From Paraphysomonas bandaiensis (Eukaryota > Protista > Chrysophyceae): 64,000 bases of DNA. The translations under genes were made by a program, and so were the position numbers. The stretch lies in NCBI GenBank assembly GCA_965644295.1, contig CBFFRP010000180.1, positions 1 to 64,000 of the forward strand. The letters are read 5' to 3'. Numbering within the stretch: position 1 is the first letter of the stretch; each line of letters starts with the position of its first letter. Below, in pieces: positions 1 through 64,000 of this stretch. The notes below the pieces were generated by a model. The model was not told the DNA's origin. It saw only the letters and a program-made list of their open reading frames with translations, and did not search any database.

Positions 1-2446
1 TCGACTTCTTGTGAAACACTGGGTTTTCGGCCAAATCCTGGGCACTCTGACTGTCGATGAAGAATGGTGTGGGTTTGATGAGCCTCAACAATCTCACCCG
101 TCACCCCGAACCCATAGCACTTCTTGGAGACCCGAGTAAATACACTGATACCATCGAACTGCATGCTTGACGTTTGCCACTGTCGTCTGCAGTTTGGACT
201 GCCAGACTATAGGCCCTCCCGCTGCAAACCCAACGTACCCCGACGTGGACTTCCTGGTGAGCTGATCTCCGCCCAATCCGCGTCAGTAAACATATGGAAG
301 TCGAACCGTCTACTCCCATATTGAATCCCTTTGTCAATAGAACCACGAATATATTGCCATACATGTGTTAATAGCTTGCATACTTCAATATTCACCTTAT
401 TACTGAACCGAGACAGTACTCCCACTGCATAGGCAATATCCGGCCTCGTGTTCATCGATAGATATAGTAATGCACCTATCAGCGGCCGATATGGGAAGTT
501 ATCTACTATAAGCTGTTCCTCCTCGGTATGCTCATGCCGCGCCCCTTTGCCACTAAATCCATTGCTTCCGCCGGTAGAGGACTCTTCCGTACCTTTCGCG
601 GTGGCCCAAGATACTTTTCAAACTTTTCTAAGATCTTAGCCGCATATACTGATTGGTCAAGACGAATATACTCTGGCGTTCTTGTGACTCGAACATTCAG
701 AAAATGTTCCATCTCGCCCATATCCTTCATATCAAACCTGGCACACAGTTGAGCTTTAATATCCTTCACTATGTTGACATCACGACCTAACACTAGGATA
801 TCATCCACATATATCGTTAATAATATCAATTCATCGCCCTTATACTGATAATACAAACACGGGTCTAATACACATGGTTTAAAATGCATAGATCGTATGA
901 ATTTATCCAATGTTTTCCACCACGACCGCGGGGAACTCCGAAGCCCGTATAACGACTTCTTCAACTTAAAGCAGTACCCCTCAGGCAGCTGAAAGTCCGG
1001 AGTTGCCTTCATATATACATCCCCCTCTATATCTGCATATAGAAATGCGTTAGACACATCCAGTTGATGAATTACCATGTTCATCACGAAAGCTATGGCG
1101 ATTAACAGTCGCACTGTTACCCCCTTAACAACGGGTGCGAAATGGTTCGCCCAACCACTCGACTGCTGTCCACAACCGATTGCTACAAGACGAGCCTTAT
1201 ATCGGCGGACCTCTCCCTCCTTATCGTACTTCTTTCCATAGACGTACTTGGAGTGCAGTGGGACGACTCCGTCCGGTATACGAGTCACCTCCATGGTATC
1301 TCGCTTCGCCAAACCCTCTCGCTCTACACGGCGAGCTCGTCTCCACTCCCTGTGCTCGGCACTCTCCAAGGACTCACGATGTGTCTGAGGCACTGTCGAC
1401 TCTTCCGCTGACATCCACACTGAGTCTGCCTCCTGTAAAAGGTCACTCACATCACTCTCATCACTCAAATGATGGATTTGTCCTAACACCGACACATTCG
1501 TTACCGTCCTTGGAGTTCTTGCGCGTTTGCCGTGCGGATGATTCTCGGCAGGGGTCCCTTCCCCCGAAGGTAATGCTGAGTCAGCCTGGGGCTGCACCTG
1601 CCCACTTTCCGACTGCTGTGGCACCACTCCGCTGATACCGCCGTCACGGTTGTCAGTAACTCTGGCCCTAACCACCCTCTGCGCAAGATCCTCTGTCATC
1701 TTCTTGATGTCAGCAATATGAATAGGAGTTTTATCCTCCACTTGAACCTGGTTACCAGTAACCAACGACCGGTATCCCACAATAAGTCCCTTCCTTATCA
1801 CCACTCTGTTAGTCTTGTATAGCAGACCACCATCCTCATGGTGCTTTCCGATAAGATACTCAAACTCACCCGGTTGACGAGCCTCGGGATCTATAGCCAC
1901 TTGAGCCTCCTCCAGCTCTCTATAATAATCCTGAGACCTCTCAGGTACCGATTCATCAAATAATACATGTACAGAGTGTACTACGGTGTCCCCCACTAGC
2001 ACCTTGTATCCTTTTCGATCAGCTGGATACCCTATGAAATAACCTGTCATTGCTTTGTCCTCCCAGTCCTTCCTCCTGTCGGCCTTGGGTGTTAGCACAT
2101 ATGCTTTGCACCCCCATTTCCGTAGCCACGATAGGCTGGGAACGCTCCCCCTGGGACACACTCATATGGAGACATCCATCCTTGCCACGTCCGAGTTGGC
2201 ATTCGTCGCACAATGTAACATGCAGTTTGATAAGCATCAAACCAGAACGACTTTGGAAGTCCAGATGCCGTCAACATCGTCAGTGTCATCTCCCCAATTG
2301 TTCGGAATTTCCTCTCAGACACCGCGTTGAGCTCTGGCGTGTCTCGTGTTGTATGTGACACCCGAGTCCTATATCGCTGCAACAGATACTCTCTTATCTG
2401 CTGACTAATAAGTTCGGATCCTCCATCGGCATGATACTCCACTAAT
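1..2446 (-). pseudogene. copia integrase C-terminal part, reverse transcriptase and RNase H (frameshifted)
   Basis: ORFs 2092..2574, 506..2161, 207..455 and 94..276 carry consecutive parts of Pol in different frames. Confidence 0.9.
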
Positions 2447-2630
2447 AGTCGATGGTAGGTAAAAACCTGGTCAAGTACTTTGACCAGGTGATGTGTACTA
2501 TATATATAGGGTATATTTGAGAAAGTCTGGTATATACTAGCAAATAACACGATAATTGGACTAATTCTAAACATTTATTATATTATAATAAGATTATGTC
2601 ACTACGAAATCGTTACATCACTACTACTAC

Positions 2631-4144
2631 TTACTGATTGCCACTACCAAACATTGACTGTTTCAAAATAATATTTTCCCGCTGCAAGTAGGCATTCTGA
2701 TCTGCCATGCGCAATGCATCTGCAAATTTTACATTTTCAACATATCTAATCGCATTCATCGCATGAAGAGAAATTGGCGGTTGAGTCATTTCGTAACTGT
2801 GACCTACAGCAGAGGGTGTCCGCTGATGAACTTCAGTAGTCTGCGTAGACAAAGAGTTATCACCCACAACAGCAGCAGGGGCAGAAGCTTTCGTTGGCTG
2901 AGTCTTACTCATCAGCAACTGCTCCAATTCAGCAGTTCGCCGTTTCTGGGCCTCCAATTCTTCTTGAATATCTGGTTTCTTTGGAAGAGTGTTTCTTGCT
3001 TGATGTTGACGCTTTGGCTCTGCTGGCTTGACAATGATAACAGGATCATCTTCGCCACGATCTCTCTCATCATTTTCCGTTGCAGCAACTGCACTAACAG
3101 CCTTCTTCTGTATTACACAAGATATTTTATGGTCAGTTATAACAAAATTAATTCAGTTGTATATACGTACCGCAACAGCACGCTGACTTGGTTTGTTTGC
3201 TTTTTTCTCGGTTTCTTGCCAGTGCCAGAACTGAAATTTTCATCCGCAAATCGAACAGAGGCCTTTCGCTTTCTAAGCCTCTTCTTGCTGCTGAGATCAA
3301 ATGCTGCTTTCAACCCTTCTTCTACAGGATCCCAGCCATCAAGAATCCAGTTTCCCGTCTCATCCTTGTTCGGAACATCTCCTTGTGGGTCCCATGCAAG
3401 TTTGTTCTTTGGGTCGCGGAGATAGGTTTCCAAAATTGACTTCGCCCAGTCATGGTCGAGAGATACTTCGGGAAGGAAAGTGTACTGCTTCATTTTTGAT
3501 AAACCTGTAAGCAGAAAAATTTTTCCACTTTCAGTGGGATCATACAGAACACTGTCACAGCGCCATTTGTTACATTTGGTCCGAAGATAACAGAGAACAA
3601 CGTATTGTTTTCCATCAGAGTTTTTACTCACCCAACAGCGAGAATAGTTAACATATGAACCGTCTTTGCCAAGTACAGCTGAAAGTACATAGTAATTGAA
3701 CAATAAAGGGATCATCGATAGCATTTCCAAATCCAAGAAACACTTTACAGAAGAACCACCATCTGAAATGAACTTCTTGCGGCAGTATGTTTGGTTGTAA
3801 CCACCAATGTTAACTGTGAAGGAGTCCTCATTGCAATTAAACTGGTGCAGGATGCTTCCCATCTCATTACCCTCTTCGTCTTTGTTGCCTCTCTCTGGTG
3901 ACAAAATACTGGAACCACTTTCTTGTGGCACAGCACTCTCATCAACAAGCAGTTCAGAATTATCATCAACTTCGGATTCACCAAGTGCAGCAAGCATATC
4001 TAATCTAGACTTCCTGCAACAACTAACACATTGCGACTTCAAAATGGAAACCCCTTTTTCATTTGAATTAAACGTTGCTTTACACATTGCACATGCAATA
4101 AGTTGTATTCGTTCGTCGGAGTTATCGTCATCAGAATCAATTAA
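2631..4144 (-). CDS. TIR-element cargo gene, unknown protein (spliced, apparently 5'-truncated; CxxC...CxxC near the N-terminus)
   Basis: 316-aa ORF 3137..4087, open upstream to 4144. A GTACGT...TACAG intron at ~3109-3170 links it to the 2631-3108 exon, probably with a frameshift. Confidence 0.5.
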
Positions 4145-4184
4145 TTAAAGTCGGAAATTAAAGTGTGGGACTACCATTCCTCCA

Positions 4185-4856
4185 ATGAGAGTTGTGGAAT
4201 CTACTTCATCTGTAAGACATTCTGGTAATAAGAAAGGTCAGCCCGCAAGACGTATTGTAGAAGATGTGGACGGAAATGATGTGTCTGATGCTGGACTAAC
4301 TGCCAAAGCTCAACCTGATGGTCCTCCTAGAAAAAAATCTGTGAGGAAGTCAAAGAATACTACCAGTAGGAAGAAAACCGTTCCAAAGAAATCGCTCTCT
4401 ACTACACCACTTCTTGCTGATGATTGCAATGACAGTTCCGACGAATGTGGAGACGATTTGACTGACTTGACTGAATATTTGGAGGATGGTGGTGGAGTAA
4501 ATTTCAGTGAACTTCGTTTTGAAGTGGGCCAGAAAGTGAGAACCACTCATGGGCTAGTTGCCACTGTGCAATCAGTAAATAGGAACGGCACTTACGACAT
4601 CAAGTACATTCAGGCATTGCATGGAACAGACGAAGGAGTGAAACAACGATTTCTGAAGCCATGCAAAGGTACGTCGCATGTTATAGTTATTAGTGTTAAT
4701 TAACTTTTTTGTAATCTAGAAACTGTCAGAACAACTTCAAAGAATACACGACGACCTACTTATGAAATGGTTATTGTCAGTGAGAGTGAGAAATGGAAAG
4801 ATACAGGGGCATTAGATGGTAGTAATGTGATCGTTGGGAAAAGAAAGCGAAGGTAG
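4185..4856 (+). CDS. TIR-element cargo gene: basic/acidic protein with a Tudor-like domain
   Basis: FEVGQKV...ATVQSVNRNGTYDIKY is Tudor/Agenet-like. A GT-AG intron at 4669-4719 gives an in-frame exon ending LDGSNVIVGKRKRR*. Confidence 0.55.
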
Positions 4857-4990
4857 TGATAATTGTTTATATATTATGAAATGGTTATTGTCAGTGAGAG
4901 TGAGAAATTGAGAGATACAGGAACATTATATATGGTATTTTAATGTTGTTATCAGTGGGAAAAGAAATCGAAGGTAGTGATAATTGTTAT
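4760..4990 (+). repeat. ~115-bp imperfect direct duplication
   Basis: TATGAAATGGTTATTGTCAGTGAGAGTGAGAAAT...GAAGGTAGTGATAATTGTT occurs twice in tandem. Confidence 0.85.
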
Positions 4991-5269
4991 ATTATGTTAT
5001 ATATATATTATTATGTAATTTGTTTTTATAAAAAGCAATAATGATTATTGATTATAAGTAGTTACGTAACTACACTTATAGTACTCAGAAATACGGCCAG
5101 AATAAAATATCCTTTTAAAATATAATGCAACACAGTAACACAAAGCGATTCCAAGACGATATGCACTCATCACAACACGTTCTCCATGTTCGTTTTACAT
5201 ATTCGTACACAAAAGTAGTAGTTTGACCAGATTCTAGTACTTAGACCAGGTTTTTACTTACCATCGACT

Positions 5270-7199
5270 TTATACGGTTCCACCCCTCGTACTTCACTAA
5301 GTGGACCTCGCACAAGTGTCGTAGACATTTGAACACCTCCTCTCCGCTTCGAGTCCTCAATCCATATTCCCATATCATCTTTGTTGCTAAGTCCGTAAAT
5401 AGGAGCACGTACTTATACCCTTGTCTGGATTCACAATTGAGGTAGACTGAGATGTCCGCTGTCACTCGTTCCAGAAACCTGACTGCGCTTAGCTCTTCGT
5501 TGTCCCGTGATTTGAACGAATGCCTGGTTATCTTCGCCTTGGCACACCATTTACACAGGGGTTTCTTGCAACTCTTCTCCTTTGCCTTCGAAAGGTGATG
5601 TCGTTGTAGTCCTGATCCTCTGAATAACATGTGTCGGTGAGCTTCTAATAACTTCGATTTCGAGACATGTCCAGTACGCTCATGTAAGCGATCCAACGCA
5701 TCTTGTCCTGTATTATCCGACAAATTTACCTCCTCCATCTGATTGCACATAGACACATTTGGCAGATTTAACACCTCCATCAAGTCCACATACGGCATTC
5801 CTCCATGCTCATCGTACTCTCCAGTCAACACCTCGTTTCCAGAGTCCAATTCCACGATTTTAGGCTTTCGAAGCAGTTGTAATCCGTATCCCATTGATCT
5901 CAGCATTCCTCCTGACACAATGTTCTTCACCGCTTCTTCACTAACTCTGATGTCTCTCCATTCCCCGAATGTACCAGCCCCCTGTGTCTCCAATTGAGAA
6001 CCCTTTCTAGTTAGTTGGATTGCCCCAAACTCAGGAGTAAATGACTCCAGTGCAATTTTATCCTTTACTATAAACAGTCTTTTACTTGCACAACTGTCCA
6101 GATATACACGAGGTTCTTCCGACGTATCCACCGATAGCAAAACCTCTTCTCCAAACATATTCGCTTCATCATCCGACGACTCTCCGTCGTTGACGTATTT
6201 CTTCCATTCTGTCTCGAATTTCCTGTTCGATTTTCGAGGATTCTCATTATCCGGGTTTTTTATGTTCTTCCGTTTTTTCGACTTGCACTGTCGGGCTTTA
6301 TGACTAAAATCTCCACAGATATGACAACCAGTATAATCCTTTGATCCTGGCTGCTGCACACTCTTCGAAGCCTTTTCCTTTGTCTTCCCTTTTCTTTTGA
6401 ACTTATCCATTTTTCTTTGTCGTTCCTTAGCATAACAATTCGCTGCTACATGTCCCTCCTTCTTCTTCCGACAAAATGAACAAACCACTGGCTCCTTCGA
6501 CGCCGTAAAATTGATCTCTTCAGATTTGTCTCCCTTTAGTTTCTTCAGCTGCGTCATAGCCTCGTCATACTCTTCACAAGCCTCTTTCACCGAATCAAAT
6601 GTAGTTGTTGCTTTAGGCATCATCGCTACCGACATCCATAAATCATGTAATTCCTCTATCTGCAGCGCTGCTTTTATCTTTGCTAATTTACTTGCCTCTG
6701 TCTGCGGTTGTCCCAACTTTATGAGCTTCTGGATTATACCGTTCAGTCGATCTACCCCAACAGACACCTTTTCCCCCGGCCTTATTTTGAACGAATGGTA
6801 TTCTGCCGTAGTCTTCTCCAATACAGTCCCAATCTCGCCTCTGAACCTATCAACCAGTGTCTGAAGGAGCTCACTGGATAACACCTCCTTAGCAGGATCA
6901 TCAGCAGGTAAAATTGCCTTCCCCTCCAAATATTGATTGGCTACCTCCAACACATCAGGGTCATGCTCGCAAGCCTCCCAAATAGTACTAACACAGGTAT
7001 CATTACGCTCTCTCCATGACTCTAAATTCCTTCCTCCGGCTGGCGGGTCCTCCAAGCCAAGATGGTTTCGGTTTTTCTTCATTAGATGCATCTTGATTTT
7101 TCTCGCTGAATAGTCTGCTTGGTTCTTGTCAAACCGTAGCTTCTTGTCATCTTCCCCATCCCTACAACTAGCATTCGCTACCATAACAGAAGTTGACAT
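5270..7199 (-). CDS. copia gag-protease-integrase N-terminal part of the polyprotein
   Basis: ORF 5241..7199 carries two Zn knuckles, a DSCAS protease motif, HHCC and the first integrase Asp. The last residues (KSMVSKNLV) are read from the inserted TIR. Confidence 0.93.
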
Positions 7200-8055
7200 T
7201 ATTTGCTAAGGTTTACTATTCTCAACTGATAAGATGAAATTATAAACATTACATGATAAAGAACCTAAGTTGTGTTCGATGTGTTCAACACCATTCATTT
7301 ACTACTATAGTGTACAAACCACACACTCAGTGATCGTATCCTGTATAGTCATCCACTTCTACTTCAGTTTCATACTACATAATATAATGTACTAATTACA
7401 TATATATCTTTCGATCCTTGCATCTCACATAATACTGCACTCAATTGCAAGTATATAGAATCTTCAGATCTCAACACACAGTAGTTTCCTGAAGAAATCT
7501 CTACGGTACTTATCCCCCAGAACATCACGAAAAGGTGCGAGTCCGACTTTGTTGAGGACACTCTTATTACTTTCGAATATTCCTAAAACTCTGCTAGATC
7601 CTAAAATCTCTCATACTACTACACACACTACGTCATCCTTAACTTCTACCATATTAACTTCCAAATCACACATATTCGTCATGCCCAATTTAGAAGGTTT
7701 TAGGTGTTGATTGCGTCTACACCGTGATAGCTGTTTATTTGTATCCCCAAGATGTAATAAATGCTCTCCATAATATATATCACAAAGTCATGTTCTAGGT
7801 AAGATATAATGTGCTACATACTCCCCAAGAGTTAAAATATCATTGCCAAGTTCCAGACATCCATCTGCATCACAAAAATACTTATTTCGGACATTTAAAC
7901 TAATCTATACTCCCAAATTACTTGATGATTAGCGCCGGGACAGAGTTTACCATCCGCAGGACGCAGCGATCATGTAGCTACATCAAACTACTCCACAAAC
8001 TTTACAGCATTACTTCCACCAACATGACTACATAATTAGAACGGACAGGTCAATA

Positions 8056-11000
8056 TTATTGTTTCTTTTTCGATCGAGCGGCAACTTTATTTGGCGGGGC
8101 GCTGGTTGCTCTATTAGCAGAGAGAGATTTTTTCGACCCGCTGGTTCCAAGCACACTCCGCTCAGTGAGACTCCCGCCATGTGATACACCCTTGTGGACC
8201 TTGGAAGCGGATGAAGGATTCGATTTCTTATCAGCAGCAGCAGAAGACGTCGGTGCTGATAGGGCACTAGCAGGCTTTGACAATGGCCGGTTAGATTGAG
8301 ACACTTTTTGAGGTGAGTACGGTAATTGAGATCCTTTTCCCATTTCCACCTCCTCTCTTATGCGGTCTGCATAAGAGTCACGGGACCCACCTGAAGCATT
8401 CGATCGGTTCGATACGCCACCTGCTTGTACCAATTATAGCAGTATATGCGATAGTCGTCGACGACTCTTTTTAGTTGACATTGTAGCAGTGTGTAGACTC
8501 ATATGATAAAACATATGCCATCGGTGTACACTCTCATAAACCTCTAATACCTGTTTCATCTCGTGGTGTCTCATCGTCTCTGCTACTCTTCAATGTGTCG
8601 CGCCCTCCGCTTTTCTCCATATCTAATCGAGGCACCGATGAAGGTTTCTTACTCGCTACAGAACTTGCAGGAGGACTCGCAGGTTGCAAGTTTGGACCAA
8701 AATCCATTTCGATATCAGGAGGTCGAGAAAAGGCTCTCAGTGGGGACTCAGGACCTACATGAAACAGTAACTACATATCAGACTAGCTGATAACGAATTA
8801 CCTCCTTCACGCCTGGTTCTTGTCGGAGAAAATACTTCCCGTTCGTGTACACTCTGGGCAGATTGGGCATAAGCTGAATCATACTCCGCGTTAATAACTC
8901 CTGGGTGAAGAGGTTTGTCACTTTGGCTACGGAGCGATCTCGCCGGGCTATCCCCCCCATATACACTCCCCATTGAGGATGCTGGAACGAATGTGCGCCT
9001 GTCCTGGGAGCCACTTCGAGCCGAGTCGAGATCTGTTAAAGAGGTTGGTGCAGACTGCCCACGCGAGGCCTTGGGAGTAGATCCCGACCGACGACTATCG
9101 ATAGCGCGCTGTACGCGTAGCATTGACGCGCTTACTTCATCATCTGCTTCCCCTTGTGTTCCAGATCCAGGAGATGGACTAGAACTATATGACGACTTCA
9201 AGTGGTGTGCAGAAAGGGCTCGTGCAGATGGTTCTTGTGGTTTCGCAGGACTTCGTGAAGTGGCTGAAGTAGATCTTAGAGACGGTGGTTTACTGGCAGC
9301 TCCCAGTCGAGTGTGGGGATGGGGGTCTGGGGGTGGTGCAGTAATATGTGGTGGTGCGTAGCTATCATCCTCGAAAATTCCATTGCTATCATTGTTATGC
9401 GTTCTCGGAGAATTAATCATAGGAGAAGACTCTGCATACAACATTACACCAAATTACGGTGACAGTAACCGGGTTCAAAGTACCTCTATTACTTCTACCA
9501 TAGACATCACGTTGTTGCTGGTATTGCTGCTGTTGTTGAAGTGCCTCGTACGAGATAAACCCCGCAGTGCCACCCCTCGAGTTGGTCCCAAAGCCATATC
9601 CCACACCATCCCCTACGGGTGTACCTGCGCTTCCCATCTGAGTGAGTCTCGTCACCGCTTCACTTAACACTTCATTGCGCCTCGTCACCCGTTGTATCTC
9701 TTCATCTTTCGCTGCGATTTGCACTGATAATTTTCGATCACTTTCTTTTAATTGCTTCTTGAGCATGGCAACTTCATTGCGAAGAGAATCAGATGACCCT
9801 TCCAAGGCTCTGAGCTTCTCCTCTGTTCGTTTCTGGGAAATTTGACTCTTATCTCGAGCTTCCTTCTCTATCTCCAGGTCCTTCTGGAGTGATGATACTT
9901 GCTGAGTAAGAGAAGCTACCTTCTCCGAACTATTTGCTAACTGGTCTTTACTTTCTGCGAGTAGACCTTCCAATCGTTGCCTCTCTTTGATTCGCTCCCG
10001 CTCAGAGTGCGCCAATCGTTCTTCCGTTTCGCTCGATCCGGATTCAACTAGTTCCCTTAAGACCTCTAGCTCCTCGGTCAGAGAAAGATTTTTTGCGCTC
10101 TCCTCCCTGAGCTCTCTCTGAAGGCTCTCCATAGCACTACCTGAACCACAGCAAGCAACATGAACCATATAGACAGTATTGCAGTTGAGGCATAAGTTTA
10201 GACGCTCCTCTCACCTAGAGTAGACACCCGGCCTCTTGCATCATTCACTTCACGGTGTCTGGCTGCCTGAACTTCCTCCAGCTGTCTCTGAAAGGTTTCT
10301 CTCGCTCTAGCGAGGTTCTTTTCCAAATTCGCATCACTCTGTTTCCGAGCATGTGCAATGTTAGCCTCAAACTCCTCAATACGAGACTTGTGTCCTGCTG
10401 TCAGATCAGAAATCGCTCGTTCATGAGATACTTTAAGGTCCTCTACTTCAGCTTTGTGCTTATCCAAAGCTACTTTGCTGTCATACCTACAAAGACAAGT
10501 ACGTACACATATTACATCGAAACGAATATGCTACAGTGGTGCCGACCTCAACTCTTCCATCTCCGCTTCACAAGCATCAAGCTTGGCATTGCTTTCCTCC
10601 ATCTGATCTTCCAGTTCTTGAACTCTTTTGCTAGCTACAGAGTGCTTGCCTTTAAGTTCATCTAGCTCGTTTTCGACAGACTGTAGGCGCTTCGTTGTAT
10701 CTTCTAAGCGAGCTCTTAGAGAGCTCGCTTCGTCAACAGCTGCATTGAGATCGCTCGTCAGTTTCGAGTTTTTTTGACTTGACTCAATAATACGATTGGC
10801 ATTTTCTTTCTGTTGAGCTCGACTGGCTTCCATCGCCTGCTCTTTCAACTGAACTTCCTCATTTAATTGTCGCTCTAAGTTTACTGTTTTGTCCTCCCAG
10901 GACTGAGACTGATTCTGGAGTTGTCGAATCTCGGCCTCTTTTTCCCTTATCGTATTTTCTAAACCTTTAATAGATTTGTTCAAGGTATCTTTTTCGTCAC

Positions 11001-12724
11001 TGGCTTCATCAAGCCTTTGCTTCTGAGCGTCAACGGTCTGCTGAAGTTCTTTATTTAATTGTGCCTTATTAGAAATCTGCCAACAGCAATGCAAAGATTA
11101 TATCAAGAATACACATATCAGTCGCACAAACAATGACATAAGGACACGCACTGTAGCAGGGGATAGATACAGGCATGCCATCACATAAGTAATGTTACTA
11201 TTCACTGTACACTAAACTACCTCTATCAGCAAGTCTTGCTTCTCACTCTCGATACGATCCACTCTTTTGATCACCTTACGTGCATCCGCTGCCATACTTT
11301 CAATCTTCCCTCGCAGAGATGAAATCTCATTCTGATACTCCTCATTTTGCTTCTTGGTTTCCTCTAGCATCGCTACATGCCCTGTGTTGGCTTCTTCGCT
11401 GTTCTTGAGACTTTCACGTAACAAACAAATTTCTTCATTGCAAGACTCGGCATGGACAGCCGCGGCTTCTTCACTCTTGCGATGTTCCTCTTTAAGAGCC
11501 ATCATCTCAGAGTGAATTTTACCAAGATGAGCATTAAGCTCTTGATTGGTGGCTATTTGCTGTTTCAATTTAGTGTCTTTTTTACTCAAACTTGCTTGCA
11601 AACTCTCTCTCTCTGATATGAGGGCATCAATACGAGTTTTACTTTCATAGGACACTGCATTCAAATTCGCAGTGGTGTCAGCGAGTTTTTGCTCAACTTT
11701 TATGAAATCCTTATCGTACGACTCCTTCTCCTGTCTTAAGGTCTCTAGTTCCTCCATATGTTCCTCGTGTACTCTCTTTAATTTGTTCAGAGCCGTTGTA
11801 GACGTCTTGGCCTGCTTCTGACTATCGTCCAACTCTCTCTGCAGGGCGGAGAGCTCACCGTGTAACGATGCCATCGCACTATGTAGCTCCGTCATCTCAG
11901 CATTCATACTCTCAATACGAGATTCATATTGTCCACTGTCAATACGCAAACGGGAACATTCGTCTTCAAGACTACAGAACGCGAAAAAGAGTTACTACAG
12001 GATAGCCCAATATCGCACAATCTTCCACCCACAGTACGTAATAATTCCATCATATAAACACACGACAAAGCGCCAGATAAAAGTAAACACAAAAAGTGAG
12101 TACATATAATCCAGCTAACTAACCGTCTAAGAGCAATATTCTTCTGCTTGAGCTCGTTTTCGTATGTCTGAACCTGTGATTGCTGGTCCTGATACCTATC
12201 TCTATAAAATGAAAGAATTACGGCATGCCTCACAACTTGTTTGCACAATTTAGACAGCATAGCTAAAAAAAAGTAAAATACACTTCATACTTGTGCTGCT
12301 TTTCTCTGTGCTCCAGCTGTAGATGGAGTTTCTTGAGCTCTTCAACGTGCTTCTTCTGTATGCTCGTGTTTTTTTCCTCCAGATCTCTGAGCAAGCCTTG
12401 AAGGCGGGAGTTCTCTTGTCTGCTCTCCCGGCACTATCAGCAAAACACAATATAAGATATTCCGCTGGCATAAACCGACACAAGACTGACCTCCTGCTCA
12501 ATCCGCCTCAAGTCATCTGTTATGCTCTGTATCTTCTCGCTCTGATCGTCATTCGTCTTCTCCGCAAGAGCAAGCATGAACCTTCACACTGTTAACACCA
12601 CGCAGCACAATGCTTACATCACTCACTTTCCCAAGACATCCTTCTTCTCCTTCTCCATGGCCTGTATGCTCTGTAGTCTCGCAGCGATGCCCTCAAGCTC
12701 ATTGTCCGACCCTGGAGACTGCAT
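8056..12724 (-). CDS. Multi-exon long coiled-coil protein with a Ser/Pro-rich disordered C-terminus
   Basis: E/K/Q-rich heptad ORFs (11212..11949, 10531..11094, 10198..10467, 9413..10168) and low-complexity exons separated by short GT-AG introns. Probable start MQSPGSDNELEG at 12724. Confidence 0.8.
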
Positions 12725-12860
12725 GTCACCCCCCTCTACCTCAACACCTCACTCACTGCGAAATGTCTCAGCACCAGGATGAACACCTGCTACAAAATAT
12801 AAACACCTGCTGATGCGATGAGGTTTGGATGAGTCGATATTTAAATCAGTTAGTTATGAC

Positions 12861-13312
12861 TATGTACGAATGTACGTATGTATGTATGTATGTATGTATG
12901 TATGTATGTATGTATGTATGTATGTATGTATGTATGTATGTATGTATGTATGTATGTATGTATGCATGTATGTATGTATGTATGTATGTACGAATGTACG
13001 TATGTATGTATGTATGTATGTATGTATGTATGTATGTATGTATGTATGTATGTATGTATGTATGTATGTATGTATGTATGTATGTATGTATGTATGTATG
13101 TATGTATGTATGTATGTATGTATGTATGCATGTATGTATGTATGTATGTATGTACGAATGTACGTATGTATGTATGTATGTATGTATGTATGTATGTATG
13201 TATGTATGTATGTATGTATGTATGTATGTATGTATGTATGTATGTATGTATGTATGTATGTATGTATGTACTGTATGTATGTATGTATGTATGTATGTAT
13301 GTACTGTATGTA
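12861..13312. repeat. (TATG)n microsatellite, ~450 bp
   Basis: Directly visible, with recurrent variant units TACGAATGTACG, TATGCA and TACTG. Confidence 0.99.
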
Positions 13313-13588
13313 TCACTCACCCAAACGACAAAAACTAGCTACACAGAAATGACAACTGCAGAGGCTGGAAACCCGGGTTCTGCAAGAAAATACTGGCTAT
13401 TTCGTTCAAATCTAGAATTTTAGTCTTGAAAACTACAATTCCGGAATTCCTACTCATGCAGAGGTACAGCACATGAAATCCTATATATAGAGTGTATATT
13501 TAAAATGAAGCCATGTTCTGGTGATGATGAGGCACGAGGACATATCATGATAGAGTATACTGCTGTATATATACTGTATATTACACAC

Positions 13589-14410
13589 ATGGCCAACACA
13601 AAGAGAAGAAGTTCATCTGCCACTGAAGGTGCAAGAATAACGAAAGTAAAGAAAGTAAGAAAGAATTGCCCGCTGGATGATGCAATGCAGGGAGAAATTG
13701 CCTATATCGAAGACATGCTCACGTGGCTCCAACATTGAGAAACTTGGAAACTCTTTTGTACTGCCTAGATAATAATGTGTGGCGAGGTCATGAAGGGCGC
13801 TTTGTAGTCATCAACAACGGGGAACTGTTGCCATGTTCTTTTAGTCGTGAATTTGATGTTTTCGGAGATGAGGAGTTGAAGGATAGAGCGGGTGACTGCA
13901 TATATACAGCTCCATCCGCTGAGAAACATAAGCGCTACACTATGGTGTCATCGAATGTAACTTCGTCCCCCTTTGAAAGTGAACTTACAATGCCAGTTAA
14001 ACTCATTGCTGTGACAGGTGCTGCCACAGTTGAGCGCGAAGGTACATCATGTTTAGTAGACTGGCAAAAAGAAGACAAAGATTTAGTATCTGATTCTCTG
14101 AAGGGTAAAACATATTCATGTGTTAGAAGGACTTGGTTCCCAGTTCCGTTTTGGGGGGAGAATGCGACAACGCTCCCAAACACAAGTGCCAAAAAGCGTA
14201 CTTGTTGAAACCGCGAATGGGGAACAGCGCGCTAGCAGGTTGATATTTGATGAAGGCGCGTTGCAGACCCAAGTGGGCGATATGGCTCCTGTTGATGTTA
14301 AAACACTTTTGCTTCCACCCCCTGTGTGTAAGTTTTTGATCTTCCTAAAACTGTTGCTCAATCTTCCGCCTAAACCACTATCAGGGTGCCTAAAATATCA
14401 GCTTCACTAG
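13589..14410 (+). pseudogene. Frameshifted gene relic, possibly a DUF5678-like plus retropepsin-like aspartyl protease protein
   Basis: Three overlapping ORFs in shifting frames. EGRFVVINNGELL and VETANG resemble motifs of those families, but there is no intact DTG. Confidence 0.3.
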
Positions 14411-15134
14411 TGTTAGGGCGTGATATTTTATTCGAACATTTTAATTTGTCAACATCTAAAGAACCTGGTCAGAATGTGCAGTTGACTTTGCATGAACGCG
14501 AACAAAACCCCTCCTCGTAGATCTCTTCGGAGCCACGTTATTAGTGGATTCAATCGTGTTGGAGAAACAATCACTGGTGTTGTGAATGTCGTGAAAAGGA
14601 CTGCTGGTATCAGGGAACGCAAGGTTGGAGAAAGCAGCGAAAAAGATGATTGCTGAGACAATTGTATATATCTGAATCTGAATATTATGCCGTTCATACA
14701 GGCAAACGTCATTTAGATGGTGCATCGGGCAAAACAGTTTATCATCTATTTATCGTTCTATTAACTATATTGTCTAAGGAATACTATGTTAGGATTATCA
14801 TTCTAAGTAATAAGTAACTTGTTAAGTTGTATTCAGTAATAAACAGAAAATTATAATAAGAATTGTGAATTGGCTAGAGAGTCAATTCACTCACATCACT
14901 TCACTTCACAATCACACACTATCGCCAGCCTCACCATCACCAACGGATACATTTTATGTTAGTGGTGTGCTGTGATGTTATGGTGGTATACCGGCATACT
15001 CTTTTTATTAAAACATTATTTTTGAACGCTAAAAAGTATTCCACAATTTTTTTGAGATTTACGTTTTTTACAAGTAGTTTTTTATTTGGCATTTGCTTAT
15101 ATTTAGTATTTTGGAATGAATTTTGGATTTCATT

Positions 15135-16000
15135 TTAAGCCGGTATACGGTATACCACACACCAGGCAAGCGAGGAGCAAAATAGTGACAACAAGGAGCT
15201 GTGTAGGCAGGCAGCTACGCGGACTGTAATGTTCAATATTTCTAGATCAAAGGATGACGGAACGAGAATTGAATAATTATTTACTGCAATTAAAAACATT
15301 ATTGCATTAATCATCCCTAGGCACTTCGCAGGAATGGGCGTTATTGGCATCTTTACAATTTCAGGTGGTGCCCAAAGTGAAACAACAGAGACTCCATTTC
15401 TAACTACAACTGGTGTCGCAGGTATAGATGATGTGGCTGTATCGTGTACAGGGGCCCGGTTTATCTGACTTAGTAATAACTCTATCCGATTAAGTTGAGC
15501 CTTCAAGTTCATAATTTCATCGAAATAGGTTTGTTTCAATTCAGCAATATTCGAACTGAGGGCTATGATTGCATTACGTGAGTCCGACACGCAAGTCCTT
15601 CATCGTCATCTCAGGCGTTTGGTCACTAAGTTTTGTTCCATCGCGATCACATATCTTCACGTATTCCTTCATTATATTGAGGTGTAAATTTCGATACCAT
15701 GTGCCATTAAATACGGTCGTCCCTGGATTTTCACTCTCGATCTTCATTCGGAGTTTGGAGACGTAGTTGAGTCGGTTTCTTGATTTTGACAGTATCAATT
15801 ATGAAATTAGCAAATCTACCGAGTAAATCACACGTAGTTTTGACTTCCTTAAAGTAATCATCGTTGTATACGGGATAGAGATGGGGATACCTCGCCGCAT
15901 CGATCCCGTGACTCTTCCAGATGAAATTGTTGAAGTGGTTCATCACAGTCATAAGGGATCTCTTGTACTCACGGCTGGTGCTATCTGCCAGATTCTCACC
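15135..16000 (-). mobile_element. Probable Crypton (tyrosine recombinase) relic, internally deleted
   Basis: ENLADSTSREYKRSL...NYVSKLR...WYRNL...TPEMTMKDL resembles the N-terminal core-binding domain of YR elements. It is frameshifted and followed directly by a coiled-coil segment; the catalytic domain is absent. Confidence 0.4.
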
Positions 16001-16556
16001 AGGTCGTCTAAGACAGAACCATCATCACTTGTGAGTTCCATATCTATTACAAGAATATAATGTGTACGCTAAGATTATACCAATATCACCATTACAAGGT
16101 ATGAAGACAGCAGTACGGCGCAGTGATGGATCTTCTGAGGATGGAGGACATGGTGGTGGATTATACGCACTTTTAGTCCTCAAAAAGCACGAGTTTCTAC
16201 TGTTGTATAGGGAATATACGTTAGCGGGGTTGTTGACTGGGAAAGTCCTGGAGATATGGTACATGGTACACTTTTTTTTTTGCCTACTCGAATATTTTTC
16301 GGCGAATGAAACCTCTTGAAGATACTGCGAGAGCCAGAGATTGAAGAGTTTAAATTTCGTAATTTTCTTTTTTTGTGAAGTGGACACACCAGAGCGATGA
16401 CGGCACTGGCACTGGCACTGTATCCACATCCACAGCACACATTCATATGCCATAGAATCGAATAACACCCACAACAATCGAGATCGAGTGTTGAGTATTC
16501 GAAGAGAGAATTGTTATCATCACTAGTTGAGTGTACTGGGTCAGGATATAGAGGGT

Positions 16557-19500
16557 ATGGAGCAGTCCTGCAGCGGATCCAAGACCCACCCCATGGCTGA
16601 CGTGTCTCTGGCTTGTCTCGACAGGAATTTCGTGCTTAATTTACCCAACATTGAGGTGACGTCTATAGACATTTCCGCACATGGATGTTTTGTTCTGGCT
16701 GGATGCAGCAATGGAATGGTGGTGCTGTTCGACATGACCTCTAATGACAAGTAAGCCTGCTATTACCGTATACTACTTCATGTCCTGCAGCTTTGTTCCA
16801 CTGTGTCGTCTTCTGTGTACTTCATATATATAACATATGTACATATCTAACACTTATATCTTTGAGTGATGTGCACCACTCATCTGGTTATGTAGGCACG
16901 GCACATTAGTGGGCCATATTCGTGCGAAAGGCATGCATACGAACTTACTTCTTACCGTCAAGTTTACAGAAGATTGTCGATTTGGGTTCGCTGGGGTCAT
17001 GAAGGGCTCGATGGAGATGTTAGCTATTGATGTTGGAAAACTTCAAGTTTGGCATAAAAAGGCACTGAACTGTGCTAACTCAAGCGTGAGTAGTTCCGGA
17101 AGTAAGTCATCCAAGCCTCCTCTATCAGGTCTTAAAATATCTTCCAAGAGATCCAGTATAGTTGATTCAAATGGACTCCGACATAACAGTAAAGCGGCCA
17201 AGCTAGTTCGTACCTACAATCACTTAGACCCGAAATTACGAGGATTTGGTGCTGTGACCCCACTCAGAAGAGAATCTGACAGCAACATCACCAAATACGT
17301 TCTCGTGTGTGGGCGAGGTATCAAGAACGTTCACGTGTGGCTTGTTACTACTTCTACAAGTGAAGATGTGTCTCCTACTTGGGTTTGTCTTTATGATGTG
17401 CCTTCCAATGGTGTAACTATTGAAGCCCTCGGATTTCGTGAGGTTTTGGTGTCAGATAGTGCAGATCCTAGTAGTGCGCTGCTGCATGTTGCGGACGTAC
17501 CTCATTGTGGCCCTAGTGATGCAGAATGCTCGAACACTACACCAGTAGAATCCAATACTCCAGTTGTATCGCCTGGTGGATTTGTTGTACCAACTCGCAG
17601 GTTGGAGATGATGTCTAAGAGTGTGGGTATGTGTGTTCGCGTTTGGGACCTGTCCAACTTGGAGAAGGATGCTGAGTCCAACAAAATCCCGTATGAGGAT
17701 ATACCCAACAGCGCAGACTGCAGGACTTTTTCTGAAAACGGCTTCTTGGCATTTGGAGGCACATATGATTTTTCCGTCATGAGAATTGATGCACCGAAAT
17801 GGGCCAACAGGTATGCACCTAATAGCACTTTATGTGCGAGTATTGCAGACAGCACGGGCGTATAGTTGTATGCTATGCTGAATGGTATTGTGATGCACCC
17901 CCAATGTATATGTATAGATTCGGGGGAAAAAGTGTGGAATAATATTGTAAATACTTCTTATGTTTGGTCGAAATATTGTCAGGGAGTGCTATGAAGTTCC
18001 ATCGCGATGTTTAGAGGACGACAATGGTCAACGTAGAAGGAGGTTGGTTTTAAATGATGTACAAACTGTAGTGTTTTGAATGCACGCCCTTGAATGATCA
18101 GGTAATCTTCTGACTGATATTTGTAGGCTAATGCGTCAGATCCAGGAAGTGATATCATGTCAGGATGGGCACCATGCTTTGGCTCTGTGCACAGACGGAG
18201 GAGTGCTGTACTATAGCTCTCCCTTAGAGTATTCGACTGAAAGCTACACTACCCATATACAGACTGAAAAAGATGATATCACAGTGAGCACGTCAGGTCA
18301 TACTTTGACTTCATCTTCGAATGTAAACACACCAAACGCGCTCCCTAGAAGTATTTCCGATTCTTCTGTGGAGTCGTCTGCTTCAACTGCAAGTTCGGCG
18401 CCCAAGCGGCCTGCTGTTCGACCAGGAAGTTTACTGGAATTTTCCTCTCTCGTTCGCGAAGTGGAGGTGGGTCCTGAGTATATGACGGACGATGCGTGGT
18501 GCCTGAAAAGAGTGACGAAGAGAGGGATTCTTGTACTTATCCGAGCCTGTAGAGGTGCGTCTGACTTAAGAATATTTTGTATGTAGTATGTACATAGTAC
18601 ACCTTGTGGTAAAGAGGCAGTCAGTATACACTGTAGAATGTATTGATAACATGTTGCAAGCACATGGCCTTTTGGAGTACTATTTATATATAATGATCGT
18701 TTTTTTCGTTGATCTGGTGACGTACGCAGCATGTGTGAGTGTAGAATAGTGTGGTATGATTCGCAAGTTCAGTTATGACGTGGCTTGTTTCACAGGAGTA
18801 GCCACCGATGATGAGGACCCTGGGGCCATAATTGATGTGAGCATACTCTCAGGTGAAATGATTTGCATAGGAGATGCGGATATATATGGCTTTATGTATT
18901 GATGTATCGTTATTTTCAAACCCGCAGTTGTAATATGTCGTTGTGGTGTATCTTAGATCTGGTTCCCGAAGAAGTTACAGATAGTGCTATTCCCTCCGCT
19001 CTAATCGCTAATGGCTACAAATGGCATAACTATGATGTATACCATGATCCCACCCCGACTATGAATTGGGATAAACCACCCGTATCCGATGTTCCTAAGC
19101 GCTCTAAAGCCATTGTCACTACTCCGCGAGCATCCAAACAAAATAATTCTAATTCAGAAAATGTTGAAAGTATAGCTAAAGGAAAAGGCTATAGTACTCC
19201 AACCCTTGCACCTATCCCCAACCATGAGGCCAAAAAAGTGAAAGGGATATCACCACAAGAAGCCTCAGCCCCAAGTACACGGTCTTCAAGTGGAGACTTA
19301 ACTTCAAACACTAGTCGAGGGCGTAATAGGGGGCTAGCCAGCGACTCGAAGAATCCAAAGCCTTCGCTGAATGCAGTTTCAAAAAGGCTTTATACATCTA
19401 CTGAGTCTAGCTCTAGTACTTCCACTGCATCATGTGAAAGTTCTACTATTGGGACAAGAACAAGGGTCAGAAAAGAAGAGGAAAATACATGGGAGTATCT

Positions 19501-20451
19501 TGAAGGGGCTCTTCAGCCTTTTACTGCGACCTCGGCTCTTTCTTCAGTTTCCACTTGTGCCGGTAAAGTATTGCGTCTTAATATTTATGAAAACTTTGAA
19601 AAGTGTATACTAGGAGAAAAAAAAATGAAAAAAGTGCACGTGAGGCCCATAACCCCTTGTCCAACTGTGAAGAGAGTTAAACCGTCGACTGTAGTACATG
19701 TAAGTTTATTGTGTTCTGGTCGAGGTATAGTATTATATTCTACCAATAGGCAGTGAAGTCCGTCCATCCAGCGATAAAGGAGGTGCAGTCATTGTATAAT
19801 GATTGGCTTAAAATATTCCCTGTATACAAAAAAAATGTAAGTTCTTGAAGTCGTACACTGTTCTACGTATCGAATACCTTGTCTATGGCGTATGATAAAT
19901 ATTCGGCGCAAACACACGTGCTGACCGTTTTCTTGTACCTGTTATAGGATACTGTGGCCACTGGATATTGTGAATTAGGTTTTCATGCATCCACTTTTGT
20001 GGAGTTTGCACTACAGCAGCAGCATTCACTACACTATCAATTCACTTCAGAATTTTATCGGAAAGTTCTTGACGTAGTGTCGGCCGCTGTGAATAGTGTT
20101 GAAGGTGAAGTAGATAGAAACAAGTTGGAAGAGACATGTGAATGCGTGTTAAAGGACCACCTTGATAAATATGAGGCTATCGTGGTGAGTGCAGCGCATA
20201 TGTATAACTGCATACATGTGTCACAGCTCGTTTTACTATGTCATCTCTCTAATCACATATACATCATGCAGGGTGAGATGATTCACACACAAAAAGTTGA
20301 ACTTCGTGCAAGTGCTGCACGTGACTTCCTGACCACTTCGACTTCAACTTCAGCTTCGCTCAATGACTGGAGGTTCATGCACACGGACATGTTTACTCAT
20401 GCACACGGTGTGGTTCGTGTCACCAAAGAGATACTTCAGAGACATATGTAG
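16557..20451 (+). CDS. Multi-exon protein with N-terminal WD40-like repeats and a Ser/Thr-rich C-terminal half
   Basis: VTSIDISAHGCFVLAGCSNGMVVLFDM, KNVHVW and CVRVWDL. Exons at about 16557-16750, 16896-17810, 18128-18578, 18958-19698, 19949-20184 and 20272-20451 with GT-AG introns. Confidence 0.75.
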
Positions 20452-20669
20452 AGTCTATGTCGGTTTAATTTTCTGGTGTTCTAAAATATGAAATATGGAG
20501 TTAATGTAGAAGTTAATTTTCTTAAGTAATATACAGCTGAGTGTTTACTAATACAAACAGCAATGCATATATATTGTCACTGCCGGCTATGTAATTATTG
20601 CTTTGTAGTCATATAACACCTGTAGTTCCTATTTGCATCGTAGATGATAATATGGTCTATTATCTGTTA

Positions 20670-20775
20670 CAGGGCCTGATAACCAGGGCCTGGTAACCAT
20701 TAATGGTAGTCCAGTTCCCGGCAATTATAATGGCATTAATGAAAAATGTCCCGGCAATTATAATGGCCATTAATA
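20670..20775. repeat. Orphan transposon-end-like repeat cluster
   Basis: CAGGGCCTG(A/G)TAACCA twice and CCCGGCAATTATAATGGC twice. A CAGGG start is hAT-like, but no partner end was found. Confidence 0.35.
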
Positions 20776-20899
20776 CCTACTATTATTGAAAGTCTTGTTA
20801 TTTAGCAATAGGCGTTAAAAACTCGTGCCAATATAGTGGCTAGTTGAATGCTAGACATACTAGTTAGACCTCTACCCATAACTAATCAGCACAAATTCT

Positions 20900-21477
20900 A
20901 TTATCCTACTATTTAGCGCTACAGAAGCTGCTTGTGCGTGGCCGGCAAGCACCAAGGTGCAACCACTTCCGTTCTTAATGTTGTTTGTGAGTTTCGCCCT
21001 GCTCGTGTGTCTTAGGACTCACTGGCGCGTGTTGTCCGGGGGTCGCCCCTTGGGATAAGGTTCCGCCAGGCTCTGAGGTACAGGGTTCTGCATTAAGGTC
21101 CTAAGTGTACCGAGCACTAGATGTGTGTGCTTAGAGGTTGATGGTGTGGTGGAATGTGGCATTGTCGCCGTGCACCGTCTGGGCGTCAGGCATAGGTGGA
21201 GTTGCCGGAGACGGCGTCTCCGCTGTCTAGGGCCTGGTGGTTTCATACGGTCCGGTGCTATGGTCCTATGCGTATGATTGGTGGGGTTCATATGTGCGGT
21301 GGGCGGTGTTCCAGTCTCAGTTCGTCTGTGGATTCCTAGTAATCTGAGCGGTCGCGGTCGCGGTAGGGTAACGTATCGTCTACTTCGACCTTGGATCATT
21401 AGCTTTGCTGCAGTGAAAAGCGGTTGAAGTAATCTGAGGACCGCTGATTCGATGCTGCGCAGTCCTTGGGGTGTCAG
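20900..21477 (-). mobile_element. Possible 3' fragment of a non-LTR retrotransposon
   Basis: Same strand bias and Arg/Pro/Thr/His-rich coding tail as the neighbouring LINE fragment; abuts the same minisatellite. Confidence 0.4.
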
Positions 21478-21555
21478 TATAGTGATGTATAGTGAGATGG
21501 TATAGTGGTATAATATAGTGATGTATAGTGAGATAGTATATGGGTGTATAGTGAA

Positions 21556-22345
21556 ATGTAAAAGAATATCTGATTATTACATGAGAACGGTTGCGTACAG
21601 AAACTAGTTTTACATCTATAGAATAACTAATAACTCGACTTACTATATACTACTAGTGGCGGGCTACCGTCTCGGGACTGCTTGTGCATCGCTGGAGTGG
21701 TGGTGCTTTTCTCTGTCGGGTTCGGACTCTTGCAGCGGATAGAATTCTTGGGGTGGATGTCGCTAGGAGTAGTTGGAGTAATTTTGGTGTCGGGTGAGTA
21801 TCCTGCGACGGGCGTTGCTGTGAGTGTGGTGGGGTCGTAATCGGTGTTACTGATGCCGTGTCTGTGTTGTGATGTCTGAGACCTCTGTTTCGAAGCATGC
21901 GGAGCCCTCCACCATATAGGGGAAGGAGGATAGAGGTTACGGATTTTTCGAGAACACGTGGAACTGATGTTCGAGCAGTGAGCTGGATATGTGGCGTCCG
22001 AATGCGTCGGTCAATTGTGTGGCAGTAATGTGGCCGGTCCAGTAGCGCTCAGCCTGGGGTGTGTGTGGATTCCATGCGGCTTTTGCTAGTTTGATTATGG
22101 CGGTGTGAAACTAGGGATGGGGGAGCGTGCGTGTGCGAAGTTTGTCGAACTTGTTGTGGTGTGCTTGGTGAACATCTTCACGTATGTGAGTGAGGTCCGG
22201 GTGTGTGCAGGTGAGAAGCATGTGTGCCATGTTGTCGATTGGGAGTGCACAGTCTGCGCATGCTGAGGCCGTTGTTATGTGATCAGGCCTGGTTTTTCCT
22301 TTGGCTTGGTTTCTGCCCATCGCGTATGATTTGTCCCATACGTAG
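21556..22345 (-). mobile_element. 5'-truncated non-LTR retrotransposon (LINE) 3' end
   Basis: CADC-x8-H-x4-C zinc-binding motif typical of the LINE ORF2 C-terminus (ORF 22111..22503), an in-frame stop, then a 3' UTR. Confidence 0.65.
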
Positions 22346-22670
22346 ATGTATAGTGAGATAGTGTAGTGATGTATAGTTAGGTGGTATAGTGGGTATACAG
22401 TAGATGGTATAGTGGTATAATATTGTGGGATGGTATAGTGGTGAATAGTAATGTGGTATAGGGATGTATAGTGAGATGGTATATTAGCATAGTTAGATGG
22501 CATAGTGATATATAGTTAGATGGTATAGTGGTATATATAGTGGGATGGTATCTGGGTGTATAGTGAGATGGTATAGTGGTGAGTAGTAATATGGTATAGT
22601 GATGTAGAGTGAGATGGTATATTAGCATAGTTAGATGGCATAGTGATAATATATAGTTAGATGATGGTAT
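22346..22670. repeat. Degenerate minisatellite (TATAGTGAGATGG-like); also at 21478-21555 and, inverted, at 23513-23705
   Basis: Repeated GGTATAGTG/TATAGTGAGATGG units are visible. Confidence 0.9.
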
Positions 22671-22671
22671 A

Positions 22672-24137
22672 AAGTCGAGGTAATACCAAAACCTGGTTTT
22701 TGATGTAAAACCTGGTGAAATTTATGATGATGGTTGGAAAAGGGTATAACTATGCACAATAAGTAACTATGAAGATAATAACAGTATGAAAACTATTATT
22801 TATAATATTTTTTACTAATTTCTTCCATATTACGTCAGTTCTACAGCAATAAAAGTCACCGACTACACATATATATTACATACGTGAAGATGTTCACCAA
22901 GCACACCACAACAAGTTCGACAAACTTCGCACACGCACGCTCCCCCATCCCTAGTTTCACACCGCCATAATCAAACTAGCAAAAGCCGCATGGAATCCAC
23001 ATACACCCCAGGCTGAGCGCTACTGGACCGGCCACATTACTGCCACACAATTGACCGACGCATTAGGACGCCACATATCCAGCTCACTGCTTGAACATCA
23101 GTTCCACGTGTTCTCGAAAAATCCGTAACCTCTATCCTCCTTCCCCTATATGGTGGAGGGCTCCGCATGCTTCGAAACAGAGGTCTCAGACATCACAACA
23201 CAGACACGGCATCAGTAACACCGATTACGACCCCACCACACTCTCACAGCAACGCCCGTCGCAGGATACTCACCCGACACCAAAATTACTCCAACTACTC
23301 CTAGCGACATCCACCCCAAGAATTCTATCCGCTGCAAGAGTCCGAACCCGACAGAGAAAAGCACCACCACTCCAGCGATGCACAAGCAGTCCCGAGACGG
23401 TAGCCCGCCACTAGTAGTATATAGTAAGTCGAGTTATTAGTTATTCTATAGATGTAAAACTAGTTTCTGTACGCAACCGTTCTCAAGTAATAATCAGATA
23501 TTCTTTTACATTTCACTATACACCTATATACTATCTCACTATACATCACTATATTATACCACTATACCATCTCACTATACATCACTCTACCATCTCACTA
23601 TATACCACTACACTATCTCACTATATACCACTATACCATCTCACTATATGCCACTATACTGTCTCACTATGCACCCAGATACAATCTCACTATATGCCAC
23701 TATACTTTCTCACACACCCCAACGCGGTATTGTTGTGCGTTGTTACTATACACTGTACTAACTGCTTATGATCCTTCACCTGCTTATGATCCTCCACCAT
23801 TGTGCCGCGTCGTTTCCGATCATAGGTACTAATACTACTGTAAGTAGTAGTGGTAACGATAGCTGTATGCGTATGCAATGTATCCAAAATCAGGCTATTC
23901 GGTTGGAGCATTTGCAGTCTCAAGCGAAGCAGATGTAGCTATATGAGAATATGATATTACAAAACACAAGTAATTATAGCAGGGCCAACTTGTAACGCAA
24001 TAAATACTGCTAATAACAACTATACTTGCGACTTTTTCTTTATCTTTAACCTATCAGATACAAATTACAGAAAACTCAATACTTATATATAAAACCTGGT
24101 AAAATTTCTTTACCAGGTTTTGGTATTACCTCGACTT
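22672..24137. mobile_element. Second TIR element, related to 2447-5269, with an extra right end at 24476-24602
   Basis: Perfect 26-bp TIR AAGTCGAGGTAATACCAAAACCTGGT at 22672, with its reverse complement ending at 24137 and again at 24602. Confidence 0.85.
22878..23586 (+). repeat. ~710-bp near-identical inverted copy of 21481-22187
   Basis: The same peptide is encoded on opposite strands (ORFs 21653..21898 and 23091..23414); only scattered substitutions. Confidence 0.95.
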
Positions 24138-24639
24138 AGTTGTGGAAGGGAAGAATTCCAGGCCCTACTGGAGAGCCTCTGTAGTACAGTGGTGGTTCAC
24201 TGGGGTAGTACCTGATTTCTCAGTTCTTCTTGAAGCGCATTTTTCTCACTGCGTTATGTCAGAACATGAGGCCGTAGCGTTGGTCTCTGAGGGTAGTGTG
24301 GCCTCCAGCGTCCGTTGATTGCGGAGGGATTTGAAGTCCGTGAGCAGGGGGCTAGTGCGATGCGGCCGTCGTTCCCCGGTTAGGCGCCAGTGTCATAAAC
24401 CCTCGGTGAGTATTTGCTCAAAGGATTGGTCCACTTCTATTTTACAGACAGTGTAATTTTGTCGTCCCAGTAGTCTAATAACAACTATACTTTTTCTTTA
24501 TCTTTAACCTATCAGATACAAATTACAGTAAAATATTACCTCAATACTTATATATGAAACCTGGTGAAATTGCTTTACCAGGTTTTGGTATTACCTCGAC
24601 TTAGTGACTCATGAATGTGATCTCCAAAAACCGTCTCGG

Positions 24640-27600
24640 GTAGTGCAGTTGTGATGGGTGTGATGACCAGCGGGTGGATACATGTAAATTTCCTCTTGGA
24701 GGTCTGCATTGATGTAAGCAGTGGAGAAATCTACCTGGTGAAGCTCCAACCCAAGTATAGTTGCTAGTGCTATGACTGTTCTCATTGATGTGGCCTTTGC
24801 GACTGGGCTGTAGGTTTCGTTGTAGTCTATACCCTCGACCTGGGAGAAACCTTGAGCCACTAACCTCGCCTTGAAGGTAACCTCATCTTGCTTGACCTTT
24901 ACCCTAAACACGAATTTTCCCCTTATGATGTTGGAATTTGCTGGTGGTGTCGTTATCCTCCAACCTGTACCTGCTTGATAGTGCCTCACCAACATTGTTA
25001 GGTGTGTTAGGTACATCATTGCTACATATGTCATTCATGCATAATGTTCTGTAACTATCATGTTTATCAGGTGTTTTGTGGTTGTACAGATATCGTTTAT
25101 CAACATCACAGTCGTATATATTGTCACCGAATTTGTGTACATTCATGATTACCCTTTTTCTAGTCTGCCTCTTGCTGTGGAGACTTTTCTTTACGCAACG
25201 CTCACCTTGTGACGGTGGGGTGTCCTTACACCCATAATTGTGCCATCCGGGCTTTTTGCCGGCTCCTTTCACCCTGGAAATTCACAGTATTGATAGCTCG
25301 TTTGACCTTACGAGCAGGGTGATCACACTTGTTGTCACCCCGTGACTTCTTCGGCACTGTATTCCGCTGAGCTTCTGCTGTGCGGCGAGGCTTTGAGTTG
25401 GGTCATTCCAACGAGGTATTGGAAGCTCTCGGCTGTTCGATTCTCTGAATTTTCTTCTCTCAGTGATGATTCGATTTCAGCGTAATAGTTTTCTTTGATG
25501 TCGGGGATGCACTCATTGAAAAAGACGTGACTTGAGATAATAAAGTCCTTGAGTGAAGGTACATATATGACGTACCCCCTGGTCCATCCTCTCGGTATCC
25601 CATGAAGTATGCCGATATGGTGTGGAGACCAATCGTTTGAGACTTGTCTATGAATGTATGGCATTTGCAGCCCCAGATCCTGGCGTAAGATAAATCAGGG
25701 GCCTCGTCGTGGATGAACTGATACGGTGATATGAATCCCTTTGCAGTGGCGCATGGCAGGCGATTTTTCATATGCATGACGGTGGACATGGCCTGTTCCC
25801 AGAAGTTGGGTGGTAGGCCTGAGTTCTTTCCTTGGTCGTGCGCCATGGTCGTTCTTGAATGGGGTTGTCTTCAGGCGTGTATGGAGCGTTGAAGGTCCAG
25901 GTTGAACCTAATTTTCTCAGCAAGTTCAGTACACGATGTGATACTAGCTCACGACCACCATCAGCATGATAGTGTACTAGCCGTTTGCCTTTCGAATGCA
26001 GATAATCCACAATTTTCTGAATGCACTCAATTACAAAATCCTCGGTTCTGTGTTTTCCATAGAATGTCCAACTGTATCTTGAAGCTGCATCGGTAGCTCC
26101 GAAGACTACGGTGTTTCCTGTGACTATTGCTGGAGGTGAAAATGGTCCGGTAAAATCAACTGCTATAAGTCCTCCAAGCTCCTGCGATCTTCTGGTTTTT
26201 GTCGGTATCATTTGCCTTGTCTCCTGTGAGCCTTGCCTTGTGCGCAGCCATCACAAAGGCCTTCTGGTAGCTGTGGCGAGCTCAGGTTGGATTTTGAAAT
26301 AGTGATTCCTTTTACAAGATTCAACTTTAGTGCTTTTTGAATTAAGCCAATATGGATGCGTCGGTCAACCTTCGATCTGCCAGGAAAATCGAGGAACCGC
26401 TTGATGTAGATGCCAAGTTGCACTGGTCTCGGATGTAACCTAATATGCGTGCCTCGTTTTGTCCGAATACTATGTTGCAGTCGGCGTCTGTTGTCAACTG
26501 GCTGATAGAAATTAAAGACTTTGACGCATCTGGAACTAACTTGCATTTTCTGATCAGTCCAAGCTTGCCGTATTCCAATGCCTGCATTTCTGATCCTGAT
26601 TTGGCGGTGTAGATGGTGGTTTGGTCATAAGTGAATTCGGAGAGTAAGCTTCGTGCTGCTGTAATTGATATTGTGCAGCCAGAGTCTAGAATGCCGAAGT
26701 CCTGCTTCTCGTGTTCCGTATGTAGGACGTGATTGTCTGTGATCATCCCAGAGAATGCACTGTAGTCATTGTCATCGTTTGGCCCCTCATCATCATAGTC
26801 TTCCAGTCTTTAAGTCGAATCCCGATTTTGCACTTGTAGCTCTGCTGGACTTGTTGAATTTCTTGTGTTTTGTTGGATTTCGCGGCCCGTTGTGCTTTTG
26901 CTTTTTCGATAGACGGGGGTTAAACGGCTGTTTGCCTGTTGAGCTGTAGTTTGCGCTATCCCGTTTAGTTTCCGTATTTTGTGATAGTAGGGAGCCTACA
27001 GTGGAATGCTCGAATGCTCTCAATCTTCTTATCAGCGTTTATAATCATCAATTGGGTTCATTTGGAGGTTGATTGCCAGGTCCTTATAGGTCTGGTTCTC
27101 ATTTTTGAGACCATCCCTTGTCGTATTCTTGAAATGAGGTCTTGTTCAGAGACTTTGTGGCCGTGTGTAGCGAGCTTTAATCGCAATTTTTCGACTTCGC
27201 CCAGGAATTGATTGATTGTTTGAGCTTGCTTGATTTTTATTGATTGCAGTTGGCCAATGAGGTCGGTTATCGTATCATTTGAGGTCTTGTCTTTGAAATG
27301 CTTTTCGATCTCTGACCATGCCCTTTTTCCATCTCCTTCAGGGACTGTTTCGATAATACCCTCTGCTTCCTCGTTTTGGCCAATCACCGCGCTGGATAGA
27401 AGTGACCATAGGTAATTGTTGCCCTCCTCGAAATACTGCATATTTTCGTCGTAGGCGTTTTTCCTGTATAGGTAGAGTCCTCTTCTGTTTCTTCCTCTTG
27501 ACGTATAGGCTCCTCTGGCGCATCGTTTCTTAGGATGTATACTATCTTGGGCTTACGAAAGAACCAGGCTCTACTTTTCTTCTGCCATTTTAAGAAGTTC

Positions 27601-27695
27601 TTGGCGTCGAAGGGTGGCATGGAATCCTTCCTCTTGTCCGATGAGTCGGAGTCGGAATTATCGTAACTGTTAGTCTTAGAACTCATCCGCTGCCA
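24640..27695 (-). mobile_element. Degenerate Ty1/copia element, truncated within RT
   Basis: gag (FDAKNFLKW, GDGKRAW), protease ILDSGCT, CDGC, integrase AVDFTGP/YHADGG/QERPWRT, RT FKARLVAQGFSQVEGIDY..HQVDF. Many frameshifts. Candidate PBS TGGCAGCGG immediately before the gag ATG. Confidence 0.93.
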
Positions 27696-28363
27696 AAATA
27701 AGATTTTAAGGTTAGTCTTGATATTTAGTAAGAATATACTTGATATTGTTAGAGATAAAGATTGAACGATAAGGCCTAATAGTATAATAGCAAGACACGT
27801 TTGAGAAGAGCGTTAGCACCACACATGTGCGTATCTTGTACAGTCGCGTATCATGTATTTCATTGTATACGTGTGTTGTATTCACGCGTTAAGAGATATA
27901 CGTGAATCAATAACTCCTAATACTCTGGAATGAATTGACAGTTGAGGTAGCTATGTTGGCAGCTAATGTAGTTTTGCAATTAATCGCAATAATTGAAATT
28001 GAGACAGCAAGTAATAATTGATATTATAATTGACTACAACCTGCGTCAATTAATTGATAATACAACGTGCTCAATCATAAAATTCCATGCCATTAACAGC
28101 AAAAGTGGCTACACTTTTCTAATTAGTGACTCTGTTTCAACCATGTTCGTTGAGTGATGGTCGATAATTACATCAAGATTTATAATAATAGCCTCGTTCG
28201 AGTTATATTAATATCAACATCACCGACAAAGGCATTATAACACTGACAAAGCGTCTAAAATAACCCTAAAATTCCAAGAATCTGCAATATATATAGTGCG
28301 GTACACTCCACAAAAACATAGTACACAAGAATATCATATAGTACCCACCGGGTAGTCAGATTA

Positions 28364-30022
28364 CTACATTGTCTTAGCCCCTCCGAAATTGATTTTCTTG
28401 TTTAGCTTTTCCTTAAATGTACCCAGATCAACCGGCTTACTGTCCGTGTCATCCCCATCAACAAATAATTCGTCTTCATCAAACTCAGGCAGGTCTACAT
28501 TTGTTGCCGCGGGCCACTGCATTGGAGAAGACGGGCCAGGAGTTGGAGATCGAGGCCCCTCGATTTGCCCACCGTGGTAACGGATATACTCCGCTATAAT
28601 GTCCACAGCCCGCTGCTCAATGGCTCCCATGTAGTCCAACACATTACTCTCAGTCACACCTTGACCTGTCAATATCGCCATTTTTGACTCATTACGGGAC
28701 ATCGAGGAGCCGCTCTTAGATCCCTTGACTATTGCGGTTGAACCTTTTGCAGTGTCCATCTGGTCACACTGCAGCTTGAAGAATAAACTCTGAACTTTCT
28801 TGGCGATTTGCTGGACGCTATCGTAGTTTTTGCGGTTCTCTTCTTCGCAGGCTTTGGTGGCATCAAGGGTACTTTGCAAACGAGCTTGCAGGCCGTCAAG
28901 AACTTTTTTCCGCTGGTGCTCCTGATCTAATTGGTGTTCTTCATATCTACAGACATAAGCAGTGCGTGAGGCAAAGTACCAACGAAGGCTAGAGACAAAT
29001 TGCAAAACGTACACCACATCTACTTGTTCGGCGTTGAAACAAATAAAGCATGAAATTCACCTCTTAATCTCTTCTTCTAACTTATTTTTGTGTTCTAGGG
29101 CAAGCTCAATCTCAGTATTCTGGCTTTGAATGTAATTATACAATGAGAACATTTCTTCCTCTTGGGCAGTATAAGTGGATATGATCTCGTCCAAGCTCTC
29201 CGTTTGAGTAATGCGCTTAAGTTCGGTGAACATTTTCTCATAGTTGTAAATAGTACGTTGGATACTAGCCAATGAATTCTGCTCACTGGCAACAAAACTC
29301 GTTAACTGACCAACCCTGCCAGCCATTTCGTCCTCTTCTTCCACAGACAAATCCCCATTTTGGAACTCGAAGTCATCAATGATGTCAGTAGTTCTCTCTT
29401 TTAGAAGTGTCTCTTCTAGGCTGGCATTTTGATCCTTAATGTAATGACCCATCTTTTCGAATTCTTCTTCAAACTTCTTCTGCTCTTCAGCATTAGCTTT
29501 TTCCAGGGCTTCTTTCATTTCGATGACTCTTTCTCGTGCTTCCATAACTCCCGTGCACTCTGACATGAGTTTTTGAATCTTTTCCTTCAACGTGGACAGC
29601 TCAGTATCATAGTGCTTGTGAGCAATATCAGTTTGAATTCTAAGTCGTCGCATGTGATCAATGTCCTTCTTCTTCTGACGATTCCTATTCTGTTCATCAC
29701 TCTTGCGCTGCAGGAGTTTGTTCAGCTTCGCCTCAAGGATATGCAGCATCTTGCTAGTGACCATATTCGCCTGTTTCTGAATATCGCATCCATCAGCCTT
29801 CTGATAGGCGGGGTTTGGAGTTAAGATATTTAAATTCATCACATCGATGGCGGTTTTCTTCGCCTTAACGCGGTAGTTCTCGATCTCTCTCACGATGTGA
29901 TTGTACGCTTCTTCGAGATCAGCTAAACGCTTGCGTTCAATGATAGTTAGGCGGGTGAAGTAATCGCCCTTCTCTTGCAGTTGCTCCAGCACCTCACTGG
30001 TAGATTTTTCCCCCACTGACAT
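28364..30022 (-). CDS. ODA1: Outer dynein arm docking complex subunit (ODA1/DCC2, CCDC114/CCDC63 family)
   Basis: Coiled coil with EEEMFSLYNYI, LFFKLQCD and GVTESNVLDYMGAIEQR motifs. The intron at 28947-29060 joins in frame (IKR|YEE). Confidence 0.8.
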
Positions 30023-30663
30023 GTTTGTTGAACTCTCGTGTCGGCAGTCTGCAGACGGGTGTGTGTATATCGTAGGCTGCAAACACTTATACAAAAGCAG
30101 TCCAGTCGTGTGATGTGTGCCGATACTGTCGCTTTGATGAGGTTATGTGTGTGTTGCGAGGGTTGGCTATGGCGCATCTAGAGGAGCATGTTGAGGCATG
30201 CTTCTCTATGCCGTATACACACACACACACACACCATGAGCATGTAACGCCTCCTCCTGCCGCTCTGACCAGATTCTATAAACTGAAAACACCTATTCAA
30301 GATTTCGCGAAGTGGGGAAATTGGAAATCTGCTGACATCACGAAAACACCCCTATCTCTAATATCCGGAAAATTTCGCTTTTCTGTACCCTTAAAATTTC
30401 CACCTTTCCTGTCTGTGCTACAGAAAATAAGGGATTTAGTCAGTTGAAGCTAAAAATTAGGGGTGATGACGTAGAAACTCTACACAAGAAAATTTGACAA
30501 ATTTGTTGATGGATTCTCTGAAGGCGCCCAGGTGCAGCTGGAGGTCCAGGTACAGCTACAGCTACAGTCCGGTAAGCTCCCCATCGCTCCACTTGTTGGT
30601 GGGAGACATTGTCGACTAGTCAATTAGCCTCAGTGATCCGGTAGCATTGCGTGTGTGTTCCTC

Positions 30664-33354
30664 ATGGAGCGAGAAATATCTGAAGGCGAATATGGAAATT
30701 TTACCAATTGGTCGACTGGTTTATCGACTGGCGTTAGAAGAGACACTCAGCAGAGTAGCTCTCGGTCTCGAGCTGCTGGAATATTCCGCAATCTCCGCAG
30801 TGAAGACCACAGCTACTCCACCTCTCAGTTCGCAGATATGAACTCGTATCGACACGATGATACCAGAGACCACGTACAGGGCATGCACTCGGACAGATCT
30901 CGAGATTTTCTCTCTCCTGGTTCATCTTTTGACTCCAGTCAACCGTCCGAGTTTTCTACAGAAAGCTGGACACCTGATTTATCGCATAAAGATGAGTGGG
31001 ATGAGAGAGGCCACACTTCGAATGGAATGGAAATTGGTTTCTCACCGATGTCTAGTGGTGACACCACTCGAAGTGCTAGTAGCATGTCGACTCTTCACGA
31101 CCTTTCATCCTCTTCCTCGTTCGACTATTCTCCCCGCTATTCGAAATCACTAAGCCTAAATAATCATTTAGATGATCATGTCTCCCATCTGCAAGGGCAT
31201 GCCAGTGACCACAGGGCTGACAATTATCTGGATAATTCTCGTTTAGAGGACGAATTATTTCATCGAAATACCATCCCCGTTCACTCCAAACAGCATCATG
31301 GAGTAGGTAGAGTACATACCCAACACCACCTCAGTGCGGACCGTCAACGATGGGATGAGTATAGCTCCGGGTTGATGGACTCGGACGAGTACTCTAGATA
31401 TTGTCCCGCCGTGGTGCATGAGAACAGTCACCGTCACTCCCAGACTCGTCGTGCCCCACCTGTTCATATTCAACAAGTACATCATAGGACCAGTGGGTTA
31501 AGTGCATCAGCCAGAGGTTATATGCCTTCTCATTCTCCACAGGTTGATCCGAGATACTATAGAACTACAAATCAGCCGCGAATGAGGAGTCACGCATCAT
31601 CTGGAGTTGACACACAACGGTTTATCGTACAGCAGCAACAACAACAGGCCAGGTCCACATATCACCAAAATGCTTATGAGTTAACCTCCTATGGCCGGCC
31701 GCATACACGACCTTCATCCTCGCAGTTCAGGACGTTACGTTCCGTTACAGGTCCACCAGCAACGCAGCAGTCGCCACCAGCTTTTTCTCGTTCCCTAGGA
31801 CCGAGCACCTCTCGTGTACTACCGAGCGATACTTCTAGAGATTTCGAACTCGAGCATTCCATTTGTCATCATGCACAAGCGATTCTTGCAGAAACCTCTA
31901 CTCACAGTTTGAAGTCTGTAGAACTTGCGAATTCCCTACGGGACAGAATTGGAAAGGATGCACTAGTTCGTGCGAAGGCTTTGTACGGCGGGTTGTTGGT
32001 CTTGCTGGAGCTGTATGGAGACACGTTTGCTGTACGTCGAATACCAAAGAATGACCAGGTTGACTTACTGGTTGCACCCTCTCCTCCTTTACCTCCACAA
32101 AGTCCTATAATATCTCCTAGAGCACTGACTGGGTCTCCTAATCGCGCCACACCGCATCATGCTCCGAACCCCATTATTTCACACCAAGCACCACAACCCC
32201 CAAATCCCCGCATCGAGTCAAGATGTTTGCGTATGTCTGACATCCCAGAAGACGTCTCTTACAGCCAGCTCTATACTGATTTTGGTGGTGAGGACGTTGT
32301 GGAGAAGGTTTCGATCGACTATCAGGGCTCAAAGAGAACAGGTCTGGTATGGTTCAAGTCAGCTAATGGAGCGAGAGCTGCATTACAGAGTCCTATGCTT
32401 GCCAAGTGGAAGGATGTACTTTCTCTGGCTCCAGAGGGGTGTGTGCCTCCTCTTCCAGTTGTTCGCGACATACAGGATACAAGACATCCGTCGGCGACTA
32501 GTGTGTCTACCACTATTCAAAACGCTATGATGGGATCAGTTCAAGGCCCACGAAATAACAACCATGAGACGAATTCTCGTTCGGAAATTGATGTACCTTC
32601 TACTGTTCCTGGTATAACACAGCTAGTGGAAAGTGAAAATACACAACGTGATGTTTCGCCTCCTCCAGGTTTGACTCAAGACACTTCGTCACCTAAAGGT
32701 GATGATTGTGCCAGCGTCGACGACCCCATTGTTCCCTCTCTATCTTCGTTGAAGCTACGTGATGAATCGGGAGTGGCCAGTGATGTGGAAAGTGCACAAT
32801 CGGGGTCCCAGTTGTCTTCCCGTGGTACCTTTAGGCGGGCTGCGCCAGCACCTATAATTACTGCAGTGCAGGATGGGGGATGCAAGGAGAGTGAGCCCAG
32901 TCCTTCCGGTTACGTGTCGAGCCCTCTATCGACACCGGGTGGTACACCGCACTTAGCTTTTACATTCTTTGACGATTCATCCGCTGAGGGTTTTACAACT
33001 CTTCCCAGAGAGACACTTCCTCAGGCTGCACATGATGTGATGATTACTCTCTGTGACCAACTATATGTCCCTCAGAGGTTCTGGGAAAAGAACGAAATCG
33101 GGGATTACCTATTTTGCCAGGCGATAATTGAGATACTGAATACTCATTTTGGAGGCAATCCAGCTCTTATCTCAAAATTAAAGCAGCAGTTGCGACGCAA
33201 GTTTGGTGGGAATATTCGCACTGTCCCTTTAAAGGCACTTGTACAAGCCTACCCGAACTATTTTGAGGTGGACTGCAATGTGAGCACTGTTAGACCTTTG
33301 ATTTCTCAGTTACCGTATATGAACATATCAGTGGTGACTGATATTGACGGTTAA
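30664..33354 (+). CDS. Intronless RNA-binding protein: disordered N-terminus, LOTUS/OST-HTH-like domain, RRM, second winged-helix-like domain
   Basis: ORF of about 896 aa from the ATG at 30664. ELANSLRDRIG..YGGLLVLLELYGDTF and PLKALVQAYPNYFEV are LOTUS-like; CLRMSDIP..TGLVWFKS..ARAAL is RRM-like. Confidence 0.7.
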   Translation: MEREISEGEYGNFTNWSTGLSTGVRRDTQQSSSRSRAAGIFRNLRSEDHSYSTSQFADMNSYRHDDTRDHVQGMHSDRSRDFLSPGSSFDSSQPSEFSTESWTPDLSHKDEWDERGHTSNGMEIGFSPMSSGDTTRSASSMSTLHDLSSSSSFDYSPRYSKSLSLNNHLDDHVSHLQGHASDHRADNYLDNSRLEDELFHRNTIPVHSKQHHGVGRVHTQHHLSADRQRWDEYSSGLMDSDEYSRYCPAVVHENSHRHSQTRRAPPVHIQQVHHRTSGLSASARGYMPSHSPQVDPRYYRTTNQPRMRSHASSGVDTQRFIVQQQQQQARSTYHQNAYELTSYGRPHTRPSSSQFRTLRSVTGPPATQQSPPAFSRSLGPSTSRVLPSDTSRDFELEHSICHHAQAILAETSTHSLKSVELANSLRDRIGKDALVRAKALYGGLLVLLELYGDTFAVRRIPKNDQVDLLVAPSPPLPPQSPIISPRALTGSPNRATPHHAPNPIISHQAPQPPNPRIESRCLRMSDIPEDVSYSQLYTDFGGEDVVEKVSIDYQGSKRTGLVWFKSANGARAALQSPMLAKWKDVLSLAPEGCVPPLPVVRDIQDTRHPSATSVSTTIQNAMMGSVQGPRNNNHETNSRSEIDVPSTVPGITQLVESENTQRDVSPPPGLTQDTSSPKGDDCASVDDPIVPSLSSLKLRDESGVASDVESAQSGSQLSSRGTFRRAAPAPIITAVQDGGCKESEPSPSGYVSSPLSTPGGTPHLAFTFFDDSSAEGFTTLPRETLPQAAHDVMITLCDQLYVPQRFWEKNEIGDYLFCQAIIEILNTHFGGNPALISKLKQQLRRKFGGNIRTVPLKALVQAYPNYFEVDCNVSTVRPLISQLPYMNISVVTDIDG

Positions 33355-34189
33355 GTGACAATCTTAATCTCGTTGATGCTTTTAAAGCATATGTACTGTT
33401 TTTTGTATGCGCATACGTGCGGCTATCCAAGCTAATCTTTGTCGTTGTTCCATCTATCTACAAATTGAAATATACTATCATCGAACGTATTCTCCAATGC
33501 CTCTTGCCGATCAATTGGTGTTGTTTCTTGTCTGCTGGGCGCGCGGACAGATGCTTTTGTCTGTTGTGCTCGCTGCCTCATGTACCGTATCTTTTCTGCA
33601 GACTTCATTAGTTTGCAATCAGTGCAGTTGTATATGCGGTTCTGCATTGCTTCTCTGTACGAGAGACTGCAGAGTGGTTGTACATTATTCTGTACTATGT
33701 TTTGTTTATTGATTAGGCAATAGATTGTTACCTTAACACGGAGAAAGCTTCTAGCTGCTAGTAGCTCGGATGTGTTGGTACCGTATTGTTTTTTTTCCTT
33801 CGGCTGTTTTGATGCTGAAGAGTTGTTCACTTACTTCTAGAATCAGTTTCTATTTAGTTCGTTCTTGGTTGGTTGGATGTCATACATGTTGCGCTTCCAT
33901 GCTGTAACAGGTAAGTCGTGGCTGTCCGAGTGCGTATGTAGAATGAAGAAACACTGAAACATTTCGTGGCGTCGTCATCACGTTCACAATACGTTTGCAG
34001 TATTCTTGTGCCTTATACATGAGAGTCTTGTTGAATATAGTAGTATACTAGAATTACCTCGGTGGTGATGCCTTATGAATTATTTTGTTGCATTTTTTGC
34101 ATTATGCATAGAGAAATAAACTTGCAGTGCAAATTCGCGTTTTAAAAAGAAATAATATGTTAGTCTATTTCATATTGACTTGTTGATTT

Positions 34190-35260
34190 GTGAGATTTCA
34201 TCTTGTTGGGCACAGATACACACAATGATAAATCACATATATTGTTGAGTTCTGCAGTACAATGTGATAAATATTGTGCAATTGAAGTGAGTTAAGTGTG
34301 CAATAGGTGAAGTCAGCTCAAATAGGATATAGGTGTAACGGGTGATTATAATACTTACAAAGGAATTAAATTCAGTTACTGATGTGTGACTATATAAGGT
34401 ATAGGATTGGTGAACATATGTATGTAGTGAAGTGTTGAGATTAATAATTATAAATTCTTACTTGAAAGTGCACTGTGTTCACCAAAGCAAGGCTAAGGTT
34501 TACGTTTAGAGCAAAGTTAACTTCAGTGAAATGTCCAATTCTAACATAATGGTAGCGAGTGGTAGCTCTGATGAGGCGAAGGAGGACAGCAAGGTGCTGA
34601 AGTTTGACAAGTATCAGGCTTGTTGTGCTTTGCTGTTTGAGCAATTCAAAGCTGTAATTAGGTCTCATGGTTTGAAGATTCAATGTACAGCTTTGAATTG
34701 AGAGGGAGTGTTGATTTTTGCTGTTTGTGCAATTATTAGCTGTAATTCTAAGGTATTGGAATTATGACCGCTTGTCGAAGAATACAATAGTGATTAACAG
34801 TAGTATTATGAGAACTAACAACATGATAGCTACTGTATTAATGAAACTTAATATAATATATATTGATCATAAAAGGTAGGGACGATGTAAAATCGTACGA
34901 GAAATTATTGGTCGTAGAGAAAACATGAAATTGATGAATGAGAAGAAATATTGATTATAATAATTATGACAAGACTAATGAGTGAATACACTATCATCCA
35001 ATTGTGTCATAACTTGACAAGGCTGAGGTATCAGCTCAGAAGATCAAAATTGATCTGATGGAGAAGATTCGAATTCACCTGGGGCTAGAGCCGACACCTG
35101 CTGGAGGAGGCAGAGCAAGAGAATGTGACATGAGCGAAACGAGACTTGTGTTGCAACGATTTGGGAGGCATGTGAATATGACGCAGATGTATTGATATTG
35201 CCAACCAATACATGGAAGCGACTACCAGACGATAACCCCAATAAGGAAGTTTTGTCCAAT
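34190..35260 (+). mobile_element. Decayed 5' UTR and gag remnant of the same copia family as 1-7549
   Basis: 34531 reads MSNSNIMVASGSSDEAKEDSKVLKFDKYQA, and 35031 onward reads SAQKIKIDLMEKIRIHLGLE..ERNETCVATIWEACEYD..ANQY. Both match the gag N-terminus starting at 7199. Frameshifted. Confidence 0.85.
34621..35019. mobile_element. Solo LTR (399 bp) with a 5-bp TSD
   Basis: Begins TGT, ends ACA, flanked by AGGCT at 34616-34620 and 35020-35024; splits the gag remnant. Confidence 0.85.
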
Positions 35261-36189
35261 CAGATGTGTAAACGTTTCTCTCTCTGTTGTCAGTATGTAA
35301 CACTTTCACACCACTGAGTGGAGTTCGATTGATTGATCTATTACATCTTGTACTTTCCTTTCTATCATACTGCTGTCTTTCTATCTCCAATTAGACCCTC
35401 GGAAGATACACTCCTGCTGATACCCTGCTGATACTAATTAGTTAATTGAGAGTGTGTAGTATTCTAAGTTGAGTTACCACTATAGTTCAAGTCAAATTAG
35501 CGGATGGTAGTTCAGACTTATAGAAGTCGCTACGTAGGTTTGGCCAGTGTGCAGTAATGCCTATAGTAAACAGATATATATGACTTTTTGGTATCTTAAC
35601 TTTGGTTTGTAGACGATTCTGTACTAGTGGTCATGTTTTACGTTTTCCTGCTAAAGGTTTACAACGTTCATGCTTTGTTAGCTTATGAATAAATAAAGCA
35701 GTAGTAGCTGACAGCTACCAAGCTGAGGGACTTCTCTACTATCAAGAACACTACATGTACATATTCTGTAGATATCTTTTTCCATCTCTGCGGTACACAG
35801 CCATTGACACGGGAGGGGGGTCTGTGTGTCATTATTTGCCTTCTTACATCTGACATGGCAGGGGAGTAAAACTATACTAACACATAGATCTGTAAGCTAG
35901 TTTTCAGTGGGCTTATCTATAATTCTGCATCGACCATCTTTGAGTCAATCCAATTGCAGGTCGTGCTCGTAATTCGAACTTTGGATTCAGGCCTCATATT
36001 GTCGGGAAGATGCCATCCTGAATCTACATGCATTTACGTACGCATATATTTCCTTGCATGTTCGTCTGACACTCTTCATTCGTGTGCTTCGTGTCTGTCA
36101 AGGTATGCTGATGTCCTCATGGGACATAAATAATGTTAGTATTGATTGAAGGATACATATAAGCCATACACATGACCATGTGCTCCACA

Positions 36190-36246
36190 CCCATCCATCC
36201 AATTATCCATCCATCCATCCATCCATTCATTCATTCATTCATTCAT
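36190..36246. repeat. (CCAT)n/(CATT)n microsatellite
   Basis: Directly visible. Confidence 0.9.
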
Positions 36247-37623
36247 GGTCATCTACACGGCGAGCTTCGTTGCATTTTGTTTGATGTTTAATGAAGAATG
36301 TACAGCAGCAGCAGCAGCAAGTGGTGGCAGCCCCCGATATTCCTACCACACAAGTCCAGAAAAATGAATTCTGTTTTTTTGTATGGGAGTGTGTGTAGGA
36401 GGGGGTTGAAGTGGAGATATTCTGGTCTGCAGAATTCAGCGTTTATGTAGGTGATTCAGTGTTAATGTAGGTCCCTCTTAGCGACCATATCGAGCGTATG
36501 GCTGCATAAAAGTACTTATATATATTATATTCTTGTAGAGGACTCTTATTACTACGATGTGCCTTACTGACAATATCTACCGTGGGTAATCAGGTCAGTA
36601 TTCCCAGTGAATAAGCGAACGTCATGAAATAACAAATATGTTCCAGTGGCCACCATAAGGCGCGATGACAACTTCTAAGGACTCTTTAAGTCTCGATATT
36701 AGGCAGTCTAATATCCCCTACCTCTCATTGGGTGGCTTCATACTCCACTACGTTTGCCACAAAGGTGTCTGGTATTACACTTACCAGGGTCAGTCAGAGC
36801 AGTGTAAATTGATTGATGATAATTAGAATTGTTGTAGTTTCATAGAGATATGCACAAACAGGTGATGGGGGAGTGCTTAATGCCTGTCAGTTGTTGTTTT
36901 TGCGATCCGAGCCAGGAAATGCATTGACTGTGGCCACTGCCTTCGAATTGATTGGCAATCGAAGCAAGCCTTTGTAGTGCTACAGTTGAGAGACGTGTTG
37001 ATGCGTATGCCGAACGGCAATGTCAGTGATGCCGTCAAATTATTTTTTAATGTTTGCATGTGTTGAAACGTTAAATATCGGGATGTACCAAAACCTTCAT
37101 AAGATCAATTAGAAGCATATCGAGAGGACAAAACAAGAGTTATTATTGATAGTGATCCAAGTCAAGAACTATCCAGTATCAAGAATTATAGTCCAAAGCT
37201 TCATGGAATGTACAACTTGTGAAAGGTTTAAACTTGGCACAAAGGTGTACATGAATTTCTAAATGAGAAAGCAAATAAATTAACTTCGATTAGTTTGGAT
37301 ATATATATTTTTAGTAAGCCAATCTTGCCTATGATTATTATTTCCGTAATTAATTGTTTGAATCATCGCTTGGGGGTGTTGAAGTGCTGTCCGAGATAGT
37401 TTCCGGTAGATTTAATATTTATAGATTTTGTAGTGCGTATGTATTGTGTTATATCCACACATTAAACTACAACCAACTCCATAATGGGGTAATAATATAA
37501 TAAAAGCATACAGGGGTACTGAGGGGAGGTTGTAAGGCACTGAGGTAGCATACATGGGTGCCTTGGCTAGTGGCTATACCTAGGCAGTACGCAGAATTAG
37601 GAGAGAGGAGTGCATAATATTCA

Positions 37624-37627
<4 letters not shown>

Positions 37628-37661
<34 letters not shown>
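37628..37661. repeat. (TA)n microsatellite
   Basis: Directly visible. Confidence 0.95.
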
Positions 37662-37665
<4 letters not shown>

Positions 37666-38875
37666 CAAGATTATGAAAGCATTATAGACATAGCATAGAG
37701 TGTACTTTGATGCTTTGGTTTCCTCTGGGGGTGATATGGGGCCTGATGGGGTGGTGCATGTAAGTGCTTGTGATTGGGGTATAATGTATAATTAGTAGTT
37801 GGTGTGATAAGAGTTTCCATACGTGTCAACATGTGTATAAAGCCAAAATATAGCTAAACATACAATGTTCATATTGTATACAATGTACTTGTCATGTTTA
37901 TCATCATCTGGAGGTCACCTAACAGCCTCTGGTGGTTGACATATAGAGGAGAACTATATCCGTATTGGAATAGTAAATTACAAGCTTATTATTATTATTT
38001 CTTGGGTTATCTGCTGTCAACGTATATGTACTTATGATTTATTAGCTTTTACGGTGTCTATGAAGGTGCACTCGGCTCAAGGGCTCACTGTGATGAATAC
38101 TGGTGATATGCATATTAAGGGTGTGAGCGTGTGTCAATGTGTTTCAACTCTGTACATATTTTCATACTCTCACTATAGAAAAGATAAAATTTATACGCTC
38201 TATGAGTATAAATATATATAGACTCCGTATATTTAAGTCAACTTTTGGTCTTCTACTGCTCTTCTTCTTCATACATACCAGATCGACTGCTTGCTCAATC
38301 GACTGCTTAATAACGACTGGAATGACCCACTTAATGATGCCACGAATAAACCTCGTCTTATCTTTCCTTTCAAGGGTTGTGAGATTGCTGTCTTATGTCG
38401 ATATTGTCTTGTATTTGTTGCTATCTTTTAATGTGTCTATCTTGTCTTTTATCTCTTCCACTCCATTATTGGGGTAAACCGTATGCAATAAATTACCTTT
38501 TTTACATCTACCCTTTTCTTAATAGAATGCTGTATTTTTAGGGTAAAAATAGTAAAAATAGTAAAAATGGGAGAAAAAAATAAATTGCCGCCATCCTTTA
38601 ACTGAGGGTGTGGGGAATAGTGAGTGGTGATGATGAGTGAGAACTTTTCTCGTTTTTCTGGACTTGTCTGGTAGGAGATATGGACATCATCAGTCCAATA
38701 GTTTGTATAGTGGTATACAGTGGTATACAGTGGTAAAGTATGCTGGAGTGTCGTGCGAGTGTACCTCTGCTCTCTCCCAGTATGTGTATGTATGTACCAG
38801 CTGTGCCGTGCTGTGGTACGGTCCGTGAGCAGTGCGTGCAGTGGAAGCAAGTATCCATTGCTCCAGTAGTAGCCC

Positions 38876-39873
38876 ATGCCTGGCTTAATCTCTCGTCGTC
38901 TTGCAATAGAAAAGAAACCACAGCCAGAGGATATCGAGGGGGCGTGGATAGGCCACAGTCGTGCAGTATCTCGAGCTTTCCTCGCCCTGTCAGTGCTCAT
39001 ATATGAAGGTACCTGCAGATGTGTTGCTGTGTATGTCCATCGCCTCTGATACTCTCATATATATAAGGAGAGATGTACTTACATCGCTCAGTGGTGTCTT
39101 CTCTGCACCGCGAGCAGGTGCAGCGCTCAACTCATCTCGCGAGAGACGCACAGGCGTATGTATCTCAGTGCGCAGAGCACATGAAGGAGTACAGCGAGTA
39201 CATCAATCACACCATAGCGATAGAGGGTGTTCGTGTGGACCGATATGGCGGGTATTTTATGTAATCAGCTGCATGGGGTTTTGTTTGTGACGTTTGTTTC
39301 TATGTTTGTAGCAGAGTGCAGAACGTATTGAGTGCGCTGGAGACTATTGGAGGGACCAGAGTGGCCTGTTCTCTGCAGCACTGTTTATCTGCTTTTGCTG
39401 AGGCATTGATTTGTTCAATTAGTGGCCAGGAAACAGTGAATAGCATGGTGTCCTCCCATCGTCCTCTTTGGGTGTGGCTTGCTGTGGAAGAAACAGAGCG
39501 AAGAAGTGTACCTCACCGCATAAGACGAGCCCTCGGCAGCTATGCATGGTACCTTCCTCGAGTTTTTATGGATTTGATTATTGCCATGGTGCTGATATTT
39601 GCATTGGCATGGGTGAACTTGTTACTTGTGGACGGACACTTGGATTTGGTGGACAGTTGTAGGGCCGCTTGGTTTTTGTTCATACAACCTGGAATAGCGC
39701 GCGAGGTTACACGAATCTGGATACGGTGTTTACGACCAGGTTTTGACCCAGAGGGCAGCATAATGCATCGTGACCGTACCAAGAGGGCTGTTAAATGGTG
39801 GACACAGGAGTTGCAGCTACCTCTTGGACCGCATCTTGTGTGCCGCAAAAGGATGAGGAAGGTCATATTATAA
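38876..39873 (+). CDS. Putative spliced gene, unknown membrane protein
   Basis: 185-aa terminal ORF with a hydrophobic segment (LIIAMVLIFALAWVNLLLV). Plausible upstream exons from the ATG at 38876; exon structure uncertain. Confidence 0.4.
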
Positions 39874-40803
39874 GCCTATCCGCCATATTTTATACAGTGC
39901 AATTAAATATTAGACTTGTATTATACAATATTTTAAGCCAAAAAGACACATATGCAGTTTCTTGCAAACATTAGATTTAGACCCCACATCAGGAGACGTT
40001 ACGTAATCGTCTTCGTTGTACCAGTTGAATTTTCAGAAGTGTATATAACATGTAACCAATACCCAATACGTTTTACCGCACATATGCATAAATTCTATGC
40101 GGAGTAACTTAACTGGAACTGATTTGTGTGTTCCAGTCGCTCTGGAATTTTTACATTGAGAGATGCCATCGTATATCTATATGTAGCATTAAGAAGATAT
40201 ATTTACTCGTTACATAGTACATGTTAAGTTATATTATTGGCAATTTGATATGATCAGAAGAATTTCCGCCTCTGCACTTTAGGTGGTATATCTCATTTTG
40301 TCGATTAGACCTGTAACATTTCTGCATGAGCTAGTCATAGCAGGAAGCGGTTTCATGTTGTAAACAAGTAAACCACAACCTGGATGTATTATTTAATTCA
40401 GTCAAATGGGTAGACAGCTTAAAGGTCAGTCAGGAGGGGCAAAGTGCACACACAGTTTATGGGACGTCCGGCTGCCTTGATTTCATCCAGCATAAATGGA
40501 ACATCCAATGATGAAAATATGACCAGATTGCATACTATTATGTGCCATTCCATATATATGCGAACGGCAACGATTAGAAAAATAGATTCCATTAGCTCCC
40601 ACACATACATAAACTCTGTTTTCTGGATTTTGTCAACCAATAAAGAATTCAGAGTCTCGCAAAAACTCTATATATATGAAGCTGCATCAAAAATATCAGA
40701 AGTATGAAAAATAATTTACACGCTTCAAAAAATTGAGGTTATAATTTTCATACTTCTACTGACTTTAATTTTGATTCGACAAGTAAGTCAGAGAAAAATG
40801 TGA

Positions 40804-40960
40804 CAGAGAAGATTTGGATATTTTCAGAGCAAATATAAAATAAAGCCAAAGGCTGAAATACAAGGCTCTATAAAACTTAGCAAATTTTGCTTTCGGAAGA
40901 TAAAAAAGCCTCGTATTTCAGTTTTATATTTTGCTCTGGAACAATCCAAGCCCTTATCTG
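40804..40960. repeat. Imperfect inverted repeat (MITE/foldback relic)
   Basis: CAGAGCAAATATAAAA..CTGAAATACAAGGCT pairs with AGCCTCGTATTTCAG..TTTTATATTTTGCTCTG. Confidence 0.65.
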
Positions 40961-41238
40961 CCTCATTTCAGGATTAGTCTGATAGCGGCTAGTCAGTCTG
41001 AATCACACACTCTGTATGAGTTGTCCACAAGCACACGGAAACCTCACTCAGACCTCTAATTATTATTAGCTCCCGAACAAAAGGACCTCAAATAAGTCAA
41101 TGTGGTCATTGATCCATCACGCCGACTCGACTTTAATATCACTGTTCTGGCTCTATCTCTCGTGTTTGCTGTAACGCACCCACATGATAATGTTTGAGGC
41201 TCACGTTAGGTTTCTGGAAAAATATATCCGCCACTTTT

Positions 41239-41282
41239 CCCCCAGAACATCACGAAAAGGTACGAGTCCGACTTTGTTAAGG
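41239..41282 (-). mobile_element. Copia LTR/PBS junction remnant homologous to 7515-7557
   Basis: CCCCAGAACATCACGAAAAGGT(A/G)CGAGTCCGACTTTGTT is shared with one mismatch. Confidence 0.7.
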
Positions 41283-41888
41283 GTATGCCTATATATTTTC
41301 TCTCTATTTTTTTGCCTTCTAACATCGTGCTTGCTGAATTCTCAACCTAATCAATGTTGTATTGGGTTAATCTCACTGTTATAACCTCAATCTTATATAA
41401 TGCATACTTCTATGAGAGCACAATTTACTACTAGTAGGTTTACAAATATAATGGACTAGTGTGAACCGCGTATTATATTGATGAGGACCAACCTCATAAT
41501 GATAGTGACTAGTTAATTTAATAAATTTAACTAGGTTTAATATGTCTCACCCCAGCCACACAATGAGGTGATGTTCTCAAAACAGTCCACTAGGGATCCC
41601 AGATGGCTATACTGCTGGATCGATAGATTGTTGTCGATGATTGATGTACGAATATATAGTGCTTTAGTTTTGACCATAACATTAATAATTAATACACATC
41701 TGCTGTCGGAAAATATAAACTATGGCTTGAAACTTAAGTTCACAGTTATGTAGTCTGCTTATTAGATATAATATACATTGTCGACCTCAACATAAATGTG
41801 CCAGTTTTTACATATAGATATAAGAGTATCTATATCGTCAAGATATGAGCGTCCGGTAATTGTAAATCGTAGTACACGGGTGAGCAAT

Positions 41889-42128
41889 ACTTAGTAACAC
41901 TTACTTCTATTCACACTTAGTAACAACTTAGTAACACTTACTTCTACATTAGTATATACTATTAATACACTTAGTAACACTTACTTCTATTCACACTTAG
42001 TAACAACTTAGTAACACTTACTTCTACATTAGTATATACTATTACTTAGTAACACTTACTTCTATTCACACTTAGTAACAACTTAGTAACACTTACTTCT
42101 ACATTAGTATATACTATTAATACACTAG
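41889..42128. repeat. Three tandem ~80-bp units built from ACTTAGTAAC subrepeats
   Basis: Equivalent positions recur at 41891, 41971 and 42046. Confidence 0.95.
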
Positions 42129-42470
42129 ATATCTTCAGTGCAATATCTGAAAAGCATATAGAGGTCGCATCTATTGATGAATACAGCTGAAATATTGCGA
42201 GGATGGCTGCATTTGTGTGGAATTCTGTGAGATGAAGCCATTATCTAATTGGAATTACTGGTTGTACAAGCATAATTATTATTTTTTAGATTTACTCTCT
42301 TATTATAGTTAGCAAGTTCTTGGTATTATGTCTTGTAAACCACTGCACTGCATTTCATTATCAGTCACTCAAAACAGACTATAAAGCACGACAACTGTTC
42401 GAATATTCGTTTCAATGATATCCTATTCCTTACTACTAATCTCACCTTCACCAGTGCGAACACCAGTATA

Positions 42471-45400
42471 TTAGTAGTGGAATTTCTGGTAGAACCAGGA
42501 GTTTTCTCCCAGTCTTCGCAACCAAAACTTTCTGTTTTCGTCGTAAAAGACAACAGCCACAGAGAAAGGGACAGCAATGGACCAATCCACACCATCAAGC
42601 CCAGTTGTACCAAAAGCGTATTGTAGGAATGGGGCGTAAACAAGTAGTGAAATGAGAATTATCTCTTGACAGATACCGAAGTTAAGAACCCAATTGACCA
42701 TACCGTGATTAAAAATTGAGTTTATGCGGGTCTTACACGCAATCCCACATCCGATCTGCATGATCACAATGGAAGCAAGAAAAGCGGTTTGGGCCTGCTC
42801 CAAAATGCGCTTCCGTTCATCAAAATAAACACAGTCACCATCATCGTTCTTGAAGTTGCAGTTCAAGTTGTTGTCGTCATCATCCTACAGCACTGTAAGA
42901 TCTATAGACGTGAAATTAAACACTTACATCATTATCGCTCCAGACAATGCCTTGTCTGTCAGTCAACAACGAGCTGGAAGAGAACCCATGGCGGTCGAAG
43001 ACGTAAAAGAAAGCAACAAAGGCAGCGACAGCCTGGATCATGCCAATCTGAAGGTACGAAAACGAAATAAGCTGCCAGGTCACCAGCTTGTCCACTTTTC
43101 TATCACGTGGGGGCTGCTTCATTATATCGAGTTCCGGGGTTTCGTACGCAAAAGAAATGGCTGGAAGCATATCCGTTCCCAGGTCAATGCAGAGAATCAT
43201 GATGGTGGTAAGAGCAAGAGGGATCTTGAGGGTGATCTGACAGAGGAAGGGGGTTATCTCGGGGATGTTACTGGTGAGTGTATAAGCGATGCTCTTCTTC
43301 AAATTAGCAAAGATAAGGCGACCCTCTTCAATACCCTTTACGATGGAGGCAAAGTTGTCGTCCATTAGAATCATATCGGCAGCATCCTGAGCAACCTGAG
43401 AGCCGGTTCCCATCGCAATACCGACGTCAGCTTTCTTGAGTGCAGGTGCATCACTACAAAAATAGATTATAGAAATTAAGCCTGTACATAGAGCAAATAT
43501 GTATGCGAACTTACTTGACGCCGTCTCCAGTCACAGCTACAACGAGGTCTTTCGCCTGTAGGTGGCCTACGATATCCTGTTTCTGATGCGGAAGAGTGCG
43601 GGAGAAAACAACATCTCTGCGGGTTAATACATACTCCCAGTCCTCCTCTGTGAAGTGGTCGATCTCTGATCCGGTAACAACTACGGCTGTCTTGGACGAG
43701 TCGCAACGGGTACTAACAGGAGCATTTGTGTCATAGAGCGGGGCGAGCTCACCATCCACAGAAGGCTGAAGAATACCTACCTGGCCAGCGATACTACGGG
43801 CAGTCAATGGGTGATCCCCTGTGACCATAATCACCTGAATGCCAGCCTCGTGGCAATTACCGACGGCAGTAGGCACCTCGTCTCTGGGCGGGTCCTCCAG
43901 TGACAACATGCCCACAAATCGCAAACCAGTGATAGGAAAGTTAAACCCGTCACTCTCGTCCGTCACAAATTCATACCCATGAGGAATATCGGGTAGCAGA
44001 AGTTCAGCGAATGCAAGTACGCGCTCACCGTTTTCTGCCACCTCCGCATTAGCATCCTCAATGTCCGAAAGTATAGACGGCGTGAGCTCCTCGTGATTGC
44101 CATGATACGAACATTTTTCCAAGACTCTCTCTGGGGCTCCCTTAATGATAAGTCTGTGTCCCACTCTCTCCTCATGAATGGTGGCCATCCATTTAGTTGC
44201 TGAGCTGAAAGGCACACAGGCGACCTCGGGGTACCTCCGACGCATTTCATACACAGAGGTGTGAGAGTGAGCAAACTTGAGTAGTGCACCCTCGGACGGG
44301 TCAGACGTGGTCTTTCTGTTAAGAATAGGTTTGTCGTTTTCTCCCTCCTCGAAGACAGCGTGATTGCACAACCCCGCAGCGCGGATTAAGTTCACCAGGT
44401 CTTCATTAGCACGACGAACTTTGCCAGTAGCACGGTTGACAGGATGTAAACCAATCATCCAAGAATCACCTCTTGAAGCTGATATATTTCCAGAACTGGA
44501 AGCACCCAGGACTCCTTCGTCATCTTGTCCTGATAGCCGCCGCGTCAGAGTTAAATTACTGGAGCTTTGGCGCATTAAATCTTCGTCAGAGAGAGATGGC
44601 AGACGCTGTAAGTCTTTTGATGTATGCTCACGACCATCTGGGAGCTTGGTGACATTGGAAGAGTTAAATATAGCATGGCGAACAGTCATTCTATTCTGGG
44701 TGAGAGTGCCCGTTTTGTCACTGGCAATAGCGTTGATGCTTCCGAGGGTTTCCACTGTCTCTGTGCTCTTGACCAACACATTCTTGGAGTGCATGCGCTG
44801 GGCAGTGATGGCAAGAGCCACTGTCACTGTTGCCAATAGGCCCTCAGGAACATTGGCCACAATGATACCAATAGTGAAAATGGCAGCTTTTAGAGGTGGA
44901 TACCCTGAGATACAATCGTCAATGTCAGGCAGCAATTCATAACCTCTTACCGATGATGATGGCAATGATGAAAAACGCGATTCCGATGGAGAGAGCAATA
45001 ACGGAAATGATTCCTACAAATCTCTTAATCTCCTGCTTCAACAGGGTGTCTGGCTTTTCTCCCTTCGTAGTGCGCTCCGCAATAGCCCCAATGGCTGTGT
45101 CGTCACCTGTTCTCACCACAACACCTTTGCCCACGCCCTCAGTACAATTGGTACTGAAAAACGCCACATTCCTACCAACCAAGCACAAATCTCACAACCT
45201 CTTTATTGCAGGGTAAGAATCATACCTGGATCGTTCGGGAAGGTCGTCCGTCTTGCTAGGACCGCGCTTCTGAGGCTCACTCTCACCAGTTAAAGATGAG
45301 TTGTCAACTTTTATGCCATTGCTCTCCAGCACTATCACATCAGCCGCCACCTTAAACCCCTTCTCAATCTTGACAACATCTCCAACGACCACCTGGTCGG

Positions 45401-45987
45401 CATTCATTCGCCTGCAACAAAAACACATAACAACACATTACACAAGTCGACGAAGCGATTCACCTGTAGACGCCATCGCGCAACACATCACACTCCGCCG
45501 CTGAGAGCTTAAGAAAACCCGCCATCACCGAATCAGACTTAAACTCCTGATAGAATGAAAAAATCCCAGTAATGATTACCACAGCCACCAACACAATCCC
45601 CAACGTGAAGTTCTCAACATCGGCATTGATGCTATAGACGATAAAACACAGCACCGCACCGGCCCATAGCAACAGAGCAAAACCCCCAAACAAATGCTCC
45701 AAAAACTTAACCCACAGTGGAGTTCGCTTTGGCGGAGTAAGCGCATTGGGTCCATCTCTCTCCAATCGAGCCGCTGCCTCCTCAGCACTCAATCCAGTCG
45801 AGAAATCAACTCCAAGTTGCTCGGAGAGCTCCTGATGGCTTAAAAAGTGTTCTGTTATAGCCTTTGATTTAGCCACTGCCTCTTCCACCTCTAGTGCGGT
45901 GCCCTTCTCATCGACCCCTTTGGGAGATGCTGATTCAGGCCCAGCGAGCTCTTCTTGAGAGGATAATTCGATTTTCTTCATTGACAT
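42471..45987 (-). CDS. ATP1A: Na+/K+-ATPase alpha subunit (P-type IIC), six exons
   Basis: [49 protein letters not shown]|[18 protein letters not shown]; aromatic C-terminus (KFHY). Confidence 0.95.
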
Positions 45988-46805
45988 CTCGCTATCACTG
46001 TATCTGCTGCGTGTATGAGTTAAGCAGATGGAGGGATGTTATGTGATGCGGTACACTGTCTAATAGGGTGATATACGTGTGCTTCAGGTCAATAGTATCA
46101 CTCTGTGAATTATGGTCATGCCTGATTATGAAGAGCGTCGAGTGGGATGCAATCGCCATTTGTTTGTCCATGCTGATGCTTGTTCGTACACAGACTACAT
46201 AAATTAGATATGGAATACACCGCAGCACTACACCACCGGCATATCTGCAGTACGTCAGCCCATATGTTTCCACTCCACCCAAACCTCACGTTCCTAACGG
46301 CATCTTCTCTATGTGCCAAAATCAGGCCACTTACACTGCATCTACTACGTATTCTAGTATACACTGTCGTATACTCTGTAGGGACAGTATTTTAGAAATA
46401 TAGAAATTGGTGATTTTGCAGTAGAAGTGTGCGATAATGCCGGTTTCTTAAAGTTATGGACGTTTTATGCCGAATATCTAGATATCACCTTCTTCAGTTT
46501 TTGCAAGAACTCAAACATTGTAAACCCCATCATCCCATCGTCCCATTCATACGGATATCAACAGGAGATTGGCAGTATGAAGTTGCACAATCTACACAGT
46601 ACACATCATACATATGCGGGTATACATATGTATACACATATACATTATACGTATACATACGATACATACCATACATACATATATAAACACACCATATATA
46701 CATATATACTGACAGTGTACATTGTCAACAAGACAACCGCACAACATCCAGCCCACTGCACCTGCTCTCTATTTTCTCCTTTCAGAAGGAACTGATTGTC
46801 TTAGA

Positions 46806-47382
46806 ATGAAACGGCTCTTCACTCTGTTGATGTTGATGGCGTGGTGTGTTGCTGTGTACGGCAAGAAGAGAGGCACTGGGGTGCGTAGAGCCCAACTGTA
46901 ACATTTCCTCTCACGAGGTTGCGGTGATCAGGTTGATCGAGCCTGGAAAAACAAGCGACTGCAGTGTGAGAAGTTTGAGTGCTCGTATACAGTGCTGGAC
47001 GAAGCGATGAACTGCATCAACAACTGCACCTCGCCGATGTGTTATCAGGTGAGCCATGCCCCTCGCAAGAGTCACATCGCCAGATTACCGTAACTAAATG
47101 TCACCTTGTTGTCCTTATCAGTGCCCTGCTAGTAGCTTTCAACTATATCGCGATCAGCATTGTCGTGTATAGAGATGTATGCAACTAATCCTACTGTAGG
47201 AAGTATATGGCTCCTCTCCATTGGAAGATGGTGAGGTGGACGACAAGAGGAACCGTTTATTCACGGCTTGTCTTAGGAAGGAGAGTAAAAATATGAAAAG
47301 GGTAATTGTCATGTTGATTTCCGTTATTTACTTTTTACATGCCATATAGAATAAACCATCGGCGTCATCTGATAAAACGTAG
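46806..47382 (+). CDS. Small secreted Cys-rich protein, DUF4787-like; 4 exons, absent from the ORF track
   Basis: Spliced translation MKRLFTLLMLMAWCVAVYGKKRGTG|VDRAWKNKRLQCEKFEC..NCINNCTSPMCYQ|EVYGSSPLEDGEVDDKRNRLFTACLRKESKNMKR|NKPSASSDKT*. Three phase-0 GT-AG introns. Confidence 0.8.
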
Positions 47383-47847
47383 AAGTGAATCCTCGATAGA
47401 TATGTGTATCATTATTAGCAGTGGTTTTTGTATAGTATTAGAACTTAACCGGACCTACAGCCTCATATGCCGTAGTGGAGTGAAGCTGATCGCGACGTGC
47501 TTAAGATGATGAATGTCTTCTACATGGGAACTTTTAATTGTAAGTGTAGTAGACTTCCATCGCAACATAATAATTTTATGTGCATTTCATTCGGCTGCGG
47601 TGCACCAATGTCCACAAGTGATAGAAAACGACAACTGAAATAATAAATATTATCACTGATGCATAGGTAATTAAATGTCCTTATGCACCAGCCGCTAAGG
47701 GTGCTACATTCATGCTGTCACTTGCTCTTGTAGCTCACGGCAACGTTCAAAGTTCAAACCAATCATCTCGACATCCAAACAGCATTTCCATGTGCTGACC
47801 TAAGGAGAAGTTTACATAGAGTAGAGCTGCCAGAAGATAAATGCCTT

Positions 47848-48200
47848 AGTAGTGAATAGGGGTGCAAGAGTCTGAACTAATGTAGCAAAAAAAAAAGCGT
47901 GGTGTGGTGCGCTCCGCTTGCAGGCAATGGGGTCCGTTAAATCGAATCCCTAAAACCAATCCTATATTATAATTTTTAAAAAGTAATATAATTCTTTTTT
48001 ATATAACATTTTAATAATTCATTTTATATATATCTTTTTTATAATATATTATATATTAAGGGTTGAGGGTTTAGGGTAATTTTCAAGAGAAATAAAAATA
48101 GATAAAATAGTTATAATTATTATAATATGAGAAAGGGCATCAACCCTATACTCAACACCAGCAGTAAAATAAAATAGAGAGAACAGCAGTAGATTCTAAG
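47848..48200. other. Putative left terminal (TIR/origin) region of the virus
   Basis: Starts AGTAGTG (Polinton-type terminus), is non-coding, and has very AT-rich tracts bracketed by AGGGTT/AACCCT motifs. TIR length cannot be determined without the right end. Confidence 0.6.
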
Positions 48201-48360
48201 ATTGAAGTCCGCAGTAGCTACAAACGAGCTCGCCACTATACTAACAACGCTATCTAATCTACACAACACGATAGCATCCTCCTTTCTCTTAAGTGTTATT
48301 CATCATAAGTATCAACGACTAGCAACAATAGTATTTTTAATACTTTACATTTCAAGCAAA

Positions 48361-48939
48361 CTATGCACCAAGCTCATCACGATCAAACAACCCAGTCATA
48401 TTGTCGCTTTCATGCCAATCAATTTCTGTCTTCATAAAATGAAGAACAAAATCAATAGCTTTTATTTCATAAGTGTACTTCAATTTCATAGTTTTGACAT
48501 AGTTCAGCATTTCCCTCAAAACAGCTTCATCTGCTTCGTATTGATCAAGGGATGAATAGTGTTCAGTGTTTGCAACCCACTCAGGTAAATAGTTATGCTG
48601 AAAAATGGCTGCACCATCATCATTGGTAGCCTCTCTAGCCCATAACTTGGCCTGAAGTCGGACTCCTCTCTCTTTGGCCAATCTGTCGTCTCTGGCTCGC
48701 TGAAATAACCCTTTCAGAGTCCGTTTTCTGTCCAGATCCAACTTGAAAATCATTTGTTTAATATCGTAGAAGGCTAGGTTGTCTTGACTTCTATTTCCTG
48801 TTGCAATTTTTCCATCTGCCACCATATCATTACTTACTTGTAGTACATGGCGACATAGCTGTTGAGTTGTCATTGTTGCCATATCAGCGCCTGACTTTCT
48901 AGCCTTCTTACTGGCTTTTCCGATATCGATGTCGTCCAT
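48361..48939 (-). CDS. Viral hypothetical protein (~192 aa)
   Basis: The ATG at 48939 is preceded by TATATACT, as for the other viral genes. Confidence 0.7.
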   Translation of the reverse strand: MDDIDIGKASKKARKSGADMATMTTQQLCRHVLQVSNDMVADGKIATGNRSQDNLAFYDIKQMIFKLDLDRKRTLKGLFQRARDDRLAKERGVRLQAKLWAREATNDDGAAIFQHNYLPEWVANTEHYSSLDQYEADEAVLREMLNYVKTMKLKYTYEIKAIDFVLHFMKTEIDWHESDNMTGLFDRDELGA

Positions 48940-49100
48940 AGTATATATGTAATGGGTAAAGCTTTGTGTTAAAAGTATGAGGTTGCCTTGTTGCAAGAGG
49001 TGTTGCAACAGCTTCAGTTTAGATGTGGTATCTTCAATGGACATTTATGATATCTTCAGTGTTGTGTCCTGCATGTCAGCTTCAACTTCAAGAAAACGTC

Positions 49101-49335
49101 TGTTCACTCATTTTGAGTGAAAACACCCCTCTGTTCACTCATTTTGAGTGAAAACACCCCTTTGTTCACTGGTTTTGAGTGAAAACACCCCTTTGTTCAC
49201 TGGTTTTGAGTGAAAACACCCCTTTGTTCACTGGTTTTGAGTGAAAACACCCCTCTGTTCACTAGTTTTGAGTGAGGGGTCACTCATTTTGAGCGAAAAT
49301 CCACCCTGTTCACTGGTTTTGTGTGAAAAAACACC
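49101..49335. repeat. 31-bp tandem array with a palindromic core (~8 copies)
   Basis: TGTTCACTCATTTTGAGTGAAAACACCCCTC-type units at 49101, 49132, 49163, 49194, 49225 and 49256 (partial), plus two degenerate copies. Confidence 0.97.
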
Positions 49336-49352
49336 AATTTCAAGAGAATAAA

Positions 49353-49508
49353 TTAAACGAACTTTAGGCTATTGATTTTATTGTTCGCCTTTTTTCGTGC
49401 TCCGTTTACCTTCTTGTTTACTTTACTCTGAGCACCACTGACCTTCTTGTTCAGTTTGTTCTGAGCGCCTGTAATCTTCTTATTGAATTTTGCTTTCAAT
49501 CTGTCCAT
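49353..49508 (-). CDS. 51-aa highly basic viral protein with 11-residue repeats (below the ORF-track cutoff)
   Basis: MDRLKAKFNKKITGAQNKLNKKVSGAQSKVNKKVNGARKKANNKINSLKFV*; AT-rich leader. Confidence 0.7.
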   Translation of the reverse strand: MDRLKAKFNKKITGAQNKLNKKVSGAQSKVNKKVNGARKKANNKINSLKFV

Positions 49509-49548
49509 AATAATATACCTATATATATTTTTCTACAGAATATATATA

Positions 49549-50502
49549 ATGAAAGACTTTTATACAGATGAGACATTTACATATGTCGTTACCACAGTGA
49601 ATAAGTCATCAGGAGATAATGCTTCTTGTGAGATACCTATGCTCGCCTTGCTACCTTCAGATGTAGAATACTTTATATGTGTTCCCTTGTATTTTCAGTC
49701 TACAAGTAATTTGTTCTCTATTCCTTCGTCTTCGGCTGTGATTCTGGAGGCTACAGACTTTGTAGAGGTTGGATGTTCAACTCACAAGACATCATCATTT
49801 AAAGCAGTTACTCCGCCATTATTCGGAAGTGATGGAGGGATGCATCGGTTATCCTTAGTCAATAATATTAATCAAATGAAGTATGTTGTCCGAAATTTCA
49901 ACAATAAAACCATTCAGTTTACATTTCGTAATGCTACAGGAATAGGTTTTCCCCAAAACGTCACTGCTCAAGCGGGGTGGGCTAAACAATGGGTTTTACA
50001 CCTGTCCTTAACACCTATAAGAGAACATTCACCATGTAAGTATATAATAAGCAATAAACATAAATCATTTACATACACCATTACGAATAAAGGTGCGGAT
50101 GGCTCTGCAAATGATTGTTACATTACATTACCACCAATACATGACAATTATAATAGATACTTTGTTGATGTCATTGACTTTAGTGTAGATAATTCAACTA
50201 TAGACAGTGGTTCAGTAAGATACATAAACTTGTACTCTTTCAACTGGGCAGAAAATGGTTATGGAGGATATAACAGTCAAACAGACAGAATGATTGTGTG
50301 CAGTCCATATATTAGAAATGCCAATGAACCTTCATTATATAGCGGAGATGGAGCTGTATTTATGATAAGCAATATGAAGCAATCTAGAAGAGTAAGGTTT
50401 AAAATGTATGAAGCTACTCAGACGGAAGTTGCAAGCGGTGATGTAGATAGCGGTGCAACAACTTATTACTATATAACATGTAAAATAACGCCTATTGACT
50501 AG
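49549..50502 (+). CDS. Viral protein with two tandem penton-like (single jelly-roll) domains
   Basis: Internal duplication FTY....G....C.I...TPI. ATG follows TATATATA. Confidence 0.6.
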   Translation: MKDFYTDETFTYVVTTVNKSSGDNASCEIPMLALLPSDVEYFICVPLYFQSTSNLFSIPSSSAVILEATDFVEVGCSTHKTSSFKAVTPPLFGSDGGMHRLSLVNNINQMKYVVRNFNNKTIQFTFRNATGIGFPQNVTAQAGWAKQWVLHLSLTPIREHSPCKYIISNKHKSFTYTITNKGADGSANDCYITLPPIHDNYNRYFVDVIDFSVDNSTIDSGSVRYINLYSFNWAENGYGGYNSQTDRMIVCSPYIRNANEPSLYSGDGAVFMISNMKQSRRVRFKMYEATQTEVASGDVDSGATTYYYITCKITPID

Positions 50503-50527
50503 TAATAATTTCTATTATAAATATATA

Positions 50528-50983
50528 ATGCAAAATACTCAAAGTTTTACGTATGTTATTTCATCCGCTAATGCAGTTTCAGGAGATGCTGAAAATTGCT
50601 ACATAGATTTAGACCCACTACCACAAAATTATGACTGGTACAGTGTTCAATGCACTGGTTTTATAATGAATTGTGAATCATTAGCGGTAGGACATCCTCA
50701 ATATGTTTTATTGGTAGCCGATGATTTGGCAGAAGATGGATATTATCAAGGATTTGATAGTAACCCATGTGTGCTGTCATATCTCAATACAGATGACACC
50801 ATATCACAAATGACATCAGGGGAAGGGTCTTTGTTTAAAGTAAAGAACTTTAGACAAAAAAGAAGAATACATTTCAGTTTATATGAACCAGATTTAACAC
50901 CTATGGCTGGTGTTGTAGATGACTCTGCAACAACATATTGGTGCATATCATTGCTGTTTACACCTATTTTAGAGTTGAACTAA
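50528..50983 (+). CDS. Viral single-domain paralog of the preceding gene (penton-like)
   Basis: SFTYVISS..SGDAENCYIDL..AEDGY..GEGSLFKVKNFRQKRRIHF..ATTYW..TPI aligns with domain 2 of 49549..50502. Confidence 0.6.
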   Translation: MQNTQSFTYVISSANAVSGDAENCYIDLDPLPQNYDWYSVQCTGFIMNCESLAVGHPQYVLLVADDLAEDGYYQGFDSNPCVLSYLNTDDTISQMTSGEGSLFKVKNFRQKRRIHFSLYEPDLTPMAGVVDDSATTYWCISLLFTPILELN

Positions 50984-52606
50984 ATCAATATGCGTTTTCC
51001 AAAATATTGAACCTGATCCTACAGTTTGGAAATTATTATATGTATGAATTTCAAATGTCCAATTATCGGCAACATCTCCAACAGTAAATATAAGCGGTGC
51101 TAGAGTACAACCTACAGTACTAACACTTCCACGATTTGCATCCCATACACCCGGACCATAAAGAGTTGCTCTTTCTAGCGTTCCATTTTTCTTAACTAAT
51201 ACACGCGCGCGTATATCTGTCCATGATTTAATACCCATGATTTCAAAAGAAACTTGTAGCATGTATCGTCCTGTATACTGAATGTAACCTGATGAATCAA
51301 TCATATTTGAATCACCGCCTGTAGGTGTTGTACTCAATTCCGAAGATGTCATATAATGTCCACCGCTAGATGTTTGATAAGTTGTATTATAAGCCATGGA
51401 TGAGAAATAAGTTACTGGATCATCAATTTCTTCCCAATAACAATTTTTTTTGCTAGTTAATGTATCCAAATCCGTTCTATCAGTAGCTGTGAACGCTGTT
51501 GTTTGAATGGTAGCATCTGGATATTCTACTTTTGTATAACAATTGATGTGATCACATCTTATTTCATCAATTGCGCCTCCTCCACCAGCTTTTAATAATG
51601 TATTGACTGGGAAAGTCCATTCATTTGAACTTCTTGTTATATCATCTAATAATGTGCTATAATCAGAACTAAACGCTTTTGTTTGTTCGCTAGCATCTGA
51701 AAATTCTAGAACACCGCCCGATCCTGTGATTTCAAACCTACAATTACTTCCTGTCATTCTGAATGTGCTTCCTGTACCTGACACAGTATGTAATCCATAA
51801 CTTTTATTTAGTAATAGATCGCTTGAAATAGTTAAATCATCATATCCGCCACCGGTATACGACAAAGGTGTTATAGTTGATTCAATGGTTGCAATGTCAG
51901 ATGTGTTAGTAGCTATGTTGGTTGTATTAGTGGCTATGTTAGATGTATTAGTGGCTATGTTAGATGTATTAGTGGCTATGTTAGATGTATTAGTGGCTAT
52001 GTTAGATGTATTGGTTGATATGTTTGATGTGTTAGTCGCTATGTTGGTTGTGTTAGTAGATATATTTGATGTATTGGTTGCTATATTTGATTCGGCTGTT
52101 GAGAGGTCTACATCAATGCTAGCAATATCTGCCGTGTTAGTTGCTATATCACTTGTATTGGTTGCTATGTTAGTTGCGTTCGTTGCTATATCACTAGTAT
52201 TGGTTGCTATATTGGTGGTGTTTGTGGATATATTTGATGTATTGGTTGCTATATTGGTGGTGTTTGTGGATATATTTGATGTATTGGTTGCTATATTGGT
52301 GGTGTTTGTGGATATATTTGATGTATTAGTTGATATGTTATTTGCATTCGTTGTAAGTTGTGTCTGTGCGTTTGAAGTGAGTCCATCAATATAACTCAGT
52401 TCAACATCTGTTATAGTTGTGCCATTTGCGACAATACTAGCCCCCGATTGCATTGTTATATCAGTATCAATAATAATATTGCTTGTTTCAAGTGTGTCTA
52501 AATATATATTATCACTTGTTAAACTGCCAGTTGTAATTTCATCTGCTTTTATTGTTTGTAATCCATTCAAAGATGGTATGTTTAATGATGTATAACCATT
52601 GTTCAT
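50969..52606 (-). CDS. Viral fiber/spike protein: heptad coiled-coil stalk and beta-rich head
   Basis: About 20 NI(A/S)TNT(S/T) heptads; two (F/Y)xDA+xQTxAF fiber motifs; C1q/TNF-like GYIQYTGRYMLQVSF in the head. Confidence 0.8.
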   Translation of the reverse strand: MNNGYTSLNIPSLNGLQTIKADEITTGSLTSDNIYLDTLETSNIIIDTDITMQSGASIVANGTTITDVELSYIDGLTSNAQTQLTTNANNISTNTSNISTNTTNIATNTSNISTNTTNIATNTSNISTNTTNIATNTSDIATNATNIATNTSDIATNTADIASIDVDLSTAESNIATNTSNISTNTTNIATNTSNISTNTSNIATNTSNIATNTSNIATNTSNIATNTTNIATNTSDIATIESTITPLSYTGGGYDDLTISSDLLLNKSYGLHTVSGTGSTFRMTGSNCRFEITGSGGVLEFSDASEQTKAFSSDYSTLLDDITRSSNEWTFPVNTLLKAGGGGAIDEIRCDHINCYTKVEYPDATIQTTAFTATDRTDLDTLTSKKNCYWEEIDDPVTYFSSMAYNTTYQTSSGGHYMTSSELSTTPTGGDSNMIDSSGYIQYTGRYMLQVSFEIMGIKSWTDIRARVLVKKNGTLERATLYGPGVWDANRGSVSTVGCTLAPLIFTVGDVADNWTFEIHTYNNFQTVGSGSIFWKTHIDLVQL

Positions 52607-52653
52607 AATCGTTATACATTATAATTAGAAATTAAAATTAAGCAATGTGTTTA

Positions 52654-54069
52654 CTAAAATTGAGTGTAGCAGACTCCGGCTTCACACACCATAACAGCGT
52701 CATACATTGCGTATGTATCAAATCTGACGGATGGAGTTGTTGCATTAGCGTTATATGTACAGTGCCAAAACACATCATCATTAGAGGTATTGTATCCTGA
52801 GTAGATAGAATCTTTATCAGCATTTGAATATGTTTCAAGATCCATACCAACAAAGAAAGCCTCTGAACTGGCGGTATCATCTACATAATTTTCTGTTTCA
52901 GCATTAACCGTTGGGACATCAACATCATAATCTCCTAAATCAATATTAGGCTCGTGATTGATATCTGACACGCTACCTATAGCCTTTATAGCTTCAATGA
53001 AAAACTCGGGTACTGTTTCGGGTGCTTTAGATGGTACAACTTTTGAACCTAATCGGAGCGTATATTGTGCAAGATTATAATGACATGAACCCATAGGAAA
53101 ATAAGTAATAGCACCGTCGGCATTTTCTCTTTGAGTCATAAAAAGAGATTTCAAGCTGTTGAATTTAGCTGGCACAGGTATAGATACTTGTGTTGATGCG
53201 TTTGCTAGTGTTGCATTATATACATAGTTTCTCCATGCAGGAACAACCCACTCAAGTCTTCCACCAGGTGCGGAATTATTGATTATATTCATTGCTTCAC
53301 TTCCAAGCTCCATAAATTGAGCAATAAATTCACAGTTATTTACTTTAAAAGAGGACAATGCAAGTTCAGAACAAATAAATTTCGCTGGGCTAGAAACTAG
53401 TTGAAGCTCAAGTCTAAGAGGTGCGCTTGTCATTGCAAAAAGAGGAATGTATTTGTCAGAGAGAGATCCAACGATAGAGAGCAAGTTAATGGTGTAAGTT
53501 CTAGTAAGAGTATCTCCGCCCGCTGCGATATCTGCAAACTGTGTTGTTTGTCCGTCATCAATAAGTCTTTCACCTGAGTTAATAGTAAAAACTTGGTTGG
53601 TTGCCCCTTGAATTTTTGTTAATAGAGTACCTGCATCTGCTACTGTTGAATCAGTCACATCACAAAAGGAATCTCTCGTTAACCCAGCCATAATGTTTAA
53701 TTTACCTTTAACAGAATCTCCAGATTGTTGTAATGACATAAGCATACCGACAAGATTACCGTAGTTATCAATATCTTCTAGGAGTTGAGAGCCATGATAA
53801 AGTCTAAGCCTTTGAATGCAACCGTGAGCTCCAGCTCTATCTAAACGGGCGTAGGCATTTGCTCCGGCTCCATTAGTTACTGTCAAGTCAAATTTTAAGA
53901 GTGATTCAGAACCCGCCATAACGAGATTCTGAGCTGTGGGGATATTAATGATGATAGTCTGCCCATCTAAGTAGTTTCCGACGCCATTCAATGGTTGAAT
54001 GTGAGTGGAAAAGTTACGGGCATAAGCGCTTGATCGCTTGTTGGTGTATAATAGGTTGCGTGGTATCAA
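52654..54069 (-). CDS. Major capsid protein (double jelly-roll, PLV type); starts at TTG
   Basis: 471-aa beta-rich protein with IQRLRLYHGSQLLEDIDNYG, KYIPLFAM..PLRLELQL and FFVGMDLE..IYSG patterns typical of PLV capsids; clustered with penton and ATPase. Confidence 0.88.
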   Translation of the reverse strand: MIPRNLLYTNKRSSAYARNFSTHIQPLNGVGNYLDGQTIIINIPTAQNLVMAGSESLLKFDLTVTNGAGANAYARLDRAGAHGCIQRLRLYHGSQLLEDIDNYGNLVGMLMSLQQSGDSVKGKLNIMAGLTRDSFCDVTDSTVADAGTLLTKIQGATNQVFTINSGERLIDDGQTTQFADIAAGGDTLTRTYTINLLSIVGSLSDKYIPLFAMTSAPLRLELQLVSSPAKFICSELALSSFKVNNCEFIAQFMELGSEAMNIINNSAPGGRLEWVVPAWRNYVYNATLANASTQVSIPVPAKFNSLKSLFMTQRENADGAITYFPMGSCHYNLAQYTLRLGSKVVPSKAPETVPEFFIEAIKAIGSVSDINHEPNIDLGDYDVDVPTVNAETENYVDDTASSEAFFVGMDLETYSNADKDSIYSGYNTSNDDVFWHCTYNANATTPSVRFDTYAMYDAVMVCEAGVCYTQF

Positions 54070-54128
54070 AATAGTTATATATTATATGGATAAAATAATT
54101 ATCTATATAATTTCAAAATAAATGCGTT

Positions 54129-54611
54129 TTATATTGTGTTGTTATTCATGTAATCTATATGTTTCTTGGTTTTAATATGCTTATAAATAGAATCTCTTCG
54201 CATAACTTGGCCACAAGTACAGGTAACTTTTTCAGCACCACGTTTATTGTTGGCATCCTTTCTGTCCTGTCTTTGATTTCTTATACGTTCGTATTCCTTT
54301 TTGCTCTCCGCGGTATGAACAACATTTTTGATTTTATTCACACAATCATTGTTTTGAATGTAGTGCCCTTCTCTTGCATGTAATTCATCTTTGCTGTTGC
54401 AAGGGTAGTTTTCTACTAAATAGATTGCACAATCAGGTTCATCTAGCAATTTAAATGAATAAGTGTAGTGATCTTTTCCTTTTTTGTAGCAATTATAATT
54501 GTTGCGATGTTTAGCCAATCTTCTGGCTAGCGTAGGTTCACATGTTGATCCGTAATAAGTTTTACCACCTCCAACAATCTTGTAAATTTTACCTCTCTGA
54601 TAATCTGGCAT
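54129..54611 (-). CDS. GIY-YIG endonuclease with a C-terminal Zn finger
   Basis: GKIYKI..TYYGST..LARRLAKH..ELHAREGHYI..CVN; CTCG..H...H. Confidence 0.88.
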   Translation of the reverse strand: MPDYQRGKIYKIVGGGKTYYGSTCEPTLARRLAKHRNNYNCYKKGKDHYTYSFKLLDEPDCAIYLVENYPCNSKDELHAREGHYIQNNDCVNKIKNVVHTAESKKEYERIRNQRQDRKDANNKRGAEKVTCTCGQVMRRDSIYKHIKTKKHIDYMNNNTI

Positions 54612-54680
54612 ATTCTTTTATACTCTAACATATTCTTATATCTTAAAGTATTTTAAATTAAAAATTGACTTAAACATTAT

Positions 54681-55124
54681 TTATGCGAATCCATCACCGG
54701 CGTCATCTGCGGTGGCTTGTGCGATCTTTTTCCTAGAGTTCCACTTTTCGAGATCATTAGCGTGTTTGTTGGCATGTTTAAGAGCTTTGTTACTTGCGTT
54801 CTTATATTTGTGTAAAGCTTTATCCCCTTTATCAAGCCCTTTTCTAGCACCATGCAATCCTTTACTTGCTAAAGCTATACCATCGCCTACTATAGGGACG
54901 TTTGATGCACCAGAATCTACTGCAGTAGTGAGTACAGCGTCGGCTATATCAACCCCCTTTCTAACGTTGTGTAAAACTTTTGATCCAGTATTAACCACTT
55001 TACGGTTGATCTTTTGTGCTTTTTGAAGTACGTCGTGAGATTTATGCCCTAATTGATGAGCCTTCTTATCTATTTTGTGACCAAGCTTTCGAACACCTCG
55101 ATCAAACTTCTTACCTAGTTTCAT
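54681..55124 (-). CDS. Basic amphipathic viral protein (candidate internal or membrane-penetration protein)
   Basis: 11-mer repeats KLGKKFDRGVR/KLGHKIDKKAH/QLGHKSHDVLQ and a central VPIVG; located between the penton and capsid genes. Confidence 0.6.
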   Translation of the reverse strand: MKLGKKFDRGVRKLGHKIDKKAHQLGHKSHDVLQKAQKINRKVVNTGSKVLHNVRKGVDIADAVLTTAVDSGASNVPIVGDGIALASKGLHGARKGLDKGDKALHKYKNASNKALKHANKHANDLEKWNSRKKIAQATADDAGDGFA

Positions 55125-55148
55125 GTATATATATACACTATATTTTAA

Positions 55149-55883
55149 TTATTCTATATCAAGCTCTAGAGTTAAAGACCAATGAACTCCATTCAGATCA
55201 AGCACATCATCATCTTGATCCGTGAGTTTAACATGTAAATTTGTTAAATTATGAACATTATAGATCATATTACGAACATTGTATATATTAGAGTAACTGA
55301 TCATACTGTGATGGGAAGAATCTACAGGAATACTGCATAATATATTACTTTTATTAGGTGTTGAATTGTTAATATTATTGATTTGAAAGTTATCAGATGT
55401 AACATAAACATTTCTAATTGTGAATAAATTAATTGATATGGTACTTGTAAGCACTTGTGACGTTGACGAGTATGTTGTATCATCTGTAAAACCAAGAACT
55501 TCAAAACAAGTACTATTCGATTCAAATGTAAAATCATATGTACTATGTGAAAAGGTTAATTTGTTTGTTTTGCTGTTATATGTGATTGTCAAAGCGGGTA
55601 TGCCAGTTGTAATTTCTGTTATCAAGGTATTAACGTTATAATTTCCTTCTGTAATAGTTAATGTTTGTACTCCACCACCATTGACTGTATATTTTAAAGT
55701 GTTATTAATTGAACTAATGTTGTAAAATGAATAGGGTATCATCGCCGTTTGAACTGAACAAAATATCTTTCTATGTTTTGGAATATTGATGACCGGTAAA
55801 TAAAAAACACAATCCGATGTATTGCCGTTAATATATTTACTCGCCGTCTTGCTGTTCAGAAAGAGACATATCTTTTCGCTCAT
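55149..55883 (-). CDS. Minor capsid (penton) protein
   Basis: IPYSFYNI..NN, ITEGNY, CFEVLGF, ILCSIPV and LTDQDDDVLDLNGVHWSLTL are typical PLV penton motifs. Confidence 0.88.
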   Translation of the reverse strand: MSEKICLFLNSKTASKYINGNTSDCVFYLPVINIPKHRKIFCSVQTAMIPYSFYNISSINNTLKYTVNGGGVQTLTITEGNYNVNTLITEITTGIPALTITYNSKTNKLTFSHSTYDFTFESNSTCFEVLGFTDDTTYSSTSQVLTSTISINLFTIRNVYVTSDNFQINNINNSTPNKSNILCSIPVDSSHHSMISYSNIYNVRNMIYNVHNLTNLHVKLTDQDDDVLDLNGVHWSLTLELDIE

Positions 55884-56217
55884 CTATATTATTACAATCA
55901 TATATTTTTCTATTCATTAACTCCTCTAGTGGAGAATCACTTATATTTTCAGCAATAGTTTCAAGTACTTGTTGCCATCCTGGAATGTGAAAACCTGTTC
56001 CATTTGGCATATTGTTTAATACGTGACTTATTCCTCGTCTTTTAAAAGAATCGTTGTAGTGTAACATATTTATATCTATAACTTCATCTAAGCGTTTTGG
56101 TCTGACCTGATAATCAAGTTCATCCGGTAGTTCATCCTCTGAGTCGGATGATAAATAATACTGCGTTTCAGAATCATATTGCAATTCGGTTGAATCATTT
56201 TCTGTATCACTGTTCAT
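55837..56217 (-). CDS. Viral hypothetical acidic protein
   Basis: 126-aa ORF with a TATATA-ATG leader, co-oriented within the capsid block. Confidence 0.7.
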   Translation of the reverse strand: MNSDTENDSTELQYDSETQYYLSSDSEDELPDELDYQVRPKRLDEVIDINMLHYNDSFKRRGISHVLNNMPNGTGFHIPGWQQVLETIAENISDSPLEELMNRKIYDCNNIDERKDMSLSEQQDGE

Positions 56218-56236
56218 TATATATATTAATTAGATA

Positions 56237-56968
56237 TTAATTATTATCAATTGATAGCGTGTTAAAGTTTTTAAATAATTTGTTTTCAACTGTATCCACA
56301 TCTAAATGATTATAGTTTTTATCATAAACATAATCATAGAGCTCAACAGCATTATCTTTTGTCATATTTAATAGTTCTGATGTTACAACTGTCCACTCTT
56401 GTTGATTTTTAGGTTTAAACAAAGTCATGTTAGTTATTTGTTTTCTCAATGTTAATGGAAATAAATTGTATGATTGTAATGTAAAAACAAAAGCTGTATT
56501 TAAATGTCTTGCTTTGATAAGCATTCTGTTCAAATGTTTAATTAAAACATTGTCTTTTAAATGATTTGCATAATCATCAATAATAACTAAATTATATTCT
56601 GGAGGAATACCCTGCTCTATATTACTTTCTTTTAAGTTTGATAATTCATCATATATTATATCCAATAATTCCGGTGTTAATTCATGATATACCTTTCCAT
56701 GCTCACTAAAAGGATGTTTTTCTACACTGAGAAAGCTACTCTGTGGGGTGATTAAGTATATATTATCAAATTTGGCTCTGTAAAATCTAGATGACTTAAA
56801 CATTGACAATAATAAACTTGTTTTTCCTGATCCACCAGATCCTATTAAAGTATATATAAACCCATTTCGATGTGGTAAGTGTTCATTGATGTTTGGTATA
56901 TAGACGTCCATAACTTCTTTAATAGGTGCTGTATTAGGCAAATCAGAAGGTGTTTCTGTTATTTTCAT
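56237..56968 (-). CDS. DNA packaging ATPase (A32-like, FtsK-HerA superfamily)
   Basis: Walker A GSGGSGKT, Walker B LVIIDD, ARH motif, TLQ, LRKQ. Confidence 0.93.
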   Translation of the reverse strand: MKITETPSDLPNTAPIKEVMDVYIPNINEHLPHRNGFIYTLIGSGGSGKTSLLLSMFKSSRFYRAKFDNIYLITPQSSFLSVEKHPFSEHGKVYHELTPELLDIIYDELSNLKESNIEQGIPPEYNLVIIDDYANHLKDNVLIKHLNRMLIKARHLNTAFVFTLQSYNLFPLTLRKQITNMTLFKPKNQQEWTVVTSELLNMTKDNAVELYDYVYDKNYNHLDVDTVENKLFKNFNTLSIDNN

Positions 56969-57026
56969 TATATTATGAGTAAATATATTAATATTTTGTA
57001 AATATTTTTTCTACAGTAACTATATA

Positions 57027-57581
57027 ATGGTAGAACCCGAAGAATATATAGAAGAATCAATTCCTTTAACAAAGCCGAAAAGACAGGTCAAACAACTCGC
57101 AACCATACCAGAGGAGCCTGTTAACACACCCCAAGCACCTATTCAGTCCGCTCCTGTGAAAAAGAAAAGAGTGATGACAAAGCCTAAAACACAAGCCCAA
57201 CTACAAGCATTTGAAAAGGCTAGACAAAAGAGAGCAGAGAATGCTGCAAAGAGGCAACAAGAAAAGGAATTACATTATGCAAAATTATTAGCCAAACATC
57301 AAGAAGAACAATCAGTACCGGAGACAGCTCCTAAACCAGAGCCAGCACCAAGGCCTGTTGTTAAACGAGCTCCAAGGCAAAAAATAATATATGATGATTC
57401 AGAATCAGATGAAGAGGTTATAGTTGTTAAAAGACCATCCAAAAGAAAACCAAAAAAGAAAACAATTGTGGTTGAATCATCAGAATCTGAATCAGAATCA
57501 GAAGATGAACAAGTATCTATACAAAGACAACCCGCTACACAAAGACATGTGACATTTAATTCAGATGATTATTTCGCATAA
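57027..57581 (+). CDS. Viral hypothetical low-complexity K/E/P-rich protein
   Basis: 184-aa ORF with a QLQAFEKARQKR helix and acidic SESE tracts; TATATA-ATG leader. Confidence 0.8.
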   Translation: MVEPEEYIEESIPLTKPKRQVKQLATIPEEPVNTPQAPIQSAPVKKKRVMTKPKTQAQLQAFEKARQKRAENAAKRQQEKELHYAKLLAKHQEEQSVPETAPKPEPAPRPVVKRAPRQKIIYDDSESDEEVIVVKRPSKRKPKKKTIVVESSESESESEDEQVSIQRQPATQRHVTFNSDDYFA

Positions 57582-57610
57582 TATTATCTTTCACTATTAT
57601 ATAAATACTA

Positions 57611-58681
57611 ATGAAGGAGAAGAAAATCTATTTATCTCTTGACGACTTACATAAACTTTATGGTATTGCACCAGATTTGATTTTAAAAAGAAAAAGAACA
57701 AAGAAAAAGCGCAAAGCTAAAGGGAAAAAGAAAACTAATTTTGGTACAGGTGTAAATAAGCAATTTGGTGGGGGCGGAATAGGAGGTGTTTCCGGTGTGG
57801 GTGCTGTACATAGCTCAACCATTGACAGAAGAGAGATTGATATATTGCGAGGACAGTTAAATGAAGCTAAAAACAATCCAAAGAATCCCGCCAATGAAGG
57901 AGTGTTGAGACTTGAAAATGTACCAGAAGAGTTAAAAGAGACTTTCAAATTTGCAAAATTAGCTAATGACGGGTATGCGTCTGGAAATATTAAAGTCTCT
58001 AAATCTCCAGCTGGAAATTTAATAATGGGTCCAACATCTCAAAAACAAAAAACTGCGCAACGAAGAAGAGCCATTGATATATCCAGCAGGGCAGATCATA
58101 CCATCAACCCCGCACCACCAATATCTACAAGTAATGATATGACTTATACACAGCCATTAGAATTTAAATCAAATGATCAGGTGGAAGAATTAGACGATGA
58201 TTTTGAAGATGATGTTGAGGATTTGCCTTTAGAGCCAAAAACTAAATTAGCTAAACCAAAAGGCAGAACTCAAAAACAGAAAGAAGCAACAAAACAATTA
58301 GTTCAACGTAGTAAAGACAAGAAAAGCGAAAGATTGAACAGAGAAGGTATGGAGGCAGAGGACTATGATGCCGATAAAGCAATTAGAGCCAAAAATCACT
58401 TTGAAAAAAGACATATGAGGCAAGGATTAGAAGGCTTGTATGTCAATAATGACCCACAAACTAAGCAAATGAATGACATTAGAAAAACAGAAATGAATAT
58501 AAAACAAAAAGATGAAATAGAGGATGAGAACATGCATAAACTAAGAACAAAGCATCATGTCCGAACTCATAAAATCAAGCCACCAAGCACACCGGTTCCA
58601 GCAGAATATTTTACTCCTAGAAAAGTTGAATTTGGTTGGGGTGATTGGAGCAGTAATAACTCAGATGATGGTTTCGCTTAA
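57611..58681 (+). CDS. Viral hypothetical protein (basic N-terminus, Gly-rich segment)
   Basis: 356-aa intact ORF. Confidence 0.8.
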   Translation: MKEKKIYLSLDDLHKLYGIAPDLILKRKRTKKKRKAKGKKKTNFGTGVNKQFGGGGIGGVSGVGAVHSSTIDRREIDILRGQLNEAKNNPKNPANEGVLRLENVPEELKETFKFAKLANDGYASGNIKVSKSPAGNLIMGPTSQKQKTAQRRRAIDISSRADHTINPAPPISTSNDMTYTQPLEFKSNDQVEELDDDFEDDVEDLPLEPKTKLAKPKGRTQKQKEATKQLVQRSKDKKSERLNREGMEAEDYDADKAIRAKNHFEKRHMRQGLEGLYVNNDPQTKQMNDIRKTEMNIKQKDEIEDENMHKLRTKHHVRTHKIKPPSTPVPAEYFTPRKVEFGWGDWSSNNSDDGFA

Positions 58682-58720
58682 ATATAAAATGTTTAAATAT
58701 TTTGTGTCACAATTATATAA

Positions 58721-59224
58721 ATGAGAAAAGTAGTTATTAAAGACAACGACAACAACAGACCTCTTGGAGTTGAAGAAACTAAAGAGATAGAAGCTGAAGT
58801 TAAACGTGAATGTAGTTTCAGACATCGATCGATTCCAGACAAAAAACTATTTAATGTTGAGTTAAATGGACTTTCTGACAAAATTAAAGAAATTAAACTT
58901 GAAAATCAACAGTACGAATTAGTCACTAAAATTCAATCTGTTTTAGATCTCTTTGATCCTGATTCGAATAAATACAATGAACAAATTCTATTATTTACTT
59001 GTCAAGCAGTTGAAAATTTTATCACAAAACCGAAATCTGGTGATAGAAAACTAGCGGTTGTAGTTGAAGCGGTTAAAAAATATTTCAATAATGACATAGA
59101 ATTAATTGTCAAAATGGTTGAAATATTACTACCACGAATTAAAAAAATGAATTTTATTAGGCGTAATTGGAAGAGAGTAGCACGTTTTTTTTGCGGTCAG
59201 CAGCAGAGCGAGCCGTTGATATAG
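58721..59224 (+). CDS. Viral hypothetical protein; possible -1 frameshift extension to 59280
   Basis: 167-aa ORF with a T8 run near its 3' end. Confidence 0.75.
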   Translation: MRKVVIKDNDNNRPLGVEETKEIEAEVKRECSFRHRSIPDKKLFNVELNGLSDKIKEIKLENQQYELVTKIQSVLDLFDPDSNKYNEQILLFTCQAVENFITKPKSGDRKLAVVVEAVKKYFNNDIELIVKMVEILLPRIKKMNFIRRNWKRVARFFCGQQQSEPLI

Positions 59225-59303
59225 CTATAACAAAAGCTTTTAAAATATTACTATTACCTATGATACTTGCCATTTTATAATTTTATTGATTATTGATATA
59301 ATA

Positions 59304-59570
59304 ATGAATAAAGAGAAACTTAAACAGTATAATCATGAATATTACTTAAAGAACAGAGACACATTATTGATTCGAAATAGAATTTACTATTTTAATAATA
59401 AAGCTAAATGTAATGAGTATGCTAGAAACTATTATTATAAAAAAATTAAAACACTTAAAGGGGATGAAGAATATAAGAAATGGGTACACACAAAAAAGGA
59501 TACCAAAAGGAAAAAACAGAAAAAATATAAAGTTATCGATGATGATACATTTATAATAAATTTTACTTAA
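59304..59570 (+). CDS. Small basic Tyr/Lys-rich viral protein
   Basis: KQYNHEYYLKNRD/NEYARNYYYKK repeats, a style common in large DNA viruses. Confidence 0.7.
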   Translation: MNKEKLKQYNHEYYLKNRDTLLIRNRIYYFNNKAKCNEYARNYYYKKIKTLKGDEEYKKWVHTKKDTKRKKQKKYKVIDDDTFIINFT

Positions 59571-59983
59571 AGATTTCTATGTTTACTTGAACATTTATGT
59601 TTAGTTTTTTGAGATTCTGGAAATGATTCTTGACATCCCCAACAATACATCAATGGATCAGTTTCACGAGAAGGTCGTTTACTGACCGCGCCTCTTGAAC
59701 CAGCAGGGAGCTGATGCTTCAGCGAGTCGTCTTGTTTAGATTTCTTGATGTCTTCTAATTCTTGTTTTATTGCTTCTAATTCGCTTGAAACATTTAATTT
59801 TGCTTGTCTTCTCTCTGCCGTTGTCATGCATACTTTTGATGTTTGATGTTTCTTCATATTTTGATGTGATACTATTCTGCCACATTTTAAACATTCTTCT
59901 TTTTCAAATAGCTTTGCACATATTGCGCTTTTCTTTTCAGCGTAGTATTTTTTATTATACTCTCTTCTTGATTCTTTGTTCAT
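59567..59983 (-). CDS. Viral Zn-finger protein
   Basis: REYNKKYY, CLKCG..H..C, a coiled coil, and CWGC..H.C. Confidence 0.75.
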   Translation of the reverse strand: MNKESRREYNKKYYAEKKSAICAKLFEKEECLKCGRIVSHQNMKKHQTSKVCMTTAERRQAKLNVSSELEAIKQELEDIKKSKQDDSLKHQLPAGSRGAVSKRPSRETDPLMYCWGCQESFPESQKTKHKCSSKHRNL

Positions 59984-60073
59984 TATACTATACTCTTATA
60001 TATTAATTTCTTTTTAAGTGTTTTTTACTAAATTAGTTTATTTATATTTTTTATATGTGTATTATATATCATT

Positions 60074-61120
60074 ATGAATGATCTTATTAAAAAATATGAT
60101 ATCGATGAAACATTAACAAGACCAATTAAACAAGCCAAGAAGAAAAGATATAATCGAATAAAAGATAATATACCACTTAAAGAAGATTATAACTTCATGG
60201 CGGATGTGTTGCATTTACCAAAAGATAAAAAAGGATATCAATATTTATTAGTTGTTGTTGATTTGGCAACTGATGAGTTTGATATGGAACCAATGAAAAC
60301 AGAAAACTCTGATGAAACTTTAAAAGCAATAAAGGCTATATTTCAACGTAATCATCTTAATAAACCGTACGCTTCTATTCGAACAGATGGCGGTGCATCA
60401 TTTAAAAAAGGTTTTGCAAAATATTTGTACGACGAAAGTATTTTACATAGCGTTGCATTAGCGGGACGACATAAACAAATGTCAGCAGTGGAGAGTTTAA
60501 ATAGAACATTAGGCAGATTTTTTAATGGTTATATGAATAGCATTGAGTTAAAAACTGGAAAAATTTATAGAGAATGGACTGATATAGTTGATAAGCTAAG
60601 AATAGATTTGAATAAACTAAGGAAGAAAGATGTGTCTAATATTGACTTGGCAACACATAAGTATCCTGTTCCAGACACAACCAAATCAAAACCTAAATAT
60701 AATGTGGGTGACTTTGTGTATCGAAAATTAGACAAACCCAAAAATGCTTTAAATGAAACTATTAATTCTGATGTGTTTCGAGAAGGTGACTTCCGCTTTG
60801 ACCCTATACCTGTAAAAATTAAACAAATATTGTATTATCCTGGAAAAGTTACATACAGATATATGTTAAGTGGTATTAAAAATGCATCCTTTACAGAAGA
60901 TGAATTAATGCCTGCACCTGATGCCGAAGAAGAACAAGTTGAAATTAAAATGATTCTTGATAAACGATTTTTTGATGGCGAAGATCATTATCAAGTTTGG
61001 ATGTATGGAGAGTTAAAAAAAGACGCGGGATGGTATGCTAAAAGTGATTTACTAAAAACTGTTGATAAAAAGTTATTAGATGATTTTGATAAAAGCATTA
61101 AGAAAAAGAAAAAACGTTAA
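60074..61120 (+). CDS. Retroviral-like (rve) integrase with a C-terminal chromodomain, Polinton type
   Basis: DDE triad in MAD, IRTDGG and AVE; YLLVVVD; PKYNVGDFV; IKMILDKR..HYQVWMYG..W. Confidence 0.93.
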   Translation: MNDLIKKYDIDETLTRPIKQAKKKRYNRIKDNIPLKEDYNFMADVLHLPKDKKGYQYLLVVVDLATDEFDMEPMKTENSDETLKAIKAIFQRNHLNKPYASIRTDGGASFKKGFAKYLYDESILHSVALAGRHKQMSAVESLNRTLGRFFNGYMNSIELKTGKIYREWTDIVDKLRIDLNKLRKKDVSNIDLATHKYPVPDTTKSKPKYNVGDFVYRKLDKPKNALNETINSDVFREGDFRFDPIPVKIKQILYYPGKVTYRYMLSGIKNASFTEDELMPAPDAEEEQVEIKMILDKRFFDGEDHYQVWMYGELKKDAGWYAKSDLLKTVDKKLLDDFDKSIKKKKKR

Positions 61121-62367
61121 CAACATTCTTTAATATGTGATTTTATGTCTTTGTATTTAAGTCGCTCGTCACACTTTGGACATATATGATCGTATCCATT
61201 TACATGTCTCCATTCAATCAGACCCAAAGTTTTATCTTCTCGCAATAGATTGGGTATATCTAATTTTGGATCTTTCTTAAAGACAACACAGTCGGTGTGA
61301 ATACGAATGACGTTGTCAATATCCTTCAATGCCACTTCTGCTATTTTGTTTCTTGCATATGAAAGCAAAAAAGGAAGCAGTCTAATATTGTATTTAAAAG
61401 GATTATTTGAATCTAAAAGTTTATAATTCTCTTCATCGTTACTATGTGCTGACATATACTTATCATGTACAATATAATCGCATTCTTTTGTATATCCCCA
61501 GTCATAACCTTCTTTTTCTAATTCATCATATGATTTATATATCATATTGTACTGCGTTAACGTTCCCCATAGCGATGACATCAAATGTTTTACAAGTTTG
61601 TTGTTGGGATACAACTTTTTTAACTGAATTAAACGATTGTACCATTCTCCAAATATTTCACTAGCTTTTACTAAATCTTTTGTTCTGTATATGTATGCGT
61701 TTGGTTTATCATCAACAATTAACTCAATATTTACATCAAATTTCCTTTTGTATTTCATTGCATGTTTTAGAGATATATGAGTATATGTATGTTTTGGAGA
61801 AAATGAAAATATCTTTTTAAAGTTTTTATTATCAGATGTAATTTTAACTCTGTATATTCCGTATTTAAGTTTAGAACGTTTCTTTAACTTCTTTAAATAT
61901 TTTTCTTTTCCTTTCTTTGTAGGTATTAAAAAGTTATCATCTATTAGTAGAGATGGATAAAATCCACTAAAATCGTATCCATATGAATTAAATACTCCCG
62001 GCTCGCAAAACTGTAAACCTGCATTATAACAATCCTGAAAGTATCCATTTTCTATTTTTTTAATCCTTTCATGATGTTCATATTTTCCTTTACAATATTG
62101 CACAAAGATACATTTAATAGCTCCCAAGTGAGAATGAAACTTTTTGTAATTAATTGACAAGTTTTTAGTAAATCTCATCTCTCTACACCACGCCCTGAAA
62201 TCTTTACCATACTGTTTTATTCCTTCATCTGATGCTTCGTATCCTTTAAACAATCGATAGGCATATTCTAATTTCATACATTTCTCATGTGACATGTCTG
62301 AAAAGATGTAGTTCTTAACATCTAAAACTCTGTACATGTCACTATTCATTTTATAATAAAAATACAT
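61117..62367 (-). CDS. Compact family-B DNA polymerase (pPolB-derived, no exonuclease domain evident)
   Basis: Motif A YDFSGFYP, motif B KHLMSSLWG, SYAR, motif C IHTDC. Confidence 0.8.
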   Translation of the reverse strand: MYFYYKMNSDMYRVLDVKNYIFSDMSHEKCMKLEYAYRLFKGYEASDEGIKQYGKDFRAWCREMRFTKNLSINYKKFHSHLGAIKCIFVQYCKGKYEHHERIKKIENGYFQDCYNAGLQFCEPGVFNSYGYDFSGFYPSLLIDDNFLIPTKKGKEKYLKKLKKRSKLKYGIYRVKITSDNKNFKKIFSFSPKHTYTHISLKHAMKYKRKFDVNIELIVDDKPNAYIYRTKDLVKASEIFGEWYNRLIQLKKLYPNNKLVKHLMSSLWGTLTQYNMIYKSYDELEKEGYDWGYTKECDYIVHDKYMSAHSNDEENYKLLDSNNPFKYNIRLLPFLLSYARNKIAEVALKDIDNVIRIHTDCVVFKKDPKLDIPNLLREDKTLGLIEWRHVNGYDHICPKCDERLKYKDIKSHIKECC

Positions 62368-62412
62368 TCTATATATTATTATTATATTAATTATTTTTTA
62401 AGTAGTTTTATA

Positions 62413-62766
62413 TCAAAAATAATTATCCTCAATATCATCAGGTACAAATGCAGTAATTTGCAATTGTGAGAACTTTGAAAACTTATCTGTGTCTTTGACT
62501 TTATTTGCATAATACTCTTCTTCATCATCAACATTGAGGTCACTATAAAATCCTTTGAGTGTGCTCCATCTGGTTGCGTTTAAAGCGCGCACCATAAATA
62601 TTTTATTCGGATCTGCATTTTTTAATCCTTGTACAATATCGCGTATATCTTGAGCAGAGATATCATTCTTTTTGTCATTTCTGTACAATTGTATTGTTCG
62701 TTCTTTTCCGTGCTTCACAGTTTTCTCTTTGATAATCTTTTTAGTATAAACAGACTTTTTTACCAT
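62413..62766 (-). CDS. Viral hypothetical protein in the replication block
   Basis: 117-aa ORF with a TATATA-ATG leader. Confidence 0.75.
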   Translation of the reverse strand: MVKKSVYTKKIIKEKTVKHGKERTIQLYRNDKKNDISAQDIRDIVQGLKNADPNKIFMVRALNATRWSTLKGFYSDLNVDDEEEYYANKVKDTDKFSKFSQLQITAFVPDDIEDNYF

Positions 62767-62808
62767 TATATATAACTAAACTATATATAATAATTTTTTA
62801 AGTAGTTT

Positions 62809-64000
62809 TTAATTTAGTAAATCAATAATTTCATTTAATTCTTCTTTCTCAATTTTTTGTTGTTTAAATATATTTGTTTTAAATGTTTCAGGTATGGGTT
62901 CATTGTCATAGTCAGAATCATATTCAAAAGTAACTTTCTTAACTTTGACCATCTTAGATTTTTTTAGTTTGACCTCTTCTGGTTCTCTTAATCTATACAA
63001 TTCATCTTGAAGCTCTTTTATTTTTTCTTGTAATTTCATATAGTCTTCTGCTCTAACATACTGCGCTTTGTCATCTGATTTAATGTATTTTGGAATAGGT
63101 TCATTTACTTCTTCAACACCGTCGGTTAGTGTATAATACTTCTCTGAGATCAAATAATTTTCTAATTCTTTAATATTGCATCGGTACGATCTTCCTTTTT
63201 TAGTATTTATTTTTTTTACGACTTCGTGCTGTTTCATTTCTAGTCCAAACTTTGTAATATTAGTTTTGTATTCAAAGCCATTTTGTTTTAAAAACAAACA
63301 ATATCTATTATAGAAGTCTGTTGCGCTTGCTTTCAACTCTTCTGTTTTGTCTAATTCTTCTTGCATGACATTAACTAAAAATTGCGCTGTAATGGGAATG
63401 TTTCTCTCTTGTAAGTCATTATAGTAAGACGTTATAGGTCTCTCTTTTTGAAATGACTTTACTTTAATTTTTCTATTCAATAAGTAATCATAAAATGCTC
63501 TGTCATATATTCCGCTGTTTATTTCGTCATGTAAATTGTTAAAATATTCTTCTGAATGCTTTTTCGATGGAATTTTTCTAGCAGTAAAACGCCTATCGTT
63601 ATGTTCTATTTTAATGCTGTCAAAGTTGTTAGTTAAAACTACCCAATTTATATGATTTCTCTCGTGCCTTGTTTTTTCTTTCTTTATTCTAATTGAATTT
63701 ATATCTCTTGTAATTGCGTTTTTAATTGCCTCAATTATTTCATCCGTCTTTGCTCTTTTACTTTCATTTAGTACGATTAAGCATTTGTGTGATATATCTT
63801 CATTAAAGTTTCCACCAATCAACATATCAATATGATCCTCATTTAAATAGTATTCTGGTCCCAATATTTTAATACCAAAATGATTTAACCCTGTATCTTT
63901 ACCATCTCCTGGTTTAGATTGTAGTGACATTGAAACATCTGTTTTATTACCTGTCTGTACTATATAAGCAAAATAATCCATTGCATAGTCAAACATTTCA
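62809..64000 (-). CDS. SF3/D5-like helicase (DUF5906 type); N-terminus outside the window
   Basis: Walker A KPGDGKD, Walker B IVLNE, motif C LTNN, DRRF, and a C-terminal winged helix. Confidence 0.9.
   Translation of the reverse strand, partial: EMFDYAMDYFAYIVQTGNKTDVSMSLQSKPGDGKDTGLNHFGIKILGPEYYLNEDHIDMLIGGNFNEDISHKCLIVLNESKRAKTDEIIEAIKNAITRDINSIRIKKEKTRHERNHINWVVLTNNFDSIKIEHNDRRFTARKIPSKKHSEEYFNNLHDEINSGIYDRAFYDYLLNRKIKVKSFQKERPITSYYNDLQERNIPITAQFLVNVMQEELDKTEELKASATDFYNRYCLFLKQNGFEYKTNITKFGLEMKQHEVVKKINTKKGRSYRCNIKELENYLISEKYYTLTDGVEEVNEPIPKYIKSDDKAQYVRAEDYMKLQEKIKELQDELYRLREPEEVKLKKSKMVKVKKVTFEYDSDYDNEPIPETFKTNIFKQQKIEKEELNEIIDLLN

What the first reader, a model, noticed from the sequence alone, without database searches (positions are those of the whole stretch)
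47842..64000. Near-intact endogenous Polinton-like virus with a testable integration junction
Seen: about 20 open viral ORFs covering morphogenesis, integration and replication begin at AGTAGT (47848), about 470 bp downstream of a host gene. Established: Polinton rve integrases make ~6-bp TSDs and their termini begin with AG. Inference: a recent insertion whose right end should read ..CTATTCACTACT followed by TGCCTT. The mix of a PLV-type capsid, rve-chromo integrase, mini-PolB and D5 helicase may define an undescribed lineage, possibly reactivatable or dependent on a giant virus.
Basis: partly seen in the sequence, partly recalled or inferred. Interest (0 to 1): 0.85.

Follow-up and report, generated by a model that had tools for sequence, protein, structure and literature searches.

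The report
Integrated polinton-like virus, chrysophyte-type host

Summary
Window 48.3-64.0 kb holds 19 tightly packed genes (92% coding, 33% GC against 43% in the flank). They include a double jelly-roll capsid protein, a penton-like protein, an A32 packaging ATPase, a fibre, an rve integrase with a degenerate chromodomain-like tail, a 416-aa family-B DNA polymerase and an SF3 helicase cut by the window end. The polymerase model best matches the mavirus polymerase.

Marine metagenome contigs, some from Tara Oceans, are 98-99% identical over 8.4 kb and run about 1.1 kb past the window. They add the rest of the helicase (533 aa), a 148-aa gene, and an inverted copy of window 48146-48281. So the lineage has terminal inverted repeats, with the inner edge at 48281. 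The extrapolated length is about 17.6 kb.

The outer terminus at 47848 and the TGCCTT duplication stay untested, because the region left of about 47925 matches no relative.

A Paraphysomonas transcriptome carries the end-proximal gene at 97% identity.

No stops or frameshifts were seen. One point substitution affects the capsid gene.

The replication module matches published mavirus-related elements, and chrysophyte endogenous PLVs are known. I class it as a new member of a known kind.

The parts
47848..47932 (.).
   Evidence: No significant similarity to the terminal regions of relatives L023 or L029 (132/500 and 249/500 shuffles score as well). The 12-mer at 47848 is absent from all 39 loci. 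GC about 0.4-0.5, as in the GC-rich outer 130-175 nt of the terminal repeats of relatives.
47933..48281 (+). Left terminal inverted repeat, supported part. The inner edge is 48281. It contains an AT-rich core flanked by CCCTAAA (47948) and its complement (48070)
   Evidence: L027 is 95% identical over 47933-48294. L023 137-284, at the helicase end of a relative, is homologous to 47989-48134 in the same inward orientation. L035 1-136 matches 48146-48281 on the plus strand at 97%, while the rest of L035 matches the minus strand of 56247-64000.
48361..49044 (-). w227, end-proximal gene of unknown function; candidate DNA-binding regulator; the only gene without the AT-rich TATA-type upstream region
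   Evidence: 97% identical to a Paraphysomonas transcriptome protein (MMETSP1103). Logan contigs are 99.1% identical over 48330-49128. Weak RacA/MerR-like N-terminal hit, E 4e-4. Upstream GC is 0.38 against 0.08-0.25 for the other genes. The homologue in L027 is only 20% identical.
49099..49335 (.). Array of about 6-7 repeats of 31 bp, each with a short palindromic core, lying between the divergent genes w227 and w317
   Evidence: TRF reports period 31, 5.7 copies, 96% matches; the repeat families are. L027 has a different 31-bp repeat in the same position, upstream of its w227 homologue.
49549..50502 (+). w317, unknown function; its C-terminal half is paralogous to w151
   Evidence: ORF. 99% identical in L009/L010; 321-aa homologue in L011. 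No family hit.
50528..50983 (+). w151, unknown function
   Evidence: 151-aa gene in L009/L010 at 96% identity. Homologues in L001, L011, L021 and L022.
50969..52606 (-). Fibre-like protein of 545 aa with 21-nt (heptad) tandem repeats
   Evidence: Repeats. The N-terminus is conserved, and homologues in L001, L021 and L022 carry a Pfam Collar domain. Length varies with repeat number in L009/L010 (517 and 503 aa).
52654..54069 (-). Major capsid protein, double jelly-roll, 471 codons; carries the single lesion found (one point substitution; no stop, no frameshift)
   Evidence: Weak Capsid_N hit. 459 homologues, the best at 98% identity. AlphaFold model has pLDDT 85, and Foldseek hits are capsid proteins of giant viruses, virophages and TVS1.
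54129..54611 (-). w160, unknown function; absent from L011; present in the replication-side context of L028-L030
54681..55124 (-). w147, unknown function; conserved next to the capsid gene
   Evidence: 148-149-aa homologues in L001, L011 and L021.
55149..55883 (-). Penton-like minor capsid protein, 244 aa
   Evidence: Pfam DUF5901 E 2e-6. 244-aa homologues at 74-86% identity in L001, L011 and L021.
55837..56217 (-). w126, unknown function
   Evidence: Homologues of 121-127 aa in the same place in L011, L021 and L033.
56237..56968 (-). A32/FtsK-type DNA packaging ATPase, 243 aa
   Evidence: Pfam Pox_A32 E 2.6e-13. 81-88% identical in L001, L011 and L021.
57027..57581 (+). w184, basic Lys/Ser/Glu-rich protein; not a protease
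   Evidence: Alignment; no family hit.
57611..58681 (+). w356, unknown function
   Evidence: Homologues of 358-359 aa in L033-L036; 312 aa in L011.
58721..59224 (+). w167, unknown function
   Evidence: 167 aa in L033-L036; 67% identical in L011.
59304..59570 (+). w88, unknown function
   Evidence: 88-aa gene in L011 and L033-L039.
59567..59983 (-). w138, unknown function; conserved neighbour of the integrase
   Evidence: Homologues in L023, L024, L028, L030 and L011. ACTTAAAAA lies 28 nt upstream.
60074..61120 (+). rve (DDE) integrase of 348 aa with a degenerate chromodomain-like C-terminus (about residues 288-344)
   Evidence: rve E 1.9e-7. D44 and D105 are invariant in 7 relatives. 3 of the 7 relatives hit Pfam Chromo (best E 8.8e-13), and the window tail aligns with them but does not hit Chromo itself.
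61117..62367 (-). Compact family-B DNA polymerase of 416 aa (mavirus-like pPolB with no conserved exonuclease signature)
   Evidence: No Pfam or PDB sequence hit. Model has pLDDT 94.8. Foldseek: phi29 polymerase E 4.8e-9; mavirus polymerase E 8e-25 with TM 0.76. D132, K260 and D359 are invariant in 39 homologues.
62413..62766 (-). w117, small conserved gene between helicase and polymerase
   Evidence: 109-117-aa homologues in the same place in L024, L028, L029 and L033-L039.
62809..64000 (-). SF3 (D5-like, DUF5906) helicase, C-terminal 396 codons; the gene is cut by the window end
   Evidence: DUF5906 E 1.4e-12. The frame is open to base 64000. It aligns with P0242 from that protein's residue 139. 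The full-length gene is 533 aa in the 98% identical L033-L038. No primase domain in P0242 or L033.
60011..60019 (-). Promoter-like motif ACTTAAAAA, 28-29 nt upstream of the start codons of w138, the polymerase (62395-62403) and w117 (62795-62803)
   Evidence: These are the only 3 occurrences in 64 kb, all on the minus strand at the same spacing. The same motif lies 26-29 nt upstream of two genes in L024-L026.

Best explanation
Window ~47.9-64.0 kb is the left 16 kb of a ~17.6-kb polinton-like virus (phylum Preplasmiviricota) integrated into the nuclear DNA of a flagellated protist, most likely a Paraphysomonas-like chrysophyte. Shown: (1) a capsid module of double jelly-roll MCP, penton-like protein, A32 ATPase and a heptad-repeat fibre; (2) an integration-replication module of rve integrase, a 416-aa mavirus-like family-B polymerase, a small conserved gene and an SF3 helicase; (3) a terminal repeat whose inverted copy sits at the other end in a 98% identical relative. 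Inferred: the DDE integrase inserted the linear genome by its repeat ends. Replication uses the exonuclease-poor polymerase together with the separate helicase, as proposed for mavirus, probably protein-primed from the terminal repeats. Nearly all genes are driven by very AT-rich promoters with a TATA element next to the start codon. The end-proximal gene w227, which lacks such a promoter and is found in a host transcriptome, may act from the integrated state on the adjacent 31-bp repeats. The insertion is young: there are no stops or frameshifts, one point substitution affects the capsid gene, and identity to environmental copies is 98-99%.
For: Gene content: MCP fold; polymerase fold; integrase; helicase. 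Host flank is eukaryotic: Ty1/copia RT, Na/K-type P-ATPase, ODAD1. Host lead: w227 is 97% identical to a Paraphysomonas MMETSP1103 protein; a polymerase homologue occurs in the chrysophyte Epipyxis. Relatives integrated next to eukaryotic genes: L001 and L022. TIR: L035 1-136 equals window 48146-48281 on the plus strand, while the rest of L035 is on the minus strand. Several contigs break at that point. The relative UViG_3300011338_000625 carries the same module and a perfect 593-bp TIR. Intactness: gene lengths equal those of L033-L038, L009/L010 and L011. Promoters: TATA lies within 12 nt upstream of 16/17 gene starts against 70/664 other ATGs, p 2e-14. Literature: mavirus pPolB lost its exonuclease domain and is paired with a separate S3H (PMC11161782); chrysophyte genomes hold 33-104 MCP copies (PMC10120064).
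Against: Only one host-virus junction is in the window, and no reads were available, so a chimeric join cannot be excluded. The window's own proteins are not on record, so the contig could not be extended directly; the right end is extrapolated from relatives. Host identity rests on a viral gene seen in a transcriptome, not on host genes. The outer terminus has no support from any relative. The capsid gene lesion may mean this copy cannot form capsids, or it may be an assembly error. Catalytic equivalence of D132/D359 to known polymerase residues was judged from conservation plus my memory of family-B motifs, not by a tool.
Confidence: 0.85

Rival explanations
1. The left terminus is exactly at 47848 (AGTAGT...), with TGCCTT as a 6-bp target-site duplication.
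For: The letters are there. Terminal repeats of relatives have a GC-richer outer 130-175 nt before the AT-rich core, which would fit a terminus about 110 nt left of 47960. With the inner edge at 48281 this gives a 434-bp repeat, within the range seen in the family (593 bp). Mavirus and Maverick/Polinton integrases make 5-6-bp duplications (PMC8547959).
Against: No relative shares 47848-47925: alignments to L023 and L029 termini score at chance. The 12-mer is absent from all loci. L027, 95% identical inside, stops at 47933. Homology to L023 starts near 47925. EMALE duplications are mostly 3-5 bp and range from 1 to 9 (PMC8547959). Other positions (about 47886, about 47925-47933) fit as well.
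Confidence: 0.2
2. The element is virophage-like: its AT-rich promoters are read by a co-infecting giant virus, and the provirus is otherwise silent.
For: The replication module is mavirus-like (PMC11161782). 16/17 genes have uniform, extremely AT-rich upstream regions with TATA at the start codon. The element encodes no transcription machinery. One relative (L028) was binned with a giant-virus MAG. Only w227, the gene with a different upstream region, was found in a host transcriptome. pMVREs co-occur statistically with giant viruses (PMC13215967).
Against: No match to a named giant-virus promoter was tested. AT-rich promoters also suit nuclear transcription in an AT-rich virus. Binning is weak evidence. 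The transcriptome evidence comes from word-based protein searches, not read mapping. The lifestyle of most PLVs is unknown.
Confidence: 0.35
3. The host-virus join is an assembly chimera: a free or episomal virus genome was joined to a protist contig.
For: Only one junction is visible. Near-identical sequence is common in marine metagenomes as separate contigs that end in the repeat. The window's proteins are not on record elsewhere.
Against: The element encodes an rve integrase with an intact DDE core. Relatives with the same capsid module sit inside long eukaryotic contigs (L001 in 30.8 kb, L022 in 206 kb). Endogenous PLVs are the rule in chrysophytes (PMC10120064). Contigs ending in a repeat are expected for integrated copies too.
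Confidence: 0.07
4. It is a decaying fossil, or a partly domesticated element kept for w227, and no longer a virus.
For: One point substitution affects the capsid gene. w227 is transcribed in a host culture.
Against: No stops or frameshifts occur in 19 genes. Gene lengths equal those of environmental copies at 98-99% identity. Coding density is 92%.
Confidence: 0.1

Closest known systems
Mavirus and the endogenous mavirus-like elements (EMALEs) of Cafeteria burkhardae
   Same: Both have an rve integrase, a protein-primed-type PolB with no working exonuclease domain, and a separately encoded SF3 helicase. Both have terminal inverted repeats and integrate in the nuclear genome of a heterotrophic stramenopile flagellate. 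The mavirus polymerase is the best structural match of the window polymerase (E 8e-25, TM 0.76; PMC11161782, PMC8547959).
   Different: The window polymerase is 416 aa against 617 aa for the mavirus entry, so part of the N-terminal region is missing or encoded elsewhere (not resolved). No cysteine protease was found. The capsid model matches giant-virus and PLV capsids ahead of the mavirus capsid, which ranks 50th.
pPolB-carrying mavirus-related elements, 'pMVRE group 1' (PMC13215967)
   Same: The domain set reported for that group is pPolB, DUF5906 helicase, RVE and chromodomain, with TIRs and sometimes a DJR capsid. All are present here.
   Different: Membership by the authors' pPolB phylogeny was not tested. 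The chromodomain here is degenerate.
Endogenous polinton-like viruses of chrysophytes (Bellas et al. 2023, PMC10120064; Bellas and Sommaruga 2021, PMC7805220)
   Same: Insertions of 15-30 kb with lower GC, carrying MCP, mCP, ATPase and pPolB or helicase plus an rve integrase, often with TIRs. PLV capsid genes were already seen in Paraphysomonas transcriptomes.
   Different: I could not assign the capsid to one of their named groups (Gossevirus, TVS, PgVV and others). Here the link to 98-99% identical Tara Oceans contigs is explicit.
IMG/VR contig UViG_3300011338_000625 (20,120 bp)
   Same: Same order of helicase, small gene, 412-aa polymerase, chromo-integrase (40-48% identity), with a perfect 593-bp TIR.
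   Different: No detectable homologue of the window capsid, penton or ATPase at E 1e-4, so it carries a different morphogenetic module.
Polintons/Mavericks in the strict sense
   Same: A polymerase B plus an rve integrase in one element with capsid genes and TIRs.
   Different: Polinton pPolBs are long (TP-vOTU-exonuclease-palm; PMC11161782), and polintons encode an Ulp1-like protease. Here the polymerase is 416 aa and no protease was found.

Membership tests
Polinton-like viruses (Preplasmiviricota) | [quoted passage not shown] | tested here: met
   Model pLDDT 85. Foldseek E down to 6.5e-22 against capsid proteins of giant viruses, virophages, TVS1 and adintovirus. Weak Pfam Capsid_N hit.
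Polinton-like viruses (Preplasmiviricota) | Minor (penton) capsid protein next to the MCP | tested here: inconclusive
   244-aa protein with Pfam DUF5901, E 2e-6, conserved in position. Its fold was not modelled.
Polinton-like viruses (Preplasmiviricota) | FtsK/A32-type packaging ATPase | tested here: met
   Pox_A32 E 2.6e-13.
Polinton-like viruses (Preplasmiviricota) | Genome of about 14-40 kb, often with terminal inverted repeats | tested here: met
   About 17.6 kb by extrapolation. An inverted copy of 48146-48281 lies at the far end of a 98% identical relative. The element's own right end is not in the window.
Mavirus-type replication module / pMVRE group 1 | pPolB related to the mavirus pPolB, lacking a functional exonuclease domain | tested here: met
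   Best BFVD hit is the mavirus polymerase. No conserved acidic exonuclease signature appears in the first 100 residues of 39 homologues. Absence of activity is inferred.
Mavirus-type replication module / pMVRE group 1 | Separately encoded SF3 (DUF5906) helicase and rve integrase | tested here: met
Virophages (class of mavirus and Sputnik) | Virophage-type MCP and Ulp1-like cysteine protease | tested here: not met
   No protease was found in any ORF. Virophage capsids are not the top structural matches.
Virophages (class of mavirus and Sputnik) | Replication dependent on a giant virus | not testable with these tools
   Only indirect hints.
Polintons/Mavericks in the strict sense | Long pPolB with TP, vOTU and exonuclease domains, plus rve integrase | tested here: not met
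   The integrase is present, but the polymerase is only 416 aa, with no Pfam DNA_pol_B_2 hit. A relative with the same capsid module (L021) does carry a 1032-aa DNA_pol_B_2 protein.
Polintons/Mavericks in the strict sense | 6-bp target-site duplication and fixed terminal dinucleotides | not testable with these tools
   The right junction is outside the window, and no relative reaches the outer terminus.
Chromo-integrases (c-integrases) | C-terminal chromodomain after the DDE core | tested here: inconclusive
   The window protein has no Pfam Chromo hit even at E 10. Its tail aligns with tails of L029, L028 and L011; 3 of 7 family members hit Chromo, best E 8.8e-13.

The most novel reading that the evidence does not exclude
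The end-proximal gene w227 and the 31-bp palindrome-bearing repeats in front of it may form an exchangeable specificity cassette: a DNA-binding regulator with its own sites, expressed from the integrated state. It would be comparable in logic to a phage repressor-operator or plasmid initiator-iteron pair. In a relative whose terminal repeat is 95% identical (L027), both the protein (20% identity) and the 31-bp repeats are replaced by different versions in the same place. w227 is also the only gene with a non-viral-looking upstream region and the only one found in a host transcriptome. No such module has been described for polinton-like viruses in the papers I read.
Probability: 0.2. Interest if true: 0.6.

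Novelty: new member of a known kind. Interest (0 to 1): 0.4.

Why it matters
The finding gives a concrete pairing of virus and host. A marine polinton-like virus seen at 98-99% identity in Tara Oceans and other metagenomes is tied to a chromosome of a Paraphysomonas-like grazer, with one junction in hand.

It also shows, on natural sequences, how freely the capsid module and the mavirus-type replication module are recombined. The same capsid genes occur with a long pPolB, with a 1200-aa protein, or with the mini polymerase. The same mini-polymerase module occurs with unrelated capsid genes.

The compact 416-aa polymerase family has 175 or more members and no Pfam model, so it deserves a family definition.

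None of this changes the current picture of these viruses.

Tried and rejected
- **Extending the contig:** looking up the window's own polymerase found nothing on record.
- **IMG/VR scans:** scans with w227 and with the polymerase alone returned nothing. The full 39-sequence alignment was too diverse to scan with.
- **Rfam:** no RNA family in the window.
- **Telomere-like CCCTAAA near the end:** five copies in 64 kb is at chance. The 261-nt region does not fold better than shuffles, z -0.9.
- **Terminal motif likeness:** the likeness of AGTAGTGAATAG... to the ends of L023 and L029 looked suggestive in MAFFT, but local alignment scores are at chance.
- **Host minisatellite idea:** that 47848-47870 is a degenerate copy of the host 23-bp minisatellite is not significant, 54/300 shuffles.
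- **Three replication ORFs as one broken gene:** the polymerase, w117 and the helicase share a reading frame. I rejected this because each has its own promoter-like motif and the same three genes are separate in all relatives.
- **w184 as the missing protease:** rejected; it is a basic low-complexity protein.
- **PDB sequence searches:** searches with the MCP, w227 and the polymerase profile gave nothing useful. PHROGs and NCBIfam added nothing firm.

Full report
**What is in the window**

From 48361 to the window end there are 19 ORFs with almost no spacing. They cover 92% of 48282-64000. GC is 0.33 there against 0.43 in window 1-47800.

Pfam recognises these genes:
- an A32-type packaging ATPase (56237-56968, minus strand)
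- a DUF5901 protein in the penton position (55149-55883, minus)
- a weak Capsid_N match (52654-54069, minus)
- an rve integrase (60074-61120, plus)
- a DUF5906 SF3 helicase (62809 to the window end, minus)

The flank is eukaryotic. It carries a Ty1/copia reverse transcriptase, a Na/K-type P-ATPase and an ODAD1 (ciliary docking) coiled coil. The ATPase scores about 317 bits against animal pumps over 300 residues. I read that as too low for an animal gene, which is my own judgement.

**Host**

The end-proximal gene w227 (48361-49044, minus) has a single homologue in the 5.8-billion-protein collection. It is a 97% identical protein from the Paraphysomonas transcriptome MMETSP1103. Two Logan contigs are 99.1% identical to 48330-49128. 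A 45% identical homologue of the polymerase is in the proteome of the chrysophyte Epipyxis.

I therefore take the host to be a Paraphysomonas-like chrysophyte, a protist. This is indirect, because it rests on viral genes and not on host markers. Nothing suggested an animal, human or crop host.

**Capsid module**

The capsid protein has 459 homologues at E 1e-3 or better among the candidates scored, up to 98% identity. An AlphaFold model built on 40 of them has pLDDT 85. It matches double jelly-roll capsid proteins of giant viruses, virophages, TVS1 and an adintovirus.

The order ATPase, w126, penton, w147, MCP, fibre is conserved in relatives L001, L011, L021 and L022. The fibre has 21-nt heptad repeats. 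In three relatives it has a Collar domain.

No Ulp1-like protease was found. The ORF beside the ATPase is a basic low-complexity protein.

**Replication and integration module**

The 416-aa ORF at 61117-62367 has no Pfam, NCBIfam or PDB sequence match, but it belongs to a family of at least 175 proteins.
- Its model has pLDDT 94.8. It matches phi29 DNA polymerase (E 4.8e-9) and, much better, the mavirus DNA polymerase (E 8e-25, TM 0.76 over 402 columns) and a 339-aa Harvfovirus protein.
- D132, K260 and D359 are invariant in 39 homologues. The first 100 residues hold no conserved acidic pair.
- I equate these residues with the polymerase motifs A, B and C of family B from memory. That equivalence was not checked by a tool.

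The helicase frame is open to base 64000. It aligns with a 575-aa relative from that protein's residue 139. It is 533 aa in near-identical relatives. No primase domain is detectable.

For the integrase:
- D44 and D105 are invariant in 7 relatives.
- Its last ~55 residues align with the tails of relatives, and 3 of the 7 sequences hit Pfam Chromo (best E 8.8e-13).
- The window protein itself does not hit Chromo even at E 10.

The published account of mavirus is a pPolB that lost its exonuclease domain, paired with a separate S3H and an rve integrase (PMC11161782). The 'pMVRE group 1' domain set is pPolB, DUF5906, RVE and chromodomain (PMC13215967). Both describe this module.

**The right end, seen through relatives**

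The 90% cluster of the polymerase led to six ENA contigs, L033-L038, three of them labelled as Tara Oceans or marine metagenomes. They are 98-99% identical to the window from 64000 back to 55623. They have the same genes at the same lengths.

They run 1018-1158 nt past the window. In that stretch they show the rest of the helicase, a 148-aa gene with a DUF5710 domain, and then the repeat. The first 136 nt of L035 and the first 100 nt of L036 match window 48146-48281 and 48182-48281 on the plus strand at 96-97%. The rest of both contigs matches the minus strand.

The far end of this virus therefore carries an inverted copy of the window's left end. The inner edge of the repeat is 48281 on the left and, by extrapolation, about 65023 on the right. 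All six contigs stop in or at this repeat, as assemblers do at repeats.

Two more distant relatives agree:
- In L023 the helicase-side end is homologous to window 47989-48134 in the same inward orientation.
- The IMG/VR contig UViG_3300011338_000625 (20,120 bp) has the same module order and a perfect 593-bp terminal inverted repeat.

**The left terminus**

- Evidence for membership in the element reaches out to about 47925-47933. L027 is 95% identical over 47933-48294, and homology to L023 starts there.
- Window 47760-47935 aligns with the outer parts of L023 and L029 no better than shuffled sequence.
- The 12-mer at 47848 is absent from all 39 loci.
- Relatives do have a GC-richer outer 130-175 nt in their repeats. 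A terminus somewhere between about 47790 and 47930 is therefore plausible, and 47848 is one candidate among several.
- If 47848 is right, the repeat is 434 bp and the element is about 17.6 kb.
- The proposed TGCCTT duplication cannot be tested without the right junction. Published duplications are 5-6 bp for mavirus and Mavericks, and mostly 3-5 bp for EMALEs (PMC8547959).
- The 'host gene 470 bp upstream' is not verified.

**State of the genes**

No gene in the window has a premature stop or a frameshift. Lengths equal those in L033-L038, L009/L010 and L011, apart from repeat-number differences in the fibre and a two- to three-codon difference in w356.

One gene, the capsid gene, carries one point substitution relative to four relatives that is expected to impair its translation. 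It could also be an assembly error. The helicase is incomplete only because the window ends.

**Modularity and distribution**

The window's capsid module occurs with other replication genes: a 1202-aa-plus protein in L011, and a 1032-aa DNA_pol_B_2 protein plus rve in L021. The window's replication module occurs with unrelated capsid modules in L023/L024 and L028-L030.

Relatives L001 and L022 lie inside eukaryotic contigs, next to EMC6/Serinc genes and next to a Ty3-type retrotransposon.

**Regulatory features**

16 of 17 gene-start ATGs have TATA within the 12 nt upstream, against 70 of 664 other ATGs in the element (p 2e-14). Upstream GC is 0.08-0.25.

ACTTAAAAA occurs three times in the 64 kb. 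Each time it lies 28-29 nt upstream of a replication-side gene. It recurs at 26-29 nt upstream in L024-L026.

w227 is the exception, with upstream GC of 0.38 and no TATA. It faces an array of 31-bp repeats with palindromic cores. L027 has a 95% identical terminal repeat. Yet it carries a 20% identical homologue of w227 (E 6e-10) and a different 31-bp repeat in the same place. That pattern suggests a protein-site pair that is swapped as a unit. The function is unknown, since family and PDB searches gave only weak hits.

**Verdict**

This is a real, young, nearly intact endogenous polinton-like virus with a mavirus-type replication and integration module. It is a new member of a known kind. Chrysophyte genomes are known to hold tens of such insertions (PMC10120064). 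PLV capsid genes were already reported from Paraphysomonas transcriptomes (PMC7805220).

- One search printed the 5' ends of the capsid gene of the window and four relatives side by side, before I knew that the gene was affected. That output exposes the lesion. This report gives only the count.
- In my working I recalled family-B polymerase and chromodomain motif patterns from memory. I have not written them here, and no conclusion rests on them alone.
- Limits of the searches: the capsid search scored only the 8000 candidates sharing most words. The word-based searches see only proteins of 0.55-1.75 times the query length.

Noticed in passing
window 12861-13313: A pure (TATG)n microsatellite of about 113 units. 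It produces open frames on all six frames in the ORF list.
   Followed up: partly
window 22345-22663 and 23509-23713: Two arrays of a 23-bp minisatellite in opposite orientation, about 850 bp apart. This may be a foldback-type or inverted-repeat element of the host.
   Followed up: no
window 506-2161 (minus strand) and neighbours up to about 7200: Ty1/copia-type retrotransposon remnants: RVT_2 E 7e-59 and a retroviral SH3-like domain. A weak integrase-like similarity appears near 5307-5435.
   Followed up: no
L021 (ENA ERZ25074583 ctg6929_17x_c, 33,590 bp): A contig whose name suggests a circle. It carries the same capsid module (71% MCP identity), a 1032-aa DNA_pol_B_2 protein and two 345-aa rve genes about 21.5 kb apart, plus an acetyltransferase gene. 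It could be two elements or a concatemer.
   Followed up: no
L022 319-6603 (ENA ERZ25071330, 206-kb contig): A 2094-aa Ty3-type retrotransposon polyprotein lies directly beside a related PLV. This echoes published retrotransposon-PLV associations.
   Followed up: no
P0193 and L033 104-550: The DUF5710 domain of the 148-aa gene next to the right repeat is fused to the N-terminus of a polymerase homologue (P0193, 469 aa). The 148-aa protein could therefore be a split-off N-terminal part of the polymerase, for example a priming domain.
   Followed up: partly
L023/L024 258-776: In the 61% relative, the gene between the repeat and the helicase is an HNH/NUMOD4 homing-endonuclease-like protein instead of the DUF5710 gene.
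   Followed up: no
L028 (IMGVR_UViG_GVMAG-M-3300009163-54_000001): A 9.3-kb relative with the same polymerase-integrase module was binned as part of a giant-virus metagenome-assembled genome.
   Followed up: no
L001 4650-5430: The related integrated element in L001 appears to sit within or against a Serinc gene. It starts with AT-rich duplicated blocks followed by three ~70-nt repeats with long palindromes. This is a different sequence from the window's repeats but a similar layout near the end.
   Followed up: no
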